From IMG/VR virus record IMGVR_UViG_3300034071_003115, positions 15,110-79,109 of that record: a stretch of DNA of 64,000 bases. One strand, written 5' to 3'. The notes under the pieces were generated by a model that made no database searches, was not told the DNA's origin, and saw nothing but the letters and a program-made list of their open reading frames with translations. Positions 1 through 64,000 of this stretch are shown piece after piece. Positions within the stretch are counted from its first letter, which is position 1; the number at the start of each line of letters is the position of its first letter. A program made the translations under genes and the position numbers. The DNA comes from a virus.

Positions 1-2
1 TA

Positions 3-3000
3 TTTGCAGTAATCGGAGACGGAATAAGGGCGATATCCGAGCTGATGAGGATAGACTTTGTCAGGGCCGCCGCGGTTGCGGCGCTTGCAATGAGGGGAAT
101 TGCCCTGGCGTTCAACACAAACCCAATTCTTCTTGGTATAACAGCCGTGATCGCTGCATTCGGCGTGCTCTCAAAGGAATATGCTCAAAACAGCGCGTTC
201 AGAGGAGTAGTTGACAACTTTGCGGTTCCAATGCAGGGGCTTGTTCGCGAAGTTCAGTCCAAGCTTGTTCCTGCCCTTCAATCCCTTGCGTCAGGTGCTG
301 GCGGTGCGTTCTTCGCTGAGCTGATCACTGGAATTACGCTTGTAATGCCGCTAATAAGCGTATTTATACGGCTGCTGAACATCTTCCTTGAGCTCCTTAC
401 AAGTATACCATTTGCAGTAGAGGCAATTGGGGCTTCTCTTGCGATTTTGGCAACCGGTAAGCTTTTTGGAAAACTTCTTTTTGGTTCCGCTGCAAAATTT
501 GGTCCCGCAGGAGAGCTTATCAAGGCACCTTCTGGCGGTGCACTTGGAGGCCTCCAGAAGCTCTTTGGCTCACTTGGTGCGTTTAGCGCAGGAACTGTTG
601 CCTCCAGACAGGCATATCAGATGGGCGCTCCGCTTGCCAACAAGGCAAGAACTGCGGCTGGTGAACTTAAGATTCAAAAAGTGGTCATGCAGAAGGTTGT
701 TGACCAGACCGGAAACGCTTTCAGCCCCGTTCAAAGACAAAATATTTCAGCAACAGTTGCAGCAGCGCAGGCGCAAGTTTCCGCAACAGCACAGACGGCG
801 CAGGGCGTAAGGAACCTTTCTGGGGTCGGTGGATCAAGACTTATTGGGGTTGCGGCACGGCAAGAATACATGTCCGGAGTCAGTGCCCTTGCAACAAGGG
901 ATACCCCAATAGCAGCCAGGCTGGCAGGTTTCGGCGCAGACCTTAAGTCTACTGGGGGATTCTTCAGGAATGCAGTAAGCGTCTTCAAGGAAAGTATCTC
1001 CACTTTTGCAAGGTCTATTGGCGGTGCCTTTGCGGGGCTTAGAGGAGCTTCTGCTTCGAGGGCTGCGGCAGTTGGATTGGCGGGCGGACCCCTAAGGCCA
1101 AGCATAGAGCGCGGAATCGGGGCATACCTCAGCACAAAAGGGGCAAAAAATGTTGTTCAGGATAGTGGTGGATTTGCTAACGCACTAAAGACTGGGGCGG
1201 GCGGACTTGCAGCACTAGGAAAGTCCCTGAAAGACGGGCTTGGACTGGTTGGTAAGTCTACCGTTCTTTTGACCGGCTTCTTTGCACTGTTTGACATTTT
1301 TGTCAACAAGGCAGATGTTATTAGGACGGCAATTTCATCTATAACATCCGTTATTGGCGGACTAGCTGGATTCCTGCTCGGGGGTCCAATCGGCGCCATC
1401 ATCGGCTCAATGCTCGGGTCAGCGGCAGGCGGAGTGATATCTGATGCCGTTGGAAGACCGCAATTCCAAGACGGAGAGGTTGCTGGCGAAGGCGTTGAGA
1501 TGGACATGACCCAGGCACAGATGGAGCAAGAAATCTGGAACAACGCATTGACAGACGGCAAGATGACGTTTGCCGAGATGGTTTCAATTGCCGAACAAAT
1601 TCCCCTTAAGGTTGACGACATTGTTACGTCATTCAAGGCCCTAAATCCGGAAATCGAATCAATAAATTTCGGAATTAAAGATGTTCTTGCTGCGCTCAAT
1701 GAGGCTGGCGGTTCGCTTAGCGCAGAAGAGGCGTTCACGAACGCGGCGGCACCTCTTGGCCTAAATACCAAAGAGATGCAGCAGAATATGGTTCTGCTAG
1801 ACAACATTCAATCAATGATTCAGAAGGTTTACGAAAACAAGCTTGCGTTTGAGTTTAAGACGCCAATCAGAAACGAATCGGGCGGAATAGTAAACAATCA
1901 GCTTGCAAATCTTGCCGCAATGAAGGCTCAGGCTGAAATTGTCGCCGCGGTAATGCAGGCTGGCCCGTTCACAAACGTAGACCAACTAAACCAAATGCTA
2001 GATACGCTTGCAAGCCGATTTATGGTAAGCAAAGAGCAGGCAGAGCAGTGGAATCTTCTCATCAATGGTGCTGAAGACTCAACTGAAGGCCTTTCAAGGG
2101 CAATTGAGAAGCTTAACGAAAAGCTTTCCTTCCTTAAGGCTAAGTTCAACATAGCATCCGGAGCCCTGCAAAACAGAATTCAGGCTCTGTTTGACAAGAG
2201 ATTCAAAGAGCAGCTTGAGAAGGCAAAAGAGGCGTTCCTTGCAACCCAGGAAGTCATTGTCGAGGGAACGACCTGGAACCTTAAGGCACTTAAGGACGAA
2301 ATTGAGGAGCAAGAGAAGAAGAATAGACTGCTCGCTGTTGAGAAAAGCCTTCGAGATGCAAATAGAAACATAGAAATGGCACGGCTTGCACTCTACGACG
2401 CATCTATTGATCCGCTTGAAGCTGCGGCAAGAATGCGAGAGGCCGAAGAGGCAAAGACTGATGCCGTAAAGCAGGCTGCGCTTGAGAGAAAGAGAATTGC
2501 CCTTGACGAGGCAATGGCAAGCGAACCGGTAACCAGGGGACTTGAGGAAATTGACGAGAGGTTTGAGGCGATGAGAATGAAGTTCCAGGAAGAGATGCAA
2601 AGAATCATGCTTCTCTTGGAACAAGGAAAAATTACAGGCGCAGAGGCAATTGCGAGAATTAAGGCCCTATACGGTCAATCGTTTGCAAGTATTGGCGACC
2701 TTGATGCGGAGCTTGCCGAAGATGCTGCCAATTTTGGGGAGTCATTCTTGGGGTCCTGGACAAAGACAATTGAAAAATTCATCAAGCTTGCAGATAAGAT
2801 TGCCAAGCTTGTCAAGAAAATCAAGCAGCTGCAAAACTCGCTTAACAACCCCGGAACAGGAGCCAATGACGATGACCCAGGAGGACAGTACACAACTCCG
2901 CCTGGGTCTGCTGGAAACGGTACATCAACGCTTGGCGGAAGGCCGTACGACAACTGGAGAGAGCATGGCGTCGGTGCTCAAATGGAAAAGCAGGTTGAGT

Positions 3001-3608
3001 CAGATGCCGCAGGGATGCAGGTTACCGCAAACAAGATGACTCTCGGTGCCCTAAGGCTGAGATTCATGACACTTTGGAAAGAAGTTCAAGATAGCGCAAA
3101 GAAAATGGCGCCAACAGGAATTTCTCCAACGGTTTGGGGGATTACACATTCAAATGCGCTAAAGATGTTCCTTGTTGGCACTGAGATGAGAAGGCTCTTT
3201 GCAACATCGATGAGCGTCGCACCGTCCTCAGCAGATTCTATACAGAAGCAGTTTGAGGTGCAGGTCACAAAGCTCAAGTCCACACTTAGCCCGCTTGGGA
3301 AGTATAACCCTGTTGCCGGTTTTGCAAGCGGCGGAACTATGATGGGCCCTGGTATATTTAGGGTAGGCGAGGCTGGCACGGAAACAATGCAGGTTACCCC
3401 GTATGGTGTCGCCAGGGTGTTCCCAAGGACATATCGACCAATACACGGCATTAGTGCAGCTGGCGGTAGCACATCCGGAGCGGTAAACGCAAGTGTTATA
3501 ATCAACAACCCAACTGTTAGAAGCGACCAAGACATCAGGAAGCTTGCCGAAGAAGTCTCAAGGGCCCAAAGGTCACTGTTGAGGTCGTCAGGCGTAGGAA
3601 GGATCTAA
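3..3608 (+). CDS. Tail tape measure protein (5'-truncated; frame open from window start)
   Basis: Long Ala/Gly-rich helical protein with hydrophobic stretches and coiled coil; C-terminal GFASGG...VGEAGTE motif typical of tape measures; followed by tail gene. Confidence 0.85.
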   Translation, partial: FAVIGDGIRAISELMRIDFVRAAAVAALAMRGIALAFNTNPILLGITAVIAAFGVLSKEYAQNSAFRGVVDNFAVPMQGLVREVQSKLVPALQSLASGAGGAFFAELITGITLVMPLISVFIRLLNIFLELLTSIPFAVEAIGASLAILATGKLFGKLLFGSAAKFGPAGELIKAPSGGALGGLQKLFGSLGAFSAGTVASRQAYQMGAPLANKARTAAGELKIQKVVMQKVVDQTGNAFSPVQRQNISATVAAAQAQVSATAQTAQGVRNLSGVGGSRLIGVAARQEYMSGVSALATRDTPIAARLAGFGADLKSTGGFFRNAVSVFKESISTFARSIGGAFAGLRGASASRAAAVGLAGGPLRPSIERGIGAYLSTKGAKNVVQDSGGFANALKTGAGGLAALGKSLKDGLGLVGKSTVLLTGFFALFDIFVNKADVIRTAISSITSVIGGLAGFLLGGPIGAIIGSMLGSAAGGVISDAVGRPQFQDGEVAGEGVEMDMTQAQMEQEIWNNALTDGKMTFAEMVSIAEQIPLKVDDIVTSFKALNPEIESINFGIKDVLAALNEAGGSLSAEEAFTNAAAPLGLNTKEMQQNMVLLDNIQSMIQKVYENKLAFEFKTPIRNESGGIVNNQLANLAAMKAQAEIVAAVMQAGPFTNVDQLNQMLDTLASRFMVSKEQAEQWNLLINGAEDSTEGLSRAIEKLNEKLSFLKAKFNIASGALQNRIQALFDKRFKEQLEKAKEAFLATQEVIVEGTTWNLKALKDEIEEQEKKNRLLAVEKSLRDANRNIEMARLALYDASIDPLEAAARMREAEEAKTDAVKQAALERKRIALDEAMASEPVTRGLEEIDERFEAMRMKFQEEMQRIMLLLEQGKITGAEAIARIKALYGQSFASIGDLDAELAEDAANFGESFLGSWTKTIEKFIKLADKIAKLVKKIKQLQNSLNNPGTGANDDDPGGQYTTPPGSAGNGTSTLGGRPYDNWREHGVGAQMEKQVESDAAGMQVTANKMTLGALRLRFMTLWKEVQDSAKKMAPTGISPTVWGITHSNALKMFLVGTEMRRLFATSMSVAPSSADSIQKQFEVQVTKLKSTLSPLGKYNPVAGFASGGTMMGPGIFRVGEAGTETMQVTPYGVARVFPRTYRPIHGISAAGGSTSGAVNASVIINNPTVRSDQDIRKLAEEVSRAQRSLLRSSGVGRI

Positions 3609-6600
3609 ATGGCTTCGGTAAGAGTACTGGTAAAGCTTAAGTACGAAGGAGAGACTGCTGCTTTTTATGACATTAGCGGCCGGGTCGATTATGAAAATCT
3701 TTCCTGGGAATCAAACAGCGAAGGCACCAGCGCTAACGCTCGAGTTCCGGTATGGACAATTCTTCCAAAGTCGTCAACCGAAGTATCCGGATACGCTGGG
3801 GCAACGTTTGCTGAAAAGTTAAACGCGGCGATAGCGGATGAGTCGTTCTTGATAGAGATTCCAAACAGGGCAGAAATCAGGATTGTTGATGTTGAAACAT
3901 CTCCAGACACTGCTTTGTTTGCCGGGATTATCACAAGAATATCTAGCAACCGACAGGGCGGAAGCATCATTCAGGATGTTGAGTGCGCCGACAATACCGC
4001 AATACTTGAAGAGCACGTTGTTGCCGACTACTATGCCCCAAGAGATTCCAGAGATATTGACGTAATATACGGTGGAACAACCACATACACTTCTTCCGCC
4101 TCGCTTCCCTCTGTGGTCGGGCAGATTGACGGGCTCTCGCTCTCGTCTGAGTCTACTGGTGGGAATCTATCCGACGGAACCTACGAGGTTCGAGCTCAGG
4201 CAAGAAACTCCACAATGACCGGCAGAGACTCCGCAACGCCTCAGTATGGACCGGTCACAAAGGCGGTTTCACTTGCGCTGTCTGCGGGAACAGGCACACA
4301 GAGGCTGAAGATAAAATGGAAAAACCCGGGATCTGCAGACAGCGTCAGGATATATGTAAAAAGAACGTCTGCCTCAGGATCTGGCACGCAGAATGTTGAA
4401 TATCTAGGCAAGACGGCAAACACACTTACATCGCAAAAGACGATTACTGCGGCAACAAGAACATCCAATGTTGTTGAGATAACAACATCATCAGCACACG
4501 GGCTTTCAGTTGAAGACCCGATTGTTGTATCTATTCCGCAAACGCCTGGGTTCTCTGTTGCCCAAACGGACTTTGCCCTTGTCAAAGCTGTTCCAAATAG
4601 CACAAAAATCACATACGACAGCGTTGGCGATGACGGCTCTGCGACCATCACTGGCGCGTATCTCACCTCTGGGGGATCAGCGCTTGTCGGATCTCTATCA
4701 ACCGTTGAATCCCCAACTGTTTTGACGAGCTCATCCGCGAGGGGCTGGGCCGATGGTGAGATATACACGGTTGGCGGAAACAACTACAGGCTTGGTGTTG
4801 GGGCAGACAACGTTCGTGGATGGCTGTATCCGATCTCAGTCTTTGGTGGGCTTTTCGATAACTCATGGGTTAGCGAAATCGGACTCGACACCAGCACGTA
4901 CGTTGAGGCCGTGGACACACAGTACAGGTTTAGTCCCTACTTCCAGGAGAGCGACACGCCAAATGCCGAGCAGTATGGCGGACGAACGATTAGAAACATA
5001 CTCGACTATATCTCCGAAAAGACTGGAGCCGAGTACTGGGTTGACAAGGGGTCGTTTGACGGGGGTGGCGCCTATTCTTGCAGGCTTCACTATCGTGCAA
5101 AAACACCAAAAGAGCTTGTCGTTAACGGGCTTTACGACGGGAATATCGACGGCTGGACCACCGCCTCAGGGTTTACAATTGGATCTTCAACGAGCGGCCC
5201 GTACGGGGCTGGGTACACGGTTACAAGCAGCACCTCGGGAACAGCGATATCAACAGCATCTGCAAACAGAATTCCGGTGGTCCATAACGAAGATTATTTT
5301 ATCTCTGTTCGCGCCAAGGCAAGCAATCACGTTAACAGGCTTGATGCCCACTACGCGTTTTATGACGCTTCAGGAACAGAGATATCAAGACACTCGATTG
5401 GAAACCTATATGCAGCTGGTCAGTGGGAGAAGCTTTGGAAAGTTGCACATGTATCAAATTCATCCGCGGCGTATATTGGATTGGTCGGTGAGTGCACAAG
5501 CAGCCAGAGCGGATCGGTAAGCTTCACTGACTGGAGCGTAATCAAGATCACTGGGGCTATGGGCTATGGGGACTTTGAGGATTTAAATACGTACACCATT
5601 CCGATCTATGAAATGGAGGTGCCAAGCAGCCCAGTAGAGTCCGGAAACACTGCTAACAGGCTGCACCTCTATGCCGTGTTTAGGACAAGAGACTCAAGCG
5701 GAAACAAAGTTGCACTAACGGATACGAGCGGCAATCCAGTTCAGTATGTCGACTACGACTTTGTGCCAGGAATCTGGGCGACAAACGGAAAAATTGTAGA
5801 GGCGGCAATTACCGACGAAAGGGTAGAAACGCTTGCCGACGCAGAGCTTTCTGCCGAGGGGTACTGGAAAGAAAACGGGCTGCCTATAGAGTCATACACG
5901 TTTGAGATGAGGCCGAGAAACGCGTCCGACTCAGTGTATCCAGTTCCTGAAGTTGGAGACGTGATTCCATTTATATGGAATACGATGGAAATTGCAAAAC
6001 CAATGATCGTAAAATCTGTTGCCGCAAAAATGCTTGGCATGGATATCGTCTATACAATAACCGTAGGTGGCGATGTAAGGCTGCAGAGAAGCGCTTTTAT
6101 CAGGCTTAGCGAGAGAATCAGGGAAATTGATGATGTAAATCCGGTCCCTCCAACGCCAGATATTCCTTCGGATTTAACTGTTTCCGCAAACGACAAATCT
6201 GTTGCTGTTTCCTGGTCTTTTGATGAGACTAGGGAAGTAAACAAAAAACTCGCCTCATTTGAAATTCAGCGGCAAGACGCGATATTTAGGGCAATCTCTG
6301 AGATTTCAAGAAGCGGGTCGACAGTAACTGTTACAACTGCCGTAAATCATGGCCTTGTAGTCAGTGACGTAATAAGAATTGACCTTGAGCCAACAGCAAC
6401 CAACATCATGGCGCTTGAGGGCCAGTGGTCTGTCGCCTCAACGACAACAACAAGCTTTACGTTTGCATCGCTTACAAGCGGAACAATTTCAACCACAAGC
6501 GTCAGCGGCTACGTCTATTACAATTTTACAGACTTTAGAACTGTTCAAAATACAAAAGCAACATATGTAAACGACGGCGGGCTAACAAACGCCCTTCAGT

Positions 6601-8612
6601 ATCGCTATAAGGTACGCTCACTCTCAAGCGACCTTACTGCAAGCTCGTTTACTGAAGTAAGCAGTCCAACAGAGCCAAACGAGCCGACGGTTACAGTTGC
6701 GGACGGGTCAATTACTGCGGAAAAGCTTGTATCAAGCCTCAAGGCGATAGAGATATTCAGCGGCCCGACGCTTCCGACCCTCCCGAGCGCCTCGTACACC
6801 GAAGGAACAATCGTTTACCACCTTGGCGGAACACCTCCAGGGCTGAGAAAGGTTGGCGTTGGCGGGGCGTGGGAAAACGCAATCGGGTCATCGGATGTCG
6901 TTGCAAACAGCATCACCGCAGGGCTTATTTCGACCGCAGGGCTGGACGCCTCGGTCATAAAGTCCGGCGCCCTGGTTATTGACTCAAGATTTGGAGTCGG
7001 TAATCTTCGGGATGTTTCCCATAAGGCTCAGTCGGGAACGACTGCAACGCTTACAACGACAGCCAATCACGGGTACTCTTCGGGAAATATCGTAAAGATA
7101 ACAGAGGTCGGCGCTCCGTTCAACGGAACATTTACAATCCTTGCAAGCCCAGCGCCCACTGCAACTAAGTTTTCATACACTGTCGGGACAAGCGCAACTG
7201 TTGCGGAGACAGAGGTTCTGCCATACGGGGCCTCTCTGGTCAATAGCGGAACAAATGCAATTACCTCAACGTATTTTACCGTCAGTAACACTGGGCAGAT
7301 TACCGCTACAAGCGCCAACATTAGCGGGGCCATTACTGCAACATCTGGAAGTTTTACCGGTGAAATTACTGCGGGCTCAGGAACAATCGGCGGATTTGAC
7401 ATCAATGCCTCATCGCTGACTGCCGGGTCTGGTTCAAGCGCGGTTGGAATGGCACCAGGGACGTTCCCATTCTTTGCTGGCAACGCAACCGCCGCATCTG
7501 CCCCGTTCAGGGTAAGCGCCGCTGGTGCCGTAACTGCATCGAGTGTCACTATTACAGGTGGCAGCATTACCGGTACATCTCTTAATATCACTGCTGCGGC
7601 AACATTTCAAAACAGGAGTTCCGACGGGACACTTTCGCCAGCTGTCGTGACAAAGGGGGACGGTACCCAGGGCGATGTCGCCGCAGCCAGCGGAGGAATT
7701 TTACACCTCGGGGCGACATCAGCTGCTTCCGCAGGGGCAGGTGGAACATTCACTTCAAGACTTCAGCTTGAAAACGGATTTGCCAACTTTAGAGGTAGTG
7801 TTGTTGAAGCCAAACGATTTGATGTCTACGAGTCGGATGCTGACGTTAGCGACGGCACGCGCCGAGGAACGATTCGCGGAAGCGACACCGTTGCTGGTCG
7901 TATCGTCGTTGAAAACACTGCTGGGTCTGGAAATGTGATCCTTTATGTTGATGGAGACATAGAGACAGTAAATAATGGGAGCATAACTGGAAACTCATTT
8001 CTTCAAACAAACGGCGTTAATACTGGGGATTTAGTCGGAGAGACTTATTCCGTGGGAAGTGGTCTAAATGGAATGTACGTATCGTCTGGCGGCGCTACGG
8101 CCATTAGAAGGACAAGCCTTACTGCCTCAGAACATGTTCTTCAGATAGTCAGGGGCTGGACGGGTTCTGCAACTACCGCTGTGAGGGCTATAGAATTTGC
8201 CAGATTTGCCGGAAACACCGGGGCGTCAGTGGTGGAAACTAGAGGCGGTATAAACATGGTCGGGGCAGGAAGTTCCCCTGTATTCACTACAGCGTCTGAC
8301 TATAGGCTAAAGTCAAACATAAGAAATGCAGAAGAAGAAATTGATTTTACATATATCATTAAGAACATACAGCCAAGACTTTATACCTATATGGACTCTG
8401 ATGAAAATGTACTCGGCTTCGTTGCCCACGAGCTTCAGCCCCACATTCCTATTGCCGTAACTGGATACAAGGATCAGGTTGACGAAAACGGAGATCCTGT
8501 GTATCAAGAGGTAATGGCGGGGAATACGCTTATTTACGTTATTGGGGCCCTTCGTGAAGCGATCAAAAAGATTGACCTGCTGGAATCTCGAGTCGCAGAA
8601 CTAGAGGGTTAA
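3609..8612 (+). CDS. Large minor tail / fiber protein with C-terminal intramolecular chaperone (peptidase S74-like)
   Basis: 1667 aa Ser/Thr/Gly-rich; three TxTT..HG....D repeats, FN3-like segment, C-terminal SDYRLKSNI...GFVAHEL...coiled coil. Confidence 0.8.
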   Translation: MASVRVLVKLKYEGETAAFYDISGRVDYENLSWESNSEGTSANARVPVWTILPKSSTEVSGYAGATFAEKLNAAIADESFLIEIPNRAEIRIVDVETSPDTALFAGIITRISSNRQGGSIIQDVECADNTAILEEHVVADYYAPRDSRDIDVIYGGTTTYTSSASLPSVVGQIDGLSLSSESTGGNLSDGTYEVRAQARNSTMTGRDSATPQYGPVTKAVSLALSAGTGTQRLKIKWKNPGSADSVRIYVKRTSASGSGTQNVEYLGKTANTLTSQKTITAATRTSNVVEITTSSAHGLSVEDPIVVSIPQTPGFSVAQTDFALVKAVPNSTKITYDSVGDDGSATITGAYLTSGGSALVGSLSTVESPTVLTSSSARGWADGEIYTVGGNNYRLGVGADNVRGWLYPISVFGGLFDNSWVSEIGLDTSTYVEAVDTQYRFSPYFQESDTPNAEQYGGRTIRNILDYISEKTGAEYWVDKGSFDGGGAYSCRLHYRAKTPKELVVNGLYDGNIDGWTTASGFTIGSSTSGPYGAGYTVTSSTSGTAISTASANRIPVVHNEDYFISVRAKASNHVNRLDAHYAFYDASGTEISRHSIGNLYAAGQWEKLWKVAHVSNSSAAYIGLVGECTSSQSGSVSFTDWSVIKITGAMGYGDFEDLNTYTIPIYEMEVPSSPVESGNTANRLHLYAVFRTRDSSGNKVALTDTSGNPVQYVDYDFVPGIWATNGKIVEAAITDERVETLADAELSAEGYWKENGLPIESYTFEMRPRNASDSVYPVPEVGDVIPFIWNTMEIAKPMIVKSVAAKMLGMDIVYTITVGGDVRLQRSAFIRLSERIREIDDVNPVPPTPDIPSDLTVSANDKSVAVSWSFDETREVNKKLASFEIQRQDAIFRAISEISRSGSTVTVTTAVNHGLVVSDVIRIDLEPTATNIMALEGQWSVASTTTTSFTFASLTSGTISTTSVSGYVYYNFTDFRTVQNTKATYVNDGGLTNALQYRYKVRSLSSDLTASSFTEVSSPTEPNEPTVTVADGSITAEKLVSSLKAIEIFSGPTLPTLPSASYTEGTIVYHLGGTPPGLRKVGVGGAWENAIGSSDVVANSITAGLISTAGLDASVIKSGALVIDSRFGVGNLRDVSHKAQSGTTATLTTTANHGYSSGNIVKITEVGAPFNGTFTILASPAPTATKFSYTVGTSATVAETEVLPYGASLVNSGTNAITSTYFTVSNTGQITATSANISGAITATSGSFTGEITAGSGTIGGFDINASSLTAGSGSSAVGMAPGTFPFFAGNATAASAPFRVSAAGAVTASSVTITGGSITGTSLNITAAATFQNRSSDGTLSPAVVTKGDGTQGDVAAASGGILHLGATSAASAGAGGTFTSRLQLENGFANFRGSVVEAKRFDVYESDADVSDGTRRGTIRGSDTVAGRIVVENTAGSGNVILYVDGDIETVNNGSITGNSFLQTNGVNTGDLVGETYSVGSGLNGMYVSSGGATAIRRTSLTASEHVLQIVRGWTGSATTAVRAIEFARFAGNTGASVVETRGGINMVGAGSSPVFTTASDYRLKSNIRNAEEEIDFTYIIKNIQPRLYTYMDSDENVLGFVAHELQPHIPIAVTGYKDQVDENGDPVYQEVMAGNTLIYVIGALREAIKKIDLLESRVAELEG

Positions 8613-8712
8613 GACTGGGCCTTGGCGTCGCAGAACTGGAGGGCTAGAAAAACCAGCCTTGCGCTGGTAAAATGACATAGCCTCAAATGGGGTTCTAGTT
8701 AGGGGGTTTCAG

Positions 8713-9336
8713 ATGAAGCTTAAGGTTAAGTCTCAGCTGGACCACGAGGAAAAGGGCGGAATTCTGGACGACTGCGGTCCATCCAGCGTCGCCGCTGCTG
8801 TTTCCTGGGTCTATCAATATGCTCCTGGCAAGGATTTCTCTGCCGCGGACGGAATCAAGGCAAAGGAGTCCGCAACCGGCCACAAGGACAAGCAGGGTGT
8901 ATCCGACAACGGATCGTCCCTTGGCGACCTTATCAAGACCGCCAAGCAGCTTGGTGCAAATGCCCGATGGGCAAAGGATTGGGCCGATGTCGTGAATAGC
9001 TGCAAGAAGGGCGCCGCGCTTGCCGTGTGGGTGCAGCAGCCGATTGGCTACCCGAAGGAAGTCGAAGTAAGCGCCTGGCATGCTGGCTGGGCGAGATACT
9101 GGGCAAAGAAGGACAAGTCGCACATCACCGCTGGCTATGGTCATATGACCTGCGCTGCGTGGGACCCCGTAGAGGGCTGGATGTGGGCGTGCCCAACGCG
9201 TTCAGGCAAGGGCAAGGAGCAGTTTGCGGTCAACGTGACCGAGGCGCAGCTCAAGGCTATTGCGGACTCCAAGAGGGTCTCCGGAGAGCACAACGCCCCG
9301 CCCTTCAAGCATGTCATCATCATTGAGAAGAAGTAG
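8713..9336 (+). CDS. Probable endolysin, C39-like cysteine peptidase
   Basis: SQLD...DCGPSS catalytic Cys motif and later GH; between tail genes and holin. Confidence 0.6.
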   Translation: MKLKVKSQLDHEEKGGILDDCGPSSVAAAVSWVYQYAPGKDFSAADGIKAKESATGHKDKQGVSDNGSSLGDLIKTAKQLGANARWAKDWADVVNSCKKGAALAVWVQQPIGYPKEVEVSAWHAGWARYWAKKDKSHITAGYGHMTCAAWDPVEGWMWACPTRSGKGKEQFAVNVTEAQLKAIADSKRVSGEHNAPPFKHVIIIEKK

Positions 9337-9351
9337 AGAGGATTTTGAATA

Positions 9352-9747
9352 ATGATTAAGAGCGCAATTATTTGGATTAAAGACAACACCGGAATCGACG
9401 AGATGCTCCTGGAGGCCGCCCGTGCCTTTATCGCAACCTCGATTGCCGTTGCTCTTGGTCTTGGCATCCCGCTTCTTGACATCAGCGGCGGCGACTTCCG
9501 AACGGTTGTTTCAGCTGGTCTGGCAGCGTGCCTACAGGTTATCGTCCGCGCCCTCAACCCAGAGGACGGAAAGTTTGGGGTAGGCAAGGCGAAGGCCGTT
9601 GCAGCCGAGAAGGCTTCCACGTCCCACATTCAGGGAACTGCTATCGATACCGACGGAGACGGAATCGCTGACGAGCTTGCAGGGAGCCTCGCCAATGAGG
9701 CTTATGGCTCGCTTGACGACGAGGAAGACACCAAGCCGCGAGTCTGA
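9352..9747 (+). CDS. Probable holin
   Basis: Two hydrophobic segments, RALNPED..FG motif, acidic tail, follows endolysin. Confidence 0.65.
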   Translation: MIKSAIIWIKDNTGIDEMLLEAARAFIATSIAVALGLGIPLLDISGGDFRTVVSAGLAACLQVIVRALNPEDGKFGVGKAKAVAAEKASTSHIQGTAIDTDGDGIADELAGSLANEAYGSLDDEEDTKPRV

Positions 9748-9794
9748 TATACTCGTTCCACGGCCAAATGGCCGAGAAAGGGACGGTAATTGAC

Positions 9795-9920
9795 ATGGCA
9801 GCAACTAAGAAGACAAAGAAGCCAGCAGCAAAAAAGGCTTCTCCATCGAAGAAGGCAGCGCCAAAGGCACCAAAGCCCAAGGCAAAGAAGGGCCTACTAG
9901 CCCGAATCTTCTCTCGATAA
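9795..9920 (+). CDS. Small Lys/Ala/Pro-rich peptide (41 aa; below ORF-track cutoff)
   Basis: MAATKKTKKPAAKKASPSKKAAPKAPKPKAKKGLLARIFSR*, AAAGGGA RBS upstream, terminator directly after. Confidence 0.7.
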   Translation: MAATKKTKKPAAKKASPSKKAAPKAPKPKAKKGLLARIFSR

Positions 9921-9925
9921 TATAG

Positions 9926-9960
9926 AAGACCCCCAGGGGAAACCCTGGGGGTCTTTCTTT
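9926..9960 (+). terminator. Intrinsic terminator
   Basis: AAGACCCCCAGGG-GAAA-CCCTGGGGGTCTT followed by TCTTT. Confidence 0.8.
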
Positions 9961-10049
9961 ATCCACACGTATGTTGAAAACTTTTCGTCTATTTGTTATG
10001 ATCATTTTACTTGGCCTGTATGCCAAGGTAAAGGTTGAAGGAGATGGAA

Positions 10050-10292
10050 ATGTCAGTTAGTGACATGCTAGATGAAATGCGCAAGGACTCCGCAAAGAAG
10101 GGCCCATCGTGCGCAATCGGCTTGACGTACACGCGTCTTGCCGTTCAAGAGCAAACCGCCTTCAAGGAGGCGATGAAAGACGAAACGATTCAGTCGACTG
10201 CGATCGCTCGCTGGCTGGGTCAGAAAGGATATTCCGTGAAGCCGCATACGATGTCTCGGCATCGTCGCGGTCAGTGCGGGTGTGAACGATGA
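10050..10292 (+). CDS. Small HTH-like phage protein ending HRRGxCxC
   Basis: AAGGAG RBS; overlaps the start of the phosphoesterase gene. Confidence 0.6.
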   Translation: MSVSDMLDEMRKDSAKKGPSCAIGLTYTRLAVQEQTAFKEAMKDETIQSTAIARWLGQKGYSVKPHTMSRHRRGQCGCER

Positions 10293-11494
10293 GCGAAGAA
10301 TTTGAAAAAATACTCGCGGTTCAGCGAGATATGGAAAACGCAAAAAAGCCAAGGCGACAACACCCAGAAGGGTGGGAGCCAGGCGTGCAGTGGAACGGCA
10401 ACGAGGGGACTGTTACGACCACTGGAATGCCAGCAGAAAATGCACCAGACTGGGCAACGGTTCTTAGAGTTTGGGGTCTTGACCCTGAACACTTTGAGGT
10501 TGTTGAGCCAGTGCTATTCAATGTCTGGGGAGACACGCTTGGCGTATTGAATCGACAATGGAAGGGCAAGGTTGTCCGAAAGGTCGCCTCGATGGGCTCA
10601 GATGTCCAGGAGATGGTTGAGGAGATTAAGAAGCACAAGTTCTCCAGGCCAGAGGTTTCATCAGACGGTAGCGCAATGATTGTCGCGATATCAGACCTGC
10701 AGCTCGGCAAGGGCGAAAACGGCGGAAGCGTCAAGATTGTTGAACGATTCCTTGCTGGGATTAATGAGGTTGAAAATCGCTGGAAGGAACTAAGGAAGTT
10801 TGGCAGGCCGCTATCACGTTTAGTTGTTGTTGGCCTCGGTGACATCATCGAGAACTGCGACGGGCACTACGACATGCAGGCGTTCCAGGCAGACCTTGAT
10901 CGTCGAGAGCAAATTACGGTTGCCCGAAGGCTGGTTACGAAGGCCATTATGCAGTGGTCTAAGTTTGCCCCAGAGGTGATCGTTGCTTGCGTGCCTGGGA
11001 ACCATGGTGAAAACAGGCGAGGCGGTAAGGCGTTTACAACCTTTGGAGACAATGACGACGTTGCCGTGTTTGAGCAGGTGGCAGAGATTCTTTCCGCCAA
11101 TCCAGACGCATTTGGACACGTCAAGTTTGTGATTCCAAAGAATGACTTGACCCTGACGCTTGACGTCTACGGGACGGTGGTTGGGCTTGCCCACGGGCAT
11201 CAGGCTCGACGAGGCGGCAGCAATGCAGTAGGAAAAGTGGAGAATTGGTGGGCAAAGCAGGCTCTTGGCATGCAGCCTGTATCCGATGCCACGCTTCTCT
11301 TGACGGGCCACTACCATCACCTTGCGATGTCAACGCATGGTGCAAGAACGCATATCCAGGCCCCAAGCCTTGATGGTGGCTCTCAGTGGTATAAGGAAGT
11401 TGCTGGAGTTGACGCCCCGACTGGGATTCTTACCTTGGTGGTAGATTCAAACGGTTGGGACGATATGAAGGTTTTGCGCTGTAAACTGAATTAA
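10289..11494 (+). CDS. Calcineurin-like metallophosphoesterase / nuclease
   Basis: Motifs SDLQLG, GDIIE, VPGNHGE, HGH, GHYHH. Confidence 0.8.
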   Translation: MSEEFEKILAVQRDMENAKKPRRQHPEGWEPGVQWNGNEGTVTTTGMPAENAPDWATVLRVWGLDPEHFEVVEPVLFNVWGDTLGVLNRQWKGKVVRKVASMGSDVQEMVEEIKKHKFSRPEVSSDGSAMIVAISDLQLGKGENGGSVKIVERFLAGINEVENRWKELRKFGRPLSRLVVVGLGDIIENCDGHYDMQAFQADLDRREQITVARRLVTKAIMQWSKFAPEVIVACVPGNHGENRRGGKAFTTFGDNDDVAVFEQVAEILSANPDAFGHVKFVIPKNDLTLTLDVYGTVVGLAHGHQARRGGSNAVGKVENWWAKQALGMQPVSDATLLLTGHYHHLAMSTHGARTHIQAPSLDGGSQWYKEVAGVDAPTGILTLVVDSNGWDDMKVLRCKLN

Positions 11495-11826
11495 CGCTCG
11501 ACCCTCTCTGCGCGAACAAGAAGATGGTGGCGGACTGCCTCAAAGTCAATCGCGATGACGCGAAACTCGTAGGAGTCCGCCACCATTCTGTCATTTAGCT
11601 TCGGTCGTTCCCTGCCCTCCAGGTATGGAGTCCAGAATCGATATACCTGCCTTGCCGCTGGGCCAGTTGGATTGGCGTACTCTCGGCTTCCATCCTCTCG
11701 GAGCGACTGGTAGTGGCACTTCTTTACCCAGATGATTTCATCTGTGGTTACTGGTGTGCCTGTCGCGTCTTGTGTCGTCATGCCCTTGCGCTTGAGGGTG
11801 ACGGTTGTCATCGCCCCTGGGATCAT
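11491..11826 (-). CDS. Head closure / head-tail adaptor protein
   Basis: 111 aa, last gene of head operon, beta-rich adaptor-like pattern. Confidence 0.55.
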   Translation of the reverse strand: MIPGAMTTVTLKRKGMTTQDATGTPVTTDEIIWVKKCHYQSLREDGSREYANPTGPAARQVYRFWTPYLEGRERPKLNDRMVADSYEFRVIAIDFEAVRHHLLVRAERVER

Positions 11827-12743
11827 CGAATAGACACCGCAATATACTGATCAAGGATTGCTGCAGCCGTTGGTGGTATTGCCAGTGCAGACTGCTTCCC
11901 TGGGGCAACCTGCGGAAGCCTTTCCATTGTTGTGTCGCCAACCGTAAGCCTTGTCAATTGGCCCATTCCGGTCTGATAGAGCGCGTCCCTTGAGGCGAGG
12001 TCTATGGCGATCAGCGCAGTCGCGTCTTTGATCTCCTGAGGCGTCACGGTGTATCCGTGGGTATAGTTGATCTTGGCTACCGGATCGATAAGCCCAAGAG
12101 CAACAATTGCCGGGAATAGGGAGTAGGTTACGTTCGCCAGGCTTGTCACTTCAACATAGTTTTGACTTGTGTTTATGAACAGGTCTGAAAGGTTGAAAGT
12201 GGCCTTTTGCTGATTGCTAACAAATACCTCAAATGAATTGACGGCAATGATTGGCCTGGAGTACGGAAACACCCTTCTTGTCTCCTGGTTCCACTTGTGC
12301 TGCTCAACTGTGGTCTTGTATCTGAATGAGAACCCGCAGTATCCGTCAACCATCCTGGAGGCGACGCCAACCAGCTTTTCAAGCCTGTTGTCGCTCGAGT
12401 CGCTTCCATCTGGCAGGGAGAGTGCCCCAAGCTCGTATTCTCGGAGCTCAGCAACCGTCACATAGCCAGTGTCAACGCCCTGATACGGACTTGACCAGGC
12501 GCCGTTGTTCGAGCTCCCAGTCAGTCGCCATACGTACCAGTAGCCATAAGGTGAATCGCTGTCCGAATATGAGTACGTACCGATCTTGGCGTCAAGCGTT
12601 ATTACGGTGCCAAGATTGGAAAACGCTCCGGTCTGGGTGCTTGCGTCGGCCTGGGACGCGGCCTTACCGATTTGAATCCCTGTATATGTTGCGGCTGCGG
12701 TAGCTGGATTCGGGACAGATACGTTCACTCTTATCATTTTCAC
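11823..12743 (-). CDS. Head-tail connector with N-terminal extension
   Basis: YVTVAELREY...ASRMVDGYCG...YTHGY..TPQEIKDAT pattern of gp6-like connectors. Confidence 0.65.
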   Translation of the reverse strand: MKMIRVNVSVPNPATAAATYTGIQIGKAASQADASTQTGAFSNLGTVITLDAKIGTYSYSDSDSPYGYWYVWRLTGSSNNGAWSSPYQGVDTGYVTVAELREYELGALSLPDGSDSSDNRLEKLVGVASRMVDGYCGFSFRYKTTVEQHKWNQETRRVFPYSRPIIAVNSFEVFVSNQQKATFNLSDLFINTSQNYVEVTSLANVTYSLFPAIVALGLIDPVAKINYTHGYTVTPQEIKDATALIAIDLASRDALYQTGMGQLTRLTVGDTTMERLPQVAPGKQSALAIPPTAAAILDQYIAVSIR

Positions 12744-12810
12744 ATCCTAAAACAATGGGGCCCGCATTGCACTAAAAAAGTGTCTGCGAGCCCCATTGAA
12801 GCTAGATTGA

Positions 12811-13131
12811 TTACTCGGACTTGCCGAAAACCTTTTCAAGCTCGGCCTTTTGGGCGGCCGAAAGCTCCTGCTTCGGAGCTGCCGGTGCATCAGTCTCGAC
12901 CGTGCAGCCCTGGGCAACAGCCTGGACTAGGTACTTAGCCTTAATGCGCGCAACACCCTCGTGGAAACGGGCAACGGTGCCGTCTCCAAAAACAAGCGAA
13001 GAAAGACCGCTGTGGTTTCGTACGCGAACTACCTCGTCGTCTGAAACCGCAGCCTTAGCTGCGGTTACGGCCTTCTGGGCAACTGCATTTACATCAACCG
13101 TTGGTGTTTCCTTCTTAACGTCGTCAAACAT
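12811..13131 (-). CDS. Hypothetical head-operon protein
   Basis: AAGGAG RBS, lies between capsid and connector. Confidence 0.6.
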   Translation of the reverse strand: MFDDVKKETPTVDVNAVAQKAVTAAKAAVSDDEVVRVRNHSGLSSLVFGDGTVARFHEGVARIKAKYLVQAVAQGCTVETDAPAAPKQELSAAQKAELEKVFGKSE

Positions 13132-13197
13132 TTATTGCTCCTTCGCTTCCGGGGCCCCAGGAATTAATCCTGGGGCCCCAGTTGCAATACTTACGGA

Positions 13198-14433
13198 TTA
13201 GACCGTAACGCGAACCTTCGCCTGGAACTGTGGAGCCTTGTTTGCAAACCCGAACATCACATACATGATGTAGAGGCGCGTAAGGGCACCGTTCACGCCG
13301 ATCGGAATCTCGAGCGTCGTGATTGAGTCGGAGCCAAGGTATGGCATCGACCAGCCAGCCTCGTCCACCACGTACATATCGCGGTAGTCGGTGCCGGAAA
13401 TTGCGTATGAACCAATGGCATCGCCAGGAACGGCAAGGATTGGCAGTGAGCCAGCAGCCGTCACGACGGAACCGAAGGTTGCACCAGCAGCCTGCTCCGT
13501 CTGCGAAGGCGCATTGTAACGAACGAGGTTTGTAAGCTCATTCACAAGGCCTGCGTAGTCGGTTGGGGTGCAGATGACGGCCGACGGAGCGCCACCGTTG
13601 TCCAGGACGCCAGCGACAGCGGTATTGATGGTTGAAAGGTACGAAGCCGTGCCCTTCCCAACAATCTCGTTGCCAGCTGAAGCAGCCGTACCAAGAAGCT
13701 TGCGGAGGCCATCGAACGAGTTGGCGTCATAAGCACCAAGCTCGGTTGCTGCGCCCGCGCTCGCGGTAACGGTTGCGTTGCCCTGGAACAGGGTCTTCTG
13801 AAGCTTGTGCGCAATGGCGGTTACGCCGCTGCCAAGCTCCTGCGAAAGGCCATTGAACGGCGAGCCGCCCTGACCAAGCGCGAACTGATTCTTAAGCGTG
13901 ATACCACGGCGGGTCGCAAGAACGGCCACATTGGTCGTCTGGCGAGCATACGTCGAGTTATCGTCGGTTACAGTGCCGGTCTCCGTCTGGAAGACTGCAT
14001 CACCGTAAGCGGTCTGCTGATTGAACGCGTGCACGAGGCCGTTTGCAGGCTCCTTGCGGATGCGGTCAAAGAATGGGAACTTCTTAACGAACAGGCTGTA
14101 AAGGATTGGCTCGAGGTCCTGGCGGATAAGCGCCGAACCACCGCTGCTGTCAAGTGCCTTTGCAATCTGTGGGTTCGACAACGCAAGCTGGTTAAGGACA
14201 CCGGCATCAGCCTGCTTCCCAACTTCTCGCGAGGCCTGAACATCAAGCATCTCGTTGAGTTCCGATGCGCTCATCTTCGAGAACTTCTTGCGAAGTTCGC
14301 GCTGAACGGCATAGGCCTCAGCAGGATCAAAATCGGACTTCTTCTCGACATCGAGATCTCGGCCGATCGGAGCGCCGTTGAGGGACTCTAGGCCCTTCGC
14401 GACGTCATCCAACTTCTCTCGTACTTCAGACAT
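13198..14433 (-). CDS. Major capsid protein (HK97 fold)
   Basis: 411 aa directly after protease; LIRQDLE, LFQGNA, FDGLRKL motifs; hairpin just downstream (~13151-13179). Confidence 0.8.
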   Translation of the reverse strand: MSEVREKLDDVAKGLESLNGAPIGRDLDVEKKSDFDPAEAYAVQRELRKKFSKMSASELNEMLDVQASREVGKQADAGVLNQLALSNPQIAKALDSSGGSALIRQDLEPILYSLFVKKFPFFDRIRKEPANGLVHAFNQQTAYGDAVFQTETGTVTDDNSTYARQTTNVAVLATRRGITLKNQFALGQGGSPFNGLSQELGSGVTAIAHKLQKTLFQGNATVTASAGAATELGAYDANSFDGLRKLLGTAASAGNEIVGKGTASYLSTINTAVAGVLDNGGAPSAVICTPTDYAGLVNELTNLVRYNAPSQTEQAAGATFGSVVTAAGSLPILAVPGDAIGSYAISGTDYRDMYVVDEAGWSMPYLGSDSITTLEIPIGVNGALTRLYIMYVMFGFANKAPQFQAKVRVTV

Positions 14434-14435
14434 TT

Positions 14436-16037
14436 TTACTCCTCGTCTTGCGCCTCAAGGACGCGCTGAACATATGGGCTCAACCAAGGCGCGCGCTCTG
14501 CGGCCTTGACGTTGACCTTCTGTGAATTCCTGTCGACGAACTTTCGACCGATCCCAAGATCGCTAATGCGATCAATAAGATCGAGCGCTTTCGCAAGATC
14601 TTCTTCGACCTTGGCCTTCGACTCAAGGAGCTCGGTCACTTTTGCCGCGAGGGCGGTAACCTCCTCCTGAGCAGCATTGGCTGCATCGAGAGCTGACTTC
14701 GCGATCGACTCCACTTCCTCAAAGGAAGAGGCCTCGGTCTCGACACTAATAACAACCGCCTCGGCCACTTCGGGCTGTACGGATGATTCATCGGCAATGG
14801 ACTTTTCGGCGTCGCCGGTAACGAGCTCAGCGCCGAGCTCTTGCAGGGCCTCGACATTGGCGTCGACAGGCTCCTCCTCAACGACTTCCTTCTCGTCCTC
14901 TACCTTCTCAGTAACTTCGCCATCGGCCACATCTTCGGCAGAAGCCTTGATTTCATCAAGCTTCTCCTCTGAGTCCGCGGCTGCCGCATCCGGAGCGGAG
15001 GGAGCAACAGATGCGGCAGCTGGCTGCTTCTCTTCAGAATCCGTGCTGACCGTAACGGTCACGCGGGTCTTCTTCTCTAGATCATTGGTCTCGTCCCCGG
15101 CGGCGGTCTCAACGACCTCCCCAGCGAAGAGATCCTTCTCGGTCTCTGACATTTCTGTCTCCTCGTCTTCTTCCGCCATAGGGAGCGGATTAATTTTGGT
15201 GAGAGCGCTGACCTTTTGGCCAACGAGCATCTCGGTTGCTTCCCAGTTTCCCTCTTCGCCCTCATAAATGCGAACAAGAGCTGCTGGATCTTCTGGTGTG
15301 GCTTCAATTGAATACTCTGAACCTTCAGCACCAAGGGTGCCTTCGGTCATAACGTACTCAACAGCGCCGCACATTGTCTCGCCGTCCTCATTTGACCAGA
15401 GAACCCAGTCCCCAGCAATGACGGAGCCAGCCTCTGCCTTAGAGGTTACTTCTGTCTCTGACTTCTCTTCTTCGATCACGCCCTCAAGCTCGTCAATATC
15501 GACGCTACCAGAGCGGAGGCTCTTTACTGCGTTCTGCAGGTAGGATCTCTGGTTGGCAGGAATGCCAACAACGCTCGCCTCAAGTAGGCGAACCTTCTCA
15601 ATAAGGATTGACTCGGGCCTGTCTCCTTCGGCAGCCTTGCGACGCGCCTTTTCAACGCGGGCTCCAATGGAGAGACCAAGCTTAACCCCGCGCTTGATTG
15701 CGCGATAAGCGCGAAGCGCCTCTGGGTTTTCGTCTTCGTTTACCACCCGAATATTGAGATCGAGGTCATAAACCTCTTCGTTTGTTTCGCTGTCATATCG
15801 TCTAACAATCTGGGCATCCGTGGCGGAGCCAAAAAGGTCCTCTGGGACATTGTAATTATGATTGAGGAACACCGTCATATTCTGTCTGGCTGTTTCAGCC
15901 ATTGTCTTCAGGGCATCCAGCGACATCTCATCGCCATGCAGGTCCCGAATTGTTGAAGAAGTTGTTCCGGTTACATATCGCTCGCCATTTTCAGACTCAT
16001 AGGCCTTCAGGGCGTTGGTGTAAATTTTAAAGTCCAA
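14436..16037 (-). CDS. HK97-type prohead protease with acidic/coiled-coil scaffold extension
   Basis: DLHGD, FLNHN, GLSIG, LLEASVVGIPAN motifs; long acidic C-terminus. Confidence 0.85.
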   Translation of the reverse strand: MDFKIYTNALKAYESENGERYVTGTTSSTIRDLHGDEMSLDALKTMAETARQNMTVFLNHNYNVPEDLFGSATDAQIVRRYDSETNEEVYDLDLNIRVVNEDENPEALRAYRAIKRGVKLGLSIGARVEKARRKAAEGDRPESILIEKVRLLEASVVGIPANQRSYLQNAVKSLRSGSVDIDELEGVIEEEKSETEVTSKAEAGSVIAGDWVLWSNEDGETMCGAVEYVMTEGTLGAEGSEYSIEATPEDPAALVRIYEGEEGNWEATEMLVGQKVSALTKINPLPMAEEDEETEMSETEKDLFAGEVVETAAGDETNDLEKKTRVTVTVSTDSEEKQPAAASVAPSAPDAAAADSEEKLDEIKASAEDVADGEVTEKVEDEKEVVEEEPVDANVEALQELGAELVTGDAEKSIADESSVQPEVAEAVVISVETEASSFEEVESIAKSALDAANAAQEEVTALAAKVTELLESKAKVEEDLAKALDLIDRISDLGIGRKFVDRNSQKVNVKAAERAPWLSPYVQRVLEAQDEE

Positions 16038-16131
16038 GATCAGACCCCCAATTCTTATGGCCGTCGACAGGCCGATCGGAACCCCTGTTAGACATCGGTG
16101 TCAGCAGATAGTCCCGTATAAGCACCATCGA

Positions 16132-16160
16132 ATCATCCCCTCTTATATTCATTATTGCAA
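16132..16160 (-). promoter_or_regulatory. Putative promoter of head operon
   Basis: Minus strand TTGCAA-N17-GATGAT about 95 bp upstream of protease start. Confidence 0.5.
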
Positions 16161-16218
16161 GACCTTTGCTTCCTACATGAATCTACCATAGCGTGTCAAT
16201 GACTAGTATTTACGGTCT

Positions 16219-16740
16219 ATGTATAATTGCCGCATGTGTGAAGATACGGCAGTCAAGTGCCGGTTGTGCTTAGAGCTAAACGACGCTGAGGGCGGTATTC
16301 TCGATATCGTGCTGGCTATACGGCGCATCCAGAAGACCCTGGCGCCAGTCATGAGAAGATACGAGGAGATACATCGGGCGCATCCGAGGTGCGCCCTATG
16401 CACAATAATGGTCGGTGAGGACCATATGGAGCAAGACCTTATTCCAGAGCCAATGGTCCCCAGAGCAAAGGGTCAAAAAAGATACTCCGTTTGTAAGCAG
16501 TGCCACAAGGTGCTTTCAAGGGTTAAACGAAGCGTTCCCCAGCAGATCAAATACCAGCGCCATGTCGAAGAAGAACTCACAAGGCTGGAACATGTTAACG
16601 ACAAGGAGTACGATGGCTTCTGGGAAACTTTCCGAAAGGAAAACCCATTTGATATGGAAGATTATGCAGGGCTCGAGATGGCCATGGTTGCGATTGGCTC
16701 AAACACTGAGTCCGAAGGCGACGAGGAAGGCGAAAAGTAG
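16219..16740 (+). CDS. Cys-rich hypothetical protein (four CxxC pairs)
   Basis: ORF coupled to next genes. Confidence 0.6.
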   Translation: MYNCRMCEDTAVKCRLCLELNDAEGGILDIVLAIRRIQKTLAPVMRRYEEIHRAHPRCALCTIMVGEDHMEQDLIPEPMVPRAKGQKRYSVCKQCHKVLSRVKRSVPQQIKYQRHVEEELTRLEHVNDKEYDGFWETFRKENPFDMEDYAGLEMAMVAIGSNTESEGDEEGEK

Positions 16741-16979
16741 TGCTTGACATTAGCGAGAGCATCGAGCTGCAGTTTGAAGACGGCAAGTTCGTTGTGCCAA
16801 AATGGTGGGGAAGGCTTCCTTCATTTAAAGGAGTTGGTATAGTTGACGGAGTGCGACTTATACCTTTTAATTACACAGAAGCTAGACAGATTGTCAACAA
16901 GGACCTTGATGGCATGGCTGTTTCTAATGCGATAAGGTCCTGGAGAACAAGAAAGCCGAAGGAGCAAGACTCGTGGTAA
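16740..16979 (+). CDS. Hypothetical protein
   Basis: Overlaps neighbours in operon. Confidence 0.55.
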   Translation: MLDISESIELQFEDGKFVVPKWWGRLPSFKGVGIVDGVRLIPFNYTEARQIVNKDLDGMAVSNAIRSWRTRKPKEQDSW

Positions 16980-19126
16980 TGATGCCGTGGGAGCGCGTAA
17001 AGCGCCAAGTTGAAAGCACGCAAGCAGAAGCTGATGTTCAAGCAATAAAGGATGCAATCCTTATTCCAAATTACGACTCGCAGCCTTACGCGCGAGGCGC
17101 TGGCAAGGGTACTGTGCAGAAGCGTTCAGTTAATCAGCTTCGCAAGTGGTCCCGAACAAACCCATGGATTAGATCTGCAATTAATCTTCGCAGGCAGCAG
17201 ATCAGCCGCGCAAAGTGGGACATTGTCAGCATTGATGGCAACGGTGAAGTCAACGAAGCAAACGTAAAGACGATTAAGGATCTTTTGCGAGATCCAAATA
17301 CGCGTCTTGATTCGTGGAGGTCATTCATCGAGCCAATCGTTGAGGATATTCTTGTCCTGGATCAGGGCTGCATTGAGAAAGAACATACTGTCGGGGCGCG
17401 GGCGGGAAGAAGCGGAAGGCCGGTTAAGAACCTTTGGCCAAAAGATGGTGCAAGAATCGCTTTCGACCCGGACTGGGACGGAACAAACCTAAAGAAGCCG
17501 CGATACTTTGAATACGACGAGACCGGAAAGATCATTGCCGAGTACCTGAACGAAGAGATGATTGTCATTGTGGGAAACCGAGTGACGTATTCCCCGCTCG
17601 GCCTCTCACCGCTAGAGGTTCTTGCTGAGACCATTGAGGCGGACCTTCGGGCGGCTAAGTACAACAACAACATTGTTGAGCAGGCGACCCCACCGGGAAT
17701 TATTGATCTTGGCGAAGGCGTTCGCCCTGATCAGGTTGATGCCTTCAAGAACTATTGGGAAGGCGAAATCGCAGGCAAGAGCCAGACCGCGATCACCGGT
17801 GGCGGTAAGGGGGTCAAGTGGATTCCTATGGCGCAGTCAAACCGAGACATGCAGTTCATGGAGTGGCAGATCTATCTTGCACGCAAGATCTGCGCAGTCT
17901 TCGGCGTTCAGGCGCAAGACATCGGGCTAAACTTTGACGTGAACAAGAGTTCGTCAGAGTACGGCGCGGCGTTCACTGCCGACAACGGCATTGCTCCGCT
18001 TTGCGAACTTATTGCGGACTACATCACTAGAGAAGTTGTTTGGCTTTATGACAAGGGCTTGCGATTTGTCTACACTGATGTTGGTCGCGAGTCTGCGCAG
18101 ACAGTTGCTGACTACTACAAGGCAGCACTTGCCGGACTTCCATGGCTTCGACTCAATGACGCGCTCAAGGAGCGCGGACAGGAAGGCGTTGGGCTGATGG
18201 GCGATGAAGTATGGATGCCAAGCCCGCTTGGGTATATGCCAATGAGATATTACGAGCTCTACCTTAAGGGTAAGGTTGGCGATCCCGACGCGCCAGAACA
18301 GGAGCCAACACCTGGTGGAGACGTCCCGGATGGCGGGGCCGGAAACAACGGGGCAGGGAGCCAAGAGCCAGATCAGGGCAAAGACCAACTTGAGTCTAAG
18401 CCGAATCCTGAAATGAATCCAAATCAGCAACCGTCTAAGAAGAGCGTTGTTCTCGTTGACGCAGAGGCGTTGCTCAGTGACGAGTGCCCTTCACACATCA
18501 TTGACGCAATAGATGGATTTGTTGAGGGCGGTTCTTCGGTGGTTGCAATCACCTCGACAAAGGGACAAGTTGATTTTGTTAGAAGTCAGCTTGCCGAAGC
18601 GGGATTTGACGCCGAGGTTTATGAAAGCAGCTTCCCGACAAGTGCAATTGATTACTTCAAGAGACAGAAGGTCAGCGAGATTATTCGGGCTGGCGCAGCA
18701 ATCGTTTCCTATTACGACCCATCAGCCGACTCCTCCTACAAGGCTGCTGGCGCAGCAATTCCAAACCTTGGAGATATTGAAGTTGAAAAGGCCGACACAA
18801 TCAACCTTAATGTTCCTGCAGGAGTAAGGGCAGAAGCGAGACGTGGGCTTGATTGGCGAAAAGAGTTTGGCAGGGGCGGAATTGGACCTGGTCAAGTAAC
18901 CGCAAGAATGCTCACGGGAAACAAGATGACAATTGCAAGAGTGAAAAAGATGCGCGCATACCTTGCGCGTCACGAAGTAGACAAGAAGGGCGAAGGTTGG
19001 GCCCCTGGCCAAAAGGGATTCCCATCTGCCGGGAGAATTGCCTGGGCTCTTTGGGGCGGTGATCCGGGAAAGGCCTGGTCGAATAAGGTGATGAGGTCAG
19101 TTGAGGCCAAAGAGCGAAAGCGATAG
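16973..19126 (+). CDS. Portal protein (HK97-like) with long C-terminal extensions
   Basis: GLSPLE, PPGII, DMQFME...ICAVFGV portal motifs; then P/G/Q linker, alpha/beta domain and a GRIAWALWGGD domain. Confidence 0.85.
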   Translation: MVMMPWERVKRQVESTQAEADVQAIKDAILIPNYDSQPYARGAGKGTVQKRSVNQLRKWSRTNPWIRSAINLRRQQISRAKWDIVSIDGNGEVNEANVKTIKDLLRDPNTRLDSWRSFIEPIVEDILVLDQGCIEKEHTVGARAGRSGRPVKNLWPKDGARIAFDPDWDGTNLKKPRYFEYDETGKIIAEYLNEEMIVIVGNRVTYSPLGLSPLEVLAETIEADLRAAKYNNNIVEQATPPGIIDLGEGVRPDQVDAFKNYWEGEIAGKSQTAITGGGKGVKWIPMAQSNRDMQFMEWQIYLARKICAVFGVQAQDIGLNFDVNKSSSEYGAAFTADNGIAPLCELIADYITREVVWLYDKGLRFVYTDVGRESAQTVADYYKAALAGLPWLRLNDALKERGQEGVGLMGDEVWMPSPLGYMPMRYYELYLKGKVGDPDAPEQEPTPGGDVPDGGAGNNGAGSQEPDQGKDQLESKPNPEMNPNQQPSKKSVVLVDAEALLSDECPSHIIDAIDGFVEGGSSVVAITSTKGQVDFVRSQLAEAGFDAEVYESSFPTSAIDYFKRQKVSEIIRAGAAIVSYYDPSADSSYKAAGAAIPNLGDIEVEKADTINLNVPAGVRAEARRGLDWRKEFGRGGIGPGQVTARMLTGNKMTIARVKKMRAYLARHEVDKKGEGWAPGQKGFPSAGRIAWALWGGDPGKAWSNKVMRSVEAKERKR

Positions 19127-19132
19127 GCTTCT

Positions 19133-19273
19133 ATGGCAGATAAGTTTTACCACCAGCAGCCATGCTTCTGTATCCCCTGTCGAGTCATGAAAGCGGACGG
19201 GGTAAAGCCGCGACCGGTTGCGCAAGAGCAGGATCGTCCAAAGAAGAAAGCCAAGCGATCTAAGAAGGTCTAA
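19133..19273 (+). CDS. Small basic protein (46 aa)
   Basis: MADKFYHQQPCFCIPC...KKKAKRSKKV*, stop overlaps HNH start. Confidence 0.5.
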   Translation: MADKFYHQQPCFCIPCRVMKADGVKPRPVAQEQDRPKKKAKRSKKV

Positions 19274-19587
19274 TGGGGCATAAAGATCCAGTCACGCCAA
19301 AGATGAGGAAAGATGTCCTGCAGAGGGACAGGGGTTGCATTGGTCCTCGAGTCGGAATGCACGATGAGTGCGGCAGCCAGTTCGGGTCCGGCGGGCAGAT
19401 CGTCCTTGAGCTTGACCACGTCTTTAACTCTGGCTTTGGCAAGCGTGGCCCCTCGGAGATGTGGAATCTGGTGACGCTGTGCGGGTGGCATCATAAAATG
19501 AAAACAGAATCCTCTCGCAAGTGGCGAGAGGCACTGTATGAATACTTAGAGGGATTTGAATATGATCGAAGTGGAGAGCTTTCCTAG
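19273..19587 (+). CDS. HNH endonuclease (possibly packaging-associated)
   Basis: RDRGC...ELDHV...NLVTLCGWHH..KT. Confidence 0.8.
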   Translation: MGHKDPVTPKMRKDVLQRDRGCIGPRVGMHDECGSQFGSGGQIVLELDHVFNSGFGKRGPSEMWNLVTLCGWHHKMKTESSRKWREALYEYLEGFEYDRSGELS

Positions 19588-19708
19588 ACCAAGATGCGAC
19601 AATCGCCAGTGCATGGCGAAGTCGGCGGGGATCATCGGCAGGGGCCTGGGTCCTATTGTGAAAAGAGGCAATCGCAAATATCACATTGGGTGCCTACCCA
19701 ACGTAGGC

Positions 19709-19744
19709 TTGACCAAGGGTGATATCATCAAGTAAGATGATATC
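19709..19744 (+). promoter_or_regulatory. Promoter of replication operon with overlapping inverted repeat (putative operator)
   Basis: TTGACC-N18-TAAGAT; GATATCATC-N6-GATGATATC spans the -10. Confidence 0.6.
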
Positions 19745-19760
19745 CTGAAAGGAGGGGCAT

Positions 19761-20039
19761 ATGTCCAATAAGGGTGCCCTCGGATTGTCTTGCTACGCAT
19801 GTGGCGGGACGCTCTTTCAGCTACGGCTGAAGGTGTATTTTTGTGCGAACGCGCACTGTAATCCTGGCGGCAGGGTGATGGGTTTAGCGGAGGCCATTGA
19901 GGCCCCCGGCTCAAACACCTCAAAGTGTGTCCTAGATAGGTGCACTGTGCACGGCAGGGGAAGGGAAGAAAATGCAGGAAATGGAACTGATGCTGCTCGG
20001 TCGGAGCAAGTTCAGGGAGTATCTCCAGCAATCTCTTGA
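19761..20039 (+). CDS. Zn-finger-like hypothetical protein
   Basis: AGGAGG RBS; CxxC and CxxxxC motifs. Confidence 0.55.
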   Translation: MSNKGALGLSCYACGGTLFQLRLKVYFCANAHCNPGGRVMGLAEAIEAPGSNTSKCVLDRCTVHGRGREENAGNGTDAARSEQVQGVSPAIS

Positions 20040-20214
20040 CGAGAGCGCTCATATTAAGCCGAAGGAGATGATTGCGTTTGAGGCGGCCAACGCCGCATCC
20101 AACGACCTTGATACGCTAGTTGCATACGATGACATTTTGGCGTATCGTAGGGGCATCTCGATAGCGATGGAGGACTGGGTTGCAAATCCAGTGCTAGAAA
20201 GCAAGGAAGGGTAA
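19972..20214 (+). CDS. Hypothetical protein
   Basis: Coupled to next gene. Confidence 0.55.
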   Translation: MQEMELMLLGRSKFREYLQQSLDESAHIKPKEMIAFEAANAASNDLDTLVAYDDILAYRRGISIAMEDWVANPVLESKEG

Positions 20215-20495
20215 TGAAGCAAACTGGTCCGAATTTTGCGGAGCAGCGCATTATTCAGAGGAAGAAAACTGCTCGGGTGTGGAAACTCCTAGAAGAAACT
20301 GGGATCAAGAGGCGATACATCGCCAAGCATCTTGGTGTATCGTACGGCTACCTAAATCAGGTGCAGTATGGTCAGGCGCCTATCAGTGGCCCGATGCGCA
20401 AGAAGATCTCTGAATTTCTTGGGATTGAAGAAGGAAGACTCTTCGAGGACCTCGATGAGTATTTGAATAAGGAGGAAGCAAATGGCATTCGATAA
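20214..20495 (+). CDS. XRE-family HTH regulator
   Basis: IAKHLGVSYGYLNQVQYG HTH. Confidence 0.75.
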   Translation: MKQTGPNFAEQRIIQRKKTARVWKLLEETGIKRRYIAKHLGVSYGYLNQVQYGQAPISGPMRKKISEFLGIEEGRLFEDLDEYLNKEEANGIR

Positions 20496-21081
20496 GAGCG
20501 CACTTAAGGATTACGTGGATGTCGCAGAGCGAATCCGCGCATGGTACGAGGCGTACCCCAACGCACGCATTGAAACCAGAATTGTTGAGCACAACGAAAA
20601 GCGTGTAGTCGTAGAGGCGCGAGCATATCGCGGCGTTAAGGGCGACAACGGACCTGACGATGCACTTGGCTTCATAGATGATCGCCCAGCGGGAATTGGC
20701 CACAGCGCAATGCAGATTCCTGGCGCAACGCCGTACACCCGCGGCTCAGAGATTGAGAATTGCGAGACATCGGCAGTTGGTCGCGCGTTGGTAATGGCTG
20801 GCCTTCCGTCAAAGAGAATCGCGTCTGACGACGAGATCAAGTCAAAGGGCGGAAAGTCAGCAGCAAAGGCCGCCGCTGAGGTTTTTGACGAAGACGTCGC
20901 ACTCCCGCCACACATCCAGAAGTTTGTCGATGCATTCGCCAAGGCGAAGACGATTGATGAACTTACTGAGATTGGAAAGTCGATCAACGAGTCGAACGCC
21001 GACGGTGTTGATATTGACGAACTTTCCCGTGAGTTCTTGATCAAGAGATTCCGCGCTCGCCGAGCTGAGCTCGTCGGATGA
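20482..21081 (+). CDS. Single-strand annealing recombinase (Rad52/Sak-like)
   Basis: YVDVAERI and ENCETSAVGRAL motifs; next to exonuclease. Confidence 0.65.
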   Translation: MAFDKSALKDYVDVAERIRAWYEAYPNARIETRIVEHNEKRVVVEARAYRGVKGDNGPDDALGFIDDRPAGIGHSAMQIPGATPYTRGSEIENCETSAVGRALVMAGLPSKRIASDDEIKSKGGKSAAKAAAEVFDEDVALPPHIQKFVDAFAKAKTIDELTEIGKSINESNADGVDIDELSREFLIKRFRARRAELVG

Positions 21082-21950
21082 TTGAGGAGAGAAACCCGCA
21101 GCACATCAGTGTAAGTGAGTTGCGCGAATTCCTTTCGTGCCCACTCCGCTGGTGGTACAAGTATCGGCTCGGTATGTGGACCAACAGGACGACGGCGTAC
21201 TTCGCCCTGGGCACCTCGGTCCACGCCGGACTTCAGCGATGGTACGAGCCCATTACGGGCGGCAAGCGAAATGGCGACCTTACGCCGGTGTTCGATCACT
21301 ATCGAAAAGTTTGGTCAATAGAGTCGGCGCAGGTGGACTGGGGCGCAGAAAAAGAGCGCGATATCCTGAGCGAGGGCTTTAATGGCGAAGAGATGCTTCG
21401 GGCTGCTGTTCTTGAGGGCGACGACTGGACTGCAAAGTATGTTGAGCACTCAATGATGTCGGAGATTTCCCACTCGAAACTTGGGAAGCTTCCGATGAAG
21501 TTGAAGACAAATCTCGACATGCTCACCACAGATCTCCGCGTGGTCGAGCACAAGACCGCACAGAGAAGGTGGGAGAAGGATCGAGAGCGCGGAGACATTC
21601 AGGCAACCGCCTATGTGAATGCTGTTCGCCAAAACTATGACCACGACCCATCGGTGACATTCAATATCATTAGCAACTCGGCTAAGGGCGTGAATGTTGA
21701 TCGAAGAACTACTACCCGCACGCAGGAAGATATTGACAAGATGTACATCGGGGCTCGCGCGTTCCTTGACGCAATCGAGAAGGGCGCGATCTATCCGAAC
21801 CCAACGGCGTTTGCGCATGCAAACTGCGAATTCAAGGAACTGTGCGATAAGTGGGAGAGCCACCCGCAGCAGATTCCCGAAAAGAGAAAAGAGCTGTACA
21901 ATCTGGTCCCAGCACTGAAGAAAGACCTTTGGCCTGACTGGGAAAAATAA
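21078..21950 (+). CDS. PD-(D/E)XK exonuclease (RecB/Cas4-like)
   Basis: SVSEL..F..CP, GTSVH, D...EHKT, Q..AY, terminal Cys cluster. Confidence 0.8.
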   Translation: MIEERNPQHISVSELREFLSCPLRWWYKYRLGMWTNRTTAYFALGTSVHAGLQRWYEPITGGKRNGDLTPVFDHYRKVWSIESAQVDWGAEKERDILSEGFNGEEMLRAAVLEGDDWTAKYVEHSMMSEISHSKLGKLPMKLKTNLDMLTTDLRVVEHKTAQRRWEKDRERGDIQATAYVNAVRQNYDHDPSVTFNIISNSAKGVNVDRRTTTRTQEDIDKMYIGARAFLDAIEKGAIYPNPTAFAHANCEFKELCDKWESHPQQIPEKRKELYNLVPALKKDLWPDWEK

Positions 21951-22053
21951 TGATCTGCACGTGCAAGAACTGTGGTGCGGAATTCATTGGTGAGTTCGGA
22001 GAAGAAAACAACTACTGCATGGATTGCGATCCAGAAGGAGATTAGCGGTGGGC

Positions 22054-22740
22054 ATGACACCGATTATTCCTCTTGAAGAGATGGGGGACGCCCGCGTCTA
22101 CTGGAGATGCTATAGCGATCTCCCGCGACACAAGAAACTTTGGCGGCTGCCAGATAACAACGCGCGATGGGCATGGATTGTTCTGTTGTGCGCGGCATCA
22201 GAAACCGACGGAGTGTTTGAGTCCGATCAGCACATTGAAGCAATGGTCGGATCGCAAAACACAAAGTTCCTTCCGCACTTCCGACGCGTTGGGCTTCTCG
22301 ACGGACTCGTGGTTCACGATTGGGACGAGTGGCAGGTTCCATCTGATGGAATGCGCGAGGCAAGGGAGGCGCTTGCAGCGGCCGCTCGCGACCGACTAAA
22401 CCGTCTCGGCCTTCGCGACGAACACGATGCGCAGGTAAAGGTTCGGAGCATGAAAGAGTGGATGGAATACATTGTGGCAGGGCCGAACCGACAGGGAAGA
22501 CTTGTTGAATTCATGGGACAGATGAATGGCATCGTCCCACAGAGAGCCGACTACGCTCGCATTGCAAAGCTGATGCGCGAATATCCAGGTGGAATTCCCG
22601 CGCTAATGTCTGCCATCTGCGACGCGGCACTGCGCGACCTCAAGGGCGACCCAATTGCATATTTGACAGCGATCGGAAAAGGCAGTAAGAAGAGGGTGCA
22701 CACAACATCATCTGTTCGTGATGCACAGTTGGAGGAGTAG
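22054..22740 (+). CDS. Putative replication initiator
   Basis: VHDWDEWQ motif; directly upstream of DnaC-like loader; start uncertain. Confidence 0.5.
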   Translation: MTPIIPLEEMGDARVYWRCYSDLPRHKKLWRLPDNNARWAWIVLLCAASETDGVFESDQHIEAMVGSQNTKFLPHFRRVGLLDGLVVHDWDEWQVPSDGMREAREALAAAARDRLNRLGLRDEHDAQVKVRSMKEWMEYIVAGPNRQGRLVEFMGQMNGIVPQRADYARIAKLMREYPGGIPALMSAICDAALRDLKGDPIAYLTAIGKGSKKRVHTTSSVRDAQLEE

Positions 22741-22813
22741 ATGTTGCAGCCAGCACTGTTTATGTTGCTCGTCGCGGTGATCCTCTTGGTCGCCGCTGCG
22801 GGGGAGCGAGATA

Positions 22814-23470
22814 ATGACAACAAGTAGCACCGAAGTTGTATACCTGGAGGACATCATGTGGGGCGAGAGCAAGCCGCCGCAGGACCTCGAAAAAGCGCTT
22901 CTAGGCGTTGGAATCCCAAAAAGGTACTTAGACAGCACCTTCGCCAATTTCGAGGCGCAGGGTGGCTCTAAGACGGCCCTTGAGGCCTCAATGGAGTGGG
23001 CAAAGGCACCGATTGGGGAGCGGGGCCTTCTTTTTGTTGGGCCGCCAGGTACGGGAAAGACCCACCTTGCCGTGGCGTCAGTCCGAGAGAAAGTTGCCGC
23101 TGGTCTTGGTGGAGTTCGCTTTATCAATGTGCCGATCTTTTTAGATCGGATTCGCCAGTCAATGAAGTACAATGATCCAGAAGTCATGAACTTGTTTGAC
23201 TTTTGTTTGACACGCGCAAGCGTCGTGGTCCTTGATGATCTTGGGAAGGAGAAGGCAACCGACTGGGCGGCAGAGCGACTCTACGTCCTTGTTGAGAGCC
23301 GATATAGTGCCTGTCTCGCGACGATCGCCACGACGAACCGCGGCCTTGACGAACTCGATGCCCTTGGATATGGGGCTCTCATCTCCCGACTACAGCAGAC
23401 CTGTCGCGCCATCAAGGTGGGCGGGGATGACCAGCGTATCAGGCTTGGAAGGCTGGACGGAAGGGCTTGA
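22814..23470 (+). CDS. DnaC/IstB-like AAA+ helicase loader
   Basis: GPPGTGKTHLA Walker A, VLDDLG Walker B, TTN, SRL. Confidence 0.85.
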   Translation: MTTSSTEVVYLEDIMWGESKPPQDLEKALLGVGIPKRYLDSTFANFEAQGGSKTALEASMEWAKAPIGERGLLFVGPPGTGKTHLAVASVREKVAAGLGGVRFINVPIFLDRIRQSMKYNDPEVMNLFDFCLTRASVVVLDDLGKEKATDWAAERLYVLVESRYSACLATIATTNRGLDELDALGYGALISRLQQTCRAIKVGGDDQRIRLGRLDGRA

Positions 23471-23822
23471 GATTGTCCTTGTAGGAAGACCGCCATCATG
23501 GAACCGCGCGTATCGCGTTGCGGGCAAAATCATCTACATGACACGAGAAGCAAAAGCATGGAAGGAGATCGTGACATATGCGACACAGAAAGCGTTAGTC
23601 ACAAGGCCGGACTTCCTGCCGGTAGACGGGAAGAGGATTGTCATCGACATCTGGGCGCATTTGAAAAGACCGATGGATGCTGATAATCTATTGAAGCTAA
23701 CGCTAGATGCGGTAGCGGCTGGATTGGTCGTCAATGACCGATGGTTTATCCCACGAGTTTGGGAAATGGAATTTGGAGCAGCGGAAGAATATGTCCGACT
23801 GGTCCTAAGTCAGGAGAAGTGA
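23427..23822 (+). CDS. rusA: RusA-like Holliday junction resolvase
   Basis: PPSWN...DADNLLKLTLDA...NDR. Confidence 0.8.
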   Translation: MTSVSGLEGWTEGLEIVLVGRPPSWNRAYRVAGKIIYMTREAKAWKEIVTYATQKALVTRPDFLPVDGKRIVIDIWAHLKRPMDADNLLKLTLDAVAAGLVVNDRWFIPRVWEMEFGAAEEYVRLVLSQEK

Positions 23823-23823
23823 A

Positions 23824-24201
23824 ATGGCAAAGGAAAGGATTGAAGTAACTGGCAGGCTTGGAAGCAAGCCAGAACTTCGCAGCACCAAGACAGGAAAGAA
23901 CGTTTCATCGTTTAGCGTTGCAGTGAAGAACAAGCGCGGCGGCGAAGAGACCACCAATTGGTACGACGTATCCATTTGGGAGAAGCAGGCAGAACTTGCT
24001 GTACAGCTGCTCGACAAGGGTGATCTTGTGTGCGTTGAAGGCGTTCCGTCCGTGAAGACTTTTCAGACCCGCAGCGGCGAGTCCAAGTCTTCCATTCAGA
24101 TCACGGCGCGCACATTTGATCTTCTTGCCAAGGGCAAGGGTGCCGCTGGCGCAGTCAAGCAGGCCGCGCCTGAAGAAGACTTTTCCGAGGTTCCGTTCTG
24201 A
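23824..24201 (+). CDS. ssb: Single-stranded DNA-binding protein
   Basis: GRLGSKPELR OB fold, acidic tail DFSEVPF. Confidence 0.9.
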   Translation: MAKERIEVTGRLGSKPELRSTKTGKNVSSFSVAVKNKRGGEETTNWYDVSIWEKQAELAVQLLDKGDLVCVEGVPSVKTFQTRSGESKSSIQITARTFDLLAKGKGAAGAVKQAAPEEDFSEVPF

Positions 24202-24686
24202 TGGATCTCGGAACGTTCTTTAGTTACGTGGCGGCAGTCGTTGTCGGCTCCACGCTCACGTTGGCCCTCTGGACCCTTTGGTTCAGAATCGTCAATAGAT
24301 AATTGTGTTGCTTCTCCTTCGGAGACTCGTACCCAAGGGTTACACCATTGGCTCTTGGGTACGAGAACTAGTTATCCTCGCGCGCGGCTCAAGATGAAGC
24401 AGGGTCGAATGGTTATCGCCAATGTAGACGGATCGATCATTGTGACCCCCTATAACCAACTTCGTTACGATGGCTTCTCGAAATTTTTTTTGGGAAAAAC
24501 TGAGGTAGCGGCTAGTCTCGCTACTACCATCATTCGCCTGCTTCCCGACCGCCGCTACAGGCAACTGATTGCCACACGGGTAGTCCCCGCTGTTCGCCCA
24601 CGGTTTTGGGCGGCCTGGATGCTAGACGCATGGCACGTAAGCGAACCGATACATGAAAACTCACTAGAAAGAATCAAGAATTACAC

Positions 24687-25184
24687 ATGAACAGCAGAGC
24701 GATCTGCACCGCCACAGTAAACGGCGTGCACGTCAAACTTTATCGAGATACACTAGACGACGGAACAGCACGAGTGATCGGGTTCACCGAGCATGGACAA
24801 GAGTATGGACTATGGAGGATTGAGGGCATGGAAGAGCAAACAACGATTACGCGACCAGCAATTGAACAGCGTGAAGACGTCCTGTACGCCGATGGGTGGG
24901 AAGATTGCCTCGTAGGACACGGGACAATCTTTCACGGGTCTGACGGACAGATGATTGTTGCTATCTACGACCGCAACAAGATCCTACAGCGCTTGTTTGA
25001 CGACTTTGTGTCGACCTGCGAGGCGAACAACCCAGGGGACACTCATGAGGGCTGCTTCCACATTGAGGAGGCGGACGAATACATTTCCTTCAATATCGAG
25101 GGTGGATTTATCAAGCCCGGCATGCCTGTGTTCGCCTCGTTCGAGGCACAGCCAATTGTCATCAACGAGTCGGTGCAATTTTGA
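24687..25184 (+). CDS. Hypothetical phage protein
   Basis: ADGWEDCLVG...EEADEYISFNIEG, coupled in operon. Confidence 0.6.
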   Translation: MNSRAICTATVNGVHVKLYRDTLDDGTARVIGFTEHGQEYGLWRIEGMEEQTTITRPAIEQREDVLYADGWEDCLVGHGTIFHGSDGQMIVAIYDRNKILQRLFDDFVSTCEANNPGDTHEGCFHIEEADEYISFNIEGGFIKPGMPVFASFEAQPIVINESVQF

Positions 25185-25396
25185 AGCATTGCTCACGCTG
25201 CCAGCAGGTTTGGCCGCCAGAATGTGAGTTTTACCGCCGCGGCAAGATGCAGTGCCGCTCATGCGAGCACGGGGTAAAAAACTTTTCGCCCTCACGCATG
25301 GCTGAAGAACAAATAGCGGAATTAGAGAGATCTAGGAAACGACTAGCAGCAAGAGAGGCAGGGAAAGATGTGTGCCGGTGTGGCGATGCGTTCTGA
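25181..25396 (+). CDS. Small Zn-finger protein (CxxC..WP...EFY..CxxC)
   Basis: Resembles 26653-26832. Confidence 0.55.
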   Translation: MKHCSRCQQVWPPECEFYRRGKMQCRSCEHGVKNFSPSRMAEEQIAELERSRKRLAAREAGKDVCRCGDAF

Positions 25397-25444
25397 ATTT
25401 TTATGGGAATCAACATGCAGGCCTGCTCTCGCAGGGGGTGAGTA

Positions 25445-26017
25445 ATGAACAGAGTGTTGACGTTTTTAAACAAGATATCAGGGGAACTTGCAGTGGTGCT
25501 GCTGATTGGCCTTGTGTCGACAACCACCGCCTGGACGGCAATCCAAGCGTCATTCCATAACAACGCATCGTCTGCCGCCTATGGCGACTACCAGTTGATT
25601 ATGGCTGAAGCGAATAACCTGTGGATTACGGCAGAGGTGAAGTACCGAGCCGACCTGCTGACTTGGGACACCGACCTTGGCGGCTCCTATGAGTTCAGCG
25701 TCTATGCGGTGCCATGCCAGCAGGAAAACCCAGAAGGCCAACTGCCAGACTGTGCCGCATATATGGACGCCGTGTATGGACCATACAACCAGACATTCGA
25801 TAGCGGAGAGGAGCCCCTTGCGCTATCTGAGCGCGAAGGCAACTACAGCAACCGCCTGCAGGTGCTCACGGGCATCTTTGCTGTTGCCCTGTTTGCCCTT
25901 GGCGTAACCTCACCCATGAAGAGCAGGAAGAACGCCTCCTACCTCGTGGCGTTTGCCGCAACCCTCTGGGTGACTGGAGTTGCGCTTATGTTAACAATCC
26001 CCGTAATTTTGCTTTAG
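25445..26017 (+). CDS. Membrane protein (3 predicted TM segments)
   Basis: Hydrophobic N-terminal helix and two C-terminal helices. Confidence 0.65.
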   Translation: MNRVLTFLNKISGELAVVLLIGLVSTTTAWTAIQASFHNNASSAAYGDYQLIMAEANNLWITAEVKYRADLLTWDTDLGGSYEFSVYAVPCQQENPEGQLPDCAAYMDAVYGPYNQTFDSGEEPLALSEREGNYSNRLQVLTGIFAVALFALGVTSPMKSRKNASYLVAFAATLWVTGVALMLTIPVILL

Positions 26018-26025
26018 GAGGAAAT

Positions 26026-26535
26026 ATGATTCCCGAAACCGCGTGTACTTGCGACAGTGTTGATGCGCGAATAGAACGTGAGCTTATGGAGATGAGGAAT
26101 ATGATTACCGAAACCGCGTGTACTTGCGGCTGTACTGGGTGCAGCGAAGGCAACTGCTGCGACCACAAGGCGTGGGCCAGCGGATTTGACGATTACCAGC
26201 GAGGCGCTGCCATGACCGCTCGTGGCGACATCTACCTCGACCCAGAACAGGGGCGCGTTGCGATTGCAGCGATGGGCCTTGCTGGGGAGTCTGGTGAGCT
26301 GATCGATCACCTCAAGAAGTGGATTGGACACGGACACGCTGTCGATCGCGACTACATCACCAAGGAGCTTGGTGATATCCTTTGGTATGTGGCTGAGATT
26401 GCCTCAGTTGCTCGGATCGACCTTTCGGAGGTTGCGGTTCAGAACGAGAAGAAGCTCCGCCTCAGATACCCGAAAGGATTTTCCGTAGATCGCAGCGTCA
26501 ACAGGAGTGAGCATGAAAAAGATTCGCAAGGTTGA
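26026..26535 (+). CDS. MazG-like nucleotide pyrophosphohydrolase
   Basis: GLAGESGE..D..KK...KELGDILWY...N..KL..RYP. Confidence 0.85.
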   Translation: MIPETACTCDSVDARIERELMEMRNMITETACTCGCTGCSEGNCCDHKAWASGFDDYQRGAAMTARGDIYLDPEQGRVAIAAMGLAGESGELIDHLKKWIGHGHAVDRDYITKELGDILWYVAEIASVARIDLSEVAVQNEKKLRLRYPKGFSVDRSVNRSEHEKDSQG

Positions 26536-26652
26536 TGATCAGCGCTACAAGTATGAACACAAAGAAATCTATGTGACGACGCCCGTAGAATCATTTTTCT
26601 ACGCGTTTGTTGCATTCGCAATCATCTGGGTCGTTGCGGAGATTATTAGCTA

Positions 26653-26832
26653 ATGATACGCAAGTGCAAAAGATGTCTAGAGTGGTGGCCGAACGACGGA
26701 GAATTCTACCACTCAAGGAAGCATCCAATGTGCATTGCATGCAATGTGGAAGTTGAAGATTTTGAAAGGCGGAGAGAATACATGCGCCAGGCTGCCAAGA
26801 AGTATCGAGATAAAATCAAGGCGAGCGCATAA
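26653..26832 (+). CDS. Small Zn-finger protein (59 aa)
   Basis: MIRKCKRCLEWWPNDGEFY...CIAC; stop overlaps next ATG. Confidence 0.6.
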   Translation: MIRKCKRCLEWWPNDGEFYHSRKHPMCIACNVEVEDFERRREYMRQAAKKYRDKIKASA

Positions 26833-27485
26833 TGCCGCACGTCATTGCAAACATTCCAACCGTTTCGTGCTACGTCCGCAGGGAATACCTGCGAGACCTT
26901 CAGGATGGCCACGGAGAGTTCACCCCAGCCTACTGGGTGACCGTCAAGGCGCCACGGCACCGCGCGCTGTATATCGAGGCATTCCTGCCGGAATACGGGG
27001 CGTTGTATGACAAACTTCCCATTAGCGCGTACGTCCAGAACCCAGAAACGCCAACACCCGATCTTCCGCTGGGTCTCTTGCAGATGTGGGATGTCAACTC
27101 CTCAGGAATTGCCGTCATCGAGAAGACCCTGCTCAAGGGGATGCCATGCAAGTACCTTGATAAGGCAGGCGCATGGCACAAGGGCTCATACTTATTTACG
27201 GTGGACATGGTGCAGCCCGAGCCGAACGAAGTGGACACCGACTGGGCTGCCATTCCGGCAGAGCACAAGTCCTACAACTTCATTAGACTAGACAACGGGC
27301 AGTTTGCCGCTCAGCCGAACAACCGTGTCATCTGGATGGATGAGGCGACGGTGTTTAAGAATCCGAAGATGCCGGACTTCAAGGTCAGCACGCAACTGTT
27401 CTCTGCAGAGGGCGAACGGTGGGCCGCTCTCGGCGATGAAGATTCGTGGAACTACTCAAAGAAGGAGAAGGTTGTCAATGGGTAA
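26832..27485 (+). CDS. Hypothetical phage protein
   Basis: EHKSYNFI.LDNGQFAAQPNNR motif, coupled ORF. Confidence 0.65.
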   Translation: MPHVIANIPTVSCYVRREYLRDLQDGHGEFTPAYWVTVKAPRHRALYIEAFLPEYGALYDKLPISAYVQNPETPTPDLPLGLLQMWDVNSSGIAVIEKTLLKGMPCKYLDKAGAWHKGSYLFTVDMVQPEPNEVDTDWAAIPAEHKSYNFIRLDNGQFAAQPNNRVIWMDEATVFKNPKMPDFKVSTQLFSAEGERWAALGDEDSWNYSKKEKVVNG

Positions 27486-28275
27486 GAAGGCAAAACAAAT
27501 GCGCAATCAGGCAAAACAGAACTTGCCGTCGATTTATTCCGGCGGACCGATCGCCCACGAGATGCACCCAGGAAACACAATGGGGTTGCTGGAGCTTCAG
27601 CGGGATTGCATGCACAACGGCATTCAGTTCAAGTGGAAGATGGTGCACGGATCATCGATCCTCACCGATGCAAGGAATGTCTTGTTGCACTCATTCCTTG
27701 AGAGCGGCTACTCGCACCTTTTCATGGTTGACTCGGATATCGAGTTTTCGGGAAAGGATGTCCTTCGGGCGGTTGCATCTGGCGAGTCGATCGTGGCCCT
27801 TCCGTGCGCTAAGAGGATTGCGAATTTCGAACTAGCGGTTGAGGTGCTGCGCAAGTATCCTGAAATTCCAGCAAAAAATTTGCCAGCATACATCGGCGGA
27901 ATGAACTTCCTTCCTATTGACGAAGAGCGCCCTGACGGAAGAATGCTTCTCAAGTCGCAGCGAGCAGGAACCGGCGCGATGATTATTCGTCGAGAGGCAC
28001 TGCTGGACTTCCAGGAAAAGTATCCAGACCGCTGGTATCAGAACACCCTAACAAATCAGCGTCTCACCGAATTCTTCCGCTTTATGGTGCATCCAGAAAC
28101 CAAGGAGCACTGGGGCGAAGACTTTGGATTCTGCATGGACATGCGCGCAATTGGGTACGACATCAACGTGCTTGTGGACGCACGAACGGTTCACCACGGT
28201 GGGTTTGGGTACGAAACAGATTTCGCAAAGCTTGCGTCAAACTATATGAAGGAGACAGACAATGAGCAGGATTGA
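27478..28275 (+). CDS. Glycosyltransferase-like protein (GT-A fold)
   Basis: FMVDSDI (DxD), GTGAMII.R, GEDFGFC. Confidence 0.7.
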   Translation: MGKKAKQMRNQAKQNLPSIYSGGPIAHEMHPGNTMGLLELQRDCMHNGIQFKWKMVHGSSILTDARNVLLHSFLESGYSHLFMVDSDIEFSGKDVLRAVASGESIVALPCAKRIANFELAVEVLRKYPEIPAKNLPAYIGGMNFLPIDEERPDGRMLLKSQRAGTGAMIIRREALLDFQEKYPDRWYQNTLTNQRLTEFFRFMVHPETKEHWGEDFGFCMDMRAIGYDINVLVDARTVHHGGFGYETDFAKLASNYMKETDNEQD

Positions 28276-28519
28276 ACGACTCGCGGCGCAGCTCCCAGAA
28301 GGAGAGGTGCTTTCGATCATGGAGTATTTGCACGAGACAAAGGAATGGGCCGTATGCACTAGTGCGTGGGACCCAAAGGCAGAGAATGTCAATACAGCAC
28401 TTGACTACCTTCGCGGCACCGAGTCGCCGAAGGGAAACTGGATCGTTAAGCGTCGCGCTGTCGGCGAGACCCCAGAGATTGCAGTCCAGAAACTTGTATC
28501 CGGAGAAGAGAATGTCTAA
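28262..28519 (+). CDS. Hypothetical protein
   Basis: AAGGAG RBS, overlapped in operon. Confidence 0.55.
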   Translation: MSRIERLAAQLPEGEVLSIMEYLHETKEWAVCTSAWDPKAENVNTALDYLRGTESPKGNWIVKRRAVGETPEIAVQKLVSGEENV

Positions 28520-28760
28520 GTGGGTTGACTTTGCAATGCTCTCCTTTGAGGAGGCAGACGCAGCCGTTTCTGGATTCGGATTCACCATTCACGGCGTTCA
28601 CCGCGCAATGGTCGACAACGACTGGATGGCAGTCGCGCACAGCCGAAAAGGGGCGGTCGTATCGGCACGAGGAAGAAATCCTCACGAGGCGGTCTGTAGG
28701 CTCGCGTGGGAGCTCACGATACGCCAGGCGAATCAACAAGGCTCTACGGGCCGCAAATAG
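28512..28760 (+). CDS. Hypothetical protein (last gene of replication operon)
   Basis: GGAG RBS, MSKWVDF start. Confidence 0.5.
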   Translation: MSKWVDFAMLSFEEADAAVSGFGFTIHGVHRAMVDNDWMAVAHSRKGAVVSARGRNPHEAVCRLAWELTIRQANQQGSTGRK

Positions 28761-29003
28761 GCATTTCCGGGGCTTCTGGAAGGCCCTCCGCAAGCGATTA
28801 TAGAACCGCCAACCCCTCGTCTGTAAAAAAATCCGCCGCGTCCCTAGTCGCACGGTGGGGGAGGGGGGTCGAGGACGCATTCTGGGGGTTGGGAGCATCC
28901 TCCGGATGCTACACGCCCCCAAAGAAAGCACGATCAAGACCATAGGCGATGATGGGGTCAGCGGTGGCGTTGCCGCCGCGGTGGTAGTTAGGAGGTACGC
29001 ACA

Positions 29004-29387
29004 ATGTACGCAATGCTCTTGCTTCTTTCGCCGATGGCGGCGGCGGCTCTTTCTTTCGTTCTCCGCGGTGATGCGGTGCTCTCGGTTCTCTTCGGTTTCG
29101 CGGCTCTCGGCGTTGTATCGTTCGCGGGTTTCGTTTACGAGTTCGGTGATCTCGCAATGGAGCACCGCTACGCGAAGAACCCACGCGAGGCAGACGGCGA
29201 GGTGGTCGCGTTCGGTCTGGTGTGCGCGGTGTCTGGAATCGCTGGCACGGCGATCTCGTGGCTCCTGGGTGCGGGCGATGCGATGTCGCTCCTTCTGGGT
29301 GTGGCGAGCGTGGGCGCGGCGTGGCTCGCAATCTTCGCGGTGGTCGTTGCCGATGAGAAGATGCGCCGCCGCTACGGCAAGCGATAG
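29004..29387 (+). CDS. Membrane protein (array A cargo)
   Basis: AGGAGG RBS, four hydrophobic segments, terminator hairpin after. Confidence 0.7.
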   Translation: MYAMLLLLSPMAAAALSFVLRGDAVLSVLFGFAALGVVSFAGFVYEFGDLAMEHRYAKNPREADGEVVAFGLVCAVSGIAGTAISWLLGAGDAMSLLLGVASVGAAWLAIFAVVVADEKMRRRYGKR

Positions 29388-29651
29388 CACACACACGAAA
29401 CGCAACCGCCCCCGTCCTCCGCGAGCGCGCGGAGGGCGGGGGCTTCTTTGTACCTATGTGACTTCGGTGGCGGTCGCGCCCCCTGGGGCTGCTGTTCTAT
29501 ATGTAACTCACAGTATGAATATAAATAACAAATAACATAATAAGTTCGATGGACTCGCCTCCGGCGAGTACAGACCGAGTATGAAAACGCTATTGTATGA
29601 GTGCGCGATGATGAGGGCGAGCCACCGAAGGCTCGGAAGGGAGACAATGGT

Positions 29652-29936
29652 ATGACTTGGCATCGACCTGATGAAGGCTGCGACGTCACCGTACGCGGTG
29701 ATGCTGATGACGTCATCACGATCACTTGCGTGAATACGGAAGGCGTGATGAGTCCGAAGCCGCACCGCTATCACGTCACGCTAAGCGCGAATGCGAACGC
29801 GCTGATGGTGATGGAAGCGGATGGCTACGGCGGCATCCACTACTTCAGTGACGCTGAAGCGAAGCGGGTGCTGATGGAAGACGAAGTCTGGTACGAACTA
29901 CCAGCATTCTTCCGCAATAGAATCGTCTGGCAATAG
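29652..29936 (+). CDS. Hypothetical protein (array A)
   Basis: AAGGGAG RBS, MTWHRP start. Confidence 0.65.
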   Translation: MTWHRPDEGCDVTVRGDADDVITITCVNTEGVMSPKPHRYHVTLSANANALMVMEADGYGGIHYFSDAEAKRVLMEDEVWYELPAFFRNRIVWQ

Positions 29937-29997
29937 CGTGATGGTGATGCGCGGCGAATGCGACGCCGCGCATCACTTCACTGAAGGGAGAATCACA

Positions 29998-30318
29998 ATG
30001 GTGAAGCACGTGAACCCGATCGAATGGAAGTTCGTGTATGAGCATCGCTCGACGCTGACGGAGCGCGAGAATCGCACTAGGATGGAAGCAGAATCCGATC
30101 GTGTATCGGATAGGATCGTGAAGGCTATCGAAGCGATTCGGAAGGATCGTCCATCGTCGTGGATCGACGAACTCGATACCCGCGCATTCTTCATTCTGAA
30201 GGACGCGCTCGATCCGATCGGATACGAAGTGTTGCGTCAGGATGAGGACGGCGCGTGGATCGTACGCGAACGATGGAATACTGGAACGGACTGGAACGCA
30301 CGACTGGTCATCGTCTGA
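29998..30318 (+). CDS. Hypothetical protein (array A)
   Basis: AAGGGAG RBS, MVKHVN start, GC hairpin after stop. Confidence 0.65.
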   Translation: MVKHVNPIEWKFVYEHRSTLTERENRTRMEAESDRVSDRIVKAIEAIRKDRPSSWIDELDTRAFFILKDALDPIGYEVLRQDEDGAWIVRERWNTGTDWNARLVIV

Positions 30319-30574
30319 TCGGCCTCCCCCCGTTCACCGCAGGCGCGGTGGGCGGGGGGAAGTTCTTTCGCAACCCCCCGGGTGCTGCTGTTCTATCTCT
30401 AACTGGCTGACTATAAGTAAATAACATAACAACATAAGTTCGACAGGCTCGCCTCCGGCGAGTACGACGCCGCTAAAAGAACGCGAATCAACATCTAGGA
30501 GATGATGGAGCAGCCGCGGACGCGCGGTGTGATGAATGCGACATCACAATGGTCTAGCAGAAAGGTGGCTTGGA

Positions 30575-30886
30575 ATGATCAAGACAATCGGCGAAGCGAT
30601 CGAAGCGCTTCGCAAGGTGGTAGCAGAAGCGCAAGACATCTTCGCGGAAACGGAGAATCTTGTCGCGAAAGCAGAAGCGATTCTTTCGCTCGCAACGATC
30701 ACGGGAAGCGCTGGTGATGCGATCAAGGCAAGCGAGAATGTTGGCGCTAGTAGAATGGCGTACCTTCGCGCTCGTCTCGAATTGGAGAAGCAGCGATTCT
30801 ACCTTTCGCAATTGGAGAAGGTAGCAGCCGAGAAGGGTAACGACTGGGAAGGCAACAAGGGAATCCAAATCCAGTCGATTCAGTAA
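30575..30886 (+). CDS. Coiled-coil hypothetical protein (array A)
   Basis: AAAGGTGG RBS, hairpin after stop. Confidence 0.65.
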   Translation: MIKTIGEAIEALRKVVAEAQDIFAETENLVAKAEAILSLATITGSAGDAIKASENVGASRMAYLRARLELEKQRFYLSQLEKVAAEKGNDWEGNKGIQIQSIQ

Positions 30887-31121
30887 GGACTTCCCCCTCA
30901 CCGCGGACGCGCGGTGAGGGGGATGGTTCTGTCGCGGCCCCCCGTGCTGCTGTTAGATGTGTAACCCACAAGAGATATATAAGTAACAATATATAAGTAA
31001 TAAGTTCGATAGACACGCCTCCGGCGCGTACTAGCTGAGAAGAAATACCGCGCCGTATCAATAGGGGATGATGTGCCTAGCCCCGATAGCAAGGGCGCTG
31101 CAGCAATAGGGGGATACGCAA

Positions 31122-31352
31122 ATGGGCAAGCGGATCAACCGCAAGCAAGCGATAGACCGCATCAAGGAGCGTCTACCGTTTGTTTCGCACACGGGAAATT
31201 TCCGCGGCGAATTGATCGGTACGCAATACATGGTGTATTCGTACCGCGTATGCATCGCGGATTTTACCAATGGCGCGTGGAGCATTGACCCCACGCGATG
31301 GAGCGCGACAACATCGCGCCATCAAGGCATCGTGCGCCGCGCGATCGCCTAA
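31122..31352 (+). CDS. Hypothetical protein (array A)
   Basis: AGGGGG RBS, SATTSRHQ motif. Confidence 0.65.
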   Translation: MGKRINRKQAIDRIKERLPFVSHTGNFRGELIGTQYMVYSYRVCIADFTNGAWSIDPTRWSATTSRHQGIVRRAIA

Positions 31353-31625
31353 CGGATCGGCCCGCGTATAAAGGCGGGCGAGGCAAGGGAGCAGGGGGAC
31401 GAGAGAGCCCCCTGCTCGCTCCTTTATTTTTTTCTCTTTTTTTATCCAGAGCCAAGGTGGCGGTCACACTCTCTTGTGGAATATAAGTAACTAAATATAA
31501 GTAATAAGTTCCACGGCCTCGCCTCCGGCGAGTACGACACCAGAAAAAGAATCTCTCCGTATGACTCGGCGATGATGGTGTCAGCGGCGCTGCTGTGGCG
31601 TCGCATCAGTACGGGAGGGAACGGT

Positions 31626-31967
31626 ATGGAATCGCTATTGGCACTGATCGCCACGCTAGGCGGCGTGACGGTACGCGCGCGCGGAATGCGCGCAGTGAAT
31701 CCTGCACGCGGGTACGCAGTAGGGTCGACTGATCGCACTGCGATCCTGCTGCCGCTCGACACCACGGAACGCGCACTACGCACTGCACTATTGGAATGCG
31801 CAGTGCAGTACGGTACGCGTCACGCAGGCGCGTGGGTCGAGGATGGGATGATTCACGTTGACCCCACCACGATCATCAGCAGCAGGCGCGCTGCGCTAGG
31901 CACTGCGAAGGCGAATCGTCAGCGTGCGATCTACGGATTCAAGGAACGCGAAACGATCTACGTCTAG
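31626..31967 (+). CDS. Hypothetical protein (array A)
   Basis: GGAGG RBS; GAW..DG..HVD...N.Q.AIY pattern. Confidence 0.65.
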   Translation: MESLLALIATLGGVTVRARGMRAVNPARGYAVGSTDRTAILLPLDTTERALRTALLECAVQYGTRHAGAWVEDGMIHVDPTTIISSRRAALGTAKANRQRAIYGFKERETIYV

Positions 31968-32224
31968 CAGGCATCCCCCCAGCCGCAAGGTCCCGCGGCT
32001 GGGGGGATTGCTCTATCGCGGCCCCCTCCATCCTGCTGTTAGATGTGTAATCTCCATGTGCAATATAAGTAACATAATTCATATCACGTTCGATGGGCCC
32101 GCCTCCGGCGGACACAGGTCGAGAAAAAGAATCTCGATGTACATCCGTGCGATGCTGGTGGTACCGCCGACGGGTGGGGCGAGCAATGCGAGCTCGCAAT
32201 TGGTTAGTGAACAGGAGGTTCAAC

Positions 32225-32497
32225 ATGCCAAAGGAGTTGAGGTCATTCATGATCCTCGTCTCAAAGGTCGTTGAGGGCGAGATCGCCGTCATCGCAGAGA
32301 CCGAGGAGAAGGCACGCGAGATCGCAATGGATCTTGCGTCGAATCACCCAGACACTTACCTCGACAACGATACGGATGTCGTTGTCGACTCAGTCCGCAG
32401 CGCCAGCGATCACGATCTCGAGTATCTGATCTTCAACGGCGCCAACGGATCTGAGTGGGACGCAAAGAGGCTGATCAAGATGTCCTTCGAGAAGTAG
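32225..32497 (+). CDS. Small acidic protein, DpnD/PcfM-like pattern (array A)
   Basis: AGGAGG RBS; V.AETEEKAREIA motif. Confidence 0.6.
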   Translation: MPKELRSFMILVSKVVEGEIAVIAETEEKAREIAMDLASNHPDTYLDNDTDVVVDSVRSASDHDLEYLIFNGANGSEWDAKRLIKMSFEK

Positions 32498-32774
32498 TAC
32501 CGAGAACCCCAGTCGGCAGCGGACGCGCTGCTGGCTGGGGTTTCTTTTTGCCCTGCACAAAGCTCTACCTCGGCCCCCTGGGGCCTGTAGTTCTATATCT
32601 AACACACAATATGAATATAAATAAGAGCAATAAGTTCCATGGCCACGCCTCCGGCGTGTACGACCTCGGCCTAAAAATCTCAATCAACAGAAACGCGATG
32701 ATGGGGTCAGCGGACGCGGTGCGGCATGAGCCGTTGCGACACCGAAGTGCGCGGTAGCAAAAAGGAGGACAGAG

Positions 32775-33176
32775 ATGTCCGAGAAGGAACGCTCGCAACA
32801 GCGCGCAAACCTCTTCGCTGAAGTCGTCAGTGAAGTCGTGAATCCAGTCGTGGCTCAAGAGGAGCGCACGCACGAATGGGAGTTCATCGCCAGAGACGCT
32901 GACGATGACTACGATGATGTTGCGTGGTCGTTGCACAATGGTTCACGAGAAATCATTGAGCAGTACGCAGCAACAAAGAGCACTGGCGCGGATGCGATGT
33001 ACGTCCTTGAGAAGCCTCACAAGTTTCTTGATGGCGTTGCGGAGTTCATTGAGAACATGGACGTCGCAACTTCAGAGAAGGAGTACATGACTCGCAAGTT
33101 TGGTTATTGGCATTGTATGGAGTGCGACGCTGAAGCGTACTCTATTGAGAGCGGCGACGAGGAACCCTGCGAGTAG
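32775..33176 (+). CDS. Acidic protein with C-terminal W.CxxCDA motif (array A)
   Basis: AAGGAGG RBS; resembles 33825-34184. Confidence 0.7.
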   Translation: MSEKERSQQRANLFAEVVSEVVNPVVAQEERTHEWEFIARDADDDYDDVAWSLHNGSREIIEQYAATKSTGADAMYVLEKPHKFLDGVAEFIENMDVATSEKEYMTRKFGYWHCMECDAEAYSIESGDEEPCE

Positions 33177-33254
33177 GAATCTCGTCGCAGTTCAATCAAA
33201 CGAGGTGCGAGCGAATGCGACGCTCGCACCTCACCATCAGTGAAGGAGAGAATC

Positions 33255-33563
33255 ATGTTCAAGTCAGACGGAAAGAAGATCAAACTCAACGCGTTCGGAA
33301 CGGATTACACGGCGGAGATTCTTGTTGATCAGTATCACAACGGCAACACTGCCGTTGTGTTGTACACAGAGCACGAGCCACTGTGCTCTCTCTCTGTGAA
33401 CACTGAGAAGATTCTTCCAACGGGTCACTTCTACTTGAAGGAGTGGTCAGAGAATCTTGAGATCGCTCACAATCAGAGCGTTCAGGAGATCATCAAGGAG
33501 TGTGGTCAGCATGAGGACTACGCTTCTGGATACGTCGTGGCACGCTGCTTCACGATCTCCTAA
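33255..33563 (+). CDS. DUF4313-like protein (array A)
   Basis: Y.NGN.A..L....EP...LSVN...KEWSEN pattern; AAGGAG RBS. Confidence 0.55.
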   Translation: MFKSDGKKIKLNAFGTDYTAEILVDQYHNGNTAVVLYTEHEPLCSLSVNTEKILPTGHFYLKEWSENLEIAHNQSVQEIIKECGQHEDYASGYVVARCFTIS

Positions 33564-33824
33564 AGTCTAGCCCCCCTTCCACCCAGCGCGGTGGGAGGGG
33601 GGTTAGTTATACCGCGGCACCCTGTGCTGCTGTTAGATCTCTAACCCCCTCACAATGTAAATAAATAAATAAGAGGAATAAGTTCCACGGGCGCGCCTCC
33701 GGCGCGTACGGCCCGAGAAAAAAAATCTCACGGAGTAGAAGCCTGATGATGGGTGCAGCGGCGGCACTACGGCGAAGGAGCCGATGTGATGGTGAAGCGT
33801 CGCAGGTAGCATTGGAGGTTCACG

Positions 33825-34184
33825 ATGAGTGCAATGAAGCGCATTGCAATCGCATTGGAGCGTGGTGCTCAACTCACCACGCACGATTGGAAGTTTGTTG
33901 AGAATCGCAGCAACTCGCTGCAAGCGCGTGTCGCATACGCGCAACTTCTCAACGAGTATGTTGTCGAGTTTGCGCGAACGCTCGACACCGCCGACCACGC
34001 GGTCGACGCAATCGAATCGCCGCACGATTACGCGGGAGAGATTGCCGCGTGGTTGTCGGAGAATCGCGACGAGCACGACGAGGAGATTGCTGCTCTCGGT
34101 CGATGGGAGTGCGCGGATTGCGACGCGGTTGCAACGCGTATGGACATCTACATCGACGAAGCAGAAACCTGCATCGTTGAGTGA
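33825..34184 (+). CDS. Acidic protein with W.CxxCDA motif (array A)
   Basis: TGGAGG RBS; resembles 32775-33176. Confidence 0.7.
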   Translation: MSAMKRIAIALERGAQLTTHDWKFVENRSNSLQARVAYAQLLNEYVVEFARTLDTADHAVDAIESPHDYAGEIAAWLSENRDEHDEEIAALGRWECADCDAVATRMDIYIDEAETCIVE

Positions 34185-34244
34185 AGCAAAGGAGTGTGGA
34201 AGCGCGCGGCGCTTCCACACTCCACAAGTTTGGAGGACAGCACA

Positions 34245-34565
34245 ATGAGCAAGAAAGCAAAGCAAACAAAGCGCACAGCAACGGAGTCGATCGGCGTGAT
34301 CAACAAGTTGCTTGCACGCAGCATTGAGCAGCGCGCGCTTGCTGCCGATGTTGTCGAGTTTGAGCGCGCAACACTCGTGGAACTTGCGATCGAGTCGAAG
34401 CCAAACAAGAAGTTGGTTGCGAAGTCGGAAGCGGCACTCGCAACGGCAACGGCAACGCTCGCATACTTCGAGGAGAACACGCGCACGCTGCAAGCGAAAC
34501 TTGCAAGCGCGATGAAGTCGGTTGCGAAAGCAACAGCGAAGCAGCGCGACGCTGCTAACGCGTAA
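34245..34565 (+). CDS. Ala/Lys-rich coiled-coil protein (array A)
   Basis: GGAGG RBS, MSKKAK start. Confidence 0.65.
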   Translation: MSKKAKQTKRTATESIGVINKLLARSIEQRALAADVVEFERATLVELAIESKPNKKLVAKSEAALATATATLAYFEENTRTLQAKLASAMKSVAKATAKQRDAANA

Positions 34566-34623
34566 TCACAGCGGGGTGCGGGCGCGCGGCGCTCGCACCT
34601 CGCAACAGCATTGGAGGTTCACG

Positions 34624-34845
34624 ATGTTTGACGATGACGGAAATCTTTCTTGTGAGTGGTGCCACGCAACAGAATCGGAAACAGAGATCAAAAAGGAGTG
34701 GGACGATCACGAGGGAAACAGCGTCACGATTTATGGAAGCAATCGAAACGCGCTTGCTCTTTGTCGTCAATGCTTCTACGAGTCGCAACTCGACGAAGCA
34801 ATCAGCGATCTCAAAGAGGTTTATCGCAAACTCGCGGAAGGTTGA
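34624..34845 (+). CDS. Small Zn-finger protein (array A)
   Basis: GGAGG RBS; two CxxC. Confidence 0.65.
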   Translation: MFDDDGNLSCEWCHATESETEIKKEWDDHEGNSVTIYGSNRNALALCRQCFYESQLDEAISDLKEVYRKLAEG

Positions 34846-34909
34846 TCAAACAAATGCGGGGTGCGGGCGCGCGGCGCTCGCACCTCGCGCAAGCATTTGG
34901 AGGTTCACG

Positions 34910-35290
34910 ATGTTTGAGTGTGAAGCACACGGACAATGCGCGATGACGGACAAAGGAGAGTGCCAAGAGTGCTGCATCGACGAGCAGCGATGTGAGGAGT
35001 GCGGAATCGAGGAAGGCACTCCGCACGCAGCGAAAGTTTCTTTCCGCGACACGATCGAGCAAATGCTTTGCGACGATTGCGTCGAGTGTGAGGATTGCGG
35101 AACAAGCGCTTTGTCGAGCGTTGAGCCGAACAGCGACTTCGACGCGATTCTTTGCGAGGAGTGCGTCGAGGAGCGCGAAGCAGAGTGGCAGCGCGACGAG
35201 GAGGAGCGCAAGGAGCGCAACCTCGATTACGCGTCGAAGCGCGAGGACGAAACCGATCCGTTGACGCAGCACGAGGACGGCTGGCGCTAA
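34910..35290 (+). CDS. Very acidic multi-CxxC protein (array A)
   Basis: GGAGG RBS; five CxxC pairs; Glu/Asp-rich. Confidence 0.65.
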   Translation: MFECEAHGQCAMTDKGECQECCIDEQRCEECGIEEGTPHAAKVSFRDTIEQMLCDDCVECEDCGTSALSSVEPNSDFDAILCEECVEEREAEWQRDEEERKERNLDYASKREDETDPLTQHEDGWR

Positions 35291-35511
35291 CGGAGTCCTC
35301 CCCCCGTTCACCGCAAGCGCGGTGGGCGGGGGGAGGCTCTAACGCAGCCCCCTGGGTGCTGCTGTTAGATGTCTAACACACAAGCGATAAGTAAATAACA
35401 TAAATAATATAAACGGGGAATAATATAAGTTCCAACATTACGGGCCGCGGCCCGTAATGCCCCCACAAATGTTATGCCCCCGCAAGTCCCAGACCTGCGG
35501 GGGCTAGTTAG

Positions 35512-35721
35512 TTAGCGGCGGTCCCAGAGGTACTGCGAGCCGTCCCAATCATCCTCGTACATCATCGCGTCCTTGTCGCCAAGCAGCGCAGCAGCCTCGG
35601 CGCGAAGTTCATCGCGGAACTCCTTACCGCAATAGTCGTGGTACCAGACTCCGCTGAACTCGTCCGTCCACTTGCCATCCTCGCTCGTGATTGTTTCGCT
35701 GCACCAATCGCACCTGAACAT
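35512..35721 (-). CDS. Small acidic Zn-binding protein (array B)
   Basis: AAGGAGG RBS; CxxC..HxxC. Confidence 0.7.
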   Translation of the reverse strand: MFRCDWCSETITSEDGKWTDEFSGVWYHDYCGKEFRDELRAEAAALLGDKDAMMYEDDWDGSQYLWDRR

Positions 35722-35900
35722 TTCTGCCTCCTTATTGCTACCACCCCAAGCGGGGTACCCCCATCATAGAGTCGCCATTTCCAATCCGTCAAGCCCCTAG
35801 TTTCGGGAGAGTCTCGTGCGCCGCGGCGCACGAGAGCCGAACAAAAGAAAACGCCAGCGGGGGTAGCATCCCGCTGGCGTGTTGCTAACGATTGTGCGCG

Positions 35901-36185
35901 CTATCCGCGATAGTAGTCCATCTTGTCAATGAACTCATCATCAACATTGACCGAGTTGTATGAAACCGAGAATCCCTTCTTCTCCATCGCCGCGATGAAG
36001 AGAGGCGCATCGCAATCTTCTTCTAGGTAGACGCTACCATTGCGCTCATACGAGCAGTTGCTCACCTTGTCCGCGATACCAAGCGTGCGAAGCATTGCCT
36101 TCTCCGCTACGAGGTATCCGTGCCCTGGCGTGGATACGAACCGCGTCACATAGGTTGCTTGGATACCGAAGTCCCCTCCAAACAT
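35901..36185 (-). CDS. Hypothetical protein with TPGHG...YLEEDCD motif (array B)
   Basis: AAGGAGG RBS before MFGGDF. Confidence 0.7.
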   Translation of the reverse strand: MFGGDFGIQATYVTRFVSTPGHGYLVAEKAMLRTLGIADKVSNCSYERNGSVYLEEDCDAPLFIAAMEKKGFSVSYNSVNVDDEFIDKMDYYRG

Positions 36186-36319
36186 TATTGCCTCCTTATT
36201 GCTACCCTCACGGCAACTGCCGCAAGGCAATACTACGCGAACTCCCGCTTGCTTGTCAAGCGTTCTATTCCACCCTGCCGCGGCAGGGTGGAGCCGACCC
36301 TAATACCTGCCGCTTTCGT

Positions 36320-36649
36320 TTACGCTTCCGCGTTCGCCGTCTGCTCCTGCTCGTTGCGAATCGCTTCGTCCGTGTGATGGCTCGCGATTTCCGTCCAGTT
36401 CACCGACGAGAGGCAACCGCCCACGAAGTCCGCAACTAGTCCCGCGGGCTGCTCGCCGATGAACTCCTCAACCTGCTCGCGAATCCATCGCCCCATCTCA
36501 TAGGCGGAGAAGTTTGGGTCGCTGTCGTTCGTTTCTGCAAAGTAGCGCGCCTGCTCACCAACCTCAAAGAGGTCAAGCAGCCCCTCCTCAATCCAAAGAT
36601 TGGTGACCCAAGTTTCCCAGTTCGTCCAGCCATTGTAGCCTTCGCTCAT
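36320..36649 (-). CDS. Acidic phage protein with YNGWTNWETW motif (array B)
   Basis: AAGGAGG RBS before MSEGYNG. Confidence 0.75.
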   Translation of the reverse strand: MSEGYNGWTNWETWVTNLWIEEGLLDLFEVGEQARYFAETNDSDPNFSAYEMGRWIREQVEEFIGEQPAGLVADFVGGCLSSVNWTEIASHHTDEAIRNEQEQTANAEA

Positions 36650-36816
36650 TTTTGCCTCCTTGCTACCTAGCGGGAAGTCCCCGCCACTGAATACTAAGCG
36701 AACTCCTAGCCGCTCGTCAAGTGTTCTATTCCAACCTGCCGCGGCAGGTTGGAGCTCCACAAAGAAACAACGGCGGGGATTTCTCCCCGCCGTTGTCGTT
36801 CCCGATTTTGTGCGCG

Positions 36817-37224
36817 CTACTTGATTGGGTAGTTGCCCAGTTCTAGCAGCGTCTTGATTTCCGCAGCCTGTTCATCGGTGAGGGCGAGAGTCTTGCCGTC
36901 CTCGTCCTCTGCGGTGAGTACGCAGTTGCCATAGATGTTGTCCGCGTACCCTCCCAGGATTTCGTTGCGGAGTGATGTCGCCGCATGATTGCGGAGGACT
37001 GGCTCGTTGTAGAGACCTTCCTCGTCGCACCAGAGCACGACGCTAGTTGCGCCATACTTGCCAGAAACCGCAACCTCCGTCATGTCCCACTCGCCTACTC
37101 GGTAGAGTTCGGTGAGCGTGTTGCCGTCATCGTTGAAGTCCACGACCTCAACCCAGTTGAACAGCGCGGGCGTTGAAGCACCAACTTCAAGCGCACCGAC
37201 TCCGAACTTGATTGCCTTACCCAT
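36817..37224 (-). CDS. DUF3846-like protein (array B)
   Basis: WCDEEG...N..AT...IYGNCVL pattern. Confidence 0.65.
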   Translation of the reverse strand: MGKAIKFGVGALEVGASTPALFNWVEVVDFNDDGNTLTELYRVGEWDMTEVAVSGKYGATSVVLWCDEEGLYNEPVLRNHAATSLRNEILGGYADNIYGNCVLTAEDEDGKTLALTDEQAAEIKTLLELGNYPIK

Positions 37225-37336
37225 TTTCCGCCTCCTTGCTACTCATCGGGAAGCCCCGACACCAGAATCTTACGCGATAAGTTCCAGACCTGTCAAGGGT
37301 TCAAATCCAAGTCGCCGCGGCGACTTGGAGCCGAAC

Positions 37337-37578
37337 AAAATGATGAGGGTCTGACTGGCACCACACCAACCAGACCCTCATCGGCATTTCGCTGCCTTTG
37401 ACGCTTATCCTCTTGCGAGGAGAGGCTTCACCTCTCGGCTACCTCTTGCGAACGGCATAGGTGTCGGTTAGGCACCCCCACCGCTCGTCCTTATCGTCTC
37501 GGGTAGTTCGTCTACAACTACCAACCAGCCGCAGCCCCATAAGCCCGCCACCTTCACAGCGGCACCAGAGCGGCTCGT
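37337..37578 (-). ncRNA. Putative structured ncRNA 1 (~240 nt)
   Basis: Own TTGACG-N17-TAGAAT promoter and terminator, no SD-led ORF, several hairpins including one with a GCAA tetraloop. Confidence 0.6.
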
Positions 37579-37698
37579 GAGGTGATTCTAAACGAACATC
37601 TTCCAGCCGTCAAGAGTTCTAATCACACGGGCCGCGGCCCGTGTGAGGTGAACAAAAAAGGCGAGGTTTCCCTCGCCTTTCTTGACCAGACCCCCCGA

Positions 37699-37980
37699 TT
37701 ACTTGACTTCGTAGACCTCGCCGCCAAAGCGAACCGCCGTGATTGCGTCAAGCGCAACCGAACGATACGCCTTCTTGGTGATGTCGTAGACGAAGATGAG
37801 GTCTTTCGCCGCCGCGTCATACGCAGCCTCACCGCCTTTGAGATGCTTCTTGACTCCGAGTCGCGCCGTCATCTTGCGAACCTCGCCCGTCGTGCGCTTC
37901 ACGAAGTCCACGCCGAAGATTGCGCCGTTGCTGTTGCGAATCATTTCGGCTGCCTCTGCCAACTTGATTGCCTTGCTCAT
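37699..37980 (-). CDS. SH3-fold / WYL-like (DUF2693-like) protein (array B)
   Basis: V.FVKRTTGEVRKM...VYD....YRSV.LD.I. Confidence 0.65.
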   Translation of the reverse strand: MSKAIKLAEAAEMIRNSNGAIFGVDFVKRTTGEVRKMTARLGVKKHLKGGEAAYDAAAKDLIFVYDITKKAYRSVALDAITAVRFGGEVYEVK

Positions 37981-38128
37981 TTCTGCCTCCTTGCTACTCT
38001 GCCCCAATCGGGGTACTCCGATTCTAAGCGAACACCTAGCCAGCCGTCAAGGGTTCTATTCCAAGTGGCCGCCGCCACTTGGAGCCGAACAAAAATGCCG
38101 CCCGAAGGCGGCATCTTTGCTTTCTGGA

Positions 38129-38467
38129 CTACTCGGCTTGGTGGAGCGCGATGATCTGAGCCATCTCGCGCTCGGCTGCCCACTCCTCTGAGAAGGCAAC
38201 GAAGTCAATGAATCCATCGTTGCGCCAATGGACGACGATGTTGCCGAACCTGTCGTAAGTCCCATCAAGTTCAGTTGAGATCATCTCATCTGGCTGAGCG
38301 AAACCTTCCAACATATCGCCGTAGATTTCAGCGAACTTTAGATCGTATCCGTCAAGACGAGGAGCGACCTTTGGATCAACGAACCAATCGCCCCTGCAAC
38401 TGCCCTGTGAGCATTGAAACTTTGTGAAGTCGCCCTTTGTGAGTGAGACTGCCAGAGCCTTGAACAT
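38129..38467 (-). CDS. Hypothetical protein (array B)
   Basis: GAGGAGG RBS before MFKALA. Confidence 0.7.
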   Translation of the reverse strand: MFKALAVSLTKGDFTKFQCSQGSCRGDWFVDPKVAPRLDGYDLKFAEIYGDMLEGFAQPDEMISTELDGTYDRFGNIVVHWRNDGFIDFVAFSEEWAAEREMAQIIALHQAE

Positions 38468-38577
38468 TTGAGCCTCCTCTGCTACCGCCCCAAGTGGGGT
38501 GAACCCATTGTAATCAAACTTCTCGCAAGGTGTCAAGAGGTTCTAGTGGAACAGGCCGCCGCCTGTTCCACCTGAAC

Positions 38578-38805
38578 AAAATACAAGACCCTCGGAGCCG
38601 TCGCCCCGAGGGTCTTGCTTCGGATTTGTTGTCTAGGGACTAATCACTTTCCCTAGACTCCTTTTCCTTCCGCTCCGCCGATCCATTGGCACCTAGCGGT
38701 CATCGTCCTTTGCGTCTCTATACCCGCATTTTTTGGCTGCGGCATCTGCTCGCTCGTCCAGAGTCTCACCTAGTCGGTGTCGCTTCATCTAGAATCGCTT
38801 CCGAC
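38578..38805 (-). ncRNA. Putative structured ncRNA 2 (~230 nt)
   Basis: Own TTGACA-N18-GAGAAT promoter and terminator; only a 31-codon ORF without clear SD; shares a motif with ncRNA 1. Confidence 0.5.
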
Positions 38806-38898
38806 AAGTGGATTCTCCCACACCCGAAACAGACCTGTCAAGCCCCTATTTCAGTTCCATTCCAATCACCCGCCGGTGATTGGAGCCGAACTATTTAT

Positions 38899-39240
38899 TT
38901 AGTTTGCTGGTGCTTCTGAGGAAGCGATTGCGTCGCTCAACGAGTAGAAGACAGGGTGTTCGTATCCGTTGCCTAGTTCTGATTTGTGAATCAACTCAAA
39001 CCACGAGTTATTTATCCACTCAAATCGCTCAATGTCTTTCTCCGCCTCTGCGAGTTTCTCGTCGGAGTCTATGCCGACATCTTCCAAGTCCCTCGTCGTG
39101 CGAAGATGGACAAACTGCCCATCATCTCGCTTGTACCTAATGTTCATCTCGCCACACCTGAACACCAGATAGTCGCCGAGGTCTTTGATCGCCTCGTCGT
39201 CTTCGTGATAGGTGTAGAAGGCTGCGTCTTCCCTGCTCAT
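38899..39240 (-). CDS. Acidic hypothetical protein (array B)
   Basis: Start overlaps upstream stop. Confidence 0.65.
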   Translation of the reverse strand: MSREDAAFYTYHEDDEAIKDLGDYLVFRCGEMNIRYKRDDGQFVHLRTTRDLEDVGIDSDEKLAEAEKDIERFEWINNSWFELIHKSELGNGYEHPVFYSLSDAIASSEAPAN

Positions 39241-39461
39241 ACACAACCCAGAACGGAGAATCCGTCTGCCGCGATTCCTTCCAGAATCGGTTCGGCATAG
39301 CGTGGCTCAACGACAAGAGCCTGACCCCAATAGGTCGCCTCCGAGTCCACCCTATCGCGCAGCCACGAGCGAGCCTCTGCTGTGAGTGGGGTGATGAGGG
39401 TAATCGTTCCCTCGCTTACGAACGAGAAGTCCGCGAAGTCGGACTTATCTCCCTTTCCCAT
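39237..39461 (-). CDS. Hypothetical protein (array B)
   Basis: GAGGAGG RBS. Confidence 0.7.
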   Translation of the reverse strand: MGKGDKSDFADFSFVSEGTITLITPLTAEARSWLRDRVDSEATYWGQALVVEPRYAEPILEGIAADGFSVLGCV

Positions 39462-39653
39462 TTCTTGCCTCCTCTTTCTGCGGCACTACTTCGCCGCAAG
39501 ACAAGGGTACAACAGCGACCACTAGGTCGTCAAGAGGTTCTAGTCAAACGGGCCGCGGCCCGTTTGAGGCGAACAAAAAAGAGGGATCAAGTTGGCTGCG
39601 ATCAACTTGATCCCTCTGTTGGGGCGTAGGGGAGGCTCTATCCTACGCCGTAG

Positions 39654-39920
39654 TCATAGTGCCGCGGCTTGTGGCTTGCGGCAGTCGTATCCTAGCAGGC
39701 AACTGAACGGCTCGTGATCAACGGGATCAATCGCCCACTCAAGGCAAGTCCCACAAGATTCACCGCACCAGTTTACTTCGTCCCAGTCAAAGACAGGGTG
39801 AAGATTATTGCCCTCGTTATCCTTCGTGTCTTCGCTGTCAAGCGTATCGCCGAAGCGTGCCTTCGCGCAGGCTAGGCAATGAACGGAAGCGTCAAACTGC
39901 CAAGCGATCGGTGTTGACAT
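39654..39920 (-). CDS. Cys-rich acidic protein (array B)
   Basis: AAGGAGG RBS; two CxxC. Confidence 0.7.
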   Translation of the reverse strand: MSTPIAWQFDASVHCLACAKARFGDTLDSEDTKDNEGNNLHPVFDWDEVNWCGESCGTCLEWAIDPVDHEPFSCLLGYDCRKPQAAAL

Positions 39921-40041
39921 ACATTCCTCCTTATTCGCAGCGTCGGTACTTCCGACAATCGGATTGTCCCATACCTCGGGCTGTCCGTCAAATGTTCCAG
40001 CCCAAGCACCCGCGGGTGCTTGGGGGCGAACTATTTATTGC

Positions 40042-40275
40042 TCAATACACGCCAGTCCCGCCGCAGCCGCACGCTCCGTCTTGGCACATCACGCCCTCGT
40101 CAAGCAACATTGCGCAGCCGTACTTATCTGATCGGTGCTCCTCGCACTTCACGCAGTATCGGGAGGGCAGCCCAGAGGAGTTGTTGTCCGCCCAATACGC
40201 AAACGGCTCCTCACAGAAATCACAGGATACTACTCCCTGCGGTTCGCCGACTGGAATCTCAAAGTGGTCGCTCAT
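40042..40275 (-). CDS. Cys-rich small protein (array B)
   Basis: Coupled to upstream gene. Confidence 0.6.
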   Translation of the reverse strand: MSDHFEIPVGEPQGVVSCDFCEEPFAYWADNNSSGLPSRYCVKCEEHRSDKYGCAMLLDEGVMCQDGACGCGGTGVY

Positions 40276-40517
40276 TACAGCGCACCATAGCAGTCATCGC
40301 AGAGATTACGAACTTCATCATAGGCGTATTCTGCGCCGTTCCAGCCATAGGAGAACTTTCGCCCCTTGCCCTCAAATGGGCAACGCTTATCAAGTCGCAG
40401 CACTTCCTCGCCCTCGCACTCCTGAACGAGCGGGTGGTCGTGCGTTTCACACTCGCATTGGTCGTAGTAGCAATCTCCGTTGCCACACATCGTCATTGAG
40501 CCTTGTAGGTACGCCAT
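40275..40517 (-). CDS. Cys-rich acidic small protein (array B)
   Basis: AAGGAGG RBS. Confidence 0.65.
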   Translation of the reverse strand: MAYLQGSMTMCGNGDCYYDQCECETHDHPLVQECEGEEVLRLDKRCPFEGKGRKFSYGWNGAEYAYDEVRNLCDDCYGAL

Positions 40518-40636
40518 TGTTGCCTCCTTGCTCGCAGCACCCCAAGCGGGGTAGCCCTATTGTAAATCCACTTGCTTCTATCCGTCAAGAGGTTCTATCC
40601 CAGATGGCCGCGGCCATCTGGGGGAGAACTATTTAT

Positions 40637-40837
40637 TTACTTCCAGTCGCTTGGGATTTCACGCCAAGTCAATCCCCCGTTATCGCAGTCTGCCGAGTAG
40701 ATGTCGCACTCTTGACACCACACCACATAGCAGTCCTCTAAATGCTTGTCGCAGTCAGACCAAAGCCAATGCTCTTCCCGCCTATCCATCGGGCAGTCGC
40801 AGGGCTTTCGTTTAGATGTGGGGAATAGGCGGCTCAC
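40637..40837 (-). CDS. Cys-rich small protein (array B)
   Basis: GTG start overlapping upstream stop. Confidence 0.55.
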   Translation of the reverse strand: MSRLFPTSKRKPCDCPMDRREEHWLWSDCDKHLEDCYVVWCQECDIYSADCDNGGLTWREIPSDWK

Positions 40838-41283
40838 AATACCTCACACCCTTTCAGGTCAGCGCACTTCTCCAAGAACGCCTGCCACTCTCGGATAAGA
40901 CCAACCCACGAAGTCGCCTCCTCGCTTGGGAACGCCTTCGTGTGGTCGTCCATAAACGGATTGTTTGCGATTATGGCAATCATTTCGTTTTTGATTTGCT
41001 CATCGCTCATAGACGCGATTTTCTCGGAGAGTGCGCGGCACTCATAGTCCTTGATGACCTCGCCGCTATTATCAAGTAGATTCTCGTTCACCTCGTCAAA
41101 GCCAATCGCATCGTGGAACTCACGCAACATCGGCATACCCCAGATGTTCAGACGGAAGTAGAGCGTATCGGGAGCCTTCTCGTCATACGAGCCGTCCTCG
41201 TTTACCCACATTGAGCGGTGCTTCTTTGCGTGTTCAGCCGCAGCCTTTCGGTCTGGTAGCAGCGAGTAGATGTCGTATCCCAT
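40834..41283 (-). CDS. Hypothetical protein (array B)
   Basis: AAGGAGG RBS; MGYD...YFRLNIWG.P motif. Confidence 0.7.
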   Translation of the reverse strand: MGYDIYSLLPDRKAAAEHAKKHRSMWVNEDGSYDEKAPDTLYFRLNIWGMPMLREFHDAIGFDEVNENLLDNSGEVIKDYECRALSEKIASMSDEQIKNEMIAIIANNPFMDDHTKAFPSEEATSWVGLIREWQAFLEKCADLKGCEVL

Positions 41284-41434
41284 TTCCAGCCTCCTTTATT
41301 ACAAACCCCAAGCGGGGCAACACCATTGTAAGCAGATTTGCCGTCAGCCGTCAAGGGGTTCTAACCCAAATGGCCGCGGCCATTTGGGGCTGAACAAAAA
41401 ACAAGCCCCCCGAAGGGGGCTTGTTTTTCTTGGG

Positions 41435-41512
41435 CTACTTTCTTACTTCGCTAACGATTGCGTATGTAAACGAAGCGAGCAGAAGAAGAAAGCCCCAAAA
41501 CAACTCAATCAT
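41435..41512 (-). CDS. 25-aa hydrophobic peptide
   Basis: MIELFWGFLLLLASFTYAIVSEVRK*, ATGA-coupled to DUF932 stop, terminator follows. Confidence 0.45.
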   Translation of the reverse strand: MIELFWGFLLLLASFTYAIVSEVRK

Positions 41513-42474
41513 CGGGAAAGCGCGAGGACTGCCTCGCGCTTTGTCTTCGCTGCGAAACCTGTGTCTAGCATTACGCTAGAAGCACGAGCGTCCGAAGCAG
41601 AAGAGCGTACCCCGCCGCGATACGAAACGCCATAGTCCAGATACTCGGCGATGGCGTTGTATACGCCCCACTTCGTATCGCGCAAACCTTCTAGATTCTC
41701 CGCGTTATTGAGAATCGCGATTGTTGCCTTCGCTCGCTCCGACATTACTTCCTTCCCACGCTTCTCCGACTCCGACAGCGGGAAGATTCTCGTGATGACG
41801 CGGAATGCCTCATCGCGATCCATCTTCTCCGCGATCATACGCGAGCCGATGACCGAAAACTCCTCAACCGCGCTTGCGGCAAGTCCGAGTGCGCGCTTCG
41901 CCTCTGCGACTTTCTCCTCAATCTTCGCGGTGTGGCGAAGTGTGAACGACATCTTCGCGCTGCCCAACGCTGCGTTGAGCGTGTTCATACAAACAACGCG
42001 GATTGGCGTAATCATCGCTTTGAGTGGGAACAAGCCGTTGTGCCCATTGGCAATCACAAGGTAGGTGTTGGTATCACCATTGTCGCCCTTGATCTTGATC
42101 CTCTCTGGAATCTCCAACGCGGAGAAGACGATCTGCCCACCTTTGAGTGAACCCGCCGACTCGTAGCGTGCGCCCTCGTCAAGCAACGCGTCCGCGAACG
42201 ACATCATCTCGTCGTTCTGGATTGGCGTGTAGCGATCACCGACAACGCCCAAGACCGAGCCATCGGTGCTGCGAACATTTGCGCGCTTGCCGTTGATCGC
42301 GATTTGCTTGCCGTCAAGCGTCGTGAAGATCGGCTGCTGCTTTACTGCCCAATCAAGACCAGCCGCAACGATCATCTCCGCGCTCGTTGTGAGTCCATTA
42401 TTGGCAACGCCGAGTTTGTGCCACGGCGCGCCCCTTTCCGCGTTGTATGCCATCGTTTCTACTTCGTGTGCCAT
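41509..42474 (-). CDS. DUF932 family protein
   Basis: MAHEVE...PWH.LG...AGLDW.V, LGVVG.RY.PIQN, TPIRVVCMNTL, T.WG.YNA. Confidence 0.85.
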   Translation of the reverse strand: MAHEVETMAYNAERGAPWHKLGVANNGLTTSAEMIVAAGLDWAVKQQPIFTTLDGKQIAINGKRANVRSTDGSVLGVVGDRYTPIQNDEMMSFADALLDEGARYESAGSLKGGQIVFSALEIPERIKIKGDNGDTNTYLVIANGHNGLFPLKAMITPIRVVCMNTLNAALGSAKMSFTLRHTAKIEEKVAEAKRALGLAASAVEEFSVIGSRMIAEKMDRDEAFRVITRIFPLSESEKRGKEVMSERAKATIAILNNAENLEGLRDTKWGVYNAIAEYLDYGVSYRGGVRSSASDARASSVMLDTGFAAKTKREAVLALSR

Positions 42475-42592
42475 TTGCGTCCTCCTTTTTTCTCAACGGC
42501 AACTGCCGCTAGATGGATTGTCGCATACTTCCCGAGATTGCGTCAAGTTCTAGTCCAAAGGGCCGCGGCCCTTTGGAGCCGAACTATTATCT

Positions 42593-42877
42593 TTATGCGT
42601 GTCGGTGCGCTTCTACAAAGTCGCAGTTCGGGATAAAGCACCAGCCTTCATCTCGCGCTTCCGCGTCCGACATAAATGGCGGGTGAAACTCACACTCGCA
42701 GGGAGCGCAGTCCAAGCAGTAAACCAGATAACCCTCTGGCACACCGCTCTCATACTGATCAAAGTCAAGAACATCAAAGCGCGTGTTTGGCTCGCCGTTC
42801 CACGCACCGATGACTTTCTCATCGGGGTAAACAAGCGGAGCCGAGCAGCGAGTACACGCGTGAAGTTCACCGCTCAT
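42593..42877 (-). CDS. Cys-rich protein (array B)
   Basis: GGAGGAG RBS before MSGELHAC. Confidence 0.6.
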   Translation of the reverse strand: MSGELHACTRCSAPLVYPDEKVIGAWNGEPNTRFDVLDFDQYESGVPEGYLVYCLDCAPCECEFHPPFMSDAEARDEGWCFIPNCDFVEAHRHA

Positions 42878-43043
42878 CGGTAATCTCCTCCGCGCTCCAA
42901 ACAATAATCTCTGGCGTAGTGTCCCAAGGTGCTGGCTCCTCTGCCAACTCAAACGCCTTGCCCTCTGCCTCGCCCTGATCCAAGGCTTCCACCTCAAACT
43001 CGCGATAGCCAGTGTGTTGTAGAACAACGATCCACTTACTCAT
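42867..43043 (-). CDS. Small acidic DpnD/PcfM-like protein (array B)
   Basis: EVEALDQGEAEGKA motif; GGAGG RBS. Confidence 0.55.
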   Translation of the reverse strand: MSKWIVVLQHTGYREFEVEALDQGEAEGKAFELAEEPAPWDTTPEIIVWSAEEITDER

Positions 43044-43353
43044 TGTCGCCCTCCCACTCTGCGCCCTGCTCAATCAAGGAGAAGAATCCATCGTTCGGAT
43101 TCTTGTCTGGGTGTACGCTCGCAACCGCCTGAACGAATCGCAGCGAGCAAGAGTTCTCGTACCACTCCATAATCGTACTCAACATTTCGTTAGGGTTGGA
43201 ATCTTTTGCCTCAATGAGCGTCGTGTAGCCATACTCCTTCATCTGCTCCACCTGCGCGTCGTCAAGCAGAACATAGATTTTGTGGCAATCGTCAAAGCCG
43301 ATACCCTTTGCGATTTCCACCATCTCCTCAACCTTGTCCCAACTTACTGCCAT
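43036..43353 (-). CDS. Acidic hypothetical protein (array B)
   Basis: GAGGAGG RBS; FDDCHKIY...SCSLRF. Confidence 0.7.
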   Translation of the reverse strand: MAVSWDKVEEMVEIAKGIGFDDCHKIYVLLDDAQVEQMKEYGYTTLIEAKDSNPNEMLSTIMEWYENSCSLRFVQAVASVHPDKNPNDGFFSLIEQGAEWEGDNE

Positions 43354-43515
43354 TTCAGCCTCCTCACTACAACGGCAAGTGCCGTCTAGTGGATTGTCGC
43401 ATACCCAAAGCCCAGCCGTCAAGCGTTCTACCCCAAGGAGCCGCCGCTCCTTGGGCAAGAACAAAAACAAACGAGCCGCCCGAAGGCGGCCCGCTTGATT
43501 ACTTGATCTCGAAGA

Positions 43516-44061
43516 TCAGACTGGCTGATTCTCTGGCAGCGCAGCCTCTTCCTTCGTAATCTTTCCCGCTCGGATTGCGTCGCGCAGTTCGATGCTCTCT
43601 TTGTGTGTGATCGCATCGAGATCAGGGTTGTGCTTCTCTGCGTATTTCAGTTCTTTCAGACCCTCATGCTCCATGCGCTCCATAACGCGCTTGCGCCAAG
43701 CACCAGCGGTTTCGTATGAGGCGTTGGTTTCCAGTCCGATGTGCTGCTCCAAGTCTGCTCTGGTAATCATGCGCGGTTCCCACTTGATGTTTCCGTCGTC
43801 TTCATACCCAGAAAACACAACACTCTTGTCGATCCATGCGACCGAGTAAGCGAGCGCCATGCGCTTCTCCCACTCGTCAAGATTCTCTGGCGTGATCTCG
43901 TTGAGCCCAATGCTCATCGTGTGCCAGATAATCGAGTTGGTGATCGGATGAAGGTACTCCTCACCGCGAGTCGTGCCGTCATGGGCGCTGCTCCTTGTTG
44001 CCGTTCGGTAGCAAACATCGTCCGCGTTCTTTACATTTTTTACTGACCAGTTGAGCGGCAT
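43516..44061 (-). CDS. Hypothetical protein (array B)
   Basis: AAGGAGG RBS. Confidence 0.7.
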   Translation of the reverse strand: MPLNWSVKNVKNADDVCYRTATRSSAHDGTTRGEEYLHPITNSIIWHTMSIGLNEITPENLDEWEKRMALAYSVAWIDKSVVFSGYEDDGNIKWEPRMITRADLEQHIGLETNASYETAGAWRKRVMERMEHEGLKELKYAEKHNPDLDAITHKESIELRDAIRAGKITKEEAALPENQPV

Positions 44062-44070
44062 ACAGCCTCC

Positions 44071-44298
44071 TTACTTCTTCTTGGTGGCGCGCTTTGCGCC
44101 AGACTCACGAATCGCACGCTCCAATCGCTCGGTGCGCTTATCAGCGTGATGGCTGCTGATGACGAAGAACGCCCAGATCGTTGCTGGCAGCCAGCCGATC
44201 AGCGTGAGTTGGAGAACAAGCGCGATGATTGCCTGAACCCATTTGCCAGCAGCCAGAAACCCAAACGCTGGAAAGAGCAACGCCAATAGGTACTTCAT
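44071..44298 (-). CDS. YqaE/Pmp3-like small membrane protein
   Basis: Y.LA..FP.......GK..QA.I.L.LQ.T.IGW.PA..WA. Confidence 0.75.
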   Translation of the reverse strand: MKYLLALLFPAFGFLAAGKWVQAIIALVLQLTLIGWLPATIWAFFVISSHHADKRTERLERAIRESGAKRATKKK

Positions 44299-44492
44299 TT
44301 TCTACCTCCTTACTTTCTATCGGGAATCCCCGACCACTTGATTTTCTCACGGGTCATAGCGACCTGTCAAATGGTCTACCCCAGACACCGGCGGGTGTCT
44401 GGGCGCGAACAATAATAAATAAGCCCCGCCATTTCTGGCGAGGCTTATTCACACTCGGGCTAACGCTGTGATTTCATCAGCCCTGTATCTAA

Positions 44493-45305
44493 TCAGCCCC
44501 CGACAACGCCGCCGAAGTGTTTATCACAGAACTTCTCAAACTCGTTCATTGGTACGGCATCATAATCACGCTCGCCGTACTCAATCTCGTCGTCCTCGCC
44601 CTTGTGCCACGCTTCGTCTGGCAAATCATCTGCGTTGTAATCACTTACGCTTACAACCTCTCCGTTCTCGTACACAATCTCACCTGCGAAACCCATACCG
44701 CCTTCGCAGTATCGGTGAGCGATTGCGAGCGTTGGAAACTGCTTGGCGAGCGCGGCAATCACAGGCTCCGCAGGAGCCCAAGCCGTATCAAAGTTGTACG
44801 AAACGATTCCGTCAATCTTGCTATCGTCATCGCCGCGGTCGCTCCATACTTCACCGCAGTTCCACTTGGAGCCCCAGTTAGAAACATTCCAGTTGTACCA
44901 CCAGTCTGGGTGCGATGAGTTCTGCTTGACCTTGTGAATCGGACAGATTGGCGTACCGCCAAACATCAGGGCGGTATCATCTTGGATTGTGCCGTTGCTT
45001 GATTCTTCCTTCACAACTGGAATACCATCAACGCACCACTCGCCCTGCTTTCGCATTACATCTTTGCCGTCGTTATCGGTGTACGAAACGATTTCTGGTA
45101 GGTCATCTCGCTCAACCCACACCTGCTTACAGCCGCATTGGAAATCGTTCTGACCCTCGTTGATTGCGTAGAACTTGCTATCGGGTGGCGGCACAATCTT
45201 CGCAAAGTCGAAGTCGCCCTCGCTGCCCTTCACAAACTCAACCAACCTTGCGACCTCTGCTTCGTCGCCGCTAATGTCTACTTGGTTCACACACCAGTTA
45301 GGCAT
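44493..45305 (-). CDS. DUF1281 / YubB ferredoxin-like protein
   Basis: MPNWC.N, WY.W...NWGSKWN, FDTAWAP, Y.EGG..FAG. Confidence 0.75.
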   Translation of the reverse strand: MPNWCVNQVDISGDEAEVARLVEFVKGSEGDFDFAKIVPPPDSKFYAINEGQNDFQCGCKQVWVERDDLPEIVSYTDNDGKDVMRKQGEWCVDGIPVVKEESSNGTIQDDTALMFGGTPICPIHKVKQNSSHPDWWYNWNVSNWGSKWNCGEVWSDRGDDDSKIDGIVSYNFDTAWAPAEPVIAALAKQFPTLAIAHRYCEGGMGFAGEIVYENGEVVSVSDYNADDLPDEAWHKGEDDEIEYGERDYDAVPMNEFEKFCDKHFGGVVGG

Positions 45306-45447
45306 CTTTCTTTCCTCCTTGTATCACAGACAGGGAAGCCCCTGCCCCTAGATTGTAAGGCAACTTCTAGCCATCGGTCAAGTTGCCAGCCAGAGTTCTA
45401 TCTCAACTGGCGGCGGCCAGTTGAGGGCGAACTAAAATTTTGCGTTT

Positions 45448-45780
45448 TTAGCGATCGAAGGACATTGCGCTAACTCCATCAGGGGTCATAACAACATGTC
45501 CACCCTCTACGAAGATTCGACCACCGTCGTTCGCTTCATCATCAGATGAAATAACAAGGGAATAACGCTTGCCGCCCTGCTCTACGAATAACACTGGCAT
45601 GTAAGGGTCAGCACCGCCATCGCCTAACACCGTGCCCCCAATAATCGTTGCGCCAATAAGCGGCTCAACCATTTCTGTCCGAAGGTAGTGCCGCTCAATC
45701 TGGTCGCGGCTCAAGCCGAGTCGCTCCTTGACCAACTGGTCTCTGCTGCTCAATAACTGAGCAATCGTTTCCACTGCCAT
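45448..45780 (-). CDS. Hypothetical protein (first gene of array B)
   Basis: AAGGAGG RBS; promoter TTGACA-N18-TACAAT at 45820-45849. Confidence 0.7.
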   Translation of the reverse strand: MAVETIAQLLSSRDQLVKERLGLSRDQIERHYLRTEMVEPLIGATIIGGTVLGDGGADPYMPVLFVEQGGKRYSLVISSDDEANDGGRIFVEGGHVVMTPDGVSAMSFDR

Positions 45781-45963
45781 AACTTCCTCCTTATGCCTAC
45801 GGCTAACTGCCGTAGGGGGATTGTAAGCGATCGCTATAACTTGTGTCAAGCCCTCGGGTTCGACCCTCGCTTCTGCGGAAGCTCGGCTACCCCAAAAAAA
45901 ACATCTTGTCAAGTCCTCCCCCAAAACGACCCCCGAATAATAACTGAACTTCGGTAGGCCAAC

Positions 45964-45993
45964 TTGACCGCCCTATAACTTCTGTGCCATACT
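45964..45993 (+). promoter_or_regulatory. Divergent promoter of 46-48 kb operon
   Basis: TTGACC-N18-CATACT. Confidence 0.6.
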
Positions 45994-46041
45994 CCGCTCA
46001 CGCCGCACAAATGACGGCGCGCAATAACAAGGAGGTACGCA

Positions 46042-46113
46042 ATGGCACGAAGGCGCATGGGACGAAGGTCAAAGCGAGCGGGTTGGTTCCTGCTTTGGTT
46101 TATCGGGCTGTAA
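46042..46113 (+). CDS. 23-aa basic/hydrophobic peptide
   Basis: AAGGAGGT RBS; MARRRMGRRSKRAGWFLLWFIGL*. Confidence 0.5.
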   Translation: MARRRMGRRSKRAGWFLLWFIGL

Positions 46114-46125
46114 GGAGGTATGACC

Positions 46126-46368
46126 ATGAAGCGATACCGCGTATTCATCCAGAAGGTCGATGACTTCTTGGCAGAGTTGTCTTATGAGGACGGCGACTTG
46201 CTCGGCTTGGAAGGTGAGCAGTTGCTTACCGCGATTGCGGCAGATGCCGCGGATCAAGGCCTTGGCGAGTGGACGTTCTTGGAAGGTAACTCGATTGCCA
46301 CGTCGATCGTCGAGGTCAATGAAGACGGCACCGAAGGCGAGCCGTTCCTGATCAACGAGGAGTTGTAG
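46126..46368 (+). CDS. Very acidic small protein
   Basis: AAGGAGG RBS. Confidence 0.65.
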   Translation: MKRYRVFIQKVDDFLAELSYEDGDLLGLEGEQLLTAIAADAADQGLGEWTFLEGNSIATSIVEVNEDGTEGEPFLINEEL

Positions 46369-46369
46369 C

Positions 46370-46765
46370 ATGTGGGAGTTGATTCATGACGAAAGCATCA
46401 CCGCAAATGAGAACCTGTCGATCTGGTACCGCGAAACGGAAAACCTCGATAAGTTCATCCTGTTTGAGATGAACAAGCAGGGGCTCACCGTGGCGTACTA
46501 CCACAATGCGTTTGACGCGCTTGATGGTCGATTCGCCGCGGCAGAGATCTGCTATGGGTGGGATGTTCTCCAAGTCGAGAACCGCGAGAAGGACGCGTTC
46601 CTTACGCGGGTCAGCATGGACGACAACATCAAGTCCACGATCTCATGTGATCATGACTTCTCCTGCGAGGAGATCTTCCACGCAGCGCAGGTGGTCTTGG
46701 GTAATGAGGAGTGCGAGGGCTGTGAGTCCTGCGCTCGCTACGGCACGGAAGGAGTTGGAGCATGA
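46370..46765 (+). CDS. Acidic hypothetical protein
   Basis: GAGGAG RBS. Confidence 0.65.
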   Translation: MWELIHDESITANENLSIWYRETENLDKFILFEMNKQGLTVAYYHNAFDALDGRFAAAEICYGWDVLQVENREKDAFLTRVSMDDNIKSTISCDHDFSCEEIFHAAQVVLGNEECEGCESCARYGTEGVGA

Positions 46766-46953
46766 AGTACACCGTGAAGGTACTCTTCCCTCACTATCTC
46801 GATGTCGGGGTAGAGGAGGAGAACATCGAGAAGGCGCGAGAGGCGGCGATCAAAGCAGCCTCCTACACGCCGATCGACGAGTGGCGCGGCGATCTTCTCG
46901 AGGTGTATGAAACTGAGTGGATTGACGAAGACGGCATCCACACCATCATTTAG
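46762..46953 (+). CDS. Small acidic DpnD/PcfM-like protein
   Basis: MKYTVKV...VEEENIEKAREAA. Confidence 0.6.
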   Translation: MKYTVKVLFPHYLDVGVEEENIEKAREAAIKAASYTPIDEWRGDLLEVYETEWIDEDGIHTII

Positions 46954-46962
46954 GAGGTAAGT

Positions 46963-47259
46963 ATGTTGGTTCATAAATCATGTGATCTTGGACACGTCGA
47001 TGGAGATCGAAAGGGGATCTACTTCCTCGGCAACATCTCCGTATCGTTTGAGCCGTTCGGCACCCCATCTGGGTTGGGCGGCGTGCAGGTGGGCATCGCC
47101 AATGATTACTCAATGGGAGAGGGCGGCGGCTACATCTCATCGATCGAGTGCTACGACTGTGGTAAGTCGATCAGCGAGTTTGTCGGCGATATTGAAACCC
47201 ATAAGTTAGAGCGGTTTTTGGATGACCGCGCAGAAGACTACGACTTGGTTGAAGTATGA
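46963..47259 (+). CDS. Hypothetical protein
   Basis: AGGAGG RBS. Confidence 0.65.
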   Translation: MLVHKSCDLGHVDGDRKGIYFLGNISVSFEPFGTPSGLGGVQVGIANDYSMGEGGGYISSIECYDCGKSISEFVGDIETHKLERFLDDRAEDYDLVEV

Positions 47260-47474
47260 GCGAACACAAGGGTCATCACATTGAGGTCGGGGTGTACGGC
47301 CCCGACCTCGAGAAGAACGATCAGTTACTATTCGACCACAGCGGCATACACAACCTTGCGTTGGAATGCCTTGACTGTAGCGAAGTAATCGTGGACTATG
47401 ACATCACGCCACTGATGACTGTGGCAGAGGCACGGAACCTGATTTCCGAAGCAATCAAGGAGATCCTCGTATGA
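47256..47474 (+). CDS. Hypothetical protein (H.GH.I...ALECxxC)
   Basis: ATGA coupling. Confidence 0.6.
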   Translation: MSEHKGHHIEVGVYGPDLEKNDQLLFDHSGIHNLALECLDCSEVIVDYDITPLMTVAEARNLISEAIKEILV

Positions 47475-47629
47475 TGCAGGAAATAATCTCGTTGGCCACT
47501 GGACTAGGTGTTGGAGCAGTATTTGGATTTGTTGGAGCCGCAGTACCAGCACCACCCAACGTTGCCGGGATTCTAGGCATTGTGGGAATAACCCTTGGCT
47601 ACGTCGCGATGACGGCGATCCGAAGATGA
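47471..47629 (+). CDS. XapX/DUF1427-like small membrane protein (52 aa)
   Basis: SLATGLGVGAVF.....VPAPP...GILGIVGITLGY; coupled at both ends. Confidence 0.7.
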   Translation: MMQEIISLATGLGVGAVFGFVGAAVPAPPNVAGILGIVGITLGYVAMTAIRR

Positions 47630-48024
47630 ATCAATCAACAAAAGAGTTCCGCCAAATCGTTGAGTCGTGGGCCGATGCTCGGAACATGACCAAGAAAGAG
47701 TTATACCGCTTCATGTCGACCCACTACGGTCGATCTGGATATTGGATGGACGTTCGCGACCGAGGCGTGATCACTCCGACAGAAGAAGATCTCGAATGGC
47801 TGCGAGAGAAGATCGACGCAGACCAGGGGAAGGATCGCATCCAAGATATTGAACAGTATCAATGCTATGACTGCGAGGACAGATACCCAGGCCTGCCGTT
47901 TTATACCATGATCCCGTCGACCGTGCAGGAATATGGAGCATTCTTGTGCCAGTTCTGTTTCAAGGGACTGGAGAAGAAGGGATTCGTTCCCGACCAGGCT
48001 GACGACCCTCGCCAGATTTTCTAG
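47626..48024 (+). CDS. Hypothetical protein with C-terminal CxxC pairs
   Basis: ATGA coupling. Confidence 0.6.
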   Translation: MNQSTKEFRQIVESWADARNMTKKELYRFMSTHYGRSGYWMDVRDRGVITPTEEDLEWLREKIDADQGKDRIQDIEQYQCYDCEDRYPGLPFYTMIPSTVQEYGAFLCQFCFKGLEKKGFVPDQADDPRQIF

Positions 48025-48220
48025 CCAGGGGGCGGCGGCGGAACTTCGCATAATAGGCCCCTGAATAACTCAAGGGGTATCTAACTACCACCCCCGACAT
48101 AAACGCGTCTCTCCGTGGCGCAAATCGGCACCTACGTCGACGTCTGAGCGTGCCCTGCGGACCCCCTCCTAATAGCAAGCGAAATAACTCCCGCTATATG
48201 CGATGTGAATAACTGGTGTG

Positions 48221-48296
48221 TGGTAGGGACGCCTGGACTCGAACCAGGAACCGCTGAGATATAAGCTCAGTGCTCTAACCGTTGAGCTACGTCCCC
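48221..48296 (-). tRNA. tRNA-Ile, anticodon UAU
   Basis: GGGGACG acceptor, D arm, CTGAG-CTTATAT-CTCAG anticodon arm, GGTTCGAGTCC T arm, encoded CCA. Confidence 0.9.
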
Positions 48297-48780
48297 GTAT
48301 ATGCATCGTGAATAACTTCTATGCATTATAGGCTGCCGAATAACTGAACCCCTAATAGGAGGCGAAATAACTCAGTCTTCTGGCTCCCGGTAAAAGCCGT
48401 ATGGGTCCCGTGCCGCAGTGATGTCCTTAATGCATCGCATGCACACGACGAATAACGTTTTTGATTCATCTTCTTGCTCGTAGACCAGGGCAACCTCGTT
48501 GCAGAAGTTGCAAATCCCTAGTGGTCTGGGAGTAGGCTCGCTGCCTTGTGCTGTTTTTATAATAACTCCCTATTAGGCGCTGTAATAACTCACGTTTGCG
48601 AGGGAAAACGCAACGAATGCGCTAGGGGCGTTGAGGGAGGGATTCGGGCGGGGGGTGTCGCAGTGTTTTCGACCCGCCACGCCCTCTACCAAAACTATCA
48701 TCTCTTTTATATTCATCAACCCCATCATTATGCACATTCACGCTCAGATATCCACAACGCTGTGCATAAACAGCAATCGC

Positions 48781-49044
48781 TTACCCCTGAGAAATAATCC
48801 CCTCATGCACCGTTTCTCCATCGGCTTTCATACCGTATGCGAGGGATTGGCGCATCTCCCAGTGGTTGCTCTGCCCACACATCAACTGCACACGATTTCC
48901 ACAATCGCATTCACACACCTGCGCTGCATGGCGTGCAAGGGAGAGCCTGAGCTTCCCTTCCTTCCACAGTCCGTAGACTGATTGCAGATCCATCTTGGCG
49001 ATCTCTGCTCGTTCTCGTTCGTTCTCTAGCATTCCTAAGGCCAT
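48781..49044 (-). CDS. Hypothetical protein
   Basis: AGGAGG RBS. Confidence 0.6.
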   Translation of the reverse strand: MALGMLENERERAEIAKMDLQSVYGLWKEGKLRLSLARHAAQVCECDCGNRVQLMCGQSNHWEMRQSLAYGMKADGETVHEGIISQG

Positions 49045-49338
49045 ACGTACCTCCTGGGGTTTGAGTATAAGTCCTATCGGCTTCTATTGTCAAATGCTCC
49101 TTTGGGCGTGCCCCTCGCTGCGCTCGGGTCGGGCTCTCGCCTCACGGTCGAGCCTCGCTGCGGCGAGTCTCGCCCCTACGGGCTTCGATCCCTCACGTGC
49201 GGTCAGTGTCGTCTTCGCTTCGACGGCGCTTCTCGCGCTCGCGGAGTTCGTTCTGTTGTCTCACGGTACCCTTCCCGTTCATCCGCATCCCCTTGCTGCG
49301 CTTCTCTACCTTGCGCTGTCGCTGCTCCCAGTTCTTGC

Positions 49339-49794
49339 TCACTTGGTCTTACCCCACGCCCAGCGTGTCTTTTCGTCAAGGGAATCTCGGGAAGCAAGAA
49401 ACTGCACAAGACCATGGGCGGACTTGTATCTCTTTTCCGCCTTGTACATTTCCCCCAGGTATTCTTGCTCAGTAAGATATTTCTTGCACAGGTAGGCAAA
49501 GCAAACAATCCAATCGTACGTGTGACCCTGATTGGTTTCTATGTGCGCAAGTTCATGCAGGACAACAGCACGGGATGTCGAAAAAAGATAAATCTTTTTT
49601 TCGTGAACCGAGGCAAAAGCGCATTCCTCGTCGGACTCCCCGGTCTCTATCTCCACGATGTCGATGCTCTCCAGTTCGGCAACCTTTTGCGCGAAGGTGA
49701 TAACATCGTTCCAGATTTCGCTAACGGGTGCGCTGTAGACAATCCTAATCGGTATCATCTTCATCAAACTCAAACAGGTGCGCCATGCGCTCAC
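49339..49794 (-). CDS. HExxH zinc metallopeptidase-like protein (start uncertain)
   Basis: VVLHELAHI....GH...W. Confidence 0.6.
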   Translation of the reverse strand: MSAWRTCLSLMKMIPIRIVYSAPVSEIWNDVITFAQKVAELESIDIVEIETGESDEECAFASVHEKKIYLFSTSRAVVLHELAHIETNQGHTYDWIVCFAYLCKKYLTEQEYLGEMYKAEKRYKSAHGLVQFLASRDSLDEKTRWAWGKTK

Positions 49795-50197
49795 ACGGCT
49801 TGTAGAGTTTTCTTGCCCTCTTTAACTTCAACTGAAAATCCTCTGGTGGAAGATACTTCTCTAGCAAGTTTAGATAACATCTTGCCCACTTGTCGGTGTG
49901 GGGGTTTCTTGCCCAGACGTGCGCAACCTCGTGCAACGCCGTGTCGAAATCTTGGGAGCAGAGCGTGATCTCGTGATGTGAATAGATGCTCGTCCCGTAC
50001 GGATGCTTTGCGCCCCACACCTTGCGCGTCTTCTTGTGGTAGTGAAGCTTTACCCTCTTAAGGGGTATGTGATATCTGTCTATCACATCCTGAATCAAGT
50101 TAAGCGTCGGGTCCCACGAGGTGCGGATCAACGTCGGCATCTCTGATGGGACCACGAGCGTAAACGAGAACTCCCTGGAGGGCTTTGATTTTGACAT
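49745..50197 (-). CDS. HExxH zinc metallopeptidase-like protein
   Basis: TALHEVAHV....PH...W. Confidence 0.6.
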   Translation of the reverse strand: MSKSKPSREFSFTLVVPSEMPTLIRTSWDPTLNLIQDVIDRYHIPLKRVKLHYHKKTRKVWGAKHPYGTSIYSHHEITLCSQDFDTALHEVAHVWARNPHTDKWARCYLNLLEKYLPPEDFQLKLKRARKLYKPCERMAHLFEFDEDDTD

Positions 50198-50276
50198 TTT
50201 CAGAGCATACCAGAGATGAAATCAGACTTCCGGTGTGCGATAATCTACTCTCATAAATTATAGAGCGGAGGAGACC

Positions 50277-50579
50277 ATGATCGTAGACCTTACCCAGCCA
50301 ACCCTCAAGGGCCTTATCGGGCCCGAGGTGACCATCGTAGACTTCTGGGCGCCCTGGTGCCAGCCATGCAAGGCCATCGACGCAGAACTGAAGCGGCTAA
50401 GCGAAATGCGTCCAAACGTGAAAATCATCAAAGTCAATGTCGACAGCAACCCGGCACTGGTAGCCGAATACCACATCAAGAGCATTCCAATGGTTTTGAT
50501 TTTTAAGGAAGCCACTGCCCCAGCGGCAATCACGGGAATGACCCGAGCGGAAGAGATGATCAGAAAGTTTGCCCTTTGA
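50277..50579 (+). CDS. trxA: Thioredoxin
   Basis: VDFWAPWCQPC, KVNVD, SIP. Confidence 0.9.
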   Translation: MIVDLTQPTLKGLIGPEVTIVDFWAPWCQPCKAIDAELKRLSEMRPNVKIIKVNVDSNPALVAEYHIKSIPMVLIFKEATAPAAITGMTRAEEMIRKFAL

Positions 50580-50806
50580 GCAGCATTGCCACGATCACCC
50601 GGGTCGAGGGGCATGTCGAGGTTTGGAGCGTTGAATTAAACGGTCAAACCCACGTCGCACTCACCCCGGGTGAGGCACTAGATGCGGTGATGTTCATATC
50701 AGAGAAAAGCTCAATTTCTATTTGCTGGAAAAACGTTCCTCAAGACTTTGACCCCCCTGGGTGGGCAGACCGTCTCCCCCGCCTACCGCCAAGCGCAACC
50801 GCGTAA
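50576..50806 (+). CDS. Hypothetical protein
   Basis: Coupled to thioredoxin. Confidence 0.45.
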   Translation: MSSIATITRVEGHVEVWSVELNGQTHVALTPGEALDAVMFISEKSSISICWKNVPQDFDPPGWADRLPRLPPSATA

Positions 50807-51258
50807 AACTTGTGCCCGCACATTGGGCACTCTGTCTTTTTTTCGTCTAGGTCCATGGGCCCAGGCTCCATTGCCTGACGCACCAGCCTGTCCATGTCTT
50901 CAAGGTCGTAGCCAGTAGAATCAAGGAGACCGTCGACAGCAGTTTCGTAAACCAGCCTTGCCAGAACCTCGTCGTCGTATCCGCCAAGGTCAGAGGCGCG
51001 GTTGTCCGCAAGGAGTATCGCCTTTGCCCTGTTATCGTCAACATCTGCCCACTGAACGGGAATTTTTTCCAAACCCAAGATAAGCGCGGCTTTTACTCGG
51101 TGGTTTCCAACCAATATTCTTCTTGTGCTTTGTTGGCAGACCACAACGCCGTGCCAACCGTTTTTCTTGATGGATTCAACAATCGCGCCAACATCTCCGG
51201 CCCGAGGGTTGTCTGGATGCGGATTTAGCGTTACCGGACTTTCTTCCGTGATTCGCAT
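50740..51258 (-). CDS. ParB N-terminal (ParB/Srx) domain protein
   Basis: P.NPR, I..SI...G, VGNHR..AA..LG, LADNR. Confidence 0.8.
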   Translation of the reverse strand: MRITEESPVTLNPHPDNPRAGDVGAIVESIKKNGWHGVVVCQQSTRRILVGNHRVKAALILGLEKIPVQWADVDDNRAKAILLADNRASDLGGYDDEVLARLVYETAVDGLLDSTGYDLEDMDRLVRQAMEPGPMDLDEKKTECPMCGHKFYAVALGGRRGRRSAHPGGSKS

Positions 51259-51950
51259 TAGCGATCCTTAGGAAAGGCCTTTGATTTCCTGTCTTCAAAG
51301 ATCAGTCTGTCAGCCGCGTACTTTGTTGGCTCTTCGTTTCTTCGGAGAAGCGGGTCGAGAGACTGGTCCTTGCCAATCCAGTCGTGTTTGACAACTCGGT
51401 CAGAAACATAAACCAGTTTTCCAAGCGCTTTCCCAACCTCTGTGTACTCGTTGTCAGCAAAGACTGAGTCATATCCCGGGTAGTAGAGATACCCAAATCG
51501 CTCGTAGTACTTTCGGCCAGCAGCAACGATTGTGCAGTTTTCGTCATAGCCCATGTACTGGTCGTTTAGCCAGACTGCGCCATCGGTGTCGGGGAACAGT
51601 TCAAAGAGCCGCGTGAGCATGACGTCGTCGTACCCCTCCGCGGTGGGGATCATGTCGTCCTGTCCGTTAAACACCATGTCCCAATCATCGCTGGCCTTGT
51701 CCATGTCTGCGTTAATCGCCTCAATTTTGGTTTTTGAGTTTCCGTAAAAATACTTAATGTCAACGCCGCCGTCTATAAGTCCGTTTAGCCGATCTCTTAC
51801 CTGTTCATTGTTCATGCTGACATCATCCTCGTCCATTGAAATGACATATTCGATCTGGTGAAGACCAGAGGACATCGAAATATATTTTGAAAGAGTTTCA
51901 AAGAAAAGAGCTGGCCTTTGCCTGGTTGGGAACTTTATAAGAAGTTTCAC
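51258..51950 (-). CDS. Glycosyltransferase family 2-like
   Basis: KFPTR.RP, DEDD, DDMIP, Y.SVFADNE. Confidence 0.75.
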   Translation of the reverse strand: MKLLIKFPTRQRPALFFETLSKYISMSSGLHQIEYVISMDEDDVSMNNEQVRDRLNGLIDGGVDIKYFYGNSKTKIEAINADMDKASDDWDMVFNGQDDMIPTAEGYDDVMLTRLFELFPDTDGAVWLNDQYMGYDENCTIVAAGRKYYERFGYLYYPGYDSVFADNEYTEVGKALGKLVYVSDRVVKHDWIGKDQSLDPLLRRNEEPTKYAADRLIFEDRKSKAFPKDR

Positions 51951-52501
51951 TTTTCCCTAGATCCGCCGGGGTAGTAGTGATAAATCACTCCCTCGATCTT
52001 TGATTCTTTCTTCAGATACTGCTGAATTCTGTCGGAGTAGGCTCGGTCTTCTCCGTGGTTAATTTCCGGGAACCCGGCTTTCAGAGCATACTTTTTCTTG
52101 ACGGCGTTTAGGTGATTTGGGTATCGATAGTCAATACCATCCTTCGTGTACCAACCCTCGTAGTCGATGGAGTGAACAAAGGTTCTCGGGGAAGAATTCC
52201 CCTGGTAAATAAGGCCAGTAAGGGACGCGCAGTCTGGGTCCTCCTCAAGCGCCTTCATGACCTTATCAATGTAGTCTGGGCTAATCATGTCGTCGTCATC
52301 AATAAATGCAACATAGTCGCCCTGGGCCGCCTCAAGAAGTGCGTTTCTTTTTTCTCCGATTGTTCGTTGTCCAGCGTCCGGGAGAAGCATAAACTCGACT
52401 TCGGTGGTCAACTGCCTTGTCAGCTCGTCGGTCAACTCCTGGCAAAGCTTGCTTCTTTTTTGAAGCGTCGGGATAAGTATTGAAAGCCTCTTCTCTCCCA
52501 T
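51947..52501 (-). CDS. Glycosyltransferase family 2
   Basis: LSILIPT, IGEKRN, A.GDYVAFIDDDD, GED. Confidence 0.85.
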   Translation of the reverse strand: MGEKRLSILIPTLQKRSKLCQELTDELTRQLTTEVEFMLLPDAGQRTIGEKRNALLEAAQGDYVAFIDDDDMISPDYIDKVMKALEEDPDCASLTGLIYQGNSSPRTFVHSIDYEGWYTKDGIDYRYPNHLNAVKKKYALKAGFPEINHGEDRAYSDRIQQYLKKESKIEGVIYHYYPGGSREK

Positions 52502-53502
52502 TATGAGCCACACTCCTTTTCTTTCGCGCTGGCAATCGATTCAGCAACCTGGTCATAAACCCACGCGTATGTCTTTTTCAGCCCGTCACGCAAAGATATT
52601 GATGGTTGCCAGCCAAGCAGTTCTTGAATTTTCGTGTTATCGCTGTTTCTTCCGCGCACTCCCTTTGGCGCGTCAAGGTTGTAACTTCTTTTCAGTTTTA
52701 CACCAGCGATGTCTTCTACGATAGAAACTAACTGGTTTATGGAAACAAGCTCTGATGAGCCAAGATTCAGTGGCTCTACAATGTCGGACTGGGCAATTTT
52801 AATCGTCCCGTCAACGCAATCATCAATGTACATAAACGAACGCGTCTGCTCTCCATCGCCCCAAATTTCAATTTCGTTTTTTCCGGTGATTACAGCGGTG
52901 GCAACCTTTCGGCAGATTGCTGCTGGCGCTTTTTCTCGGCCTCCAGTCCACGTTCCCTTTGGACCGTAAACATTGTGGTATCTCGCAACCCTTGTCTCGA
53001 GACCATAGTCTTCGCGGAAGTGTCGCGCCATTCTTTCCGAGAAAAGCTTTTCCCAGCCGTATCCGTCTTCAGCCATTGCAGGATACGCGTCTTCCTCTTT
53101 AAGCGCGGTGACCTCTGTGTCGGTCTGCTTGTCTGCGGCGTACACACACGCGCTTGAGGAATAGAAGAATCTCTTGACGTTGTTCTCCTTGGCGGCAACA
53201 AGCATGTTCGTGCTTACAAGAACTGAGAGCATGCAGTCTGCCTTGTGGTGCTCGATAAAGCCCATCCCGCCCATGTCTGCCGCAAGGTTATAAACCTCGT
53301 CGGCATCTCGGGTAATCAGTTTGCATACATTTGGGTTAGAAAGATCGGCAGCCGGAACAACTTCAGAGGTGCTTTCCTGCTCCCATTCCTTTAGCGGCTT
53401 CTTGTCCACGGCTACAACGTGGTTCATTGGGTTTGCCGCAAGGCGCGCAGTAAGCCAGCCGCCGATAAATCCGCCAGCCCCGGTCACAACAATTCTCTTC
53501 AT
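52501..53502 (-). CDS. NAD-dependent sugar epimerase (GDP-mannose 3,5-epimerase-like)
   Basis: GAGGFIG, LAADMGGMGF, SSACVY, YGWEK, GGREKAPAA.CRK. Confidence 0.85.
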   Translation of the reverse strand: MKRIVVTGAGGFIGGWLTARLAANPMNHVVAVDKKPLKEWEQESTSEVVPAADLSNPNVCKLITRDADEVYNLAADMGGMGFIEHHKADCMLSVLVSTNMLVAAKENNVKRFFYSSSACVYAADKQTDTEVTALKEEDAYPAMAEDGYGWEKLFSERMARHFREDYGLETRVARYHNVYGPKGTWTGGREKAPAAICRKVATAVITGKNEIEIWGDGEQTRSFMYIDDCVDGTIKIAQSDIVEPLNLGSSELVSINQLVSIVEDIAGVKLKRSYNLDAPKGVRGRNSDNTKIQELLGWQPSISLRDGLKKTYAWVYDQVAESIASAKEKECGS

Positions 53503-53553
53503 GGGCGGCATTATACACAAGTGTGTATAAGTTATTTGACGGTCTAGCTTTAG

Positions 53554-54051
53554 TTAATCTAAAATCTCTATTGAGACCTTCATTACCCCTCGCCCAAGAT
53601 CCACGCCAAGGCGCTCCCAGACCTCTGGTGCCAGGTCAATAAGTCGCGTGTCGTCTGGGTCTTTCTTTCTCCCTTGGCAACCGCAATAGTCAGCCACCCA
53701 AACCTTTGCGCTCTCGCCGCTTACAAGAGAGGTGATTCTGATTGCGTACGGCTTGCCCATGTACTTGTGTCCCATGATTTTTCTTAATTTTGGGCCAGCA
53801 GCACCATAAAGCTTTATGGCATCGCCCCACTTGTTTGGAAGTGTGTACCACGCGTTATTTTTTGTTGCGTCGTACCACGTTGCAAGACCAAGAATTGCTT
53901 TGCCGTCGTGTGACTCCGACGGCTCCTCGTCGTACCAACTGTCTCGCTGGTCAGGGGATAATGCATAAGTGACAGATGTCGGAAGCGCTGGAGCGGAGAA
54001 AATTATCGCCGCTGAAAAAAGCACCGTCCTGACAGCCATCACTAGTGACAT
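53554..54051 (-). CDS. Exported RlpA/expansin-like double-psi beta-barrel protein
   Basis: Signal-like N-terminus; ATWY...D.CG....RLIDL.P..W..LG...G...V. Confidence 0.6.
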   Translation of the reverse strand: MSLVMAVRTVLFSAAIIFSAPALPTSVTYALSPDQRDSWYDEEPSESHDGKAILGLATWYDATKNNAWYTLPNKWGDAIKLYGAAGPKLRKIMGHKYMGKPYAIRITSLVSGESAKVWVADYCGCQGRKKDPDDTRLIDLAPEVWERLGVDLGRGVMKVSIEILD

Positions 54052-54254
54052 CGAATCTTCATCTCCCTACGATCCATCTCCTTGTCGATCTCAGAGATTC
54101 CACGCATTGCATTGCGAAGATACTCCTCAACCGTCCTGTCGCTCTCTCCGTCAAGAAAAGCAACCCAACTAAAAGTAAGGCTTCTTGTCTTGTGCAGATT
54201 GCTAAGTTCTGCATTTCCCATCTGGCTAACTGGCTTCCTTTTTCGATGCTTCAT
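54042..54254 (-). CDS. Hypothetical protein
   Basis: AAGGAG RBS, overlapped in operon. Confidence 0.5.
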   Translation of the reverse strand: MKHRKRKPVSQMGNAELSNLHKTRSLTFSWVAFLDGESDRTVEEYLRNAMRGISEIDKEMDRREMKIRCH

Positions 54255-54567
54255 TTTGCGTCTCCTTCATTTCGTATATCTTCTCCCAAATTTTTAATGC
54301 CATGTGTCTCGCCTCAGAGTATGCGCCAACTTCTGGGTTTGTTTTTATCTCAAGAACCTTGCACAGACCGCGAAGGAACTCGAGATGCCAGACTCCATGC
54401 ACCGCGCCACCTTCTGCTTGATGGCTCCTGTGAAACTCGTTAACCCAATCGCTTGGCCAGCCAGAGTTAACGTAGAAATTCGGGTCAACAATTTCCCGCC
54501 AGTTGTCACCAACGGTCAGTTGAGCCTTCTTGCCCTGCAAAATAGCCAGGGCCGTTGACCTGTTCAT
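54226..54567 (-). CDS. Hypothetical protein
   Basis: Follows tRNA; possibly leaderless (TATAAT just upstream). Confidence 0.55.
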   Translation of the reverse strand: MNRSTALAILQGKKAQLTVGDNWREIVDPNFYVNSGWPSDWVNEFHRSHQAEGGAVHGVWHLEFLRGLCKVLEIKTNPEVGAYSEARHMALKIWEKIYEMKETQNEASKKEAS

Positions 54568-54588
54568 ATTCGCATTATACCAGAAAAA

Positions 54589-54664
54589 TGGCGCCGTCGA
54601 CAGGAATCGAACCTGCGACCAAAGGCTTAGAAGTCCCTTGCTCTATCCACTGAGCTACGACGGC
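54589..54664 (-). tRNA. tRNA-Arg, anticodon UCU
   Basis: GCCGTCG acceptor, CTTCTAA anticodon loop, GGTTCGATTCC T arm, encoded CCA. Confidence 0.9.
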
Positions 54665-54679
54665 GCGCAATGTTTTTCC

Positions 54680-55033
54680 TTACTTCTTTCCGCGAGCAAC
54701 AAGCTCGTATGCTGCGCTGCCAACAAGGAAGTGACTCACCCCCAGCTCCTTGGCAATTCTGCCGATTGGCTTTCGCGTCTCAGCCGCTGCCCGAACAGCG
54801 TCAAGAAGCGTTACGTCCAACTTCTTGGACTTGAAAGTTTGGCGGTTTCTATTTGCGCCATACTTCTCAACCTCAGATCGGTTGTACATGATCCTTGGGC
54901 GACCACCCTTTGGGCCACGACCTGCGCTAACTTTTGCCCATCCGTAGCGCCTAGATGCCTGCACCGCTGCAGAGTAGCTGACTCCGAGAATCTCTGCCGC
55001 TTCGGCGATAGAGACCGTTTTTTCCTTTTCCAT
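54680..55033 (-). CDS. HTH DNA-binding protein
   Basis: SIAEAAEILGVS and IAKELGVS HTH-like motifs; AAGGAG RBS. Confidence 0.65.
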   Translation of the reverse strand: MEKEKTVSIAEAAEILGVSYSAAVQASRRYGWAKVSAGRGPKGGRPRIMYNRSEVEKYGANRNRQTFKSKKLDVTLLDAVRAAAETRKPIGRIAKELGVSHFLVGSAAYELVARGKK

Positions 55034-55142
55034 GACGTACTCCTTTTCTGCTTGGGGTCTTCCATGCCCATTGCCAAGTTAGTCGATATGTTAGCCCCTG
55101 TCAAATCCTCCTCATTGTGAAAAGCACTTAAAATCGGTCAAC

Positions 55143-55310
55143 GGGGGAAAAAGGGTAGGGATAAAGGGGGTAAAAGGGTTATGACTTGTTCTTAAGAACC
55201 TGAGGTATGAAATACCGAAGGTTCTTAAGAACAAGGAATAACCGGGTACAGTATCCATATGGGTCCTGAGGTACGTAGTACCGAAGGAACCATATGGATA
55301 GCTGTACCCG
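55143..55310. other. Non-coding structured region: G-tract cluster plus two long hairpins
   Basis: Five G>=3 tracts 55143-55178; inverted repeats 55185-55235 and 55243-55310. Confidence 0.7.
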
Positions 55311-55627
55311 AAAGGTCAAGGTTATTCTAAGAAATACTGTTACCAGGTATACTGGTATCCATAAGAACCATCTAGTACCTGAGATACTGGTTTTATTGTA
55401 TACAGGAAACCTTCCATGTCAAGACCAAATCACAACTCTGAGCAAGAAAAAACACAAGAGGCAGATCCGGAAGATATTATACGAACATGCCCAAATTGCG
55501 GCGAAAGACTGATTGATAACAAGTGTAAGTTGGTTTGCAGGTGCGGTTATTACGCTTCCTGCTCCGACTACCTGTGATTCGTGTATACTTCCGCCCTGGC
55601 CGTTGATTTCGGCCCGAAAGGAGCAGC

Positions 55628-56008
55628 ATGAAGTTCATTAGGGAAAACACAAAAGTTGACGCGTGGATGGTGCAAAAGGTTTTGCTTTCCAAGGCGCCAA
55701 GAGAAATTTCCGACATCACCAACGCATGCAAGGTGCTTGCGAAAGAATACGGCGTTACGCCAGAAACTCTTAGGTGCTATGCGTCGCTCGGCGTTCCGGC
55801 AAGATCAAAAATCAGAAAAATGATTATCAGAGATTTTTATGACATTGATTCACGGGACTCGCGCATCGCAAAAGAAATCAGAGACGCAGAAAGCAATCTA
55901 TTGCAGTCGATAGAAAACATGGCAAAGACGTTTGAGATCGCGGCAGAGTCAATGCGCGCACTTCGCCTTGCCGTCCAAAGAAGAGAGGAAGTAAGCAATG
56001 ATCATTGA
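55628..56008 (+). CDS. Hypothetical protein (possible HTH)
   Basis: AAGGAG RBS. Confidence 0.6.
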   Translation: MKFIRENTKVDAWMVQKVLLSKAPREISDITNACKVLAKEYGVTPETLRCYASLGVPARSKIRKMIIRDFYDIDSRDSRIAKEIRDAESNLLQSIENMAKTFEIAAESMRALRLAVQRREEVSNDH

Positions 56009-56666
56009 CGACCTTATTCCACTGGCCGCAAAAATCGAAGAACTTAAGCCGTGGGGAAAAAATCCAAGAAAGGGCAACGTTGACGCCGTAATGCGATCGC
56101 TTGCAAAGTTCGGCCAGCGAAAGCCGATTGTTGCAAACAGGTCAACGCGAGAGGTCATCGCCGGAAACCACACGTTTGAAGCCGCTAAGCGACTTGGCTG
56201 GAAGCAAATTGCCGTTGTCTGGGTGGATGACGATGAAAAAACCGCAACCGCGTTTGCGTTGGCGGACAACCGCACGCAAGACCTTGGCTACTACGACGAA
56301 GAAGCTTTGGAAGAGTTGATTGCGAGCCTTGACGAACAGGACCTCCTTATCGCAAGCGGCTATGCAGACGACATGGATATTCCAGAAAACGAAATGTTGC
56401 GCCCGTCAACCATTGCAATCCCTTCAGACCCAAATGCAATCACAACGCAGTACACGGACTCGGTTGACGGCACCATCGCCCAGAGGGTCGCGCCGCAGCT
56501 GGACCCAAATATGTCGATGATTGTAAAGATTGGTGGCATTGAGTTGAGGCTTGAGCGACAAGAGGCGGAGCCGTTGGTGAATGCCTACAGGAGGTATGTC
56601 GAAAAGAAAGGAACCGCTACCGGATTCTTCCTCTGGTTGATTGAGGGGAAAGACGTTCCGGAGTGA
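55998..56666 (+). CDS. ParB N-terminal domain protein (second copy)
   Basis: KNPRKG, SL..FGQRKPIV, IAGNH...AA..LG, LADNRT. Confidence 0.8.
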   Translation: MIIDDLIPLAAKIEELKPWGKNPRKGNVDAVMRSLAKFGQRKPIVANRSTREVIAGNHTFEAAKRLGWKQIAVVWVDDDEKTATAFALADNRTQDLGYYDEEALEELIASLDEQDLLIASGYADDMDIPENEMLRPSTIAIPSDPNAITTQYTDSVDGTIAQRVAPQLDPNMSMIVKIGGIELRLERQEAEPLVNAYRRYVEKKGTATGFFLWLIEGKDVPE

Positions 56667-56820
56667 AAGGGGCCGCCCTGGTGGAAAAGGAGGAAACCAC
56701 CAGAGCGGCCAAGGGGCACAAGCCCCAGCGGCGGGGCATGGAAGCCGCCGCACAAAAGACTCTACACCATCAGAATTTCTGAACAAGCTTTTTTGTTTTT
56801 GCATGTGATAACCTATTGAG

Positions 56821-57015
56821 ATGGCAGCAAAAACAGCAGTAAAGAAGCAATCGGGACCGCCCCCAAGAGTTTTGCTTACGAGCAAGACTTGCTACGAGTG
56901 CGGTCGATCCCTTATGTCCAACGATATCTGGGCGTACCGAGAGATTACCTTTCACGGGTTTGCAAAAACCGATGTGAGGCGCTATACTTGCAAGCAACAT
57001 GCTAAGAGGGCATAG
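56821..57015 (+). CDS. Small Zn-finger protein
   Basis: CxxC...CxxH. Confidence 0.45.
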   Translation: MAAKTAVKKQSGPPPRVLLTSKTCYECGRSLMSNDIWAYREITFHGFAKTDVRRYTCKQHAKRA

Positions 57016-57170
57016 GGTGGATAAAGAGCGTCTTCGTCTTTGCGATATTTGCAAGATGAGGAAGCTTGAGATTATTAGCCTTGGTATGGACAGGGGTAAT
57101 GGGTTCCAAAACAGAAGCGTCTGCAAGGAATGCCTCCCAATGGTAATGAAACAAAAAAAGGAGATTTAAA

Positions 57171-57368
57171 ATGGCGATCGTAGACTTCGCGCTACCAATC
57201 ATTGTAGCGTTAGGATTTTCAACGCTTTGGCACACAAGCCTGATCATGTCAATTGTCAACAGAGAGTCAGATACAAATAGAAACGTTGCGCTTTTTGTGG
57301 CAATAACCATATTTGTTGCCAATGTGGCGGCAATTATGTGGATTGCCGCAGCATCAGGTATTGCCTAA
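57171..57368 (+). CDS. Small membrane protein
   Basis: AAGGAG RBS; two hydrophobic helices. Confidence 0.6.
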   Translation: MAIVDFALPIIVALGFSTLWHTSLIMSIVNRESDTNRNVALFVAITIFVANVAAIMWIAAASGIA

Positions 57369-57868
57369 TGGGGGACAGGAAAACCTTCCAGGAGGTCTTT
57401 GCGGAGATATTTAATGAGTCCTGGAACGTTATGATTGACAGACAGGCCAAGTATGGAAATGCAAACATTCAACAGTTAGGCTTATATGGCGTTCTGAGCA
57501 GGGTCGCCAACGACAAGATGTCTCGAGTCATGAAAAGTTTGAATGGCACCATTGTCGACGGCAAGGTCCGCTTAGACGCAATTGACGATAAACATCGAGA
57601 CGAGGCGTTTGAGGACGCTCTTTTTGATATTGCAAACTATGCCCTAATCGCAATTGCGGTAAAGCGGGGCTGCTGGGGCGGCCCACTTGAGGAGAAGACA
57701 AAATGGCAGATGCAAATGACCCAAAGTCAAGACATGAAATTATCCACCTTGGCAAGCACGGCCAAGAGTGGATTGCCGTCATTTGGGACAAGCGAGAAAA
57801 AAGGATTGCAGGCAGCGCAAACGGAAAAGACCTTGACAGGGTCATCGAAACTTGCCGCGAAGTCATAA
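57368..57868 (+). CDS. DUF1599-like nucleotide-modification-associated protein
   Basis: KYG..N....G..G...R..DK..R...ED.L.DIANYALI. Confidence 0.65.
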   Translation: MGDRKTFQEVFAEIFNESWNVMIDRQAKYGNANIQQLGLYGVLSRVANDKMSRVMKSLNGTIVDGKVRLDAIDDKHRDEAFEDALFDIANYALIAIAVKRGCWGGPLEEKTKWQMQMTQSQDMKLSTLASTAKSGLPSFGTSEKKGLQAAQTEKTLTGSSKLAAKS

Positions 57869-57903
57869 GCAGCCTTCAATAATCTAGAAAATTCCCATAT
57901 CGG

Positions 57904-58305
57904 ATGTATGATCCAGATATGGAGCACGAAGAGATCCCTCTTGTTTGGGCAGAGACAAGCAGTCAGGAATCCAAGAGTTTTTATGAGGCCGCGTTTTTTG
58001 CAACGGTCCGCAGCGTAAAAAAGAAAAACGCTGAAGATCAAACCGACTTTGCAGTTCAACAAATCTATCAGTCGGTTGCCAATATCATTGGAATTTACGG
58101 CGTAGAAGAGGACAAAGAAAAAGTGACAATAAAGTACTTTTCCCCGTCTGATGGGTATGGTGTGTGGACGTTTGATATTAGGTTTTCAGTCAGGGGTGAA
58201 AGCAATCAGGTCCTTGCGGCGGCGATGACCCTTCCAGACGCAACGGACCGAGTGAACAAGGAGCTCAAGGCCTTTGTGAGGGGTATGGAAATTGAGCGCA
58301 GCTAG
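57904..58305 (+). CDS. Hypothetical protein
   Basis: ORF in operon; start uncertain. Confidence 0.55.
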   Translation: MYDPDMEHEEIPLVWAETSSQESKSFYEAAFFATVRSVKKKNAEDQTDFAVQQIYQSVANIIGIYGVEEDKEKVTIKYFSPSDGYGVWTFDIRFSVRGESNQVLAAAMTLPDATDRVNKELKAFVRGMEIERS

Positions 58306-58513
58306 AAAATCCGTAAGAAGAATCACTAGGCTGATTGTTGCAGCCCTGACCGAAGAGTCTAAAGAGATCCCTGGAAAAGTTGACTCGGTAAGCAGGCTGG
58401 CATATCTGCTAGGCCTTGACAGGTCAATAAAAATCATTATGGAGGAAATAAAAAAGGAGGAGCATGAAACCGTCGGTAAAATTGATCTCAATGACGAAGC
58501 CCTGGAGCAGTGA
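58292..58513 (+). CDS. Hypothetical protein
   Basis: Overlapped in operon. Confidence 0.45.
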   Translation: MSAARKSVRRITRLIVAALTEESKEIPGKVDSVSRLAYLLGLDRSIKIIMEEIKKEEHETVGKIDLNDEALEQ

Positions 58514-59126
58514 CCAGGATCTTGCTTTTGAGTCCCCCCTTGACCTGATTGAGTACGCCGGAAGAGTTGACTACGGCAGAAAATCCCTTGAAAAGATGGG
58601 CGACAGGGATATCATTAGGCGCTGGATAGAGTCCGGGCATCAGTCAATGATTGAAATGGTTGACGCAACCTTCGCAATTGAGTGCTCTAGGGTGGTTAGC
58701 CACGAGCTTGTCCGCCATCGACTTGCTTCATTCCAGCAAGAAAGTCAAAGGTACGTAAAGTACGATGAAGAGACCCCAGAAGCCCTCTTTTTCATGCCCC
58801 CCGAGGTTGAAGCTAATGAAGAACTTGCAGGGGTCTTTCGGGAGTCAACTGAGGCCTCCCTGGCCGCGTACAGGACCCTTCGGGCTGCGGGGGTGAAAAG
58901 TCAGTTTGCCCGGTATGTGCTTCCAAACGCAACCAGAACAAGGCTTATTATGAAATCAAATTTAAGGGAGTGGAGGCACATTCTCATGCTCAGGATGCAC
59001 TCATCCGCTCAGCCAGAAGCCCAAGAAATAGGCAAAATGATTTGGACCCAATTGATGCCGCATTTCCCAGAGATTTTCGGTGATATTCCAGGCATATTGG
59101 AAGCAGGATCAAGGGCAAATCGTTGA
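58464..59126 (+). CDS. thyX: Flavin-dependent thymidylate synthase
   Basis: H.S..E, HELVRHRLASFQQESQRY, ARYVLP, N.REWRH...LR....AQ.E. Confidence 0.92.
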   Translation: MKPSVKLISMTKPWSSDQDLAFESPLDLIEYAGRVDYGRKSLEKMGDRDIIRRWIESGHQSMIEMVDATFAIECSRVVSHELVRHRLASFQQESQRYVKYDEETPEALFFMPPEVEANEELAGVFRESTEASLAAYRTLRAAGVKSQFARYVLPNATRTRLIMKSNLREWRHILMLRMHSSAQPEAQEIGKMIWTQLMPHFPEIFGDIPGILEAGSRANR

Positions 59127-59211
59127 GTTTCTCCGGCATTGACAAAACCTATGCGTTGCTTGTATCATCCTTGCGCCTACACTGGCGTATCATACAGGGA
59201 GGTATTGAAGC

Positions 59212-59586
59212 ATGAATAAGAACAAAATGACTAGAAAAGACGCGGTGCTTGAGCTGCTTATGAAAAACATTAACGTATGGATTGACGGCCCAAGGATTGC
59301 CAGCCCTGAGGTTGGGGGGAGTGAGGGTCTTAAGCGCCTTCGAGAGCTCCGCGAAGAGGGCCACAAGATTGAGAACAGAAGGCACCCCAACAAGGATCGT
59401 GACGTCTGGCAGTACAGGCTTGTTGGGAACGAATTTAGGCTTCCCGGCATGTGGTCTTGCTCCAGGTGTGGAGAAAGAACAAATGAGATCCCAAAAGAGC
59501 AGTCAAGGTCAAGCCTTTCTGAGAAAATGGTTTTTTTTGGATGCCTTAAGTGCCGCAAGGAAACTATTTGGAGATACACTGAGTAA
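59212..59586 (+). CDS. wHTH plus Zn-finger protein
   Basis: RLRELREEG..IE; two CxxC. Confidence 0.6.
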   Translation: MNKNKMTRKDAVLELLMKNINVWIDGPRIASPEVGGSEGLKRLRELREEGHKIENRRHPNKDRDVWQYRLVGNEFRLPGMWSCSRCGERTNEIPKEQSRSSLSEKMVFFGCLKCRKETIWRYTE

Positions 59587-59587
59587 C

Positions 59588-60220
59588 ATGTATTCGCAGA
59601 ACAATGAAGAAGAGATCATTATTGCCAAGTTTAGTGGCAGGACGGGGTCGTTTTTAGACGTTGGGGCTTACGACGGATTGAACCTCAGCAACACCAGAAG
59701 GCTGGCTGAGCTTGGATGGTCAGGTATCTTAGTTGACGGATCTTCCTTCTCTTTTTCAAGGCTTTTCGACCTCTATAGGGGCGACCCAAATATGACCCTT
59801 GTTAATGCGATGATTACTAGCGACAAAAACGCCACCGAAAGAGTACGCTTGATGTGGGAATCTCCAAATTCCGGAGTTTCAACAATGGAAACGGAAAACT
59901 ACGAAAAGTGGAAAGACTATGTAAAAAGCATACCAAATGTAAGGGCTGAATTTTCTGAAATATATGTTCCTGTTATTACAATGAGGGAAGCCCTTGATCT
60001 CGCAAAATCAAAAAGGCCTGTTATCGAGTTTATCTCGATAGACGTTGAAGGCACATCCTCCGACCTTTCAGTGCAGGTAAACCCAGATGAGTTTATGACT
60101 GAAATGATGTGCATTGAGCATGACGGTAGAGTTCCTGAAATTGTTGCCCACTACGAGCCTTACGGATTTTCTGTTGCTTTACTGAATCAAGAAAATATCA
60201 TTCTTGATCGTAATATTTAG
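59588..60220 (+). CDS. FkbM-family methyltransferase
   Basis: MYSQN.EE, FLDVGAYDG...SNT..L...GW.G, SIDVEG, CIEH. Confidence 0.8.
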   Translation: MYSQNNEEEIIIAKFSGRTGSFLDVGAYDGLNLSNTRRLAELGWSGILVDGSSFSFSRLFDLYRGDPNMTLVNAMITSDKNATERVRLMWESPNSGVSTMETENYEKWKDYVKSIPNVRAEFSEIYVPVITMREALDLAKSKRPVIEFISIDVEGTSSDLSVQVNPDEFMTEMMCIEHDGRVPEIVAHYEPYGFSVALLNQENIILDRNI

Positions 60221-61686
60221 CCTCTTTTTGCAGAGGTAAAGTAGAAGCCAGAGTTTCCAACGTCAGCAGCGTACACAAGGGCGTCAACAAGGTCATCGTG
60301 CTCGCTGTTTGGGAACGACATCATTTCGGACTCAAGCTGCCTGATCCCGGGGCCGCCCTTTAGGTGAAACACCTTTCCGGCCTCGTATCGTGCCGCAAGA
60401 GATCTCGATCTAAATACCTTGTCTCGTTCTGGGCGAACACCCCTGGCCGGAAGCCTGGTCTCAGTGACCATTTCTCTGACAAACGTTGACTGGTACTGAA
60501 CTGCCTCAATGTTGATTTCGGTGATCCTTCTCGGCTCTTCGCCCCACACGTCTTTCTGCCCCTTAAGCCCAACATATCTGGCTGGCCAAAGAAGACGCGG
60601 ACTGCTTGGGTCGTCGATAAGTGTCCCGTCCTTCTCGATGCCAGTTAGCCATTTTTGATGACCTTGCTGGATTCTGGTTCTATATGCGCCAAGAACGTAA
60701 AGATTGTGCTCCTCGTCCTCAAGAACCTCAACGGCGGCAGTGTAGTCAGATCGTTCCCGTTCCGATGCTGCGAGGTCGACCCCAACCCTTCTTGCCCCAG
60801 GAGGGATTTGATCAACATACTTGAAGTACTCATACCTAAAGATGTTTCCACCCATCGAAGTGACGTCGTTTTGATATTGCAAGTTAAAAATTGGGGTTCC
60901 TAGCTCTTCTCTTTTTTGCTCAAGGTCAGCAACGGTGTACATCTCTGGCCATAGCGGCCCTGATTCTTCAAGCGAACGTCGTAGATAGGTTGGAATCCCC
61001 TTGCTTTCAAGCTCGGCGTAAAAGTCGTCCTCATGCCACCTTGTTCCGATGTACCACCTTGTTGCACCCGGCACGAGCATTGGATCAATTACCTGCCAGT
61101 AGGTCTCACTTGCTTTAGTGCGTTGAGTTGGAGTCGCGTTTTCCCGGAGGCCCACGATGTCGTCCGCAATGAGCAGGTCGAGTCGCGGTCCGGGCTTGAT
61201 AGATGTCAGGCCGTCAGCAAAACAGGTTGCATCTTTTCCGAGATTTACACCCTTGATATTCCAAACTTCGTCTGTCCACTTTCCGCCAGCAACTCCGCTT
61301 CTTGCCCAGGGAAAAATCTCCGCAAAAGCAGAAGACTCAATAATTGTTTTAATTGCCCTTGATCGAGCAAGGGCGTCAGAGAGCACTGAAGTGACTACGC
61401 CAATTCGAATCTTTCCCTCGGTTAGCCCAATCATTCTTGCGGTTCTGTGAATAAGCATTGTAGTCTTTGCGTGGCCTCGCGGCATCAAAACCAAAGCTCG
61501 CTCACGGGCGTTAAGGAACTGTTCCATTTCCCTTAGGTGGCGAGGGAAAATAAGGCCGCTTACATATTCCGCAAATGCCGCATCGGATTTAGTCGCTTGA
61601 CCGCGAAGCCATTCCCGATACTGCTCATTACTCGGCGGGTTGGCTGCTTTCGACTTGCTTTGCTTGCGCTTCTTCGTTTCCGACAT
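60217..61686 (-). CDS. terL: Terminase large subunit
   Basis: PRGHAKT Walker A, LIADD, GTRWHEDD, GVDLA, SDYTA, IEA, FP...HDDLVDA. Confidence 0.92.
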   Translation of the reverse strand: MSETKKRKQSKSKAANPPSNEQYREWLRGQATKSDAAFAEYVSGLIFPRHLREMEQFLNARERALVLMPRGHAKTTMLIHRTARMIGLTEGKIRIGVVTSVLSDALARSRAIKTIIESSAFAEIFPWARSGVAGGKWTDEVWNIKGVNLGKDATCFADGLTSIKPGPRLDLLIADDIVGLRENATPTQRTKASETYWQVIDPMLVPGATRWYIGTRWHEDDFYAELESKGIPTYLRRSLEESGPLWPEMYTVADLEQKREELGTPIFNLQYQNDVTSMGGNIFRYEYFKYVDQIPPGARRVGVDLAASERERSDYTAAVEVLEDEEHNLYVLGAYRTRIQQGHQKWLTGIEKDGTLIDDPSSPRLLWPARYVGLKGQKDVWGEEPRRITEINIEAVQYQSTFVREMVTETRLPARGVRPERDKVFRSRSLAARYEAGKVFHLKGGPGIRQLESEMMSFPNSEHDDLVDALVYAADVGNSGFYFTSAKRG

Positions 61687-62161
61687 TGTTCTCCAAATCC
61701 TCTGCCCAAACCTTCAGTCTTGCCGAAAGTTCATTTGCTGTAAGGCTATCAATTTCATGAGGAGACCTTGAGATCTCAATAGCAGAGCCATCGGCTCCTG
61801 TGACCTCTTGTCTTACTGGAGCATAAGCTCCTGTCAGTTTAGCAACCTTGTCTAGTATTTCAATTTGTATCTTAAGGTATTGAACTTCCATGGCTGAGCC
61901 CCTTGCCTTTGAGGCCCCGATTGCTGCCTGCTGGCCGATCATTCTTGCCCTCTGGACGAGTTCCGCCCTGGTAAGTATCTGATCGGGCTGATCCTCGGCC
62001 CACTTCTTTCGGATGTTGCGAATGTGCTCGCGAACAGTGTGTACCGAAAGGTCGGTAGCGGTGGCTATTTGGGCAGTCGGGACGCCATTAAGAAGCAACT
62101 GCGTGATCTTCTCCCGCAGAGCGTCAATTTGGGCCTGTGGCTTTCTTCCTGGTTTTCCCAT
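61628..62161 (-). CDS. terS: Terminase small subunit
   Basis: N-terminal HTH, EVTGADG.AI motif, immediately upstream of terL. Confidence 0.7.
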   Translation of the reverse strand: MGKPGRKPQAQIDALREKITQLLLNGVPTAQIATATDLSVHTVREHIRNIRKKWAEDQPDQILTRAELVQRARMIGQQAAIGASKARGSAMEVQYLKIQIEILDKVAKLTGAYAPVRQEVTGADGSAIEISRSPHEIDSLTANELSARLKVWAEDLENNVGNEEAQAKQVESSQPAE

Positions 62162-62236
62162 GGCGACATCATACAGTAAAGGCACAGCAAAACCAACGTA
62201 TGTTGACTTTCTTACTATTTCTGCCACAATCCAAGC

Positions 62237-62584
62237 ATGCCAGCCAACATCTATGACATTATTTTTGAGCAGGGAACCACATTTGTCCGGGTTGTGACAT
62301 ACACGGACGCAAACAACACGCCTATAAACATTAGCTCTTATACTGGGAGAATGAAGGTTCGAAAGTCAAAAAGCTCACCCGATGAGTATCTTTCCTTGAC
62401 GACAGGCGGCGGCGGGCTTGTTTTGCAGGCAAACGGAGAAATAGAAATAACAATCCCTGCCGCAACGTCGGCAAGAATTCCATCTGGAAACTACAAATAC
62501 GACCTTGAAATTGTTTCCACTTCAGGGGTGGCAATAAGGGTCATCGAGGGGGATTTTAAGGTTTCCGGGGAGGTGACTAGGTGA
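62237..62584 (+). CDS. Virion structural protein
   Basis: I.QG.TF...Y.YDLEI......R..EG...V..EVT motif seen in tail-associated proteins. Confidence 0.6.
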   Translation: MPANIYDIIFEQGTTFVRVVTYTDANNTPINISSYTGRMKVRKSKSSPDEYLSLTTGGGGLVLQANGEIEITIPAATSARIPSGNYKYDLEIVSTSGVAIRVIEGDFKVSGEVTR

Positions 62585-62880
62585 GCGAAGACTTTAATGT
62601 AATCATTACCGACACTAACGGCTCTGCCACTGTTTCGGAGTCGCAGACAACAGTTACGGCAACAACTGGAACATCCGTTGTTCAGCCATCAACATATGTT
62701 CACATTCAATCTTCCGCCTCTTCCACATGGACGATATCTCACAGCCTCGGCAGAAAGCCATCTGTAACAATTGTGGACAGTGGTGGGAACGTCCAGATAG
62801 GGGAAGTCTTGTATGACTCCGACAATCAGATTACCCTAGCCTTTGCCGCGGCTTTTAGCGGCTATGCCTACCTAAACTGA
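62581..62880 (+). CDS. Virion structural protein
   Basis: Q..ASSTWTI.H.LG..PSVT.VD...FSG.AYLN. Confidence 0.65.
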   Translation: MSEDFNVIITDTNGSATVSESQTTVTATTGTSVVQPSTYVHIQSSASSTWTISHSLGRKPSVTIVDSGGNVQIGEVLYDSDNQITLAFAAAFSGYAYLN

Positions 62881-62890
62881 GGAGACGCCC

Positions 62891-64000
62891 GTGAAAGTCC
62901 TGACGAGTCTAACGCTTAGCAGCTTCCTAGACCTACAGAAGAATGAGCTTCGCAATGCAACCATTCAGGTTCTTGCCACCCCGCCGTCTTCGCCTGTCAC
63001 GGGCCAGATCTACTACAACTCAGACTCCAATGACGGCCCAGTTGGCCTCATGGTCTACAACGGCACCGCGTGGGAGTCTGTTGGGTCTATTGACAGTCTT
63101 TCTGGAACCGCCCCAATCCAGGTATCCCTTGCAAATGGTGTTGCAACAATCAGCATCTTGGCGGCAGATGGCGCCGCTGCGGGCTCAATGTCGGCAGCGC
63201 ACTACACGCTCGTCAACAATGCTACCGACGCCAACACTGCAAGCACGATTGTTAAGCGCGATGCATCAGGAAATTTCACTGCCGGGACTGTTAGCGCAAC
63301 AAGCGTAAGCATTTCTGGTTCAGTTACCAACGCAACCGACGCAGCCACTAAGGCATATGTTGACAGCGTTGCCACAGGTCTTGATGTCAAGGCATCTGTT
63401 CGTGTTGCCACCACTGCAAACGTTGATCTTTCAACCGCGCTGGAAAACGGCGATGTAATTGACGGAGTAACGCTTGCCACTGGCAATCGAGTACTCGTTA
63501 AGAATCAGTCAACTGGCAGCCAGAACGGTATCTACGTTGTTCAGGCTTCAGGTGCAGCCGTCCGGTCGACCGACGCCGATGCTGACGCAGAAGTAACCCC
63601 AGGGCTCTTCACCTTCGTTGAGGAAGGAACAGCAAACGGAAACACGGGTTGGGTTCTTACAACTGACAGCCCAATTACGGTCGGCTCAACCGCACTGGCA
63701 TTCTCGCAGTTCTCCGACTCCGCCGCGCTGACGGCTGGCTCAGGACTTACCCTTACAGGAAGTGACCTTTCGGTCAACGTTGATGACTCAACGATTGAAA
63801 TTTCCTCCGACATCCTTCGTGTTAAGGATGCTGGGATCACCTCTGCGAAGCTCGCAACCAGCGCTGTTGATGTTTCAACTTCAACAGTAACTGGAACCCT
63901 TCCAGTAGCCAAGGGTGGTACTGGCGCCACAACTGCAGCAGACAACGCAGTATTCGCTGGTCCTGCAACTGGTGGGCCTTCTGCCCCTTCATTCCGATCA
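62891..64000 (+). CDS. Tail fiber / structural protein (3'-truncated; absent from ORF track)
   Basis: GAGGAG RBS, GTG start; DAATKAYVD..ATGLDVKASVRVATT...DGVTL..G.RVLVKNQ....QNGIY; open to window end. Confidence 0.75.
   Translation, partial: MKVLTSLTLSSFLDLQKNELRNATIQVLATPPSSPVTGQIYYNSDSNDGPVGLMVYNGTAWESVGSIDSLSGTAPIQVSLANGVATISILAADGAAAGSMSAAHYTLVNNATDANTASTIVKRDASGNFTAGTVSATSVSISGSVTNATDAATKAYVDSVATGLDVKASVRVATTANVDLSTALENGDVIDGVTLATGNRVLVKNQSTGSQNGIYVVQASGAAVRSTDADADAEVTPGLFTFVEEGTANGNTGWVLTTDSPITVGSTALAFSQFSDSAALTAGSGLTLTGSDLSVNVDDSTIEISSDILRVKDAGITSAKLATSAVDVSTSTVTGTLPVAKGGTGATTAADNAVFAGPATGGPSAPSFRS

Follow-up and report, generated by a model that had tools for sequence, protein, structure and literature searches.

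Palindromes at fixed distances from promoters head the cassettes of two converging arrays in a tailed phage

Introduction

What keeps a hairpin at a fixed distance from the promoter in about 25 small gene cassettes arranged in two converging arrays, and is it the DNA or the transcript that folds? The window (the whole analysed stretch of 64,000 nucleotides) is a part of the 79-kb genome of a tailed phage from lake-water metagenomes, referred to as G000. It harbors eight class A units on the + strand (28.9-35.3 kb) and 17 class B promoter units on the - strand (35.5-45.9 kb), 16 of the latter headed by a perfect class B palindrome; a 17th palindrome, at the point where the arrays converge, is an orphan without a promoter.

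Organization of the arrays

The roughly 25 hairpin-headed cassettes proposed in the initial annotation are real and far above chance (eight class A and 16 palindrome-headed class B units). Perfect hairpins with a stem of at least 9 bp and a 4-nt loop number 25 genome-wide, 21 of them within 35.3-46.0 kb, vs. a shuffle mean of 0.17; promoter-like sites number 23 vs. 9.4 expected. In the complete genome of a relative, G004, 25 of the 27 perfect hairpins are located inside the arrays.

The evidence supports the view that each element heads a self-contained unit comprising promoter, leader, Shine-Dalgarno sequence (SD), gene and, optionally, terminator. The composite module at each unit boundary comprises, in order, the intrinsic terminator of the previous unit, a short T- or AT-rich tract with GTTC, the structure-conserved palindrome, the promoter, a small 5' leader hairpin and the SD. 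As annotated, many copies lie between a terminator and the next promoter: a terminator comes immediately before ~11 of the 17 class B copies in the window and before most modules of class A, and the other six class B copies, lacking a separate terminator, follow a stop codon by ~10-25 nt. The region is best explained as the early/delayed-early part of a tailed phage, built of ~25 autonomous transcription units.

Class A elements and their likeness to N4 promoters

In the window, class A elements have stems of 5-6 bp around an invariant C-TCC-G and lie 46 nt before a GATGAT box. The CCTCCGG-centred hairpins have their cores at 28899, 29558, 30452, 31018, 31522, 32102, 32648 and 33696 (+ strand); only two unrelated CCTCCGG matches occur elsewhere in the 79-kb genome. 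The annotated 46-nt spacing was found in all eight copies, the GATGAT/GATGCT box starting exactly this far downstream of the loop centre. The GTTC said to begin 16-17 nt before the loop starts 16 nt 5' of it in 7/8 class A copies and 17 nt 5' of it in 14/17 class B copies of the window.

Unit 1 (28895-28953) carries the hairpin GCATCC-TCC-GGATGC (loop centre 28902), an A-rich tract and a GATGAT box at 28948 but neither GTTC nor the AT-rich upstream block; its ortholog in the relative G002 displays a compensated stem, GCACCC/GGGTGC. Unit 2 (29544-29612) has GTTC, a loop centre at 29561 and a GATGAT box at 29607, and unit 3 (30438-30506) has GTTC, the hairpin CTCGCC-TCC-GGCGAG (centre 30455) and a box at 30501. 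Unit 4 (31004-31072; centre 31021, box 31067) contains one A-C mismatch, in the fifth pair. Unit 5 (31508-31576; centre 31525, box 31571) differs in G001, where a copy of the hairpin part of unit 4 has taken the place of its own, a conversion between elements. Unit 6 (32088-32156; centre 32105) has a GATGCT box at 32151, and its whole cassette (32028-32561) is missing from G001. Unit 7 (32634-32702; centre 32651, box 32697) is followed by unit 8 (33682-33750; centre 33699, box 33745), heading a four-gene operon extending to 35290.

Among 40 distinct class A copies, the 5-bp stem covaries without a single G-T pair, and C-TCC-G is invariant (40/40) and never inverted. The geometry said to be shared by the two classes holds in the subclade of the window (46 vs. 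45.5) and fails in G004, G006 and G007, where the class A box is found at +42; hence, the exact geometry is not universal. The box is -10-like, with no -35 in the window clade and a weak one in the G004 clade (cTGAcT 17 bp before a TATTCT box), so class A promoters are probably factor-dependent. The leader hairpin and SD are situated at the same offset from the box in both classes.

The class A triloop is an N4-type GNA loop on the template strand: the promoter P2 of phage N4 (GAAGC-TCC-GCTTC at 559-571 of the N4 sequence) has the same template-strand C-GGA-G hairpin, i.e., C-TCC-G on the non-template strand. Class A elements might then be hairpin promoters of the N4 kind, used by a hairpin-specific polymerase or a hairpin-binding recruiter, with the start ~11 nt past the loop centre at the conserved TAC-R; the A-tract, the GATGAT box and the leader hairpin would be conserved parts of the 5' UTR. 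The five shared central bases, their invariance and orientation, the compliance of the template-strand C-GGA-G with the stated extrusion requirements, TAC plus a purine where +1 is predicted (7/8 window copies) and the lack of a -35 in the window clade are in line with this. Still, no match to PF00940, Sigma70_r2, the N4 mini-vRNAP, N4 RNAPII or N4 gp16 was found in G000, G004 or G006 (two of the three genomes being complete), and the only giant ORFs resemble a tape measure protein and a tail fibre. Template position -8 is C instead of the G contacted by vRNAP, the G004 clade has a sigma-70 layout, and the leader hairpin and SD are offset as in class B, so we regard this reading as improbable. 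The searches yielded no phage RNA polymerase, sigma factor, integrase or HUH enzyme; the phage apparently depends on the RNA polymerase of its host.

Class B elements

Class B elements are 24-bp palindromes with a 10-bp stem and a 4-nt loop; ~9 nt separate their end from the consensus TTGAC-N18-TAnnAT promoter that follows. The window contains 17 perfect palindromes with 10-11-bp stems and 4-nt loops on the - strand from 35429 to 45432, and 16 of them precede a promoter of the TTGAC-N17/18 -10 type. The distance from loop centre to -10 is 43.5-46.5 in 13/16 copies, in line with the ~44.5-46.5 bp annotated for most of them, and 55.5-56.5 in three. The distance from the centre to the -35 is either 19.5-22.5 (50 copies) or 31.5-32.5 (eight copies), with nothing between, as helical phasing would have it; the spacing with an extra helical turn is represented by only four independent loci, three of them with a similar insert.

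All units described below are on the - strand. The unit at 35763-35842 (palindrome frame 35805-35842) combines a long (+10) spacer with TTGACG-18-TATGAT. It is followed by the units at 36230-36299 (TCCACCCTGC-CGCG; TTGACA-18-TAGTAT), 36691-36760 (TCCAACCTGC-CGCG; TTGACG-18-TAGTAT) and 37267-37336 (TCCAAGTCGC-CGCG; TTGACA-18-TAAGAT); in the latter, TCCAAGTCGC is replaced by TCCAAGTTGC in G001, both arms being altered. The unit at 37585-37653 heads a non-coding cargo of ~235 nt (37340-37585), in whose place G001 carries different DNA. The loop GGCG of the unit at 38021-38090 (TCCAAGTGGC-GGCG; TTGACG-18-TAGAAT) is flipped to CGCC in G001, as is that of the unit at 38812-38891, which has a long (+10) spacer and a cargo (38620-38812) devoid of SD-led ORFs. 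Between them, the unit at 38507-38577 possesses an 11-bp stem (GTGGAACAGGC-GGCG; TTGACA-18-TACAAT).

Further units are located at 39504-39574 (TCAAACGGGC-CGCG; TTGACG-18-TACCCT), 39963-40031 (CCCAAGCACC-CGCG; TTGACG-17-GACAAT), 40559-40629 (CCCAGATGGC-CGCG; TTGACG-18-TACAAT) and 41325-41395 (CCCAAATGGC-CGCG; TTGACG-18-TACAAT). The unit at 42517-42584 (TCCAAAGGGC-CGCG), in which GAAC abuts TTGACG, heads a DUF932 gene. Next come the units at 43393-43462 (CCCAAGGAGC-GGCG; TTGACG-18-GACAAT), 44341-44410 (CCCAGACACC-CGCC, flipped to GGCG in G001; TTGACA-18-GAAAAT) and 45352-45432 (CTCAACTGGC-CGCC; long (+11) spacer; TTGACC-18-TACAAT). The first promoter of the array (45820-45885; TTGACA-18-TACAAT) is preceded only by a degenerate 5-bp hairpin, GCTTC-CGCA-GAAGC, with TCGAAC upstream; in G006, a full palindrome stands before the homologous second cassette (family 12). 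The perfection of the palindrome arms could in part stem from self-correction by template switching and not from selection.

Conserved flanks

The outer GTTC and GAAC, annotated as a helix, do not covary and are conserved motifs rather than a supported stem. The class B frame GTTC-N3-[24]-N3-GAAC is constant in length in 73 copies; GAAC is kept even where GTTC is absent, the 5' GTTC missing in ~15% of copies. The region upstream of class A modules contains a 14-bp inverted repeat, GTTM-N6-KAAC (29494-29507, +), with further copies at 30390-30403, 30952-30965, 32590-32603, 33632-33645 and 35364-35377 and a near-match at 32038-32051. The seven matches in the window compare with 2.5 expected, and six of them are at class A-type modules.

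Such flanks might be what matters functionally, read as GTTC-N6-GAAC by a dimeric DNA-binding protein and constituting a supercoil-dependent operator: the class A site would be ordinary upstream duplex, and the class B site would be assembled only when the 24-bp palindrome is looped out. The enrichment of the repeat, the occurrence of GTTCGATACCGAAC at the corresponding place in G007, the constant frame and the retention of GAAC without covariation, as expected of protein-read motifs, agree with this idea. At the same time, the idea is drawn from sequence pattern, the cargo genes revealed no DNA-binding protein, the 5' motif is lost in some copies, and looped-out class A hairpin flanks would give a different site; we regard the operator as improbable.

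Folding of the DNA or of the transcript

The proposal that stems vary in sequence and retain complementarity was confirmed in the window and in five related phages. The 73 distinct class B copies from the six genomes are 100% paired in the stem, with double-sided changes at 9/10 positions; cells changed on both sides number 222 vs. 52 in shuffles, and slid controls are 31-48% paired. Promoter-anchored counting, in which perfect stems are not selected for, revealed 738 Watson-Crick pairs, one G-T pair and one mismatch in 74 class B stems. Among distinct promoter-like sites, 72/81 show 10/10 Watson-Crick pairs, one has a G-T pair and one a mismatch. RNAs of the same arrays are different in this respect: G-U makes up 15/80 pairs (19%) of a conserved ncRNA and ~12% of the folded pairs just upstream of the palindromes, at the terminator site. 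Between G000 and G001, ~96% identical, the loop is inverted in three cases (CGCC<->GGCG) and one stem is changed with compensation. The near-absence of G-T, the loop flips and the covariation, set against G-U-rich array RNAs, argue for selection on DNA structure, as do the class A stems, free of G-T, and the N4-type class A triloop. Judging by these sequence patterns, the palindromes seem to be maintained as DNA, not RNA, structures, which indirectly backs the DNA-level hairpin or cruciform of the initial annotation.

Alternatively, upstream read-through could yield RNA hairpins serving as second terminators, as protectors of 3' ends against exonucleases or as RNase III-type processing sites that separate the mRNAs of cassettes. 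Parallels are the T7 early region and the stem-loops of the PeSLs of T4-type phages; PeSL stem-loops are terminators (PMC4122927). The palindromes stand at the 3' end of every unit, in six window copies with no other terminator, and their stems are very stable. In G007, the class B loops read UCCG (TCCG in DNA), a UNCG-type RNA tetraloop, in 7/7 copies in sense orientation, which leaves room for an RNA-level role. However, G-U accounts for one of 740 pairs, and in five of the six genomes the class B loops are not stable RNA tetraloops and flip freely in orientation: terminators here have UUCG/GAAA loops, and class B loops are CGCG, GGCG or CGCC in either orientation. A T-tract lies 5' of the stem with no U-tract 3' of it, and the class A loop is special only on the template DNA strand. 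Most copies are located just past a terminator U-tract (11/17 immediately past a canonical terminator), so few transcripts would include them. Overall, we consider folding at the RNA level unlikely.

Cassette shuffling

Cassette order differs among the related phages, as the initial annotation anticipated; its further suggestion that the hairpin is the recombination site fared less well. Two close genomes are distinguished by five indels or replacements, all with repeated regulatory sequence at their boundaries; the end-points fall within flanking repeats (11-95 nt) and occupy no fixed position of the hairpin. Crossovers map to the whole repeated module, on the terminator or promoter side of the palindrome, and palindrome cores travel in some cases with the upstream gene and in others with the downstream one. 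No match to tyrosine recombinases (PF00589) or Y1 HUH transposases (PF01797) was found in three genomes, in which controls matched. Ordinary homologous recombination, as proposed for PeSLs, similar in their shuffled cassettes and in indels bounded by repeated modules, is enough for the shuffling.

The palindromes might instead be dedicated recombination or mobility sites (attC-, REP/RAYT- or IS200/IS605-like) where cassettes are excised and inserted by a structure-specific enzyme. This would explain the shuffled order, the occurrence of one element per cassette boundary and of one more, the orphan, at the end of the array (n+1 boundaries), and the constant spacing between a conserved GTTC tetranucleotide and a hairpin of variable sequence, cf. 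REP and IS200/IS605 ends. Metagenome contigs even join palindrome to palindrome (e.g., 37332->37650, 38567->43465), but such joints can be assembly artefacts. The lack of enzyme matches, the position of indel ends and the mobility of cores with either neighbor speak against such sites. Extrahelical bases define attC, whereas the perfect class B stems are without them, and the GTTC...GAAC orientation is reversed relative to attC R''/R'. Of all the readings, this one is given the least credence.

A possible role of the palindromes

Our preferred explanation, held with somewhat less than even confidence, is that the phage uses host RNA polymerase, its palindromes are extruded as DNA structures acting as an upstream promoter element or insulator, and its modules provide homology for recombination. 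The promoters of class B modules are consensus sigma-70 ones, and these modules are probably immediate-early. Negative supercoiling, generated by gyrase or behind polymerases leaving an adjacent promoter, would extrude the palindromes as hairpins or cruciforms, a transition that the AT-rich flank and, in class A, the N4-type C-GGA-G triloop of the template strand would facilitate. Lying on a fixed helical face with its centre ~55-59 bp 5' of the presumed start, the extruded structure could be read by a structure-specific factor (a host architectural protein, SSB or a small phage protein) or operate by topology alone. Independently of the hairpin function, the ~100-250-bp repeated modules would furnish homology for gain, loss, replacement and reordering of cassettes by ordinary recombination. 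In this explanation, we infer where transcription starts, that the palindromes are extruded in vivo, that something reads them and in which direction they affect regulation.

Several considerations count against this explanation. GC-rich palindrome centres nucleate cruciform extrusion poorly, and palindromes of 24 bp are as a rule seldom extruded in vivo; moreover, class B promoters are near-consensus and should need no activation. The orphan at 35429-35466 bears on the choice between the two roles. It is a hybrid: the upstream block of class A, with the 14-bp inverted repeat, the AT-rich tract and ATAAGTTC, continues into a palindrome of class B type, CATTACGGGC-CGCG-GCCCGTAATG, with no promoter on either side. 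G001 and G002 have the identical core, and G004 and G006 carry an analogous orphan. The conservation of a promoter-less element at the convergence point fits a boundary or insulator role better than that of an activator.

The Class B Palindromes and Their Promoters

The minus-strand array, initially annotated as a series of hairpin-headed cassettes, indeed contains 17 perfect palindromes between 35,429 and 45,432, each with a 4-nt loop and a stem of 10 bp or, in one case, 11 bp (class B). In 16 of the 17, a promoter, TTGAC(A/G)-N17/18-TAnnAT, follows within 7–20 nt; the junction consists of NTAGAAC and then 0–3 nt (13 copies) or 12–13 nt (3 copies) before the −35 element. Downstream of the promoter come a 4-bp leader hairpin, e.g., CCCC-GCTT-GGGG, a Shine–Dalgarno (SD) sequence, and the gene. 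The units hold one to four small genes, and two of them are devoid of an SD-led ORF. The 17th palindrome is a promoter-less orphan situated where the two arrays converge (35429–35466), preceded on the plus strand by an upstream block of the class A type (see below). Perfect hairpins with a stem of at least 9 bp and a 4-nt loop number 25 in the whole genome (G000), and 21 of these lie at 35.3–46.0 kb vs. 0.17 expected from shuffled sequences; in a complete related genome (G004), 25 of the 27 perfect hairpins fall within the arrays.

The frame enclosing the palindrome, GTTC-N3-[24 bp]-N3-GAAC, is invariant in length. An outer 4-bp GTTC/GAAC helix with a 3 × 3 bubble was considered and rejected: its positions do not covary, and copies that have lost GTTC still retain GAAC; hence, these tetranucleotides are conserved motifs, not a stem. 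The distance from the palindrome centre to the −35 element, taken over 58 copies, is 19.5 (5 copies), 21.5 (30), 22.5 (15), 31.5 (4), or 32.5 (4), with none in between. This distribution is suggestive of a one-helical-turn spacing rule, and not more than suggestive since the long class stems from four independent loci, and similar inserts (AAAnnGGGGC) are present at three of these.

The idea that the loop variants represent an escape from a restriction enzyme recognizing CCGCGG was discarded, as the genome does not avoid this hexamer. In the AT-rich tracts that precede GTTC (TAAATAAATAG; TAACTAACTAAC in relatives), stop codons occur in all three frames, e.g., at 38896–38906, 40032–40045, and 40630–40642 as well as in the class A modules of three relatives (G004, G006, and G007), so an upstream ORF brought in by recombination would close at the cassette boundary. 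At the outer end of the array, a divergent control region (45850–46050) is present, where the first minus-strand promoters (45849 and 45912) face a plus-strand promoter, TTGACC-N18-CATACT (45964), leading a rightward operon of small ORFan genes that extends to ~48 kb.

Covariation of the Stems and the Level at Which They Act

The stems were expected to vary in sequence while retaining complementarity, and this expectation was borne out. In an ungapped alignment of 73 distinct class B copies from six genomes, picked for pairing, the stem is paired in 100% of the cells, with double-sided changes at nine of the ten positions and 222 doubly changed cells vs. 52 ± 10 in shuffles; controls slid along the same alignment give 31–48% pairing. 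Since the aligned copies had been picked for pairing, the count was redone from the promoters alone: all ten Watson–Crick pairs are formed at 72 of the 81 distinct TTGAC-N-TAnnAT sites of the arrays, a single G–T occurs at one site, and a single mismatch at another. The remaining sites are accounted for by the first promoter, which is degenerate, by a single AT-rich variant of the palindrome, and by a few chance matches inside genes.

Four observations favour the maintenance of the palindromes as a DNA structure rather than an RNA one. Firstly, G–T pairs are scarce (1 in ~740 class B pairs); the conserved 235-nt non-coding RNA of the same array has G–U in 15 of its 80 predicted pairs, and G–U makes up ~12% of the pairs in folds of the terminator-bearing sequence immediately upstream of the palindromes. 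Because a G–T on one strand is an A–C on the other, pairing confined to Watson–Crick pairs fits selection on both strands or arm-to-arm copying. Secondly, the loops are CGCG, GGCG, CGCC, TGCG, or CGCA, GGCG being about as common as CGCC; the terminator loops are UUCG or GAAA. Thirdly, a comparison of 17 orthologous pairs between G000 and its close relative G001 (~96% identical) revealed three exact loop inversions (at 44403, 38884, and 38083), three further loops differing at one outer base, and a stem altered on both arms (at 37329). At this divergence, not even one 4-nt loop would be expected to have acquired two independent substitutions complementary to each other, and the inversion of a spacer flanked by inverted arms takes place in DNA. 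Finally, many of the palindromes had been thought to lie between a terminator and the next promoter: about 11 of the 17 class B copies do start 3 nt past a canonical U-tract, so few transcripts should contain them. An RNA-level role would be in line with the loops of G007, which read TCCG in seven of seven copies, i.e., a UNCG-type RNA tetraloop on the sense strand; the same loop also embeds CGGAG on the template strand.

Nor do the elements look like terminators themselves: no T run follows the stems of either class on either strand, and the terminator scan picks separate upstream hairpins instead of the palindromes. The Rfam scan returned nothing at the gathering score, its weak matches being terminator-like hairpins.

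The Class A Modules

The plus-strand array features eight hairpins with a CCTCCGG core at 28.9–33.7 kb (class A); elsewhere in the genome, this heptamer occurs only twice, in unrelated contexts. Each module starts with an AT-rich block bearing TATAAGTAA-like repeats, followed by ATAAGTTC, six bases, the hairpin proper (a 6-bp stem, the TCC loop, and the second 6-bp arm), TAC, and an A-tract; it ends with GCGATGATGG, a small leader hairpin, GGAGG, and the start codon. The fixed spacing proposed for this class proved to be exact: the loop centre is 46 nt from the start of a GATGAT box in all eight copies.

Within the subclade of the window, GATGAT at +46 is accompanied by an A-tract near −40, without a −35 element. 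In the G004/G006/G007 subclade, the box at +42 reads TATTCT, GATTAT, or CATTAT, preceded at a distance of 17 bp by a −35-like cTGAcT, which amounts to a sigma-70 layout. The leader hairpin and the SD sequence have the same offsets from the box in both classes. Taken together with the sigma-70 layout of the G004 subclade, these common offsets led us to read the boxes as −10 elements of the host polymerase. On this reading, class B promoters are strong, and class A promoters weak and probably factor-dependent. A sigma-70 promoter inside the AT-rich block upstream of class A was rejected, since the spacing from TTAGAT/TTCTAT to the TATAAG-like hexamer varies from 13 to 20 nt.

The class A copies number 8–10 and are spread through the array. 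Among 40 distinct copies, C-TCC-G is invariant (C-GGA-G on the template strand in 40 of 40), and the five adjoining pairs covary with zero G–T; the stem is 5–6 bp long, with covariation at 4–5 positions. In G001, the sequence of a neighbouring hairpin has replaced that of one class A hairpin.

Where class A operons hold several genes, these are separated by repeated spacers, each combining a hairpin with an SD sequence (e.g., GGGGTGCGGGCGCGCGGCGCTCGCACCTC...GGAGGTTCACGATG); the spacers lie at 33196–33257, 34184–34218, 34564–34598, and 34849–34883. Single genes were gained or lost between G000 and G001 through recombination between such spacers.

Comparison with the N4 Promoters

To our knowledge, the routine use of DNA secondary structure to mark promoters has been established essentially only for the N4 virion polymerase (vRNAP). 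Extrusion of the N4 hairpin at physiological supercoiling requires a 5′G and a 3′A in the loop and a 3′G:C5′ closing pair; a purine occupies the loop centre, and a G at −8 of the template is contacted by vRNAP (PMC4496689). Read directly, positions 559–571 of the N4 genome are GAAGC-TCC-GCTTC. The class A hairpins share with the N4 early promoters the 5–6-bp stem, free in sequence as long as pairing is kept, and the 3-nt loop, and their template C-GGA-G meets the closing-pair and loop-base requirements. Unlike in N4, the template −8 position is C instead of G (in all copies of the window clade, with the CCTCCGG core), and neither vRNAP nor RNAPII has a detectable homolog in the three genomes searched. 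The hairpin lies 42–46 nt upstream of a −10-like box, whereas in N4 it lies 11 nt upstream of a known start; N4 has three copies at the genome end, and class A 8–10 through the array. Searches of G000, G004, and G006 for PF00940, the N4 mini-vRNAP, and N4 gp16 yielded no match, although very distant polymerases can escape such searches. Sigma70_r2 likewise gave no match in these three genomes, and the largest ORFs are structural.

Possible Mode of Action

The established features are the composite boundary modules, the maintenance of pairing at the DNA level, fixed placement upstream of promoter-like sequences, the N4-type loop of class A, the lack of a recognizable phage polymerase, and module shuffling. 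As a mechanism, one may envisage that the palindrome, adjoined by an AT-rich flank, would be extruded by negative supercoiling, and that the extruded structure would act ~55–59 bp upstream of the start as either a structure-read upstream element or an insulator. A boundary role accounts for the conserved orphan, which lacks a promoter, better than activation alone does.

A more general reading, which we put forward tentatively and consider unlikely on balance, albeit with a real chance, is that in this freshwater phage clade extruded hairpins or cruciforms would generally serve the host RNA polymerase as upstream promoter elements: a perfect, self-correcting palindrome at every early promoter and an N4-type GGA-triloop hairpin at every delayed-early one, the triloop being read by a small structure-specific factor, not a virion polymerase. 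If true, the N4 principle would have been put to use a second time, independently and in conjunction with host transcription. Regardless of the reading, ~100 independent copies in seven related phage genomes bear the mark of selection on DNA pairing, at a set position upstream of ordinary-looking promoters, and they do so in phages without a recognizable polymerase of their own. If functional, the hairpins would offer a natural, highly replicated test bed for supercoil-driven extrusion in gene control, since the compensatory variants are already supplied by nature.

A 14-bp inverted repeat, GTTM-N6-KAAC, usually inside TGCTGCTGTTAGATNTNTAAC, was found ~100 nt upstream of the class A box in six class A-type modules (29494–29507, 30390–30403, 30952–30965, 32590–32603, 33632–33645, and 35364–35377); in relatives, versions resembling GTTCGAnnTCGAAC occupy this position. 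The repeat looks like a candidate operator. A class B palindrome looped out of its frame would leave GTTC-N6-GAAC, a putative match to the same site.

Comparison with Other Repeat Systems

The PeSL/PmSL elements are composite promoter-stem-loop cassettes of T4-type phages (PMC2839356; PMC4122927). As in PeSL, a conserved short stem-loop and an early sigma-70 promoter flank small ORFan genes in many repeats, the modules bound indels and replacements between close relatives, and there is a second module class with a promoter departing from the sigma-70 consensus (middle-type). The PeSL stem-loops are terminator-like, e.g., A3-4G3-loop-C3T3-4 (PMC4122927). In contrast, the class B palindrome has no T run on its 3′ side (NTAGAAC is there, and the T run precedes), with a separate terminator upstream in about 11 of 17 units; its stem is perfect and invariant in length, with a covarying core, a flipping loop, and a fixed distance from the −35 element. 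PeSL occur in T4-like myoviruses, in hyperplastic regions between core gene blocks, whereas the present phage, judging by its genome size, HK97-type portal, SU10-like capsid protein, and giant tape-measure-like gene, is not T4-like. Thus, the arrays work like PeSL arrays, but membership fails on two counts, as their stem-loops lack terminator character and the phage that carries them falls outside the T4-like group. The PeSL idea of regulatory repeats serving as joints for accessory gene exchange is extended here to an unrelated lineage.

The integron attC sites and REP/BIME elements resemble our elements in being variable palindromes with a conserved structure and short motifs at cassette or gene boundaries. 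Still, attC has the order R″(RYYYAAC)...R′(GTTRRRY), the reverse of GTTC...GAAC; the stems studied here are perfect, lacking extrahelical bases, and no integrase was detected in the three genomes searched. REP/BIME differ in that no RAYT was detected in these genomes, and, unlike either system, the present elements are tied to a promoter at a fixed spacing. Membership in attC, REP, and intrinsic terminators fails.

The late promoters of P2 and P4, activated by the Ogr/Delta zinc-finger proteins, lack a −35 element and have a dyad centred near −55. They are switched on by small proteins rich in Cys, and the arrays, too, encode several small proteins that are CxxC-rich. The P2 dyad, TGT-N12-ACA, is read as a duplex and has a free interior with conserved outer bases; in our elements, conservation is confined to the centre and covariation to the outer stem, a pattern that indicates structure.

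Shuffling of the Cassettes

The suggestion that cassettes are shuffled holds for class B, whose cargo families occur in differing order across six genomes. The families were defined by protein clustering; tblastx clustering links everything via shared leaders and terminators. The DUF932 gene is preceded by a different family in each of five genomes: 15 (G000), 28 (G004), 29 (G006), 2 (G002), and 12 (G007). Families 6 and 7 are neighbours in G000 and G006, and are separated with inverted order in G004 and G002. G000 and G001 differ structurally at five places in 18 kb: one complete class A cassette (32028–32561), two genes (34632–34855 and 44077–44304), a 307-bp insert in G001 (33196–33257), and a replaced cargo (37344–37607). 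Repeats of 11–95 nt, derived from modules or leaders, bound every one of these differences.

Some palindrome cores stay with the upstream gene (TCCAAT/C-C/G-TGC is always 3′ of family 6) and others with the downstream one (YCCAAAGGGC is 5′ of DUF932 in five genomes); cores travelling with either neighbour imply crossovers on both sides of the palindrome. In three phage genomes, neither a tyrosine recombinase (PF00589) nor a Y1 HUH transposase (PF01797) was found, the search covering the phage genes. The notion of the palindrome as a shuffling site stands insofar as exchange is bounded by repeated modules, and falls insofar as it is not site-specific and neither of these enzymes is encoded. By analogy with PeSL, the process is best described as recombination on repeated regulatory modules, not site-specific exchange (PMC4122927). 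Contigs from lake metagenomes join elements, e.g., 37332 to 37650 and 38567 to 43465; these joints are compatible with cassette polymorphism and may also stem from co-occurring relatives or assembly artefacts.

Cargo Genes and Non-Coding Units

The cargo comprises DUF932, DUF3846, and DUF7249 proteins, an Api92-like protein, many ORFans, and two conserved, putative non-coding RNAs. Seven early proteins are conserved throughout the six genomes; Cys-rich proteins of 80 aa (40275–40517) and 88 aa (39654–39920) are the prime candidates for a factor binding the hairpins. The Pfam search of 40 further genes in and around the arrays returned Pmp3, DUF3846, DUF7249, and a weak WYL_2; DUF932 and DUF1281_C were matched separately. 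No DNA-binding domain was detected by Pfam in the 40 array and flanking genes. Going by where their domains are known to occur, the cargo genes are akin to the early sets of anti-defence genes found in phages and in the leading regions of plasmids, a likeness that makes the arrays a catalogue of candidate host-takeover genes.

One class B promoter is followed by a ~235-nt non-coding cargo (37340–37585, minus strand) ending in a strong terminator. It is ~93–95% identical in G004, G002, and G006, where the surrounding DNA is 70–80% identical, and is predicted to adopt a multi-hairpin fold with many G–U pairs, without an Rfam match; in G001, an unrelated sequence takes its place. Another class B unit (38620–38812, minus strand) has no SD-led ORF and consists of ~190 nt followed by a terminator. 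Its first 25 nt (CCACTTGTCGGAAGCGATTCTAGA) recur downstream of the homologous promoter in G001, G002, and G006, and it may represent a second early ncRNA.

The Phage and Its Relatives

G000 is a single viral contig of 79,109 bp, of which the window covers bases 15110–79109, encoding a portal protein of the HK97 type (PF04860), an SU10-like capsid protein, a prohead protease, a large terminase subunit, an SbcD-like exonuclease, and a 1667-aa tail fibre with an S74 chaperone; genes for a PD-(D/E)XK nuclease, a DnaC/IstB-like ATPase, and MazG (Pfam: PDDEXK_1, IstB/DnaC-like, MazG) flank the arrays. A giant plus-strand ORF at genome positions 10333–18717 (up to 3608 of the window) encodes 2794 aa, is Ala/Gly-rich, coiled-coil, and hydrophobic, and resembles a tape measure; sequence searches of PDB with it gave no match. 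Its counterpart in G004 (45879–56303, minus strand) has 3474 aa. Both are among the longest such genes, and a very long tail would be expected if they truly are tape measures.

Six related IMG/VR contigs were retrieved with DNA patterns taken from the elements. Identity to G000 is 95–98% for G001 and G005, and ~65–85% for G002/G003, G004, G006, and G007; G004 (84.6 kb) and G006 (85.2 kb) are complete, and the clade spans 79–85 kb. Placement of the class B array at the physical left end, as the coordinates of G004 (flagged as having a direct terminal repeat) implied, was abandoned, since the array is mid-contig in the equally flagged G006 and contig starts are arbitrary. With the generic class B frame pattern, paired stems were found in IMG/VR only in contigs of this clade, the other matches being due to chance. 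The nucleotide comparison of G000 with 50,697 deposited phages (INPHARED) gave no match, and the search with its capsid protein gave remote matches only. The palindromic hexamers GGATCC, GCCGGC, and GCTAGC are absent from G000 (0 vs. ~7–10 expected), and CCTAGG occurs once, which suggests restriction pressure from the host. The listed public runs included no RNA datasets; in lake-water metagenomes, G000 is abundant, with at least 85% of the sampled words present in 20 runs.

Follow-up and report, generated by a model that had tools for sequence, protein, structure and literature searches.

The window, that is the whole 64,000-nt stretch of DNA analysed here, comes from an uncultured lake phage and carries on its plus strand, from position 28894 to 33706, eight hairpins with a C-TCC-G triloop, each heading a small-gene cassette (class A units 1 to 8, Table 1). 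In all eight units the G of GATGAT, or of GATGCT in unit 6, lies 46 nt from the loop centre, and this spacing is kept by every one of the 23 distinct units of the phage's lineage. Searching the window with the pattern CTCCG-N43-GATGMT returned 10 matches versus 1.09 expected, eight of them on the plus strand within 28900-33750, and the pattern GCCTCCGGC gave seven matches as compared to 0.66 expected, all seven within the class A array. The eight hairpins with their GATGAT or GATGCT at 46 nt, as described in the initial annotation, were thereby recovered; the stem sequences quoted there are correct as well, except that two stems are interrupted by a mismatch, with four perfect pairs (CGCC/GGCG), A.C and two further pairs in unit 4, and five pairs, C.A and one further pair in unit 6. 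A conserved GTTC adjoins each hairpin 5' of it and a conserved TAnC adjoins it 3'. An upstream module composed of a terminator, a box and an AT-rich stretch, delineated for unit 2 in Table 1, recurs ahead of units 3-8, while unit 1 is without it, and it is also missing in several units of relatives that retain the hairpin and GATGAT. Units 2-8 are preceded by separate canonical terminators and by TATAAGT or TATAAAT boxes, and the class A hairpins themselves have no U-tract. Since the hairpin comes after the upstream terminator and before the predicted transcription start, it should be mostly untranscribed.

Table 1. Positions of the features discussed, numbered from the first nucleotide of the window
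Feature	Position	Strand	Description
Candidate head-operon promoter	16131..16159	-	TTGCAA-N17-GATGAT; GATGAT with a good -35
Weak HTH_3 ORF	20214-20495		
Phage-encoded SSB	23824..24201	+	PF00436, E 1e-24
Class A unit 1	28894..28960	+	Hairpin AGCATCC-TCC-GGATGCT 28894-28910; GATGAT 28948-28953; predicted +1 28960
Upstream module of unit 2	29408..29552	+	Intrinsic terminator, box CTGCTGTTnnATnTnTAAC, AT-rich stretch, then AATAAGTTC-N5
Class A unit 2	29553..29619	+	Hairpin ACTCGCC-TCC-GGCGAGT; GATGAT 29607-29612; predicted +1 29619
Class A unit 3	30448..30513	+	Hairpin CTCGCC-TCC-GGCGAG; GATGAT 30501-30506; predicted +1 30512/30513
Class A unit 4	31013..31079	+	Hairpin 31013-31029; GATGAT 31067-31072; predicted +1 31079
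Class A unit 5	31518..31583	+	Hairpin CTCGCC-TCC-GGCGAG; GATGAT 31571-31576; predicted +1 31583
Class A unit 6	32099..32163	+	Hairpin CCGCC-TCC-GGCGG; GATGCT 32151-32156, TGC before; predicted +1 32163
Class A unit 7	32644..32709	+	Hairpin CACGCC-TCC-GGCGTG; GATGAT 32697-32702; predicted +1 32709
Class A unit 8	33692..33757	+	Hairpin CGCGCC-TCC-GGCGCG; GATGAT 33745-33750; predicted +1 33757
Convergence point of both arrays	35297..35460	+	Class A upstream module joined at ATAAGTTC to a palindrome (35436-35459) of class B type
Class B array	35436..45425	-	17 perfect 24-nt palindromes, each framed GTTC-N3...N3-GAAC

Downstream of each palindrome of the class B array come TTGACR-N17/18-TAnAAT or GAnAAT, then a 5' stem-loop, then AAGGAGG, and finally a small gene. 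The class B -10 sequences GACAAT, GAGAAT and GAAAAT listed in the initial annotation are present and follow the consensus TTGACR, which indicates that -10 hexamers beginning with G work in this host. In this lineage the palindrome centre precedes the class B -10 by 45.5 +/- 1 nt versus 46 nt in class A, whereas in the complete relative G002 the class A distance is 42 nt and the class B distance varies from 42.5 to 48.5 nt, so that the two positions are unmatched there. The earlier idea that the hairpin replaces the -35 is not supported, as the class A hairpin is centred near -58 rather than at the -35 site, and it is too simple also because class B combines a palindrome at a similar upstream position with a good -35.

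GATGAT is very probably the -10 hexamer of class A, since A-11 and T-7 are invariant in all 23 units of the lineage (GATGAT or GATGCT in each), a G-rich discriminator follows, and both a pyrimidine/purine step at +57/+58 from the loop centre (19 of 20 units) and an mRNA stem-loop mark the predicted start. With +1 taken as the seventh nucleotide after the -10, this stem-loop begins at nucleotide 1 or 2 in seven of the eight class A units, as one does in 12 of 13 class B units and in all 16 units of the relatives. The class A start is accordingly placed, as a prediction, about 7 nt after GATGAT, equal to loop centre +58. Where a -35 would be expected, class A units read AGAATC, AAAATC, AGAACG, AAAACG, AATACC or AAAGCA; none is TTGACA-like, and the sigma-70 consensus scan gave no plus-strand promoter there. 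The extended -10 motif TGn is present in only two of 20 units of this lineage, and most units of G002 carry it. The description of class A as -35-less promoters with a GATGAT -10 is supported by these features, and the TTGCAA-N17-GATGAT of the candidate head-operon promoter is likewise present, on the minus strand. In two complete relatives, 15 of 16 units have a C-TCC-G hairpin 42 nt ahead of a -10 of the form nAyTnT (CATTCT, TACTCT and similar); the distance between hairpin and -10 hence differs by 4 bp, about half a helical turn, between lineages, which fits poorly with a protein that would rigidly bridge to the polymerase.

The hairpins form a class with a stem of 5-7 bp and a 3-nt loop, upheld by compensatory changes. 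Covariation of the stems is strong: 92% of the stem cells are paired, five of seven pairs change on both sides, and the covariation score was reached by none of 500 shuffles. The stems co-vary over 38 units drawn from four lineages of related phages. CTCCG and a C at +10 from the loop centre are invariant in these 38 units, and a purine occupies +11 in 37 of them (the coding base being G 23 times, A 14 times and T once); the C(+10) keeps its distance from the loop centre and not from the foot of the stem. The longer core CCTCCGG is invariant in the lineage of the window, while across lineages the pair next outward from the closing pair is CG in 23 units and GC in 15. Sequence identity over the 35 nt that separate hairpin and -10 has dropped to about 50%, with zero indels. 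No G.T occurs among the 190 inner five pairs of class A or among about 220 + 420 pairs of class B palindromes, as compared to 18 of 169 pairs (11%) in the intrinsic terminators of both arrays, and this absence of wobble pairs argues for structure at the level of DNA rather than RNA. Taken singly, class A hairpins are thermodynamically unexceptional (folding energy as DNA between -5.8 and -8.9 kcal/mol, with z between -0.4 and -2.4); the evidence is collective. The class A units are paralogues, and part of their conservation reflects common descent.

The same stem and loop sizes characterize the N4 promoters P1-P3 of the virion RNA polymerase (Schitoviridae), and the template-strand C-GGA-G of class A is the very pentamer of P2 and P3, which in the N4 record read C-TCC-G on the coding strand. 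Extrusion of the N4 hairpins is reported to depend on closure by a C:G pair and on a loop with G at its 5' end and A at its 3' end (PMC4496689), and all 38 class A units present the corresponding 5'-G-R-A-3' template loop with C:G closure. The loop also belongs to the GNA mini-hairpins (PMC13037366), and the spacing differs from that of N4, where the loop centre lies at -11 (PMC4496689); the likeness to N4 holds for the loop only. As a separate observation, the invariant C(+10) and the purine at +11, a pyrimidine-purine step 10/11 nt past the loop centre that N4 shares, coincide with the exact start position of the N4 virion polymerase and are unaccounted for by a model based on the host polymerase.

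The reading that we prefer, with a confidence close to evenly balanced, is that a supercoil-extrudable DNA hairpin serves as the upstream element of activator-dependent promoters of the host RNA polymerase. All eight class A promoters would be read by the host enzyme using GATGAT as -10, transcription would proceed from about 7 nt further on, and the mRNA would open with a protective 5' stem-loop. Having no -35 and mostly no extended -10, these promoters are expected to be weak on their own. The 6-7 bp hairpin, located about 58 bp before the start, most likely functions at the DNA level, and by analogy with the same loop at N4 promoters may be extruded from the negatively supercoiled duplex; a putative protein, of host or phage, would recognise the extruded hairpin and aid the polymerase, or might instead time expression to the supercoiling state. 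Inverted repeats near a promoter or target that act as DNA structures are exemplified by the exsBA cruciform of Vibrio parahaemolyticus, attenuated by HlyU (PMC10325908), and by the hairpin/cruciform of DGR targets (PMC3240598), although these are single loci with longer arms, unlike the mini-hairpin triloop of class A and the approximately 25 copies per genome found here at a set promoter distance.

Alternatively, though this seems rather unlikely, the hairpins mark cassette boundaries, as attenuator or insulator stem-loops similar to PeSLs or as recombination sites, with no role in promoter recognition. Homologous or structure-specific recombination would then shuffle cassettes, and the fixed spacing would reflect hairpin and promoter being copied as a block. 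T4-type PeSLs are composite motifs of promoter and stem-loop that flank ORFans and mediate their shuffling (PMC2839356, PMC4122927), and PeSL cassettes are likewise arrays of small ORFans, each flanked by a conserved set of AT-rich region, promoter and GC-rich stem-loop, whose relatives gain, lose or recombine cassettes at the motif. Such turnover is evident here, as unit 6 is absent in the relative L129, in which L129:14046 combines the hairpin of unit 4 with the promoter of unit 5; the conserved GTTC and TAnC around the hairpin fit this explanation too, as does the junction of the two arrays, where a class A module is fused at GTTC to a class B palindrome with no GATGAT promoter after it. 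However, PeSL stem-loops are RNA terminators, often placed inside the promoter, with G-T pairs and variable positions (PMC2839356), whereas here dedicated terminators already precede units 2-8, the hairpins contain Watson-Crick pairs exclusively, and within each lineage they stand at an exact distance before a -10 that lacks a -35, despite the diverged spacer. Neither an integrase nor a Y1 transposase is encoded.

It is quite improbable that the hairpin never forms and that a sequence-specific repressor or class I-type activator instead binds CCTCCGG and its flanks as an operator in duplex form. The invariance of CTCCG, and of CCTCCGG in this lineage, agrees with such an operator, as do the location of the site at -50 to -66, a common place for upstream activators, and a weak HTH_3 ORF (Table 1). 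Late promoters of P2 are without a -35 and have a dyad near -55. T4 middle promoters (MotA/AsiA) and P2/P4 late promoters (Ogr/Delta) are comparable to class A: their -10 is of the host sigma-70 type, a usable -35 is missing, and an element further upstream is conserved. That element is recognised as duplex DNA and is not known to show compensatory covariation. In class A, by contrast, the variable stem positions stay complementary, which a duplex binder does not need, and the pair beyond the closing pair flips between lineages; moreover, searches for homologues of Ogr/Delta- or MotA-type activators found none.

Very little probability is given to true N4-type promoters, in which an unrecognised hairpin-specific polymerase would start 11 nt past the loop centre and the GATGAT region would be leader. 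Besides the pentamer, the heptamer GC-TCC-GC of the relatives G001 and G002 is identical to that of N4, and the conserved C and purine match the N4 geometry (PMC4496689). Nevertheless, the search suggested in the initial annotation for a virion polymerase or activator elsewhere in the genome was negative: neither a sigma factor nor a phage RNA polymerase, of the virion type or any other, turned up in this genome or in G002, the N4 vRNAP, mini-vRNAP, gp15 and gp16 all scored below 7 bits against the ORFs of the phage (G000) and of G002, PF00940 had no match, and the only giant ORFs are the tape measure and the tail fibre. N4 thus differs in encoding a virion-packaged T7-like polymerase, none being found in this siphovirus. 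The N4 enzyme contacts template -8 G and +1 C, whereas the core CC-TCC-GG of the window's lineage places a C at template -8 and, under N4 geometry, the +1 template base is C in only about 60% of units. N4 has three promoters at the first-injected end, but the eight units here are mid-genome, as is the array of a DTR-bounded relative. Start sites of the N4 kind would also leave unexplained the host-type -10 at an exact distance after each hairpin, which N4 does not have, and the stem-loop at the predicted +1, about 58 nt after the hairpin centre rather than 11.

A sense-strand RNA element acting in stability, processing or translation and transcribed from a promoter in the AT-rich module or by read-through, to which the upstream boxes, the resemblance of CCUCC to the anti-Shine-Dalgarno sequence and its complementarity to the cassettes' GGAGG ribosome-binding sites might point, is highly improbable, as the module is missing from the units named above, the sigma-70 consensus scan found no consensus promoter in it (the best -35-like hexamers have spacers of 19 nt), the inner stem has zero sense-strand G.U as against 11% in terminators, no Rfam family matched, and we know of no special stability of a UCC triloop in RNA.

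Returning to the extruded DNA hairpin as upstream element, SSB acts at N4 promoters (PMC4496689), and the SSB encoded by this phage is, speculatively, a candidate for a hairpin-stabilising factor. A more specific version, which we regard as possible and somewhat doubtful, is that the extruded template mini-hairpin (C-GGA-G), about 55-58 bp upstream, is the specificity element that licenses or recruits the host polymerase at these -35-less promoters through a structure-reading protein such as SSB. If this is true, hairpin-dependent transcription would extend beyond N4-like phages with a virion polymerase to lake siphoviruses, and the expression of their cassettes would directly report how supercoiled the DNA is after injection.

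The anatomy of the class A units is real, statistically solid and conserved. In the window, the pattern CTCCG-N43-GATGMT matches 10 times versus 1.09 expected, eight of these being + strand matches within 28900-33750, and GCCTCCGGC matches seven times versus 0.66 expected, every one inside the class A array. With the middle C of the TCC loop numbered 0, positions -8/-7 to -2 pair with +2 to +7/+8 in all units, followed by TAC at +8 to +10 in every unit, an A-rich stretch around +17 to +26, GATGAT at +46 to +51, G-rich bases at +52 to +55 and a pyrimidine-purine step at +57/+58. Units 2-8 are preceded by an upstream module, absent from unit 1, in which a terminator is followed by the box CTGCTGTTnnATnTnTAAC and by AT-rich DNA with AATAAGTTC at its end. 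This module also contains a near-palindrome of 14 bp, GTTAGATCTCTAAC (GTTnnATnTnTAAC), exemplified at 33632-33645, with equivalents preceding units 2-8 and another at about 35360, which could be an operator.

A first, too loose pattern scan of viral contigs gave chance singletons only and was replaced by refined scans, which limited the GATGAT form to this phage lineage. The window, six IMG/VR contigs belonging to this lineage and recovered via a neighbouring gene, and a few metagenome contigs yielded 23 distinct units. The seven-pair helix is 92% paired in 20 units, five pairs have both partners changed, and none of 500 shuffles attained the observed covariation score; this bears out the co-varying stems proposed in the initial annotation, whose array with a fixed hairpin-to-GATGAT distance also stands. 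Mismatches do not agree on a strand: two A.C on the + strand would read as G.T on the template strand, but the related contig L192 has one + strand T.G. The sub-lineage of contig L133 retains the loop, the TAC and the 46-nt distance despite altered stems (GGCCCC, GACGCC, GGCACC, GGCTCC, TGCACCC). Synteny with this phage, at a DNA identity of about 65-80%, was seen in two complete relatives bounded by DTRs, G001 and G002. Their arrays occupy the same genome position; the TCC loop is unchanged and closed by 5-bp stems (GGCGC, AGCGC, GCCGC, GACGC, GGCCC), and after the hairpin come TA(A/T)C, either CCTAAAYGAATC or CCTGAACTA as a box, and then a nAyTnT hexamer, whose position is +42 in 15 of the 16 units. 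GATGAT is absent from these relatives. CTCCG and C(+10) are the only invariant features of the 38 units, 37 of which have a purine at +11, and the hairpin is conserved by compensatory changes across four phage lineages.

The intrinsic terminators of both arrays contain 18 G.T in 169 pairs. No G.T was present in the 24-nt palindromes of class B (0 in about 220 pairs in this lineage, and none in the 420 pairs of the related contigs L205-L207), yet their arms differ freely among copies, and in the 38 class A hairpins the five innermost pairs add up to 188 Watson-Crick, two A.C and no G.T. Since RNA structure tolerates G.U and palindrome pairing on both strands does not, this absence argues against an RNA-only structure. 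Together with the location of the class A hairpin, which lies past the preceding terminator and ahead of the predicted start, it favours a DNA-level element, presumably a cruciform or a template-strand mini-hairpin. Rfam gave no match at threshold.

GATGAT is most likely the -10 element, with a predicted +1 at +58, since four lines of evidence agree. The hexamer retains the key -10 bases A-11 and T-7 and is followed by a G-rich discriminator, with a Y/R step seven bases later. The -10 precedents cited in the initial annotation are present, as class B promoters pair consensus TTGACR with GACAAT, GAGAAT or GAAAAT and the head operon promoter reads TTGCAA-N17-GATGAT. When +1 is placed at the seventh base after the -10, a stem-loop is predicted at mRNA nt 1-2 in 7 of 8 class A, 12 of 13 class B and 16 of 16 G001/G002 units, and the hairpin centre lies 46 nt from the -10 in class A and 45.5 +/- 1 nt in class B of this phage. 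The absence of a -35 also stood, as no TTGACA-like hexamer occurs 16-18 bp upstream of class A GATGAT and a consensus scan of the class A region revealed no + strand promoter. Lacking this hexamer and with an extended -10 in only 2 of 20 units, class A promoters look helper-dependent. Their predicted role as promoters is well supported by sequence logic. A start near +44 (-10 TATAAT or ATAATA, -35 TACGAC) was rejected, fitting the L133 lineage only and being out of register in the window. A promoter in the upstream AT-rich module was rejected, given spacers of 19 nt, its being missed by the consensus scan and the lack of the module in unit 1 and some units of relatives. Nearly all cassette mRNAs (28960-33825 and 35500-45800 in the window; contigs L285 and L286) have a predicted stem-loop at nt 1-2, after which comes a strong AAGGAGG-type ribosome-binding site, and this stem-loop is probably a 5' stabiliser.

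Promoter hairpins of phage N4, read from NC_008720, are GTTGC-TTC-GCAAC, AAGAAGC-TCC-GCTTCTT and AAGCTGC-TCC-GCAGCTT, and at all three transcription starts 11 nt beyond the loop centre. N4 P2 and P3 share the identical pentamer C-TCC-G with class A hairpins and the entire heptamer GC-TCC-GC with G001/G002. The invariant C(+10)/R(+11) lies exactly at the N4 start distance, a distance fixed from the loop centre and not from the stem foot. A C:G closing pair and template-strand 5' G and 3' A loop bases permit hairpin extrusion at physiological supercoiling (PMC4496689), and an extra-stable DNA mini-hairpin is formed by GNA triloops only (PMC13037366). Of the N4 likeness originally proposed, the loop pentamer holds. 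The initial annotation had suggested looking for a virion RNA polymerase (vRNAP) elsewhere in the genome, and no ORF resembling N4 vRNAP, its polymerase domain, gp15 or gp16 was found in this phage or in G002. Searches for PF00940 or a T7-type RNAP gave no match, and those for sigma regions 2 and 4 found nothing. Template position -8 is C in this phage, whereas N4 has a G contacted by vRNAP, and class A arrays are located mid-genome, unlike in N4. A polymerase hidden in the 2794-aa ORF was rejected, since Pfam, PHROG and language-model neighbours all indicate a tape measure protein; both halves look like one, there was no PDB sequence match, and the additional large ORFs of G002 are structural. 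The N4 likeness is confined to the hairpin itself.

The earlier proposal that the hairpin replaces the -35 is too simple: the hairpin lies at -50 to -66, and class B promoters, which do have a consensus -35, carry their palindrome at about that position too. The evidence best supports reading the hairpin as an upstream structural element that the cassette heads share. Class B palindromes have the frame GTTC-N3...N3-GAAC, followed by TTGACR-N17/18-TAnAAT or GAnAAT, with freely variable, always Watson-Crick arms, and three lie 10-11 bp (about one helical turn) further from the -35. An equal hairpin position in both classes is true here and in G001 but fails in G002 as a general rule. The hairpin-to--10 distance differs by 4 bp from one lineage to another, and class B spacing is looser in G002; both facts speak against a rigid bridge linking the hairpin to polymerase. 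The specific, orientation-fixed class A triloop points to a reader protein. An activator had been inferred initially, and searches for Ogr/Delta and MotA homologues found nothing; the phage encodes a weak HTH protein. SSB is the N4 precedent for stabilising a template hairpin, and it is speculation that the phage SSB might stabilise the class A hairpin. In contigs L206 and L207 (G002 and G003), 15 class B palindromes carry a TCCG loop in a single orientation relative to the promoter, with CGGA never seen; other loops (GGCG/CGCC, CTCG/CGAG) are found in either orientation.

A serious rival is that the hairpins, like T4 PeSLs (PMC2839356, PMC4122927), serve as cassette boundaries or in recombination. 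In its favour are whole-cassette differences between relatives, a single hairpin/promoter chimera among the units and a class A/class B chimera at the array junction. Contig L129, although L129/L130 are near-identical to the window, lacks unit 6 and at L129:14046 fuses the unit 4 hairpin with the unit 5 promoter, which suggests recombination inside cassette heads. Integrase and Y1 transposase were searched for and not found. Where the arrays converge (35297-35460), a class A upstream module is fused at ATAAGTTC to a class B-type palindrome, with no + direction promoter after it. Class A heads are best regarded as a variant of hairpin promoter elements and of promoter/stem-loop cassettes, being a member of neither.

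The window covers bases 15110-79109 of its source record, a 79,109-bp IMG/VR virus with completeness rated 94%, siphovirus-like in its tape measure ORF, 1667-aa tail fibre, portal, major head protein and large terminase; no close cultured phage was found, and its DNA recurs across many lake-water metagenomes, with no RNA run listed for this stretch. Both ParB-like proteins are encoded by this one genome. The class B cassette at 37337-37616 (-) has a promoter and terminator without the usual ribosome-binding-site-led ORF. DUF932 proteins are frequent in the leading regions of plasmids, a hint that class B cargo may have anti-defence or takeover roles.

Features of the window with coordinates and strand
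Feature	Coordinates	Strand	Remarks
Class B array	35436-45425	-	17 cassettes, each headed by a perfect 24-nt palindrome
DUF7249 protein	36320-36649	-	class B cargo
DUF3846 protein	36817-37224	-	class B cargo
DUF932 protein	41509-42474	-	class B cargo
DUF1281_C (Api92-like) protein	44493-45305	-	class B cargo
SSB	23824-24201		125 aa; replication module, adjoins DnaC-like loader
tRNA-Ile	48221-48296	-	anticodon TAT
tRNA-Arg	54589-54664	-	anticodon TCT
ParB-like protein	50740-51258	-	ParB/Srx nuclease domain
ParB-like protein	55998-56666	+	ParB/Srx nuclease domain

To our knowledge, promoter DNA hairpins are known essentially from one system, N4 with its giant injected polymerase. Here, an N4-type loop precedes host-type -10 boxes by an exact distance, in phages for which no polymerase of their own was found. 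If functional, the hairpin would be a second case, independent of N4, of transcription control by an extruded mini-hairpin, and would offer early or middle phage genes a simple switch that senses supercoiling. With roughly 17 class B palindromes, it defines a modular cassette head that serves about 25 genes per genome; these genes are of unknown function, some cargo domains being suggestive of anti-defence roles. Such a head can be used to look for similar arrays in metagenomes.

Follow-up and report, generated by a model that had tools for sequence, protein, structure and literature searches.

A 38 bp palindrome with free but strictly paired arms at the ends of early-gene cassettes in an uncultured freshwater phage

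In an early-gene array of an uncultured freshwater tailed phage, every cassette, including the last, carries a 38 bp palindrome at its 3′ end. The genome of this phage is a 79 kb contig encoding a tape-measure protein. The window, i.e., the whole 64,000 nt stretch analysed here, carries this array, and the same arrays are found in six related uncultured phage genomes. The arms of the palindrome are free in sequence, yet they stay strictly Watson-Crick paired across a divergence near silent-site saturation, which nearby terminator hairpins do not. Comparison of copies supports a site that would be set by structure and not by sequence. The reading tentatively preferred here, at somewhat under an even chance, is a regulatory cassette boundary similar to the PeSL elements of T4-type phages, with an additional, purely structural DNA module that is attC-like in concept but not an integron component.

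The repeat and its copies

A scan with fixed geometry (4+3+10+4+10+3+4) yields exactly 17 copies in the 64 kb window, all of 38 bp, in agreement with the number and invariant length given in an earlier note on this DNA; no further copies are found in the 79 kb genome. By chance alone, a 64 kb sequence should contain about 0.09 such hairpins. Exact GTTC...GAAC boxes are present in 12 copies, as against 1.3 expected from shuffles, and 14 was reached by none of 100 shuffles. The arms of each window copy pair at all ten positions (170 Watson-Crick pairs of 170, no G·T), as had been described, and the centres CGCG, CGCC and GGCG conform to the proposed SGCS motif. The spacer triplets had been called consistently mismatched. 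This holds for 63 of 81 copies from five genomes, in which no Watson-Crick pair is possible, but 16 copies can form one pair and 2 can form two. The predicted single-stranded DNA fold reproduces the described shape at −11 to −15 kcal/mol. The outer GTTC/GAAC boxes, however, show no covariation and their departures are never compensated, so that on alignment they look more like a pair of independent sequence motifs than an established helix.

All copies are on the minus strand and are given here by plus-strand coordinates and arm sequence. Palindrome 1 (45395..45432, arm CTCAACTGGC) has the minus-strand centre CGCC, with the −35 sequence 13 nt further on. Then follow palindrome 2 (44373..44410, CCCAGACACC) with GACC as its promoter-side box, palindrome 3 (43425..43462, CCCAAGGAGC) and palindrome 4 (42547..42584, TCCAAAGGGC), where TTGAC directly adjoins GAAC and whose orthologue in strains L138 and L140 displays a compensated change of G·C to T·A. 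Palindromes 5 (41358..41395, CCCAAATGGC), 6 (40592..40629, CCCAGATGGC), 7 (39994..40031, CCCAAGCACC) and 8 (39537..39574, TCAAACGGGC) come next. The −35 sequence is 12 nt further on from palindrome 9 (38854..38891, TCCAATCACC), and palindrome 10 (38540..38577, TGGAACAGGC) has the usual base block TCCAA on the opposite arm. Palindromes 11 (38053..38090, TCCAAGTGGC), 12 (37616..37653, TCACACGGGC) and 13 (37299..37336, TCCAAGTCGC) precede palindrome 14 (36723..36760, TCCAACCTGC), whose terminator-side box has decayed to GTGG, and palindrome 15 (36262..36299, TCCACCCTGC), which has GGTC in that place. Palindrome 16 (35805..35842, TCTCGTGCGC) has the promoter-side box TCCC, again with the −35 12 nt further on. 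Palindrome 17 (35429..35466, CATTACGGGC) is the final copy, and behind it there is no promoter, just an AT-rich repeat zone in which both gene arms converge.

Cassette layout

The array (35429..45924, minus strand) consists of about 17 self-contained units. Each has a TTGAC-N18-(T/G)AnnAT promoter, a 5′UTR hairpin, an AAGGAGG Shine-Dalgarno sequence, one to three ORFs, mostly a terminator (hairpin plus T-tract) and the 38 bp palindrome. The promoter of the first cassette (TTGACA-N18-TACAAT), its 5′UTR hairpin and its Shine-Dalgarno sequence are at 45781..45860 (minus strand), and no palindrome of this kind (class B) is found upstream of that promoter. A junction read along the coding strand consists of a stop codon or T-tract, followed by GTTC, 3 nt, arm, 4 nt centre, arm, 3 nt, GAAC and TTGAC. 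Most units have the palindrome downstream of a hairpin and T-tract; 6 of the 17 have no separate terminator, and there the palindrome directly follows the stop codon. The other gene arm carries a second, non-sigma70 promoter class (class A units) with a hairpin centred ∼58 nt upstream.

The layout raises the possibility, rather an unlikely one, of a cis-acting transcription element at the DNA level: a supercoil-responsive cruciform, or the site of a structure-specific protein, between terminator and promoter. It might insulate strong early units by supercoil buffering or a read-through block, or a phage factor might use it to shut the early promoters off jointly. Such a role is consistent with a position that is always between T-tract and −35 (present at 60 of 64 junctions), with promoter spacers of 18 bp, with a constant orientation relative to transcription and with purifying selection on all copies. 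The gap from GAAC to TTGAC is 0, 2 or 3 nt, or rarely one helical turn more (12–14 nt), and never 4–11 nt in the 64 junctions, but the longer class stems from two or three independent junctions only. A two-strand cruciform would also require strict Watson-Crick pairing because a G·T on one strand is an A·C on the other; a GC-rich centre, however, is unfavourable to supercoil-driven extrusion. The promoter class of the other arm likewise has its upstream hairpin. Against this role, no protein emerged as a candidate for binding the site, palindrome 17 lacks a downstream promoter and the first promoter functions without a palindrome.

Relatives bear on the same point. Terminators are found at most junctions in the palindrome clade, whereas the short junctions of relatives G012 and G015 have few, which is in keeping with a transcriptional role. 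More distant relatives, on the other hand, have homologous early-gene arrays without palindromes, and the palindrome is therefore taken as a clade-specific addition to an older array. Their promoters are of a similar sigma70 type, some with 5′UTR hairpins like those of the window phage, and their gene order varies too; thus neither promoter function nor reshuffling requires the palindrome.

Pairing and change between strains

A covariation check on the aligned copies, as the earlier note had proposed, shows that all ten stem pairs covary, which bears out the claim of a structure-defined site: pairing in the helix 8–17/22–31 reaches 99.9%, and each of the 10 pairs varies on both sides, a result matched by none of 500 shuffles. 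Among the 810 arm pairs of 81 copies in five genomes, 808 are Watson-Crick and one is G·T, while neighbouring terminators in the arrays have G·U in 78 of 812 pairs (9.6%; Fisher p = 4e-23). This difference supports the view, already put forward, that the palindrome would act as DNA rather than as RNA. The loops differ as well, TTCG or GAAA in terminators versus CGCG-type centres in palindromes. Orthologous palindromes (12 pairs, 26% four-fold-site divergence) display seven compensated and no uncompensated arm changes.

The 4 nt centre is hypermutable. Two strains with a background divergence of 2.3% differ at 9 of 34 outer positions of the centre (p = 5e-8), but at only 2 of 340 arm positions and 0 of 136 box positions. 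Near-identical strains often show the reverse complement of the centre, and exact reversals (CGCC/GGCG or CGAG/CTCG) occur in several strain pairs. Judged from these alignments, hypermutability and reversals would fit hairpin dynamics at the DNA level. The G005/G018 lineage differs in that its centre is TCCG in a single orientation (10:0), which may point to a reader specific for one strand.

It seems very improbable that the palindrome acts as an RNA hairpin in transcripts that read through or lack a terminator, whether as an RNase III-type processing site like those between T7 early genes, as a 3′ stabilizer or as a back-up terminator. In the six units without their own terminator the palindrome comes directly after the stop and therefore would be transcribed. 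RNase III sites of T7 consist of a stem with an internal loop, a shape the palindrome resembles, and the TCCG of one lineage, closed by C-G and kept in its orientation, equals a UNCG-type RNA tetraloop. However, the near-absence of wobble pairs contrasts with the terminators of the same arrays, and a wobble intermediate is impossible for the transversion pairs that make up three of nine compensated changes. Moreover, centre orientation is about balanced in the lineage of the window phage (23 GGCG versus 19 CGCC), a canonical terminator is upstream of most copies, no T-tract follows the stem and an Rfam search gave no match.

Centre reversals demonstrate template switching, and substitution in the arm pairs reaches about half the silent-site rate, a fast pace for compensation by selection alone. 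Both points would suit a functionless selfish or neutral palindrome that was spread by gene conversion and owes its perfection to hairpin-templated (quasi-palindrome) correction as the DNA replicates, as would its restriction to one clade when homologous arrays manage without it. This origin is nevertheless very improbable: terminator hairpins in this DNA are about as large yet have not been homogenised, no half-decayed copies were found in the arrays, and lineages near silent-site saturation still share length, position, orientation, a purine-rich upper 5′ arm and the base block yCCAA.

Cassette exchange and DNA enzymes

Between close strains, divergence varies from one cassette to the next and forms a mosaic, in which consecutive cassettes diverge by, e.g., 0.2%, 16.6% and 0%, and cassette order varies among genomes. 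For a single exchange event (n = 1) the limits can be placed to within a few bases. The cassette following palindrome 12 is swapped in strains G001, L138 and L140, and the replaced segment starts 9 nt past GAAC and extends as far as position 24 in the palindrome that follows. In G001, palindrome 13 differs at positions 5, 15 and 24 and therefore moved along with the replaced upstream cassette. Both crossovers of this sole sharply resolved replacement are inside the right arm/GAAC/−35 segment, and the palindrome moves with its upstream gene.

The earlier note saw no integrase in the window and suggested a search of the remaining genome. Tyrosine recombinases, serine recombinases and Y1 HUH domains were looked for in the window, the whole genome and four relatives (five genomes, two of them 100% complete by CheckV), and none was found. 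A PD-(D/E)XK exonuclease, an SSB and a probable Rad52/Sak-like annealing protein are encoded; two proteins with a ParB_N domain and several nucleases of unassigned role are present as well.

Such unassigned proteins leave some room, though little, for a dedicated, unrecognised structure-specific recombination or nicking enzyme, phage- or host-coded, that moves promoter-bearing cassettes; the palindrome would then be a true functional analogue of attC × attC recombination sites or of HUH-type hairpin sites. One structured, sequence-variable site per cassette 3′ end, the confinement of both crossovers to one short segment and the singly oriented TCCG centre are consistent with this, and the asymmetric unpaired flanks could define polarity. 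Yet the known enzyme classes are missing from all five genomes, the clade-specific genes offer no clear candidate, the box polarity is the reverse of attC and extrahelical bases are missing from the stems. The pattern is also absent from 185,579 prokaryote genomes; there is therefore no host array.

Relation to known systems

The nearest described system is the promoter/stem-loop cassette of T4-type myoviruses, the PeSL and PmSL elements (Arbiol et al., 2010, PMC2839356; Comeau et al., 2014, PMC4122927), for which shuffling and mini-circles have been described. The earlier note had not weighed these elements. Common to both are a repeated near-consensus sigma70 early promoter and a stem-loop around small accessory ORFs in a plastic region, whole-cassette insertion, deletion and replacement between close relatives, a second class on a non-sigma70 promoter (PmSLs there, class A units here) and exchange ascribed to the phage's own recombination system. 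The PeSL stem-loop is a terminator, however, whereas the window phage has a separate terminator and an extra, non-terminator palindrome, constant in length and strictly Watson-Crick paired, with arms free in sequence and a hypermutable centre. The window phage, with its tape-measure protein, is not T4-related.

The comparison with attC made in the earlier note stands in part. Recognition based on the fold, one site per cassette 3′ end, a one-directional array and the succession of paired boxes, unpaired spacers, variable stem and loop are shared, although box pairing in the palindrome lacks covariation support. Integron membership was considered and rejected: neither IntI nor any other tyrosine recombinase, nor a serine recombinase or Y1 HUH enzyme, is found in the five genomes, the polarity is opposite, as noted before (GTTC...GAAC versus ...AAC...GTT...), the stems are perfect and of fixed length, the cassettes bring their own promoters and usually terminators, and the palindrome is found in a lytic-type phage and not in bacterial chromosomes.

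REP/BIME sequences with RAYT and the ends of IS200/IS605 are likewise short extragenic palindromes past gene ends; they share with the present palindrome a conserved 5′ tetranucleotide and stem changes that compensate each other. However, no Y1 HUH accompanies the present palindrome, the 185,579 prokaryote genomes lack it, and REP stems are sequence-conserved within a genome and tolerate mismatches. The hairpin promoters of the N4 virion RNA polymerase are, like the palindromes, small, GC-rich early-region hairpins that act as DNA structure. They have a 5–7 bp stem and a 3 nt loop and are themselves the promoter, whereas the palindrome has a 10 bp stem and a 4 nt loop and is followed by an ordinary −35/−10; the class A hairpins are closer to them. 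No virion RNA polymerase was found in the window phage, the 2794-amino-acid ORF matching tape-measure families. T7 RNase III sites also punctuate each early gene with a hairpin containing an internal loop, but they work in the RNA of one long transcript and contain wobble pairs, unlike the palindromes, and the window genes each have their own promoter and mostly their own terminator.

A possible joint between cassettes

Some observations weigh against a PeSL-like boundary with a structural module. Distant relatives reshuffle genes and run sigma70-type promoters without it, the exchange evidence is one event at few-base resolution, and the G005/G018 lineage keeps a single TCCG orientation. An evolvability benefit alone should not hold nearly all resident copies perfect, and an immediate cis function or a correcting mechanism is therefore indicated.

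According to the PeSL-like reading, the 38 bp unit would be a DNA-level inverted repeat that closes each autonomous early cassette, and its function seems to be that of folded DNA at cassette borders, in the form of a single-stranded DNA hairpin or a cruciform. Exchange would proceed by general phage recombination, with the exonuclease, the probable annealing protein and SSB, or alternatively by template switching at a stalled hairpin; an integron-type integrase would play no part. Together with the conserved GAAC-TTGAC linker, the palindrome would represent a joint at which early cassettes are kept separate and can be exchanged.

Geometry and occurrence of the palindrome

The class B element is a palindrome of 38 bp with a fixed 4+3+10+4+10+3+4 layout. 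A scan with this layout returns exactly the 17 copies of constant length that the earlier note had counted, and the rest of the genome (G000) holds no further copy. In each of the 17, the two arms are Watson-Crick paired at 10 of 10 positions, and exact GTTC...GAAC termini are found in 12 of them, with 1.3 expected. When folded as single-stranded DNA the copies adopt the shape first described, at -11 to -15 kcal/mol.

The five genomes compared contribute 81 copies with 51 distinct arms, and 808 of 810 arm pairs are Watson-Crick, the other two being one G.T pair and one mismatch. The alignment of copies, proposed earlier as a check for covariation, reveals a 10-bp helix that is 99.9% paired and in which both sides change at every pair; neither shuffled sequences nor slid registers come near its pairing and covariation. 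With ten covarying stem pairs, the description of the element as a site defined by structure rather than by sequence is borne out. Half-decayed, intermediate palindromes are absent, and thus the number of copies is not an artefact of the search method.

The terminal boxes differ in this respect. They had been taken to form a stem of their own, but the outer pairing shows no covariation, and GAAC is unchanged where the box on the terminator side has decayed (to GTTA, GTGG, GGTC and others). As this decay is uncompensated, the boxes are read as two separate regions and not as a demonstrated stem: GTT(C) would end the T-tract region of the terminator, and GAAC would belong to the region upstream of the promoter.

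Pattern scans detect the same arrays in the virus records 3300012017_001157 (G001, a near-identical strain), 3300032270_001445 (G002), 3300016263_001265 (G003), 3300044675_007199 (G004), 3300037189_023468 (G005) and 3300032245_001466 (G018). They are also carried by a dozen metagenome contigs, and the motif-bearing contigs all belong to these same phage lineages. None of 185,579 prokaryote genomes matches the consensus pattern, and a loose pattern scan of viral contigs yields mostly chance matches.

A probable fold at the DNA level

The terminator hairpins of the same arrays, of which 56 were folded to give 812 predicted pairs, provide an internal control. G.U pairs number 78 of 812 in the terminators versus 1 of 810 in the palindromes (p = 4e-23), a contrast that supports the proposal that the fold functions in DNA rather than RNA. 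The terminators carry RNA-type tetraloops, unlike the palindromes, whose centre is CGCG or one step removed from it, with the orientations about equally common (CGCG in 34 of the 81 copies, GGCG in 23, CGCC in 19, TGCG in 3 and CGCA in 2). Transversion pairs, which have no wobble intermediate, make up three of nine compensated changes between orthologues.

That the palindrome might itself be an intrinsic terminator was considered and rejected, since no U-tract directly follows the stem. None of the copies precedes a T-tract; after the stem come NTA-GAAC and the -35 box, and most palindromes lie past a canonical terminator. A search of Rfam 15 at gathering score matches only two tRNAs in the window and nothing in the palindrome; sub-threshold matches within the array are look-alikes of leaders or small RNAs.

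Organization of the cassettes

The array genes are on the minus strand. Read along that strand, a unit consists of the ORF stop, a terminator, the palindrome, a promoter, a 5'UTR hairpin, AAGGAGG and ATG. About two thirds of the units have the terminator, a GC-rich hairpin whose loop is TTCG or GAAA, followed by a T-tract. The palindrome comprises GTTC, three G/C-rich nucleotides, a 10-bp arm, the 4-nt centre, the second arm, three nucleotides that are usually NTA, and GAAC; 0, 2 or 3 nt (12-14 nt in a few units) separate GAAC from the TTGAC of the promoter, which has the form TTGAC, N17-18, (T/G)AnnAT. A promoter with a Shine-Dalgarno sequence is present at all 16 window junctions that have a downstream gene and, in four genomes together, at 60 of 64 junctions, the other four being array-terminal palindromes. 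The first promoter of the array has no palindrome upstream and the last palindrome (35429-35466) no promoter after it, so the rule is one palindrome per cassette, at its 3' end.

The genes carried are small and include DUF932, DUF3846, DUF7249, DUF1281-like and Pmp3-like members. DUF932, DUF3846 and DUF1281-like genes are common on conjugative elements and in the early regions of phages.

The 5'UTR hairpins that follow each -10 box (35500-45900, minus strand) belong to a few conserved types (CCCCGCTTGGGG, CGGCAGTTGCCG, CGGGGCTTCCCG), shared by all lineages, also by distant relatives without the palindrome. They may stabilise RNA or serve as a site for a shared regulator. Ahead of the first promoter of the array, at 45860-45915 on the minus strand, an imperfect hairpin (GCCGAGCTTC-CGCA-GAAGCGAGGG) precedes TCGAACC. 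G001 and G002 retain this hairpin, with a compensated change at one pair; its GGGTCGAACCC part resembles a tRNA T-arm, and ARAGORN detects no tRNA there.

The converging gene arm has cassettes of a second type, class A (28890-33800, plus strand), also found in G001 and G004. Their layout is ATAA-GTTC, 5-7 nt, a GC stem of 5-7 bp with a TCC loop, and TAC; GATGATG follows about 47 nt past TAC, and there is no -35 box. On the template strand the loop reads GGA, a DNA triloop of the cGNAg type, and the hairpins recall the N4 hairpin promoters. As in class B, some 58 nt separate the hairpin centre from the presumed start downstream. Class A looks like a counterpart of PmSL, one of the promoter/stem-loop cassette types of T4-type myoviruses (PMC2839356; PMC4122927).

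Evolution of the arms and the centre

Four-fold site identity between G000 and G002-G004 is only 0.49-0.60, and arms at orthologous junctions are identical at 6.6 of 10 positions versus 5.7 of 10 for unrelated pairs. Given such silent-site divergence, the near-random arm identity represents drift at roughly the silent rate with pairing retained. The notion of hypervariable arms was therefore abandoned, since arm identity only mirrors near-saturated silent sites. In the less diverged pair G005 and G018 (four-fold identity 0.74), the arms of 12 orthologous palindromes show seven compensated changes and no uncompensated one. That all resident copies pair so strictly points to an immediate function in cis or to an active correcting process.

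The centre behaves differently. Across conserved segments, 2.3% of the aligned sites distinguish G000 from G001; in their palindromes, differences are at 9 of 34 outer centre positions (p = 5e-8), 2 of 340 arm positions and none of 136 box positions. Of six centres that changed, three are exactly reverse-complemented (CGCC/GGCG). This reversal is found again between G004 and L143, L145 and L146, and G002 and L142 (L numbers denote strain contigs), and a CGAG/CTCG reversal between G005 and G018. Inversion of the centre of a perfect palindrome is the product expected of intrastrand template switching; it may also be an artefact of assembly. Avoidance of restriction sites as the cause of asymmetric centres was rejected, as CCGCGG is seen 28 times outside the elements with 28.7 expected.

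In the sister lineage formed by G005 (L150) and G018 (L341-L345), the centre is mostly TCCG and has one orientation in 10 of 10 cases, in contrast to the freely reversing CGCC/GGCG of the window's lineage; this constancy hints at a strand-specific reader. The TCCAA/TTGGA base block is on the arm opposite to its usual one in two palindromes, at positions 10578-10615 of L135 (G003) and at window positions 38540-38577 (TTGGAGCAGC, TGGAACAGGC), and looks as if it had been inverted in place.

Exchange of cassettes

Divergence between close strains is a mosaic by cassette, with consecutive cassettes differing, for example, by 0.2%, 16.6% and 0%. One minus-strand cassette (37337-37615) is swapped for an unrelated one in G001, L138 and L140. 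The replacement begins 9 nt past GAAC, just beyond TTGACG, continues through the next terminator and stops at position 24 of the next palindrome. These limits place both crossovers in the short conserved segment of right arm, GAAC and -35 box, and indicate that the palindrome travelled with the upstream gene. Only this close-strain replacement is informative on flank inheritance; diverged genomes give no signal of palindrome inheritance with the upstream versus the downstream flank, because their silent sites are saturated. Cassette order varies among G000, G002 and G003.

The 37337-37615 cassette has a full promoter and terminator without an ORF led by a Shine-Dalgarno sequence, is kept in G002, G003 and G004, and has no match in Rfam. 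It is probably an early non-coding RNA.

The phage genome and its recombination functions

The G000 contig is a 79,109 bp IMG/VR virus record with a completeness rating of 94%, of which the window covers positions 15110-79109. It encodes a portal, a major head protein, a large terminase and tail proteins, as well as a PD-(D/E)XK exonuclease, SSB, a DnaC-like loader, ThyX, MazG, glycosyltransferases and two proteins with ParB_N domains. A 2794-aa ORF, considered as a candidate virion RNA polymerase of the N4 type, has its matches in tape-measure families and is assigned as the tape-measure protein. PF00940 (RNA polymerase) has no match, in a weak search whose control likewise had none. No close cultured phage was found, TerL being at most 28% identical to that of any cultured phage, and plasmids and cultured phages have no similar DNA. 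From sample codes, the habitat of the lineage is presumably freshwater.

Two tRNA genes are present on the minus strand, tRNA-Ile (anticodon TAT, 48221-48296) and tRNA-Arg (anticodon TCT, 54589-54664). The whole genome has no GCCGGC, GCTAGC or GGATCC, palindromic hexamers with 7-10 copies expected, and a single CCTAGG; this depletion suggests that the phage evades restriction enzymes of its host. At the convergence of the two gene arms (35365-35428) there is an AT-rich zone with TTATATTATT-type repeats, kept in G001 and G004, which could be an origin or terminus.

The earlier observation that the window has no integrase extends to the whole genome and four relatives, two of them 100% complete by CheckV: neither a tyrosine recombinase (PF00589, with a control that gave matches in 14 of 14 genomes) nor a serine recombinase was detected, and the Y1 HUH transposase (PF01797) has no match in the same five phage genomes. 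A different set of enzymes is encoded at 20482-21950 on the plus strand, where a gene for a 199-aa protein with a predicted Rad52/Sak-like fold (precomputed family PF27148) precedes that of the PD-(D/E)XK exonuclease. The best structural matches of the model are all Rad52-family annealing proteins (phage 80alpha Sak, Mgm101 and RAD52) and are weak (E = 7e-3, mean pLDDT 69). On this modelled fold, the putative annealing protein, the exonuclease and SSB would make a general recombination module. Members of the 199-aa family are encoded widely among contigs of uncultured phages that are 80-90 kb in size.

Clade-specific genes were rejected as a source of a dedicated partner enzyme, the list being long and noisy. 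The best candidate, a 401-aa protein termed 'exonuclease' in PHROGs, was also dismissed; database sources give it as a predicted or calcineurin-like phosphoesterase, and it is widespread in unrelated phage contigs.

Relatives without the palindrome

Four relatives, G009, G012, G015 and G017 (completeness 94-100%, annealing protein 46-61% identical), have no GAAC-TTGAC junctions and only 0-6 perfect hairpins with stems of at least 9 bp per whole genome. They nevertheless have homologues of many array genes (45-61% identity for the DUF1281-like gene, 62-74% for a 94-aa gene). Junctions inspected in G009, G012 and G015 have similar TTGAC-N17-19 promoters, several followed by 5'UTR hairpins of the window's kind; the junctions of G015 are short and few have a terminator.

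Homologous arrays of this kind imply that the palindrome was added to an older cassette array, apparently with terminators gained at the same time, and that promoters and reshuffling as such do not need it. This makes any one functional account less certain and leaves both an insulating role and a selfish origin as candidates. Since some homologous arrays have the palindrome and others do not, a comparison of the two can test the question.

Comparison with known systems

A resemblance to integron attC sites had been proposed. The logic stands, in that a structure-conserved, sequence-variable site closes each cassette at its 3' end. Membership of the integrons does not: no counterpart is seen to their recombinase, to the polarity of their boxes, to the imperfections of their stems or to their promoterless cassettes. 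Integrons have IntI and attI beside the array, whereas the phage has no tyrosine recombinase. The attC box consensus (R''/R') is RYYYAAC...GTTRRRY, and here the boxes read GTTC...GAAC on both strands; attC has extrahelical bases in the L stem, but the stems here are perfect at 10 of 10 pairs. Integron cassettes are mostly promoterless and expressed from Pc; the phage cassettes have their own promoters.

The PeSL cassettes are the nearest known system and are similar in two ways: a repeated sigma70-like early promoter and stem-loop terminator surround small ORFs, and cassettes are inserted, deleted or replaced individually among close relatives by crossovers inside the repeated unit, as resolved here for one replacement. 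PeSL cassettes are also reported to form mini-circles of cassette DNA during infection. They are carried by T4-type myoviruses, whereas the phage studied here has a tape-measure protein and no close cultured relative; their stem-loop is itself the terminator, from which the palindrome is distinct. REP/RAYT and IS200/IS605 elements depend on a Y1 HUH transposase, absent here, and are dispersed in bacterial chromosomes, in which no match to the palindrome pattern was found. N4 hairpin promoters have a 5-7-bp stem and a 3-nt loop, unlike the 10-bp stem and 4-nt loop of the palindrome.

The best-supported reading is that the palindrome is a DNA-level hairpin or cruciform module that closes PeSL-like, autonomous cassettes of early genes at the 3' end and lies at the joint of their exchange. 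Its function could be in exchange, in transcriptional or topological insulation, or with a dedicated enzyme. An improbable extension is that the palindromes are substrates of a structure-specific DNA transaction that mobilises promoter-bearing anti-host cassettes between phages, integron-like but of independent viral origin and without a tyrosine recombinase. Candidate transactions would be the nicking of folded single-stranded DNA, or strand exchange or programmed template switching on it.

Few DNA elements are conserved as folds and not as sequences, and those known (attC, HUH hairpin sites, N4 promoters and plasmid single-strand promoters) each revealed a distinct DNA transaction. The palindrome borders every early accessory gene in a widespread, presumably freshwater, phage lineage. 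Should it direct the exchange or insulation of these cassettes, it would account for the way in which phages maintain an interchangeable stock of genes for host takeover and counter-defence, and would provide a small, naturally occurring part for the construction of insulated gene arrays.
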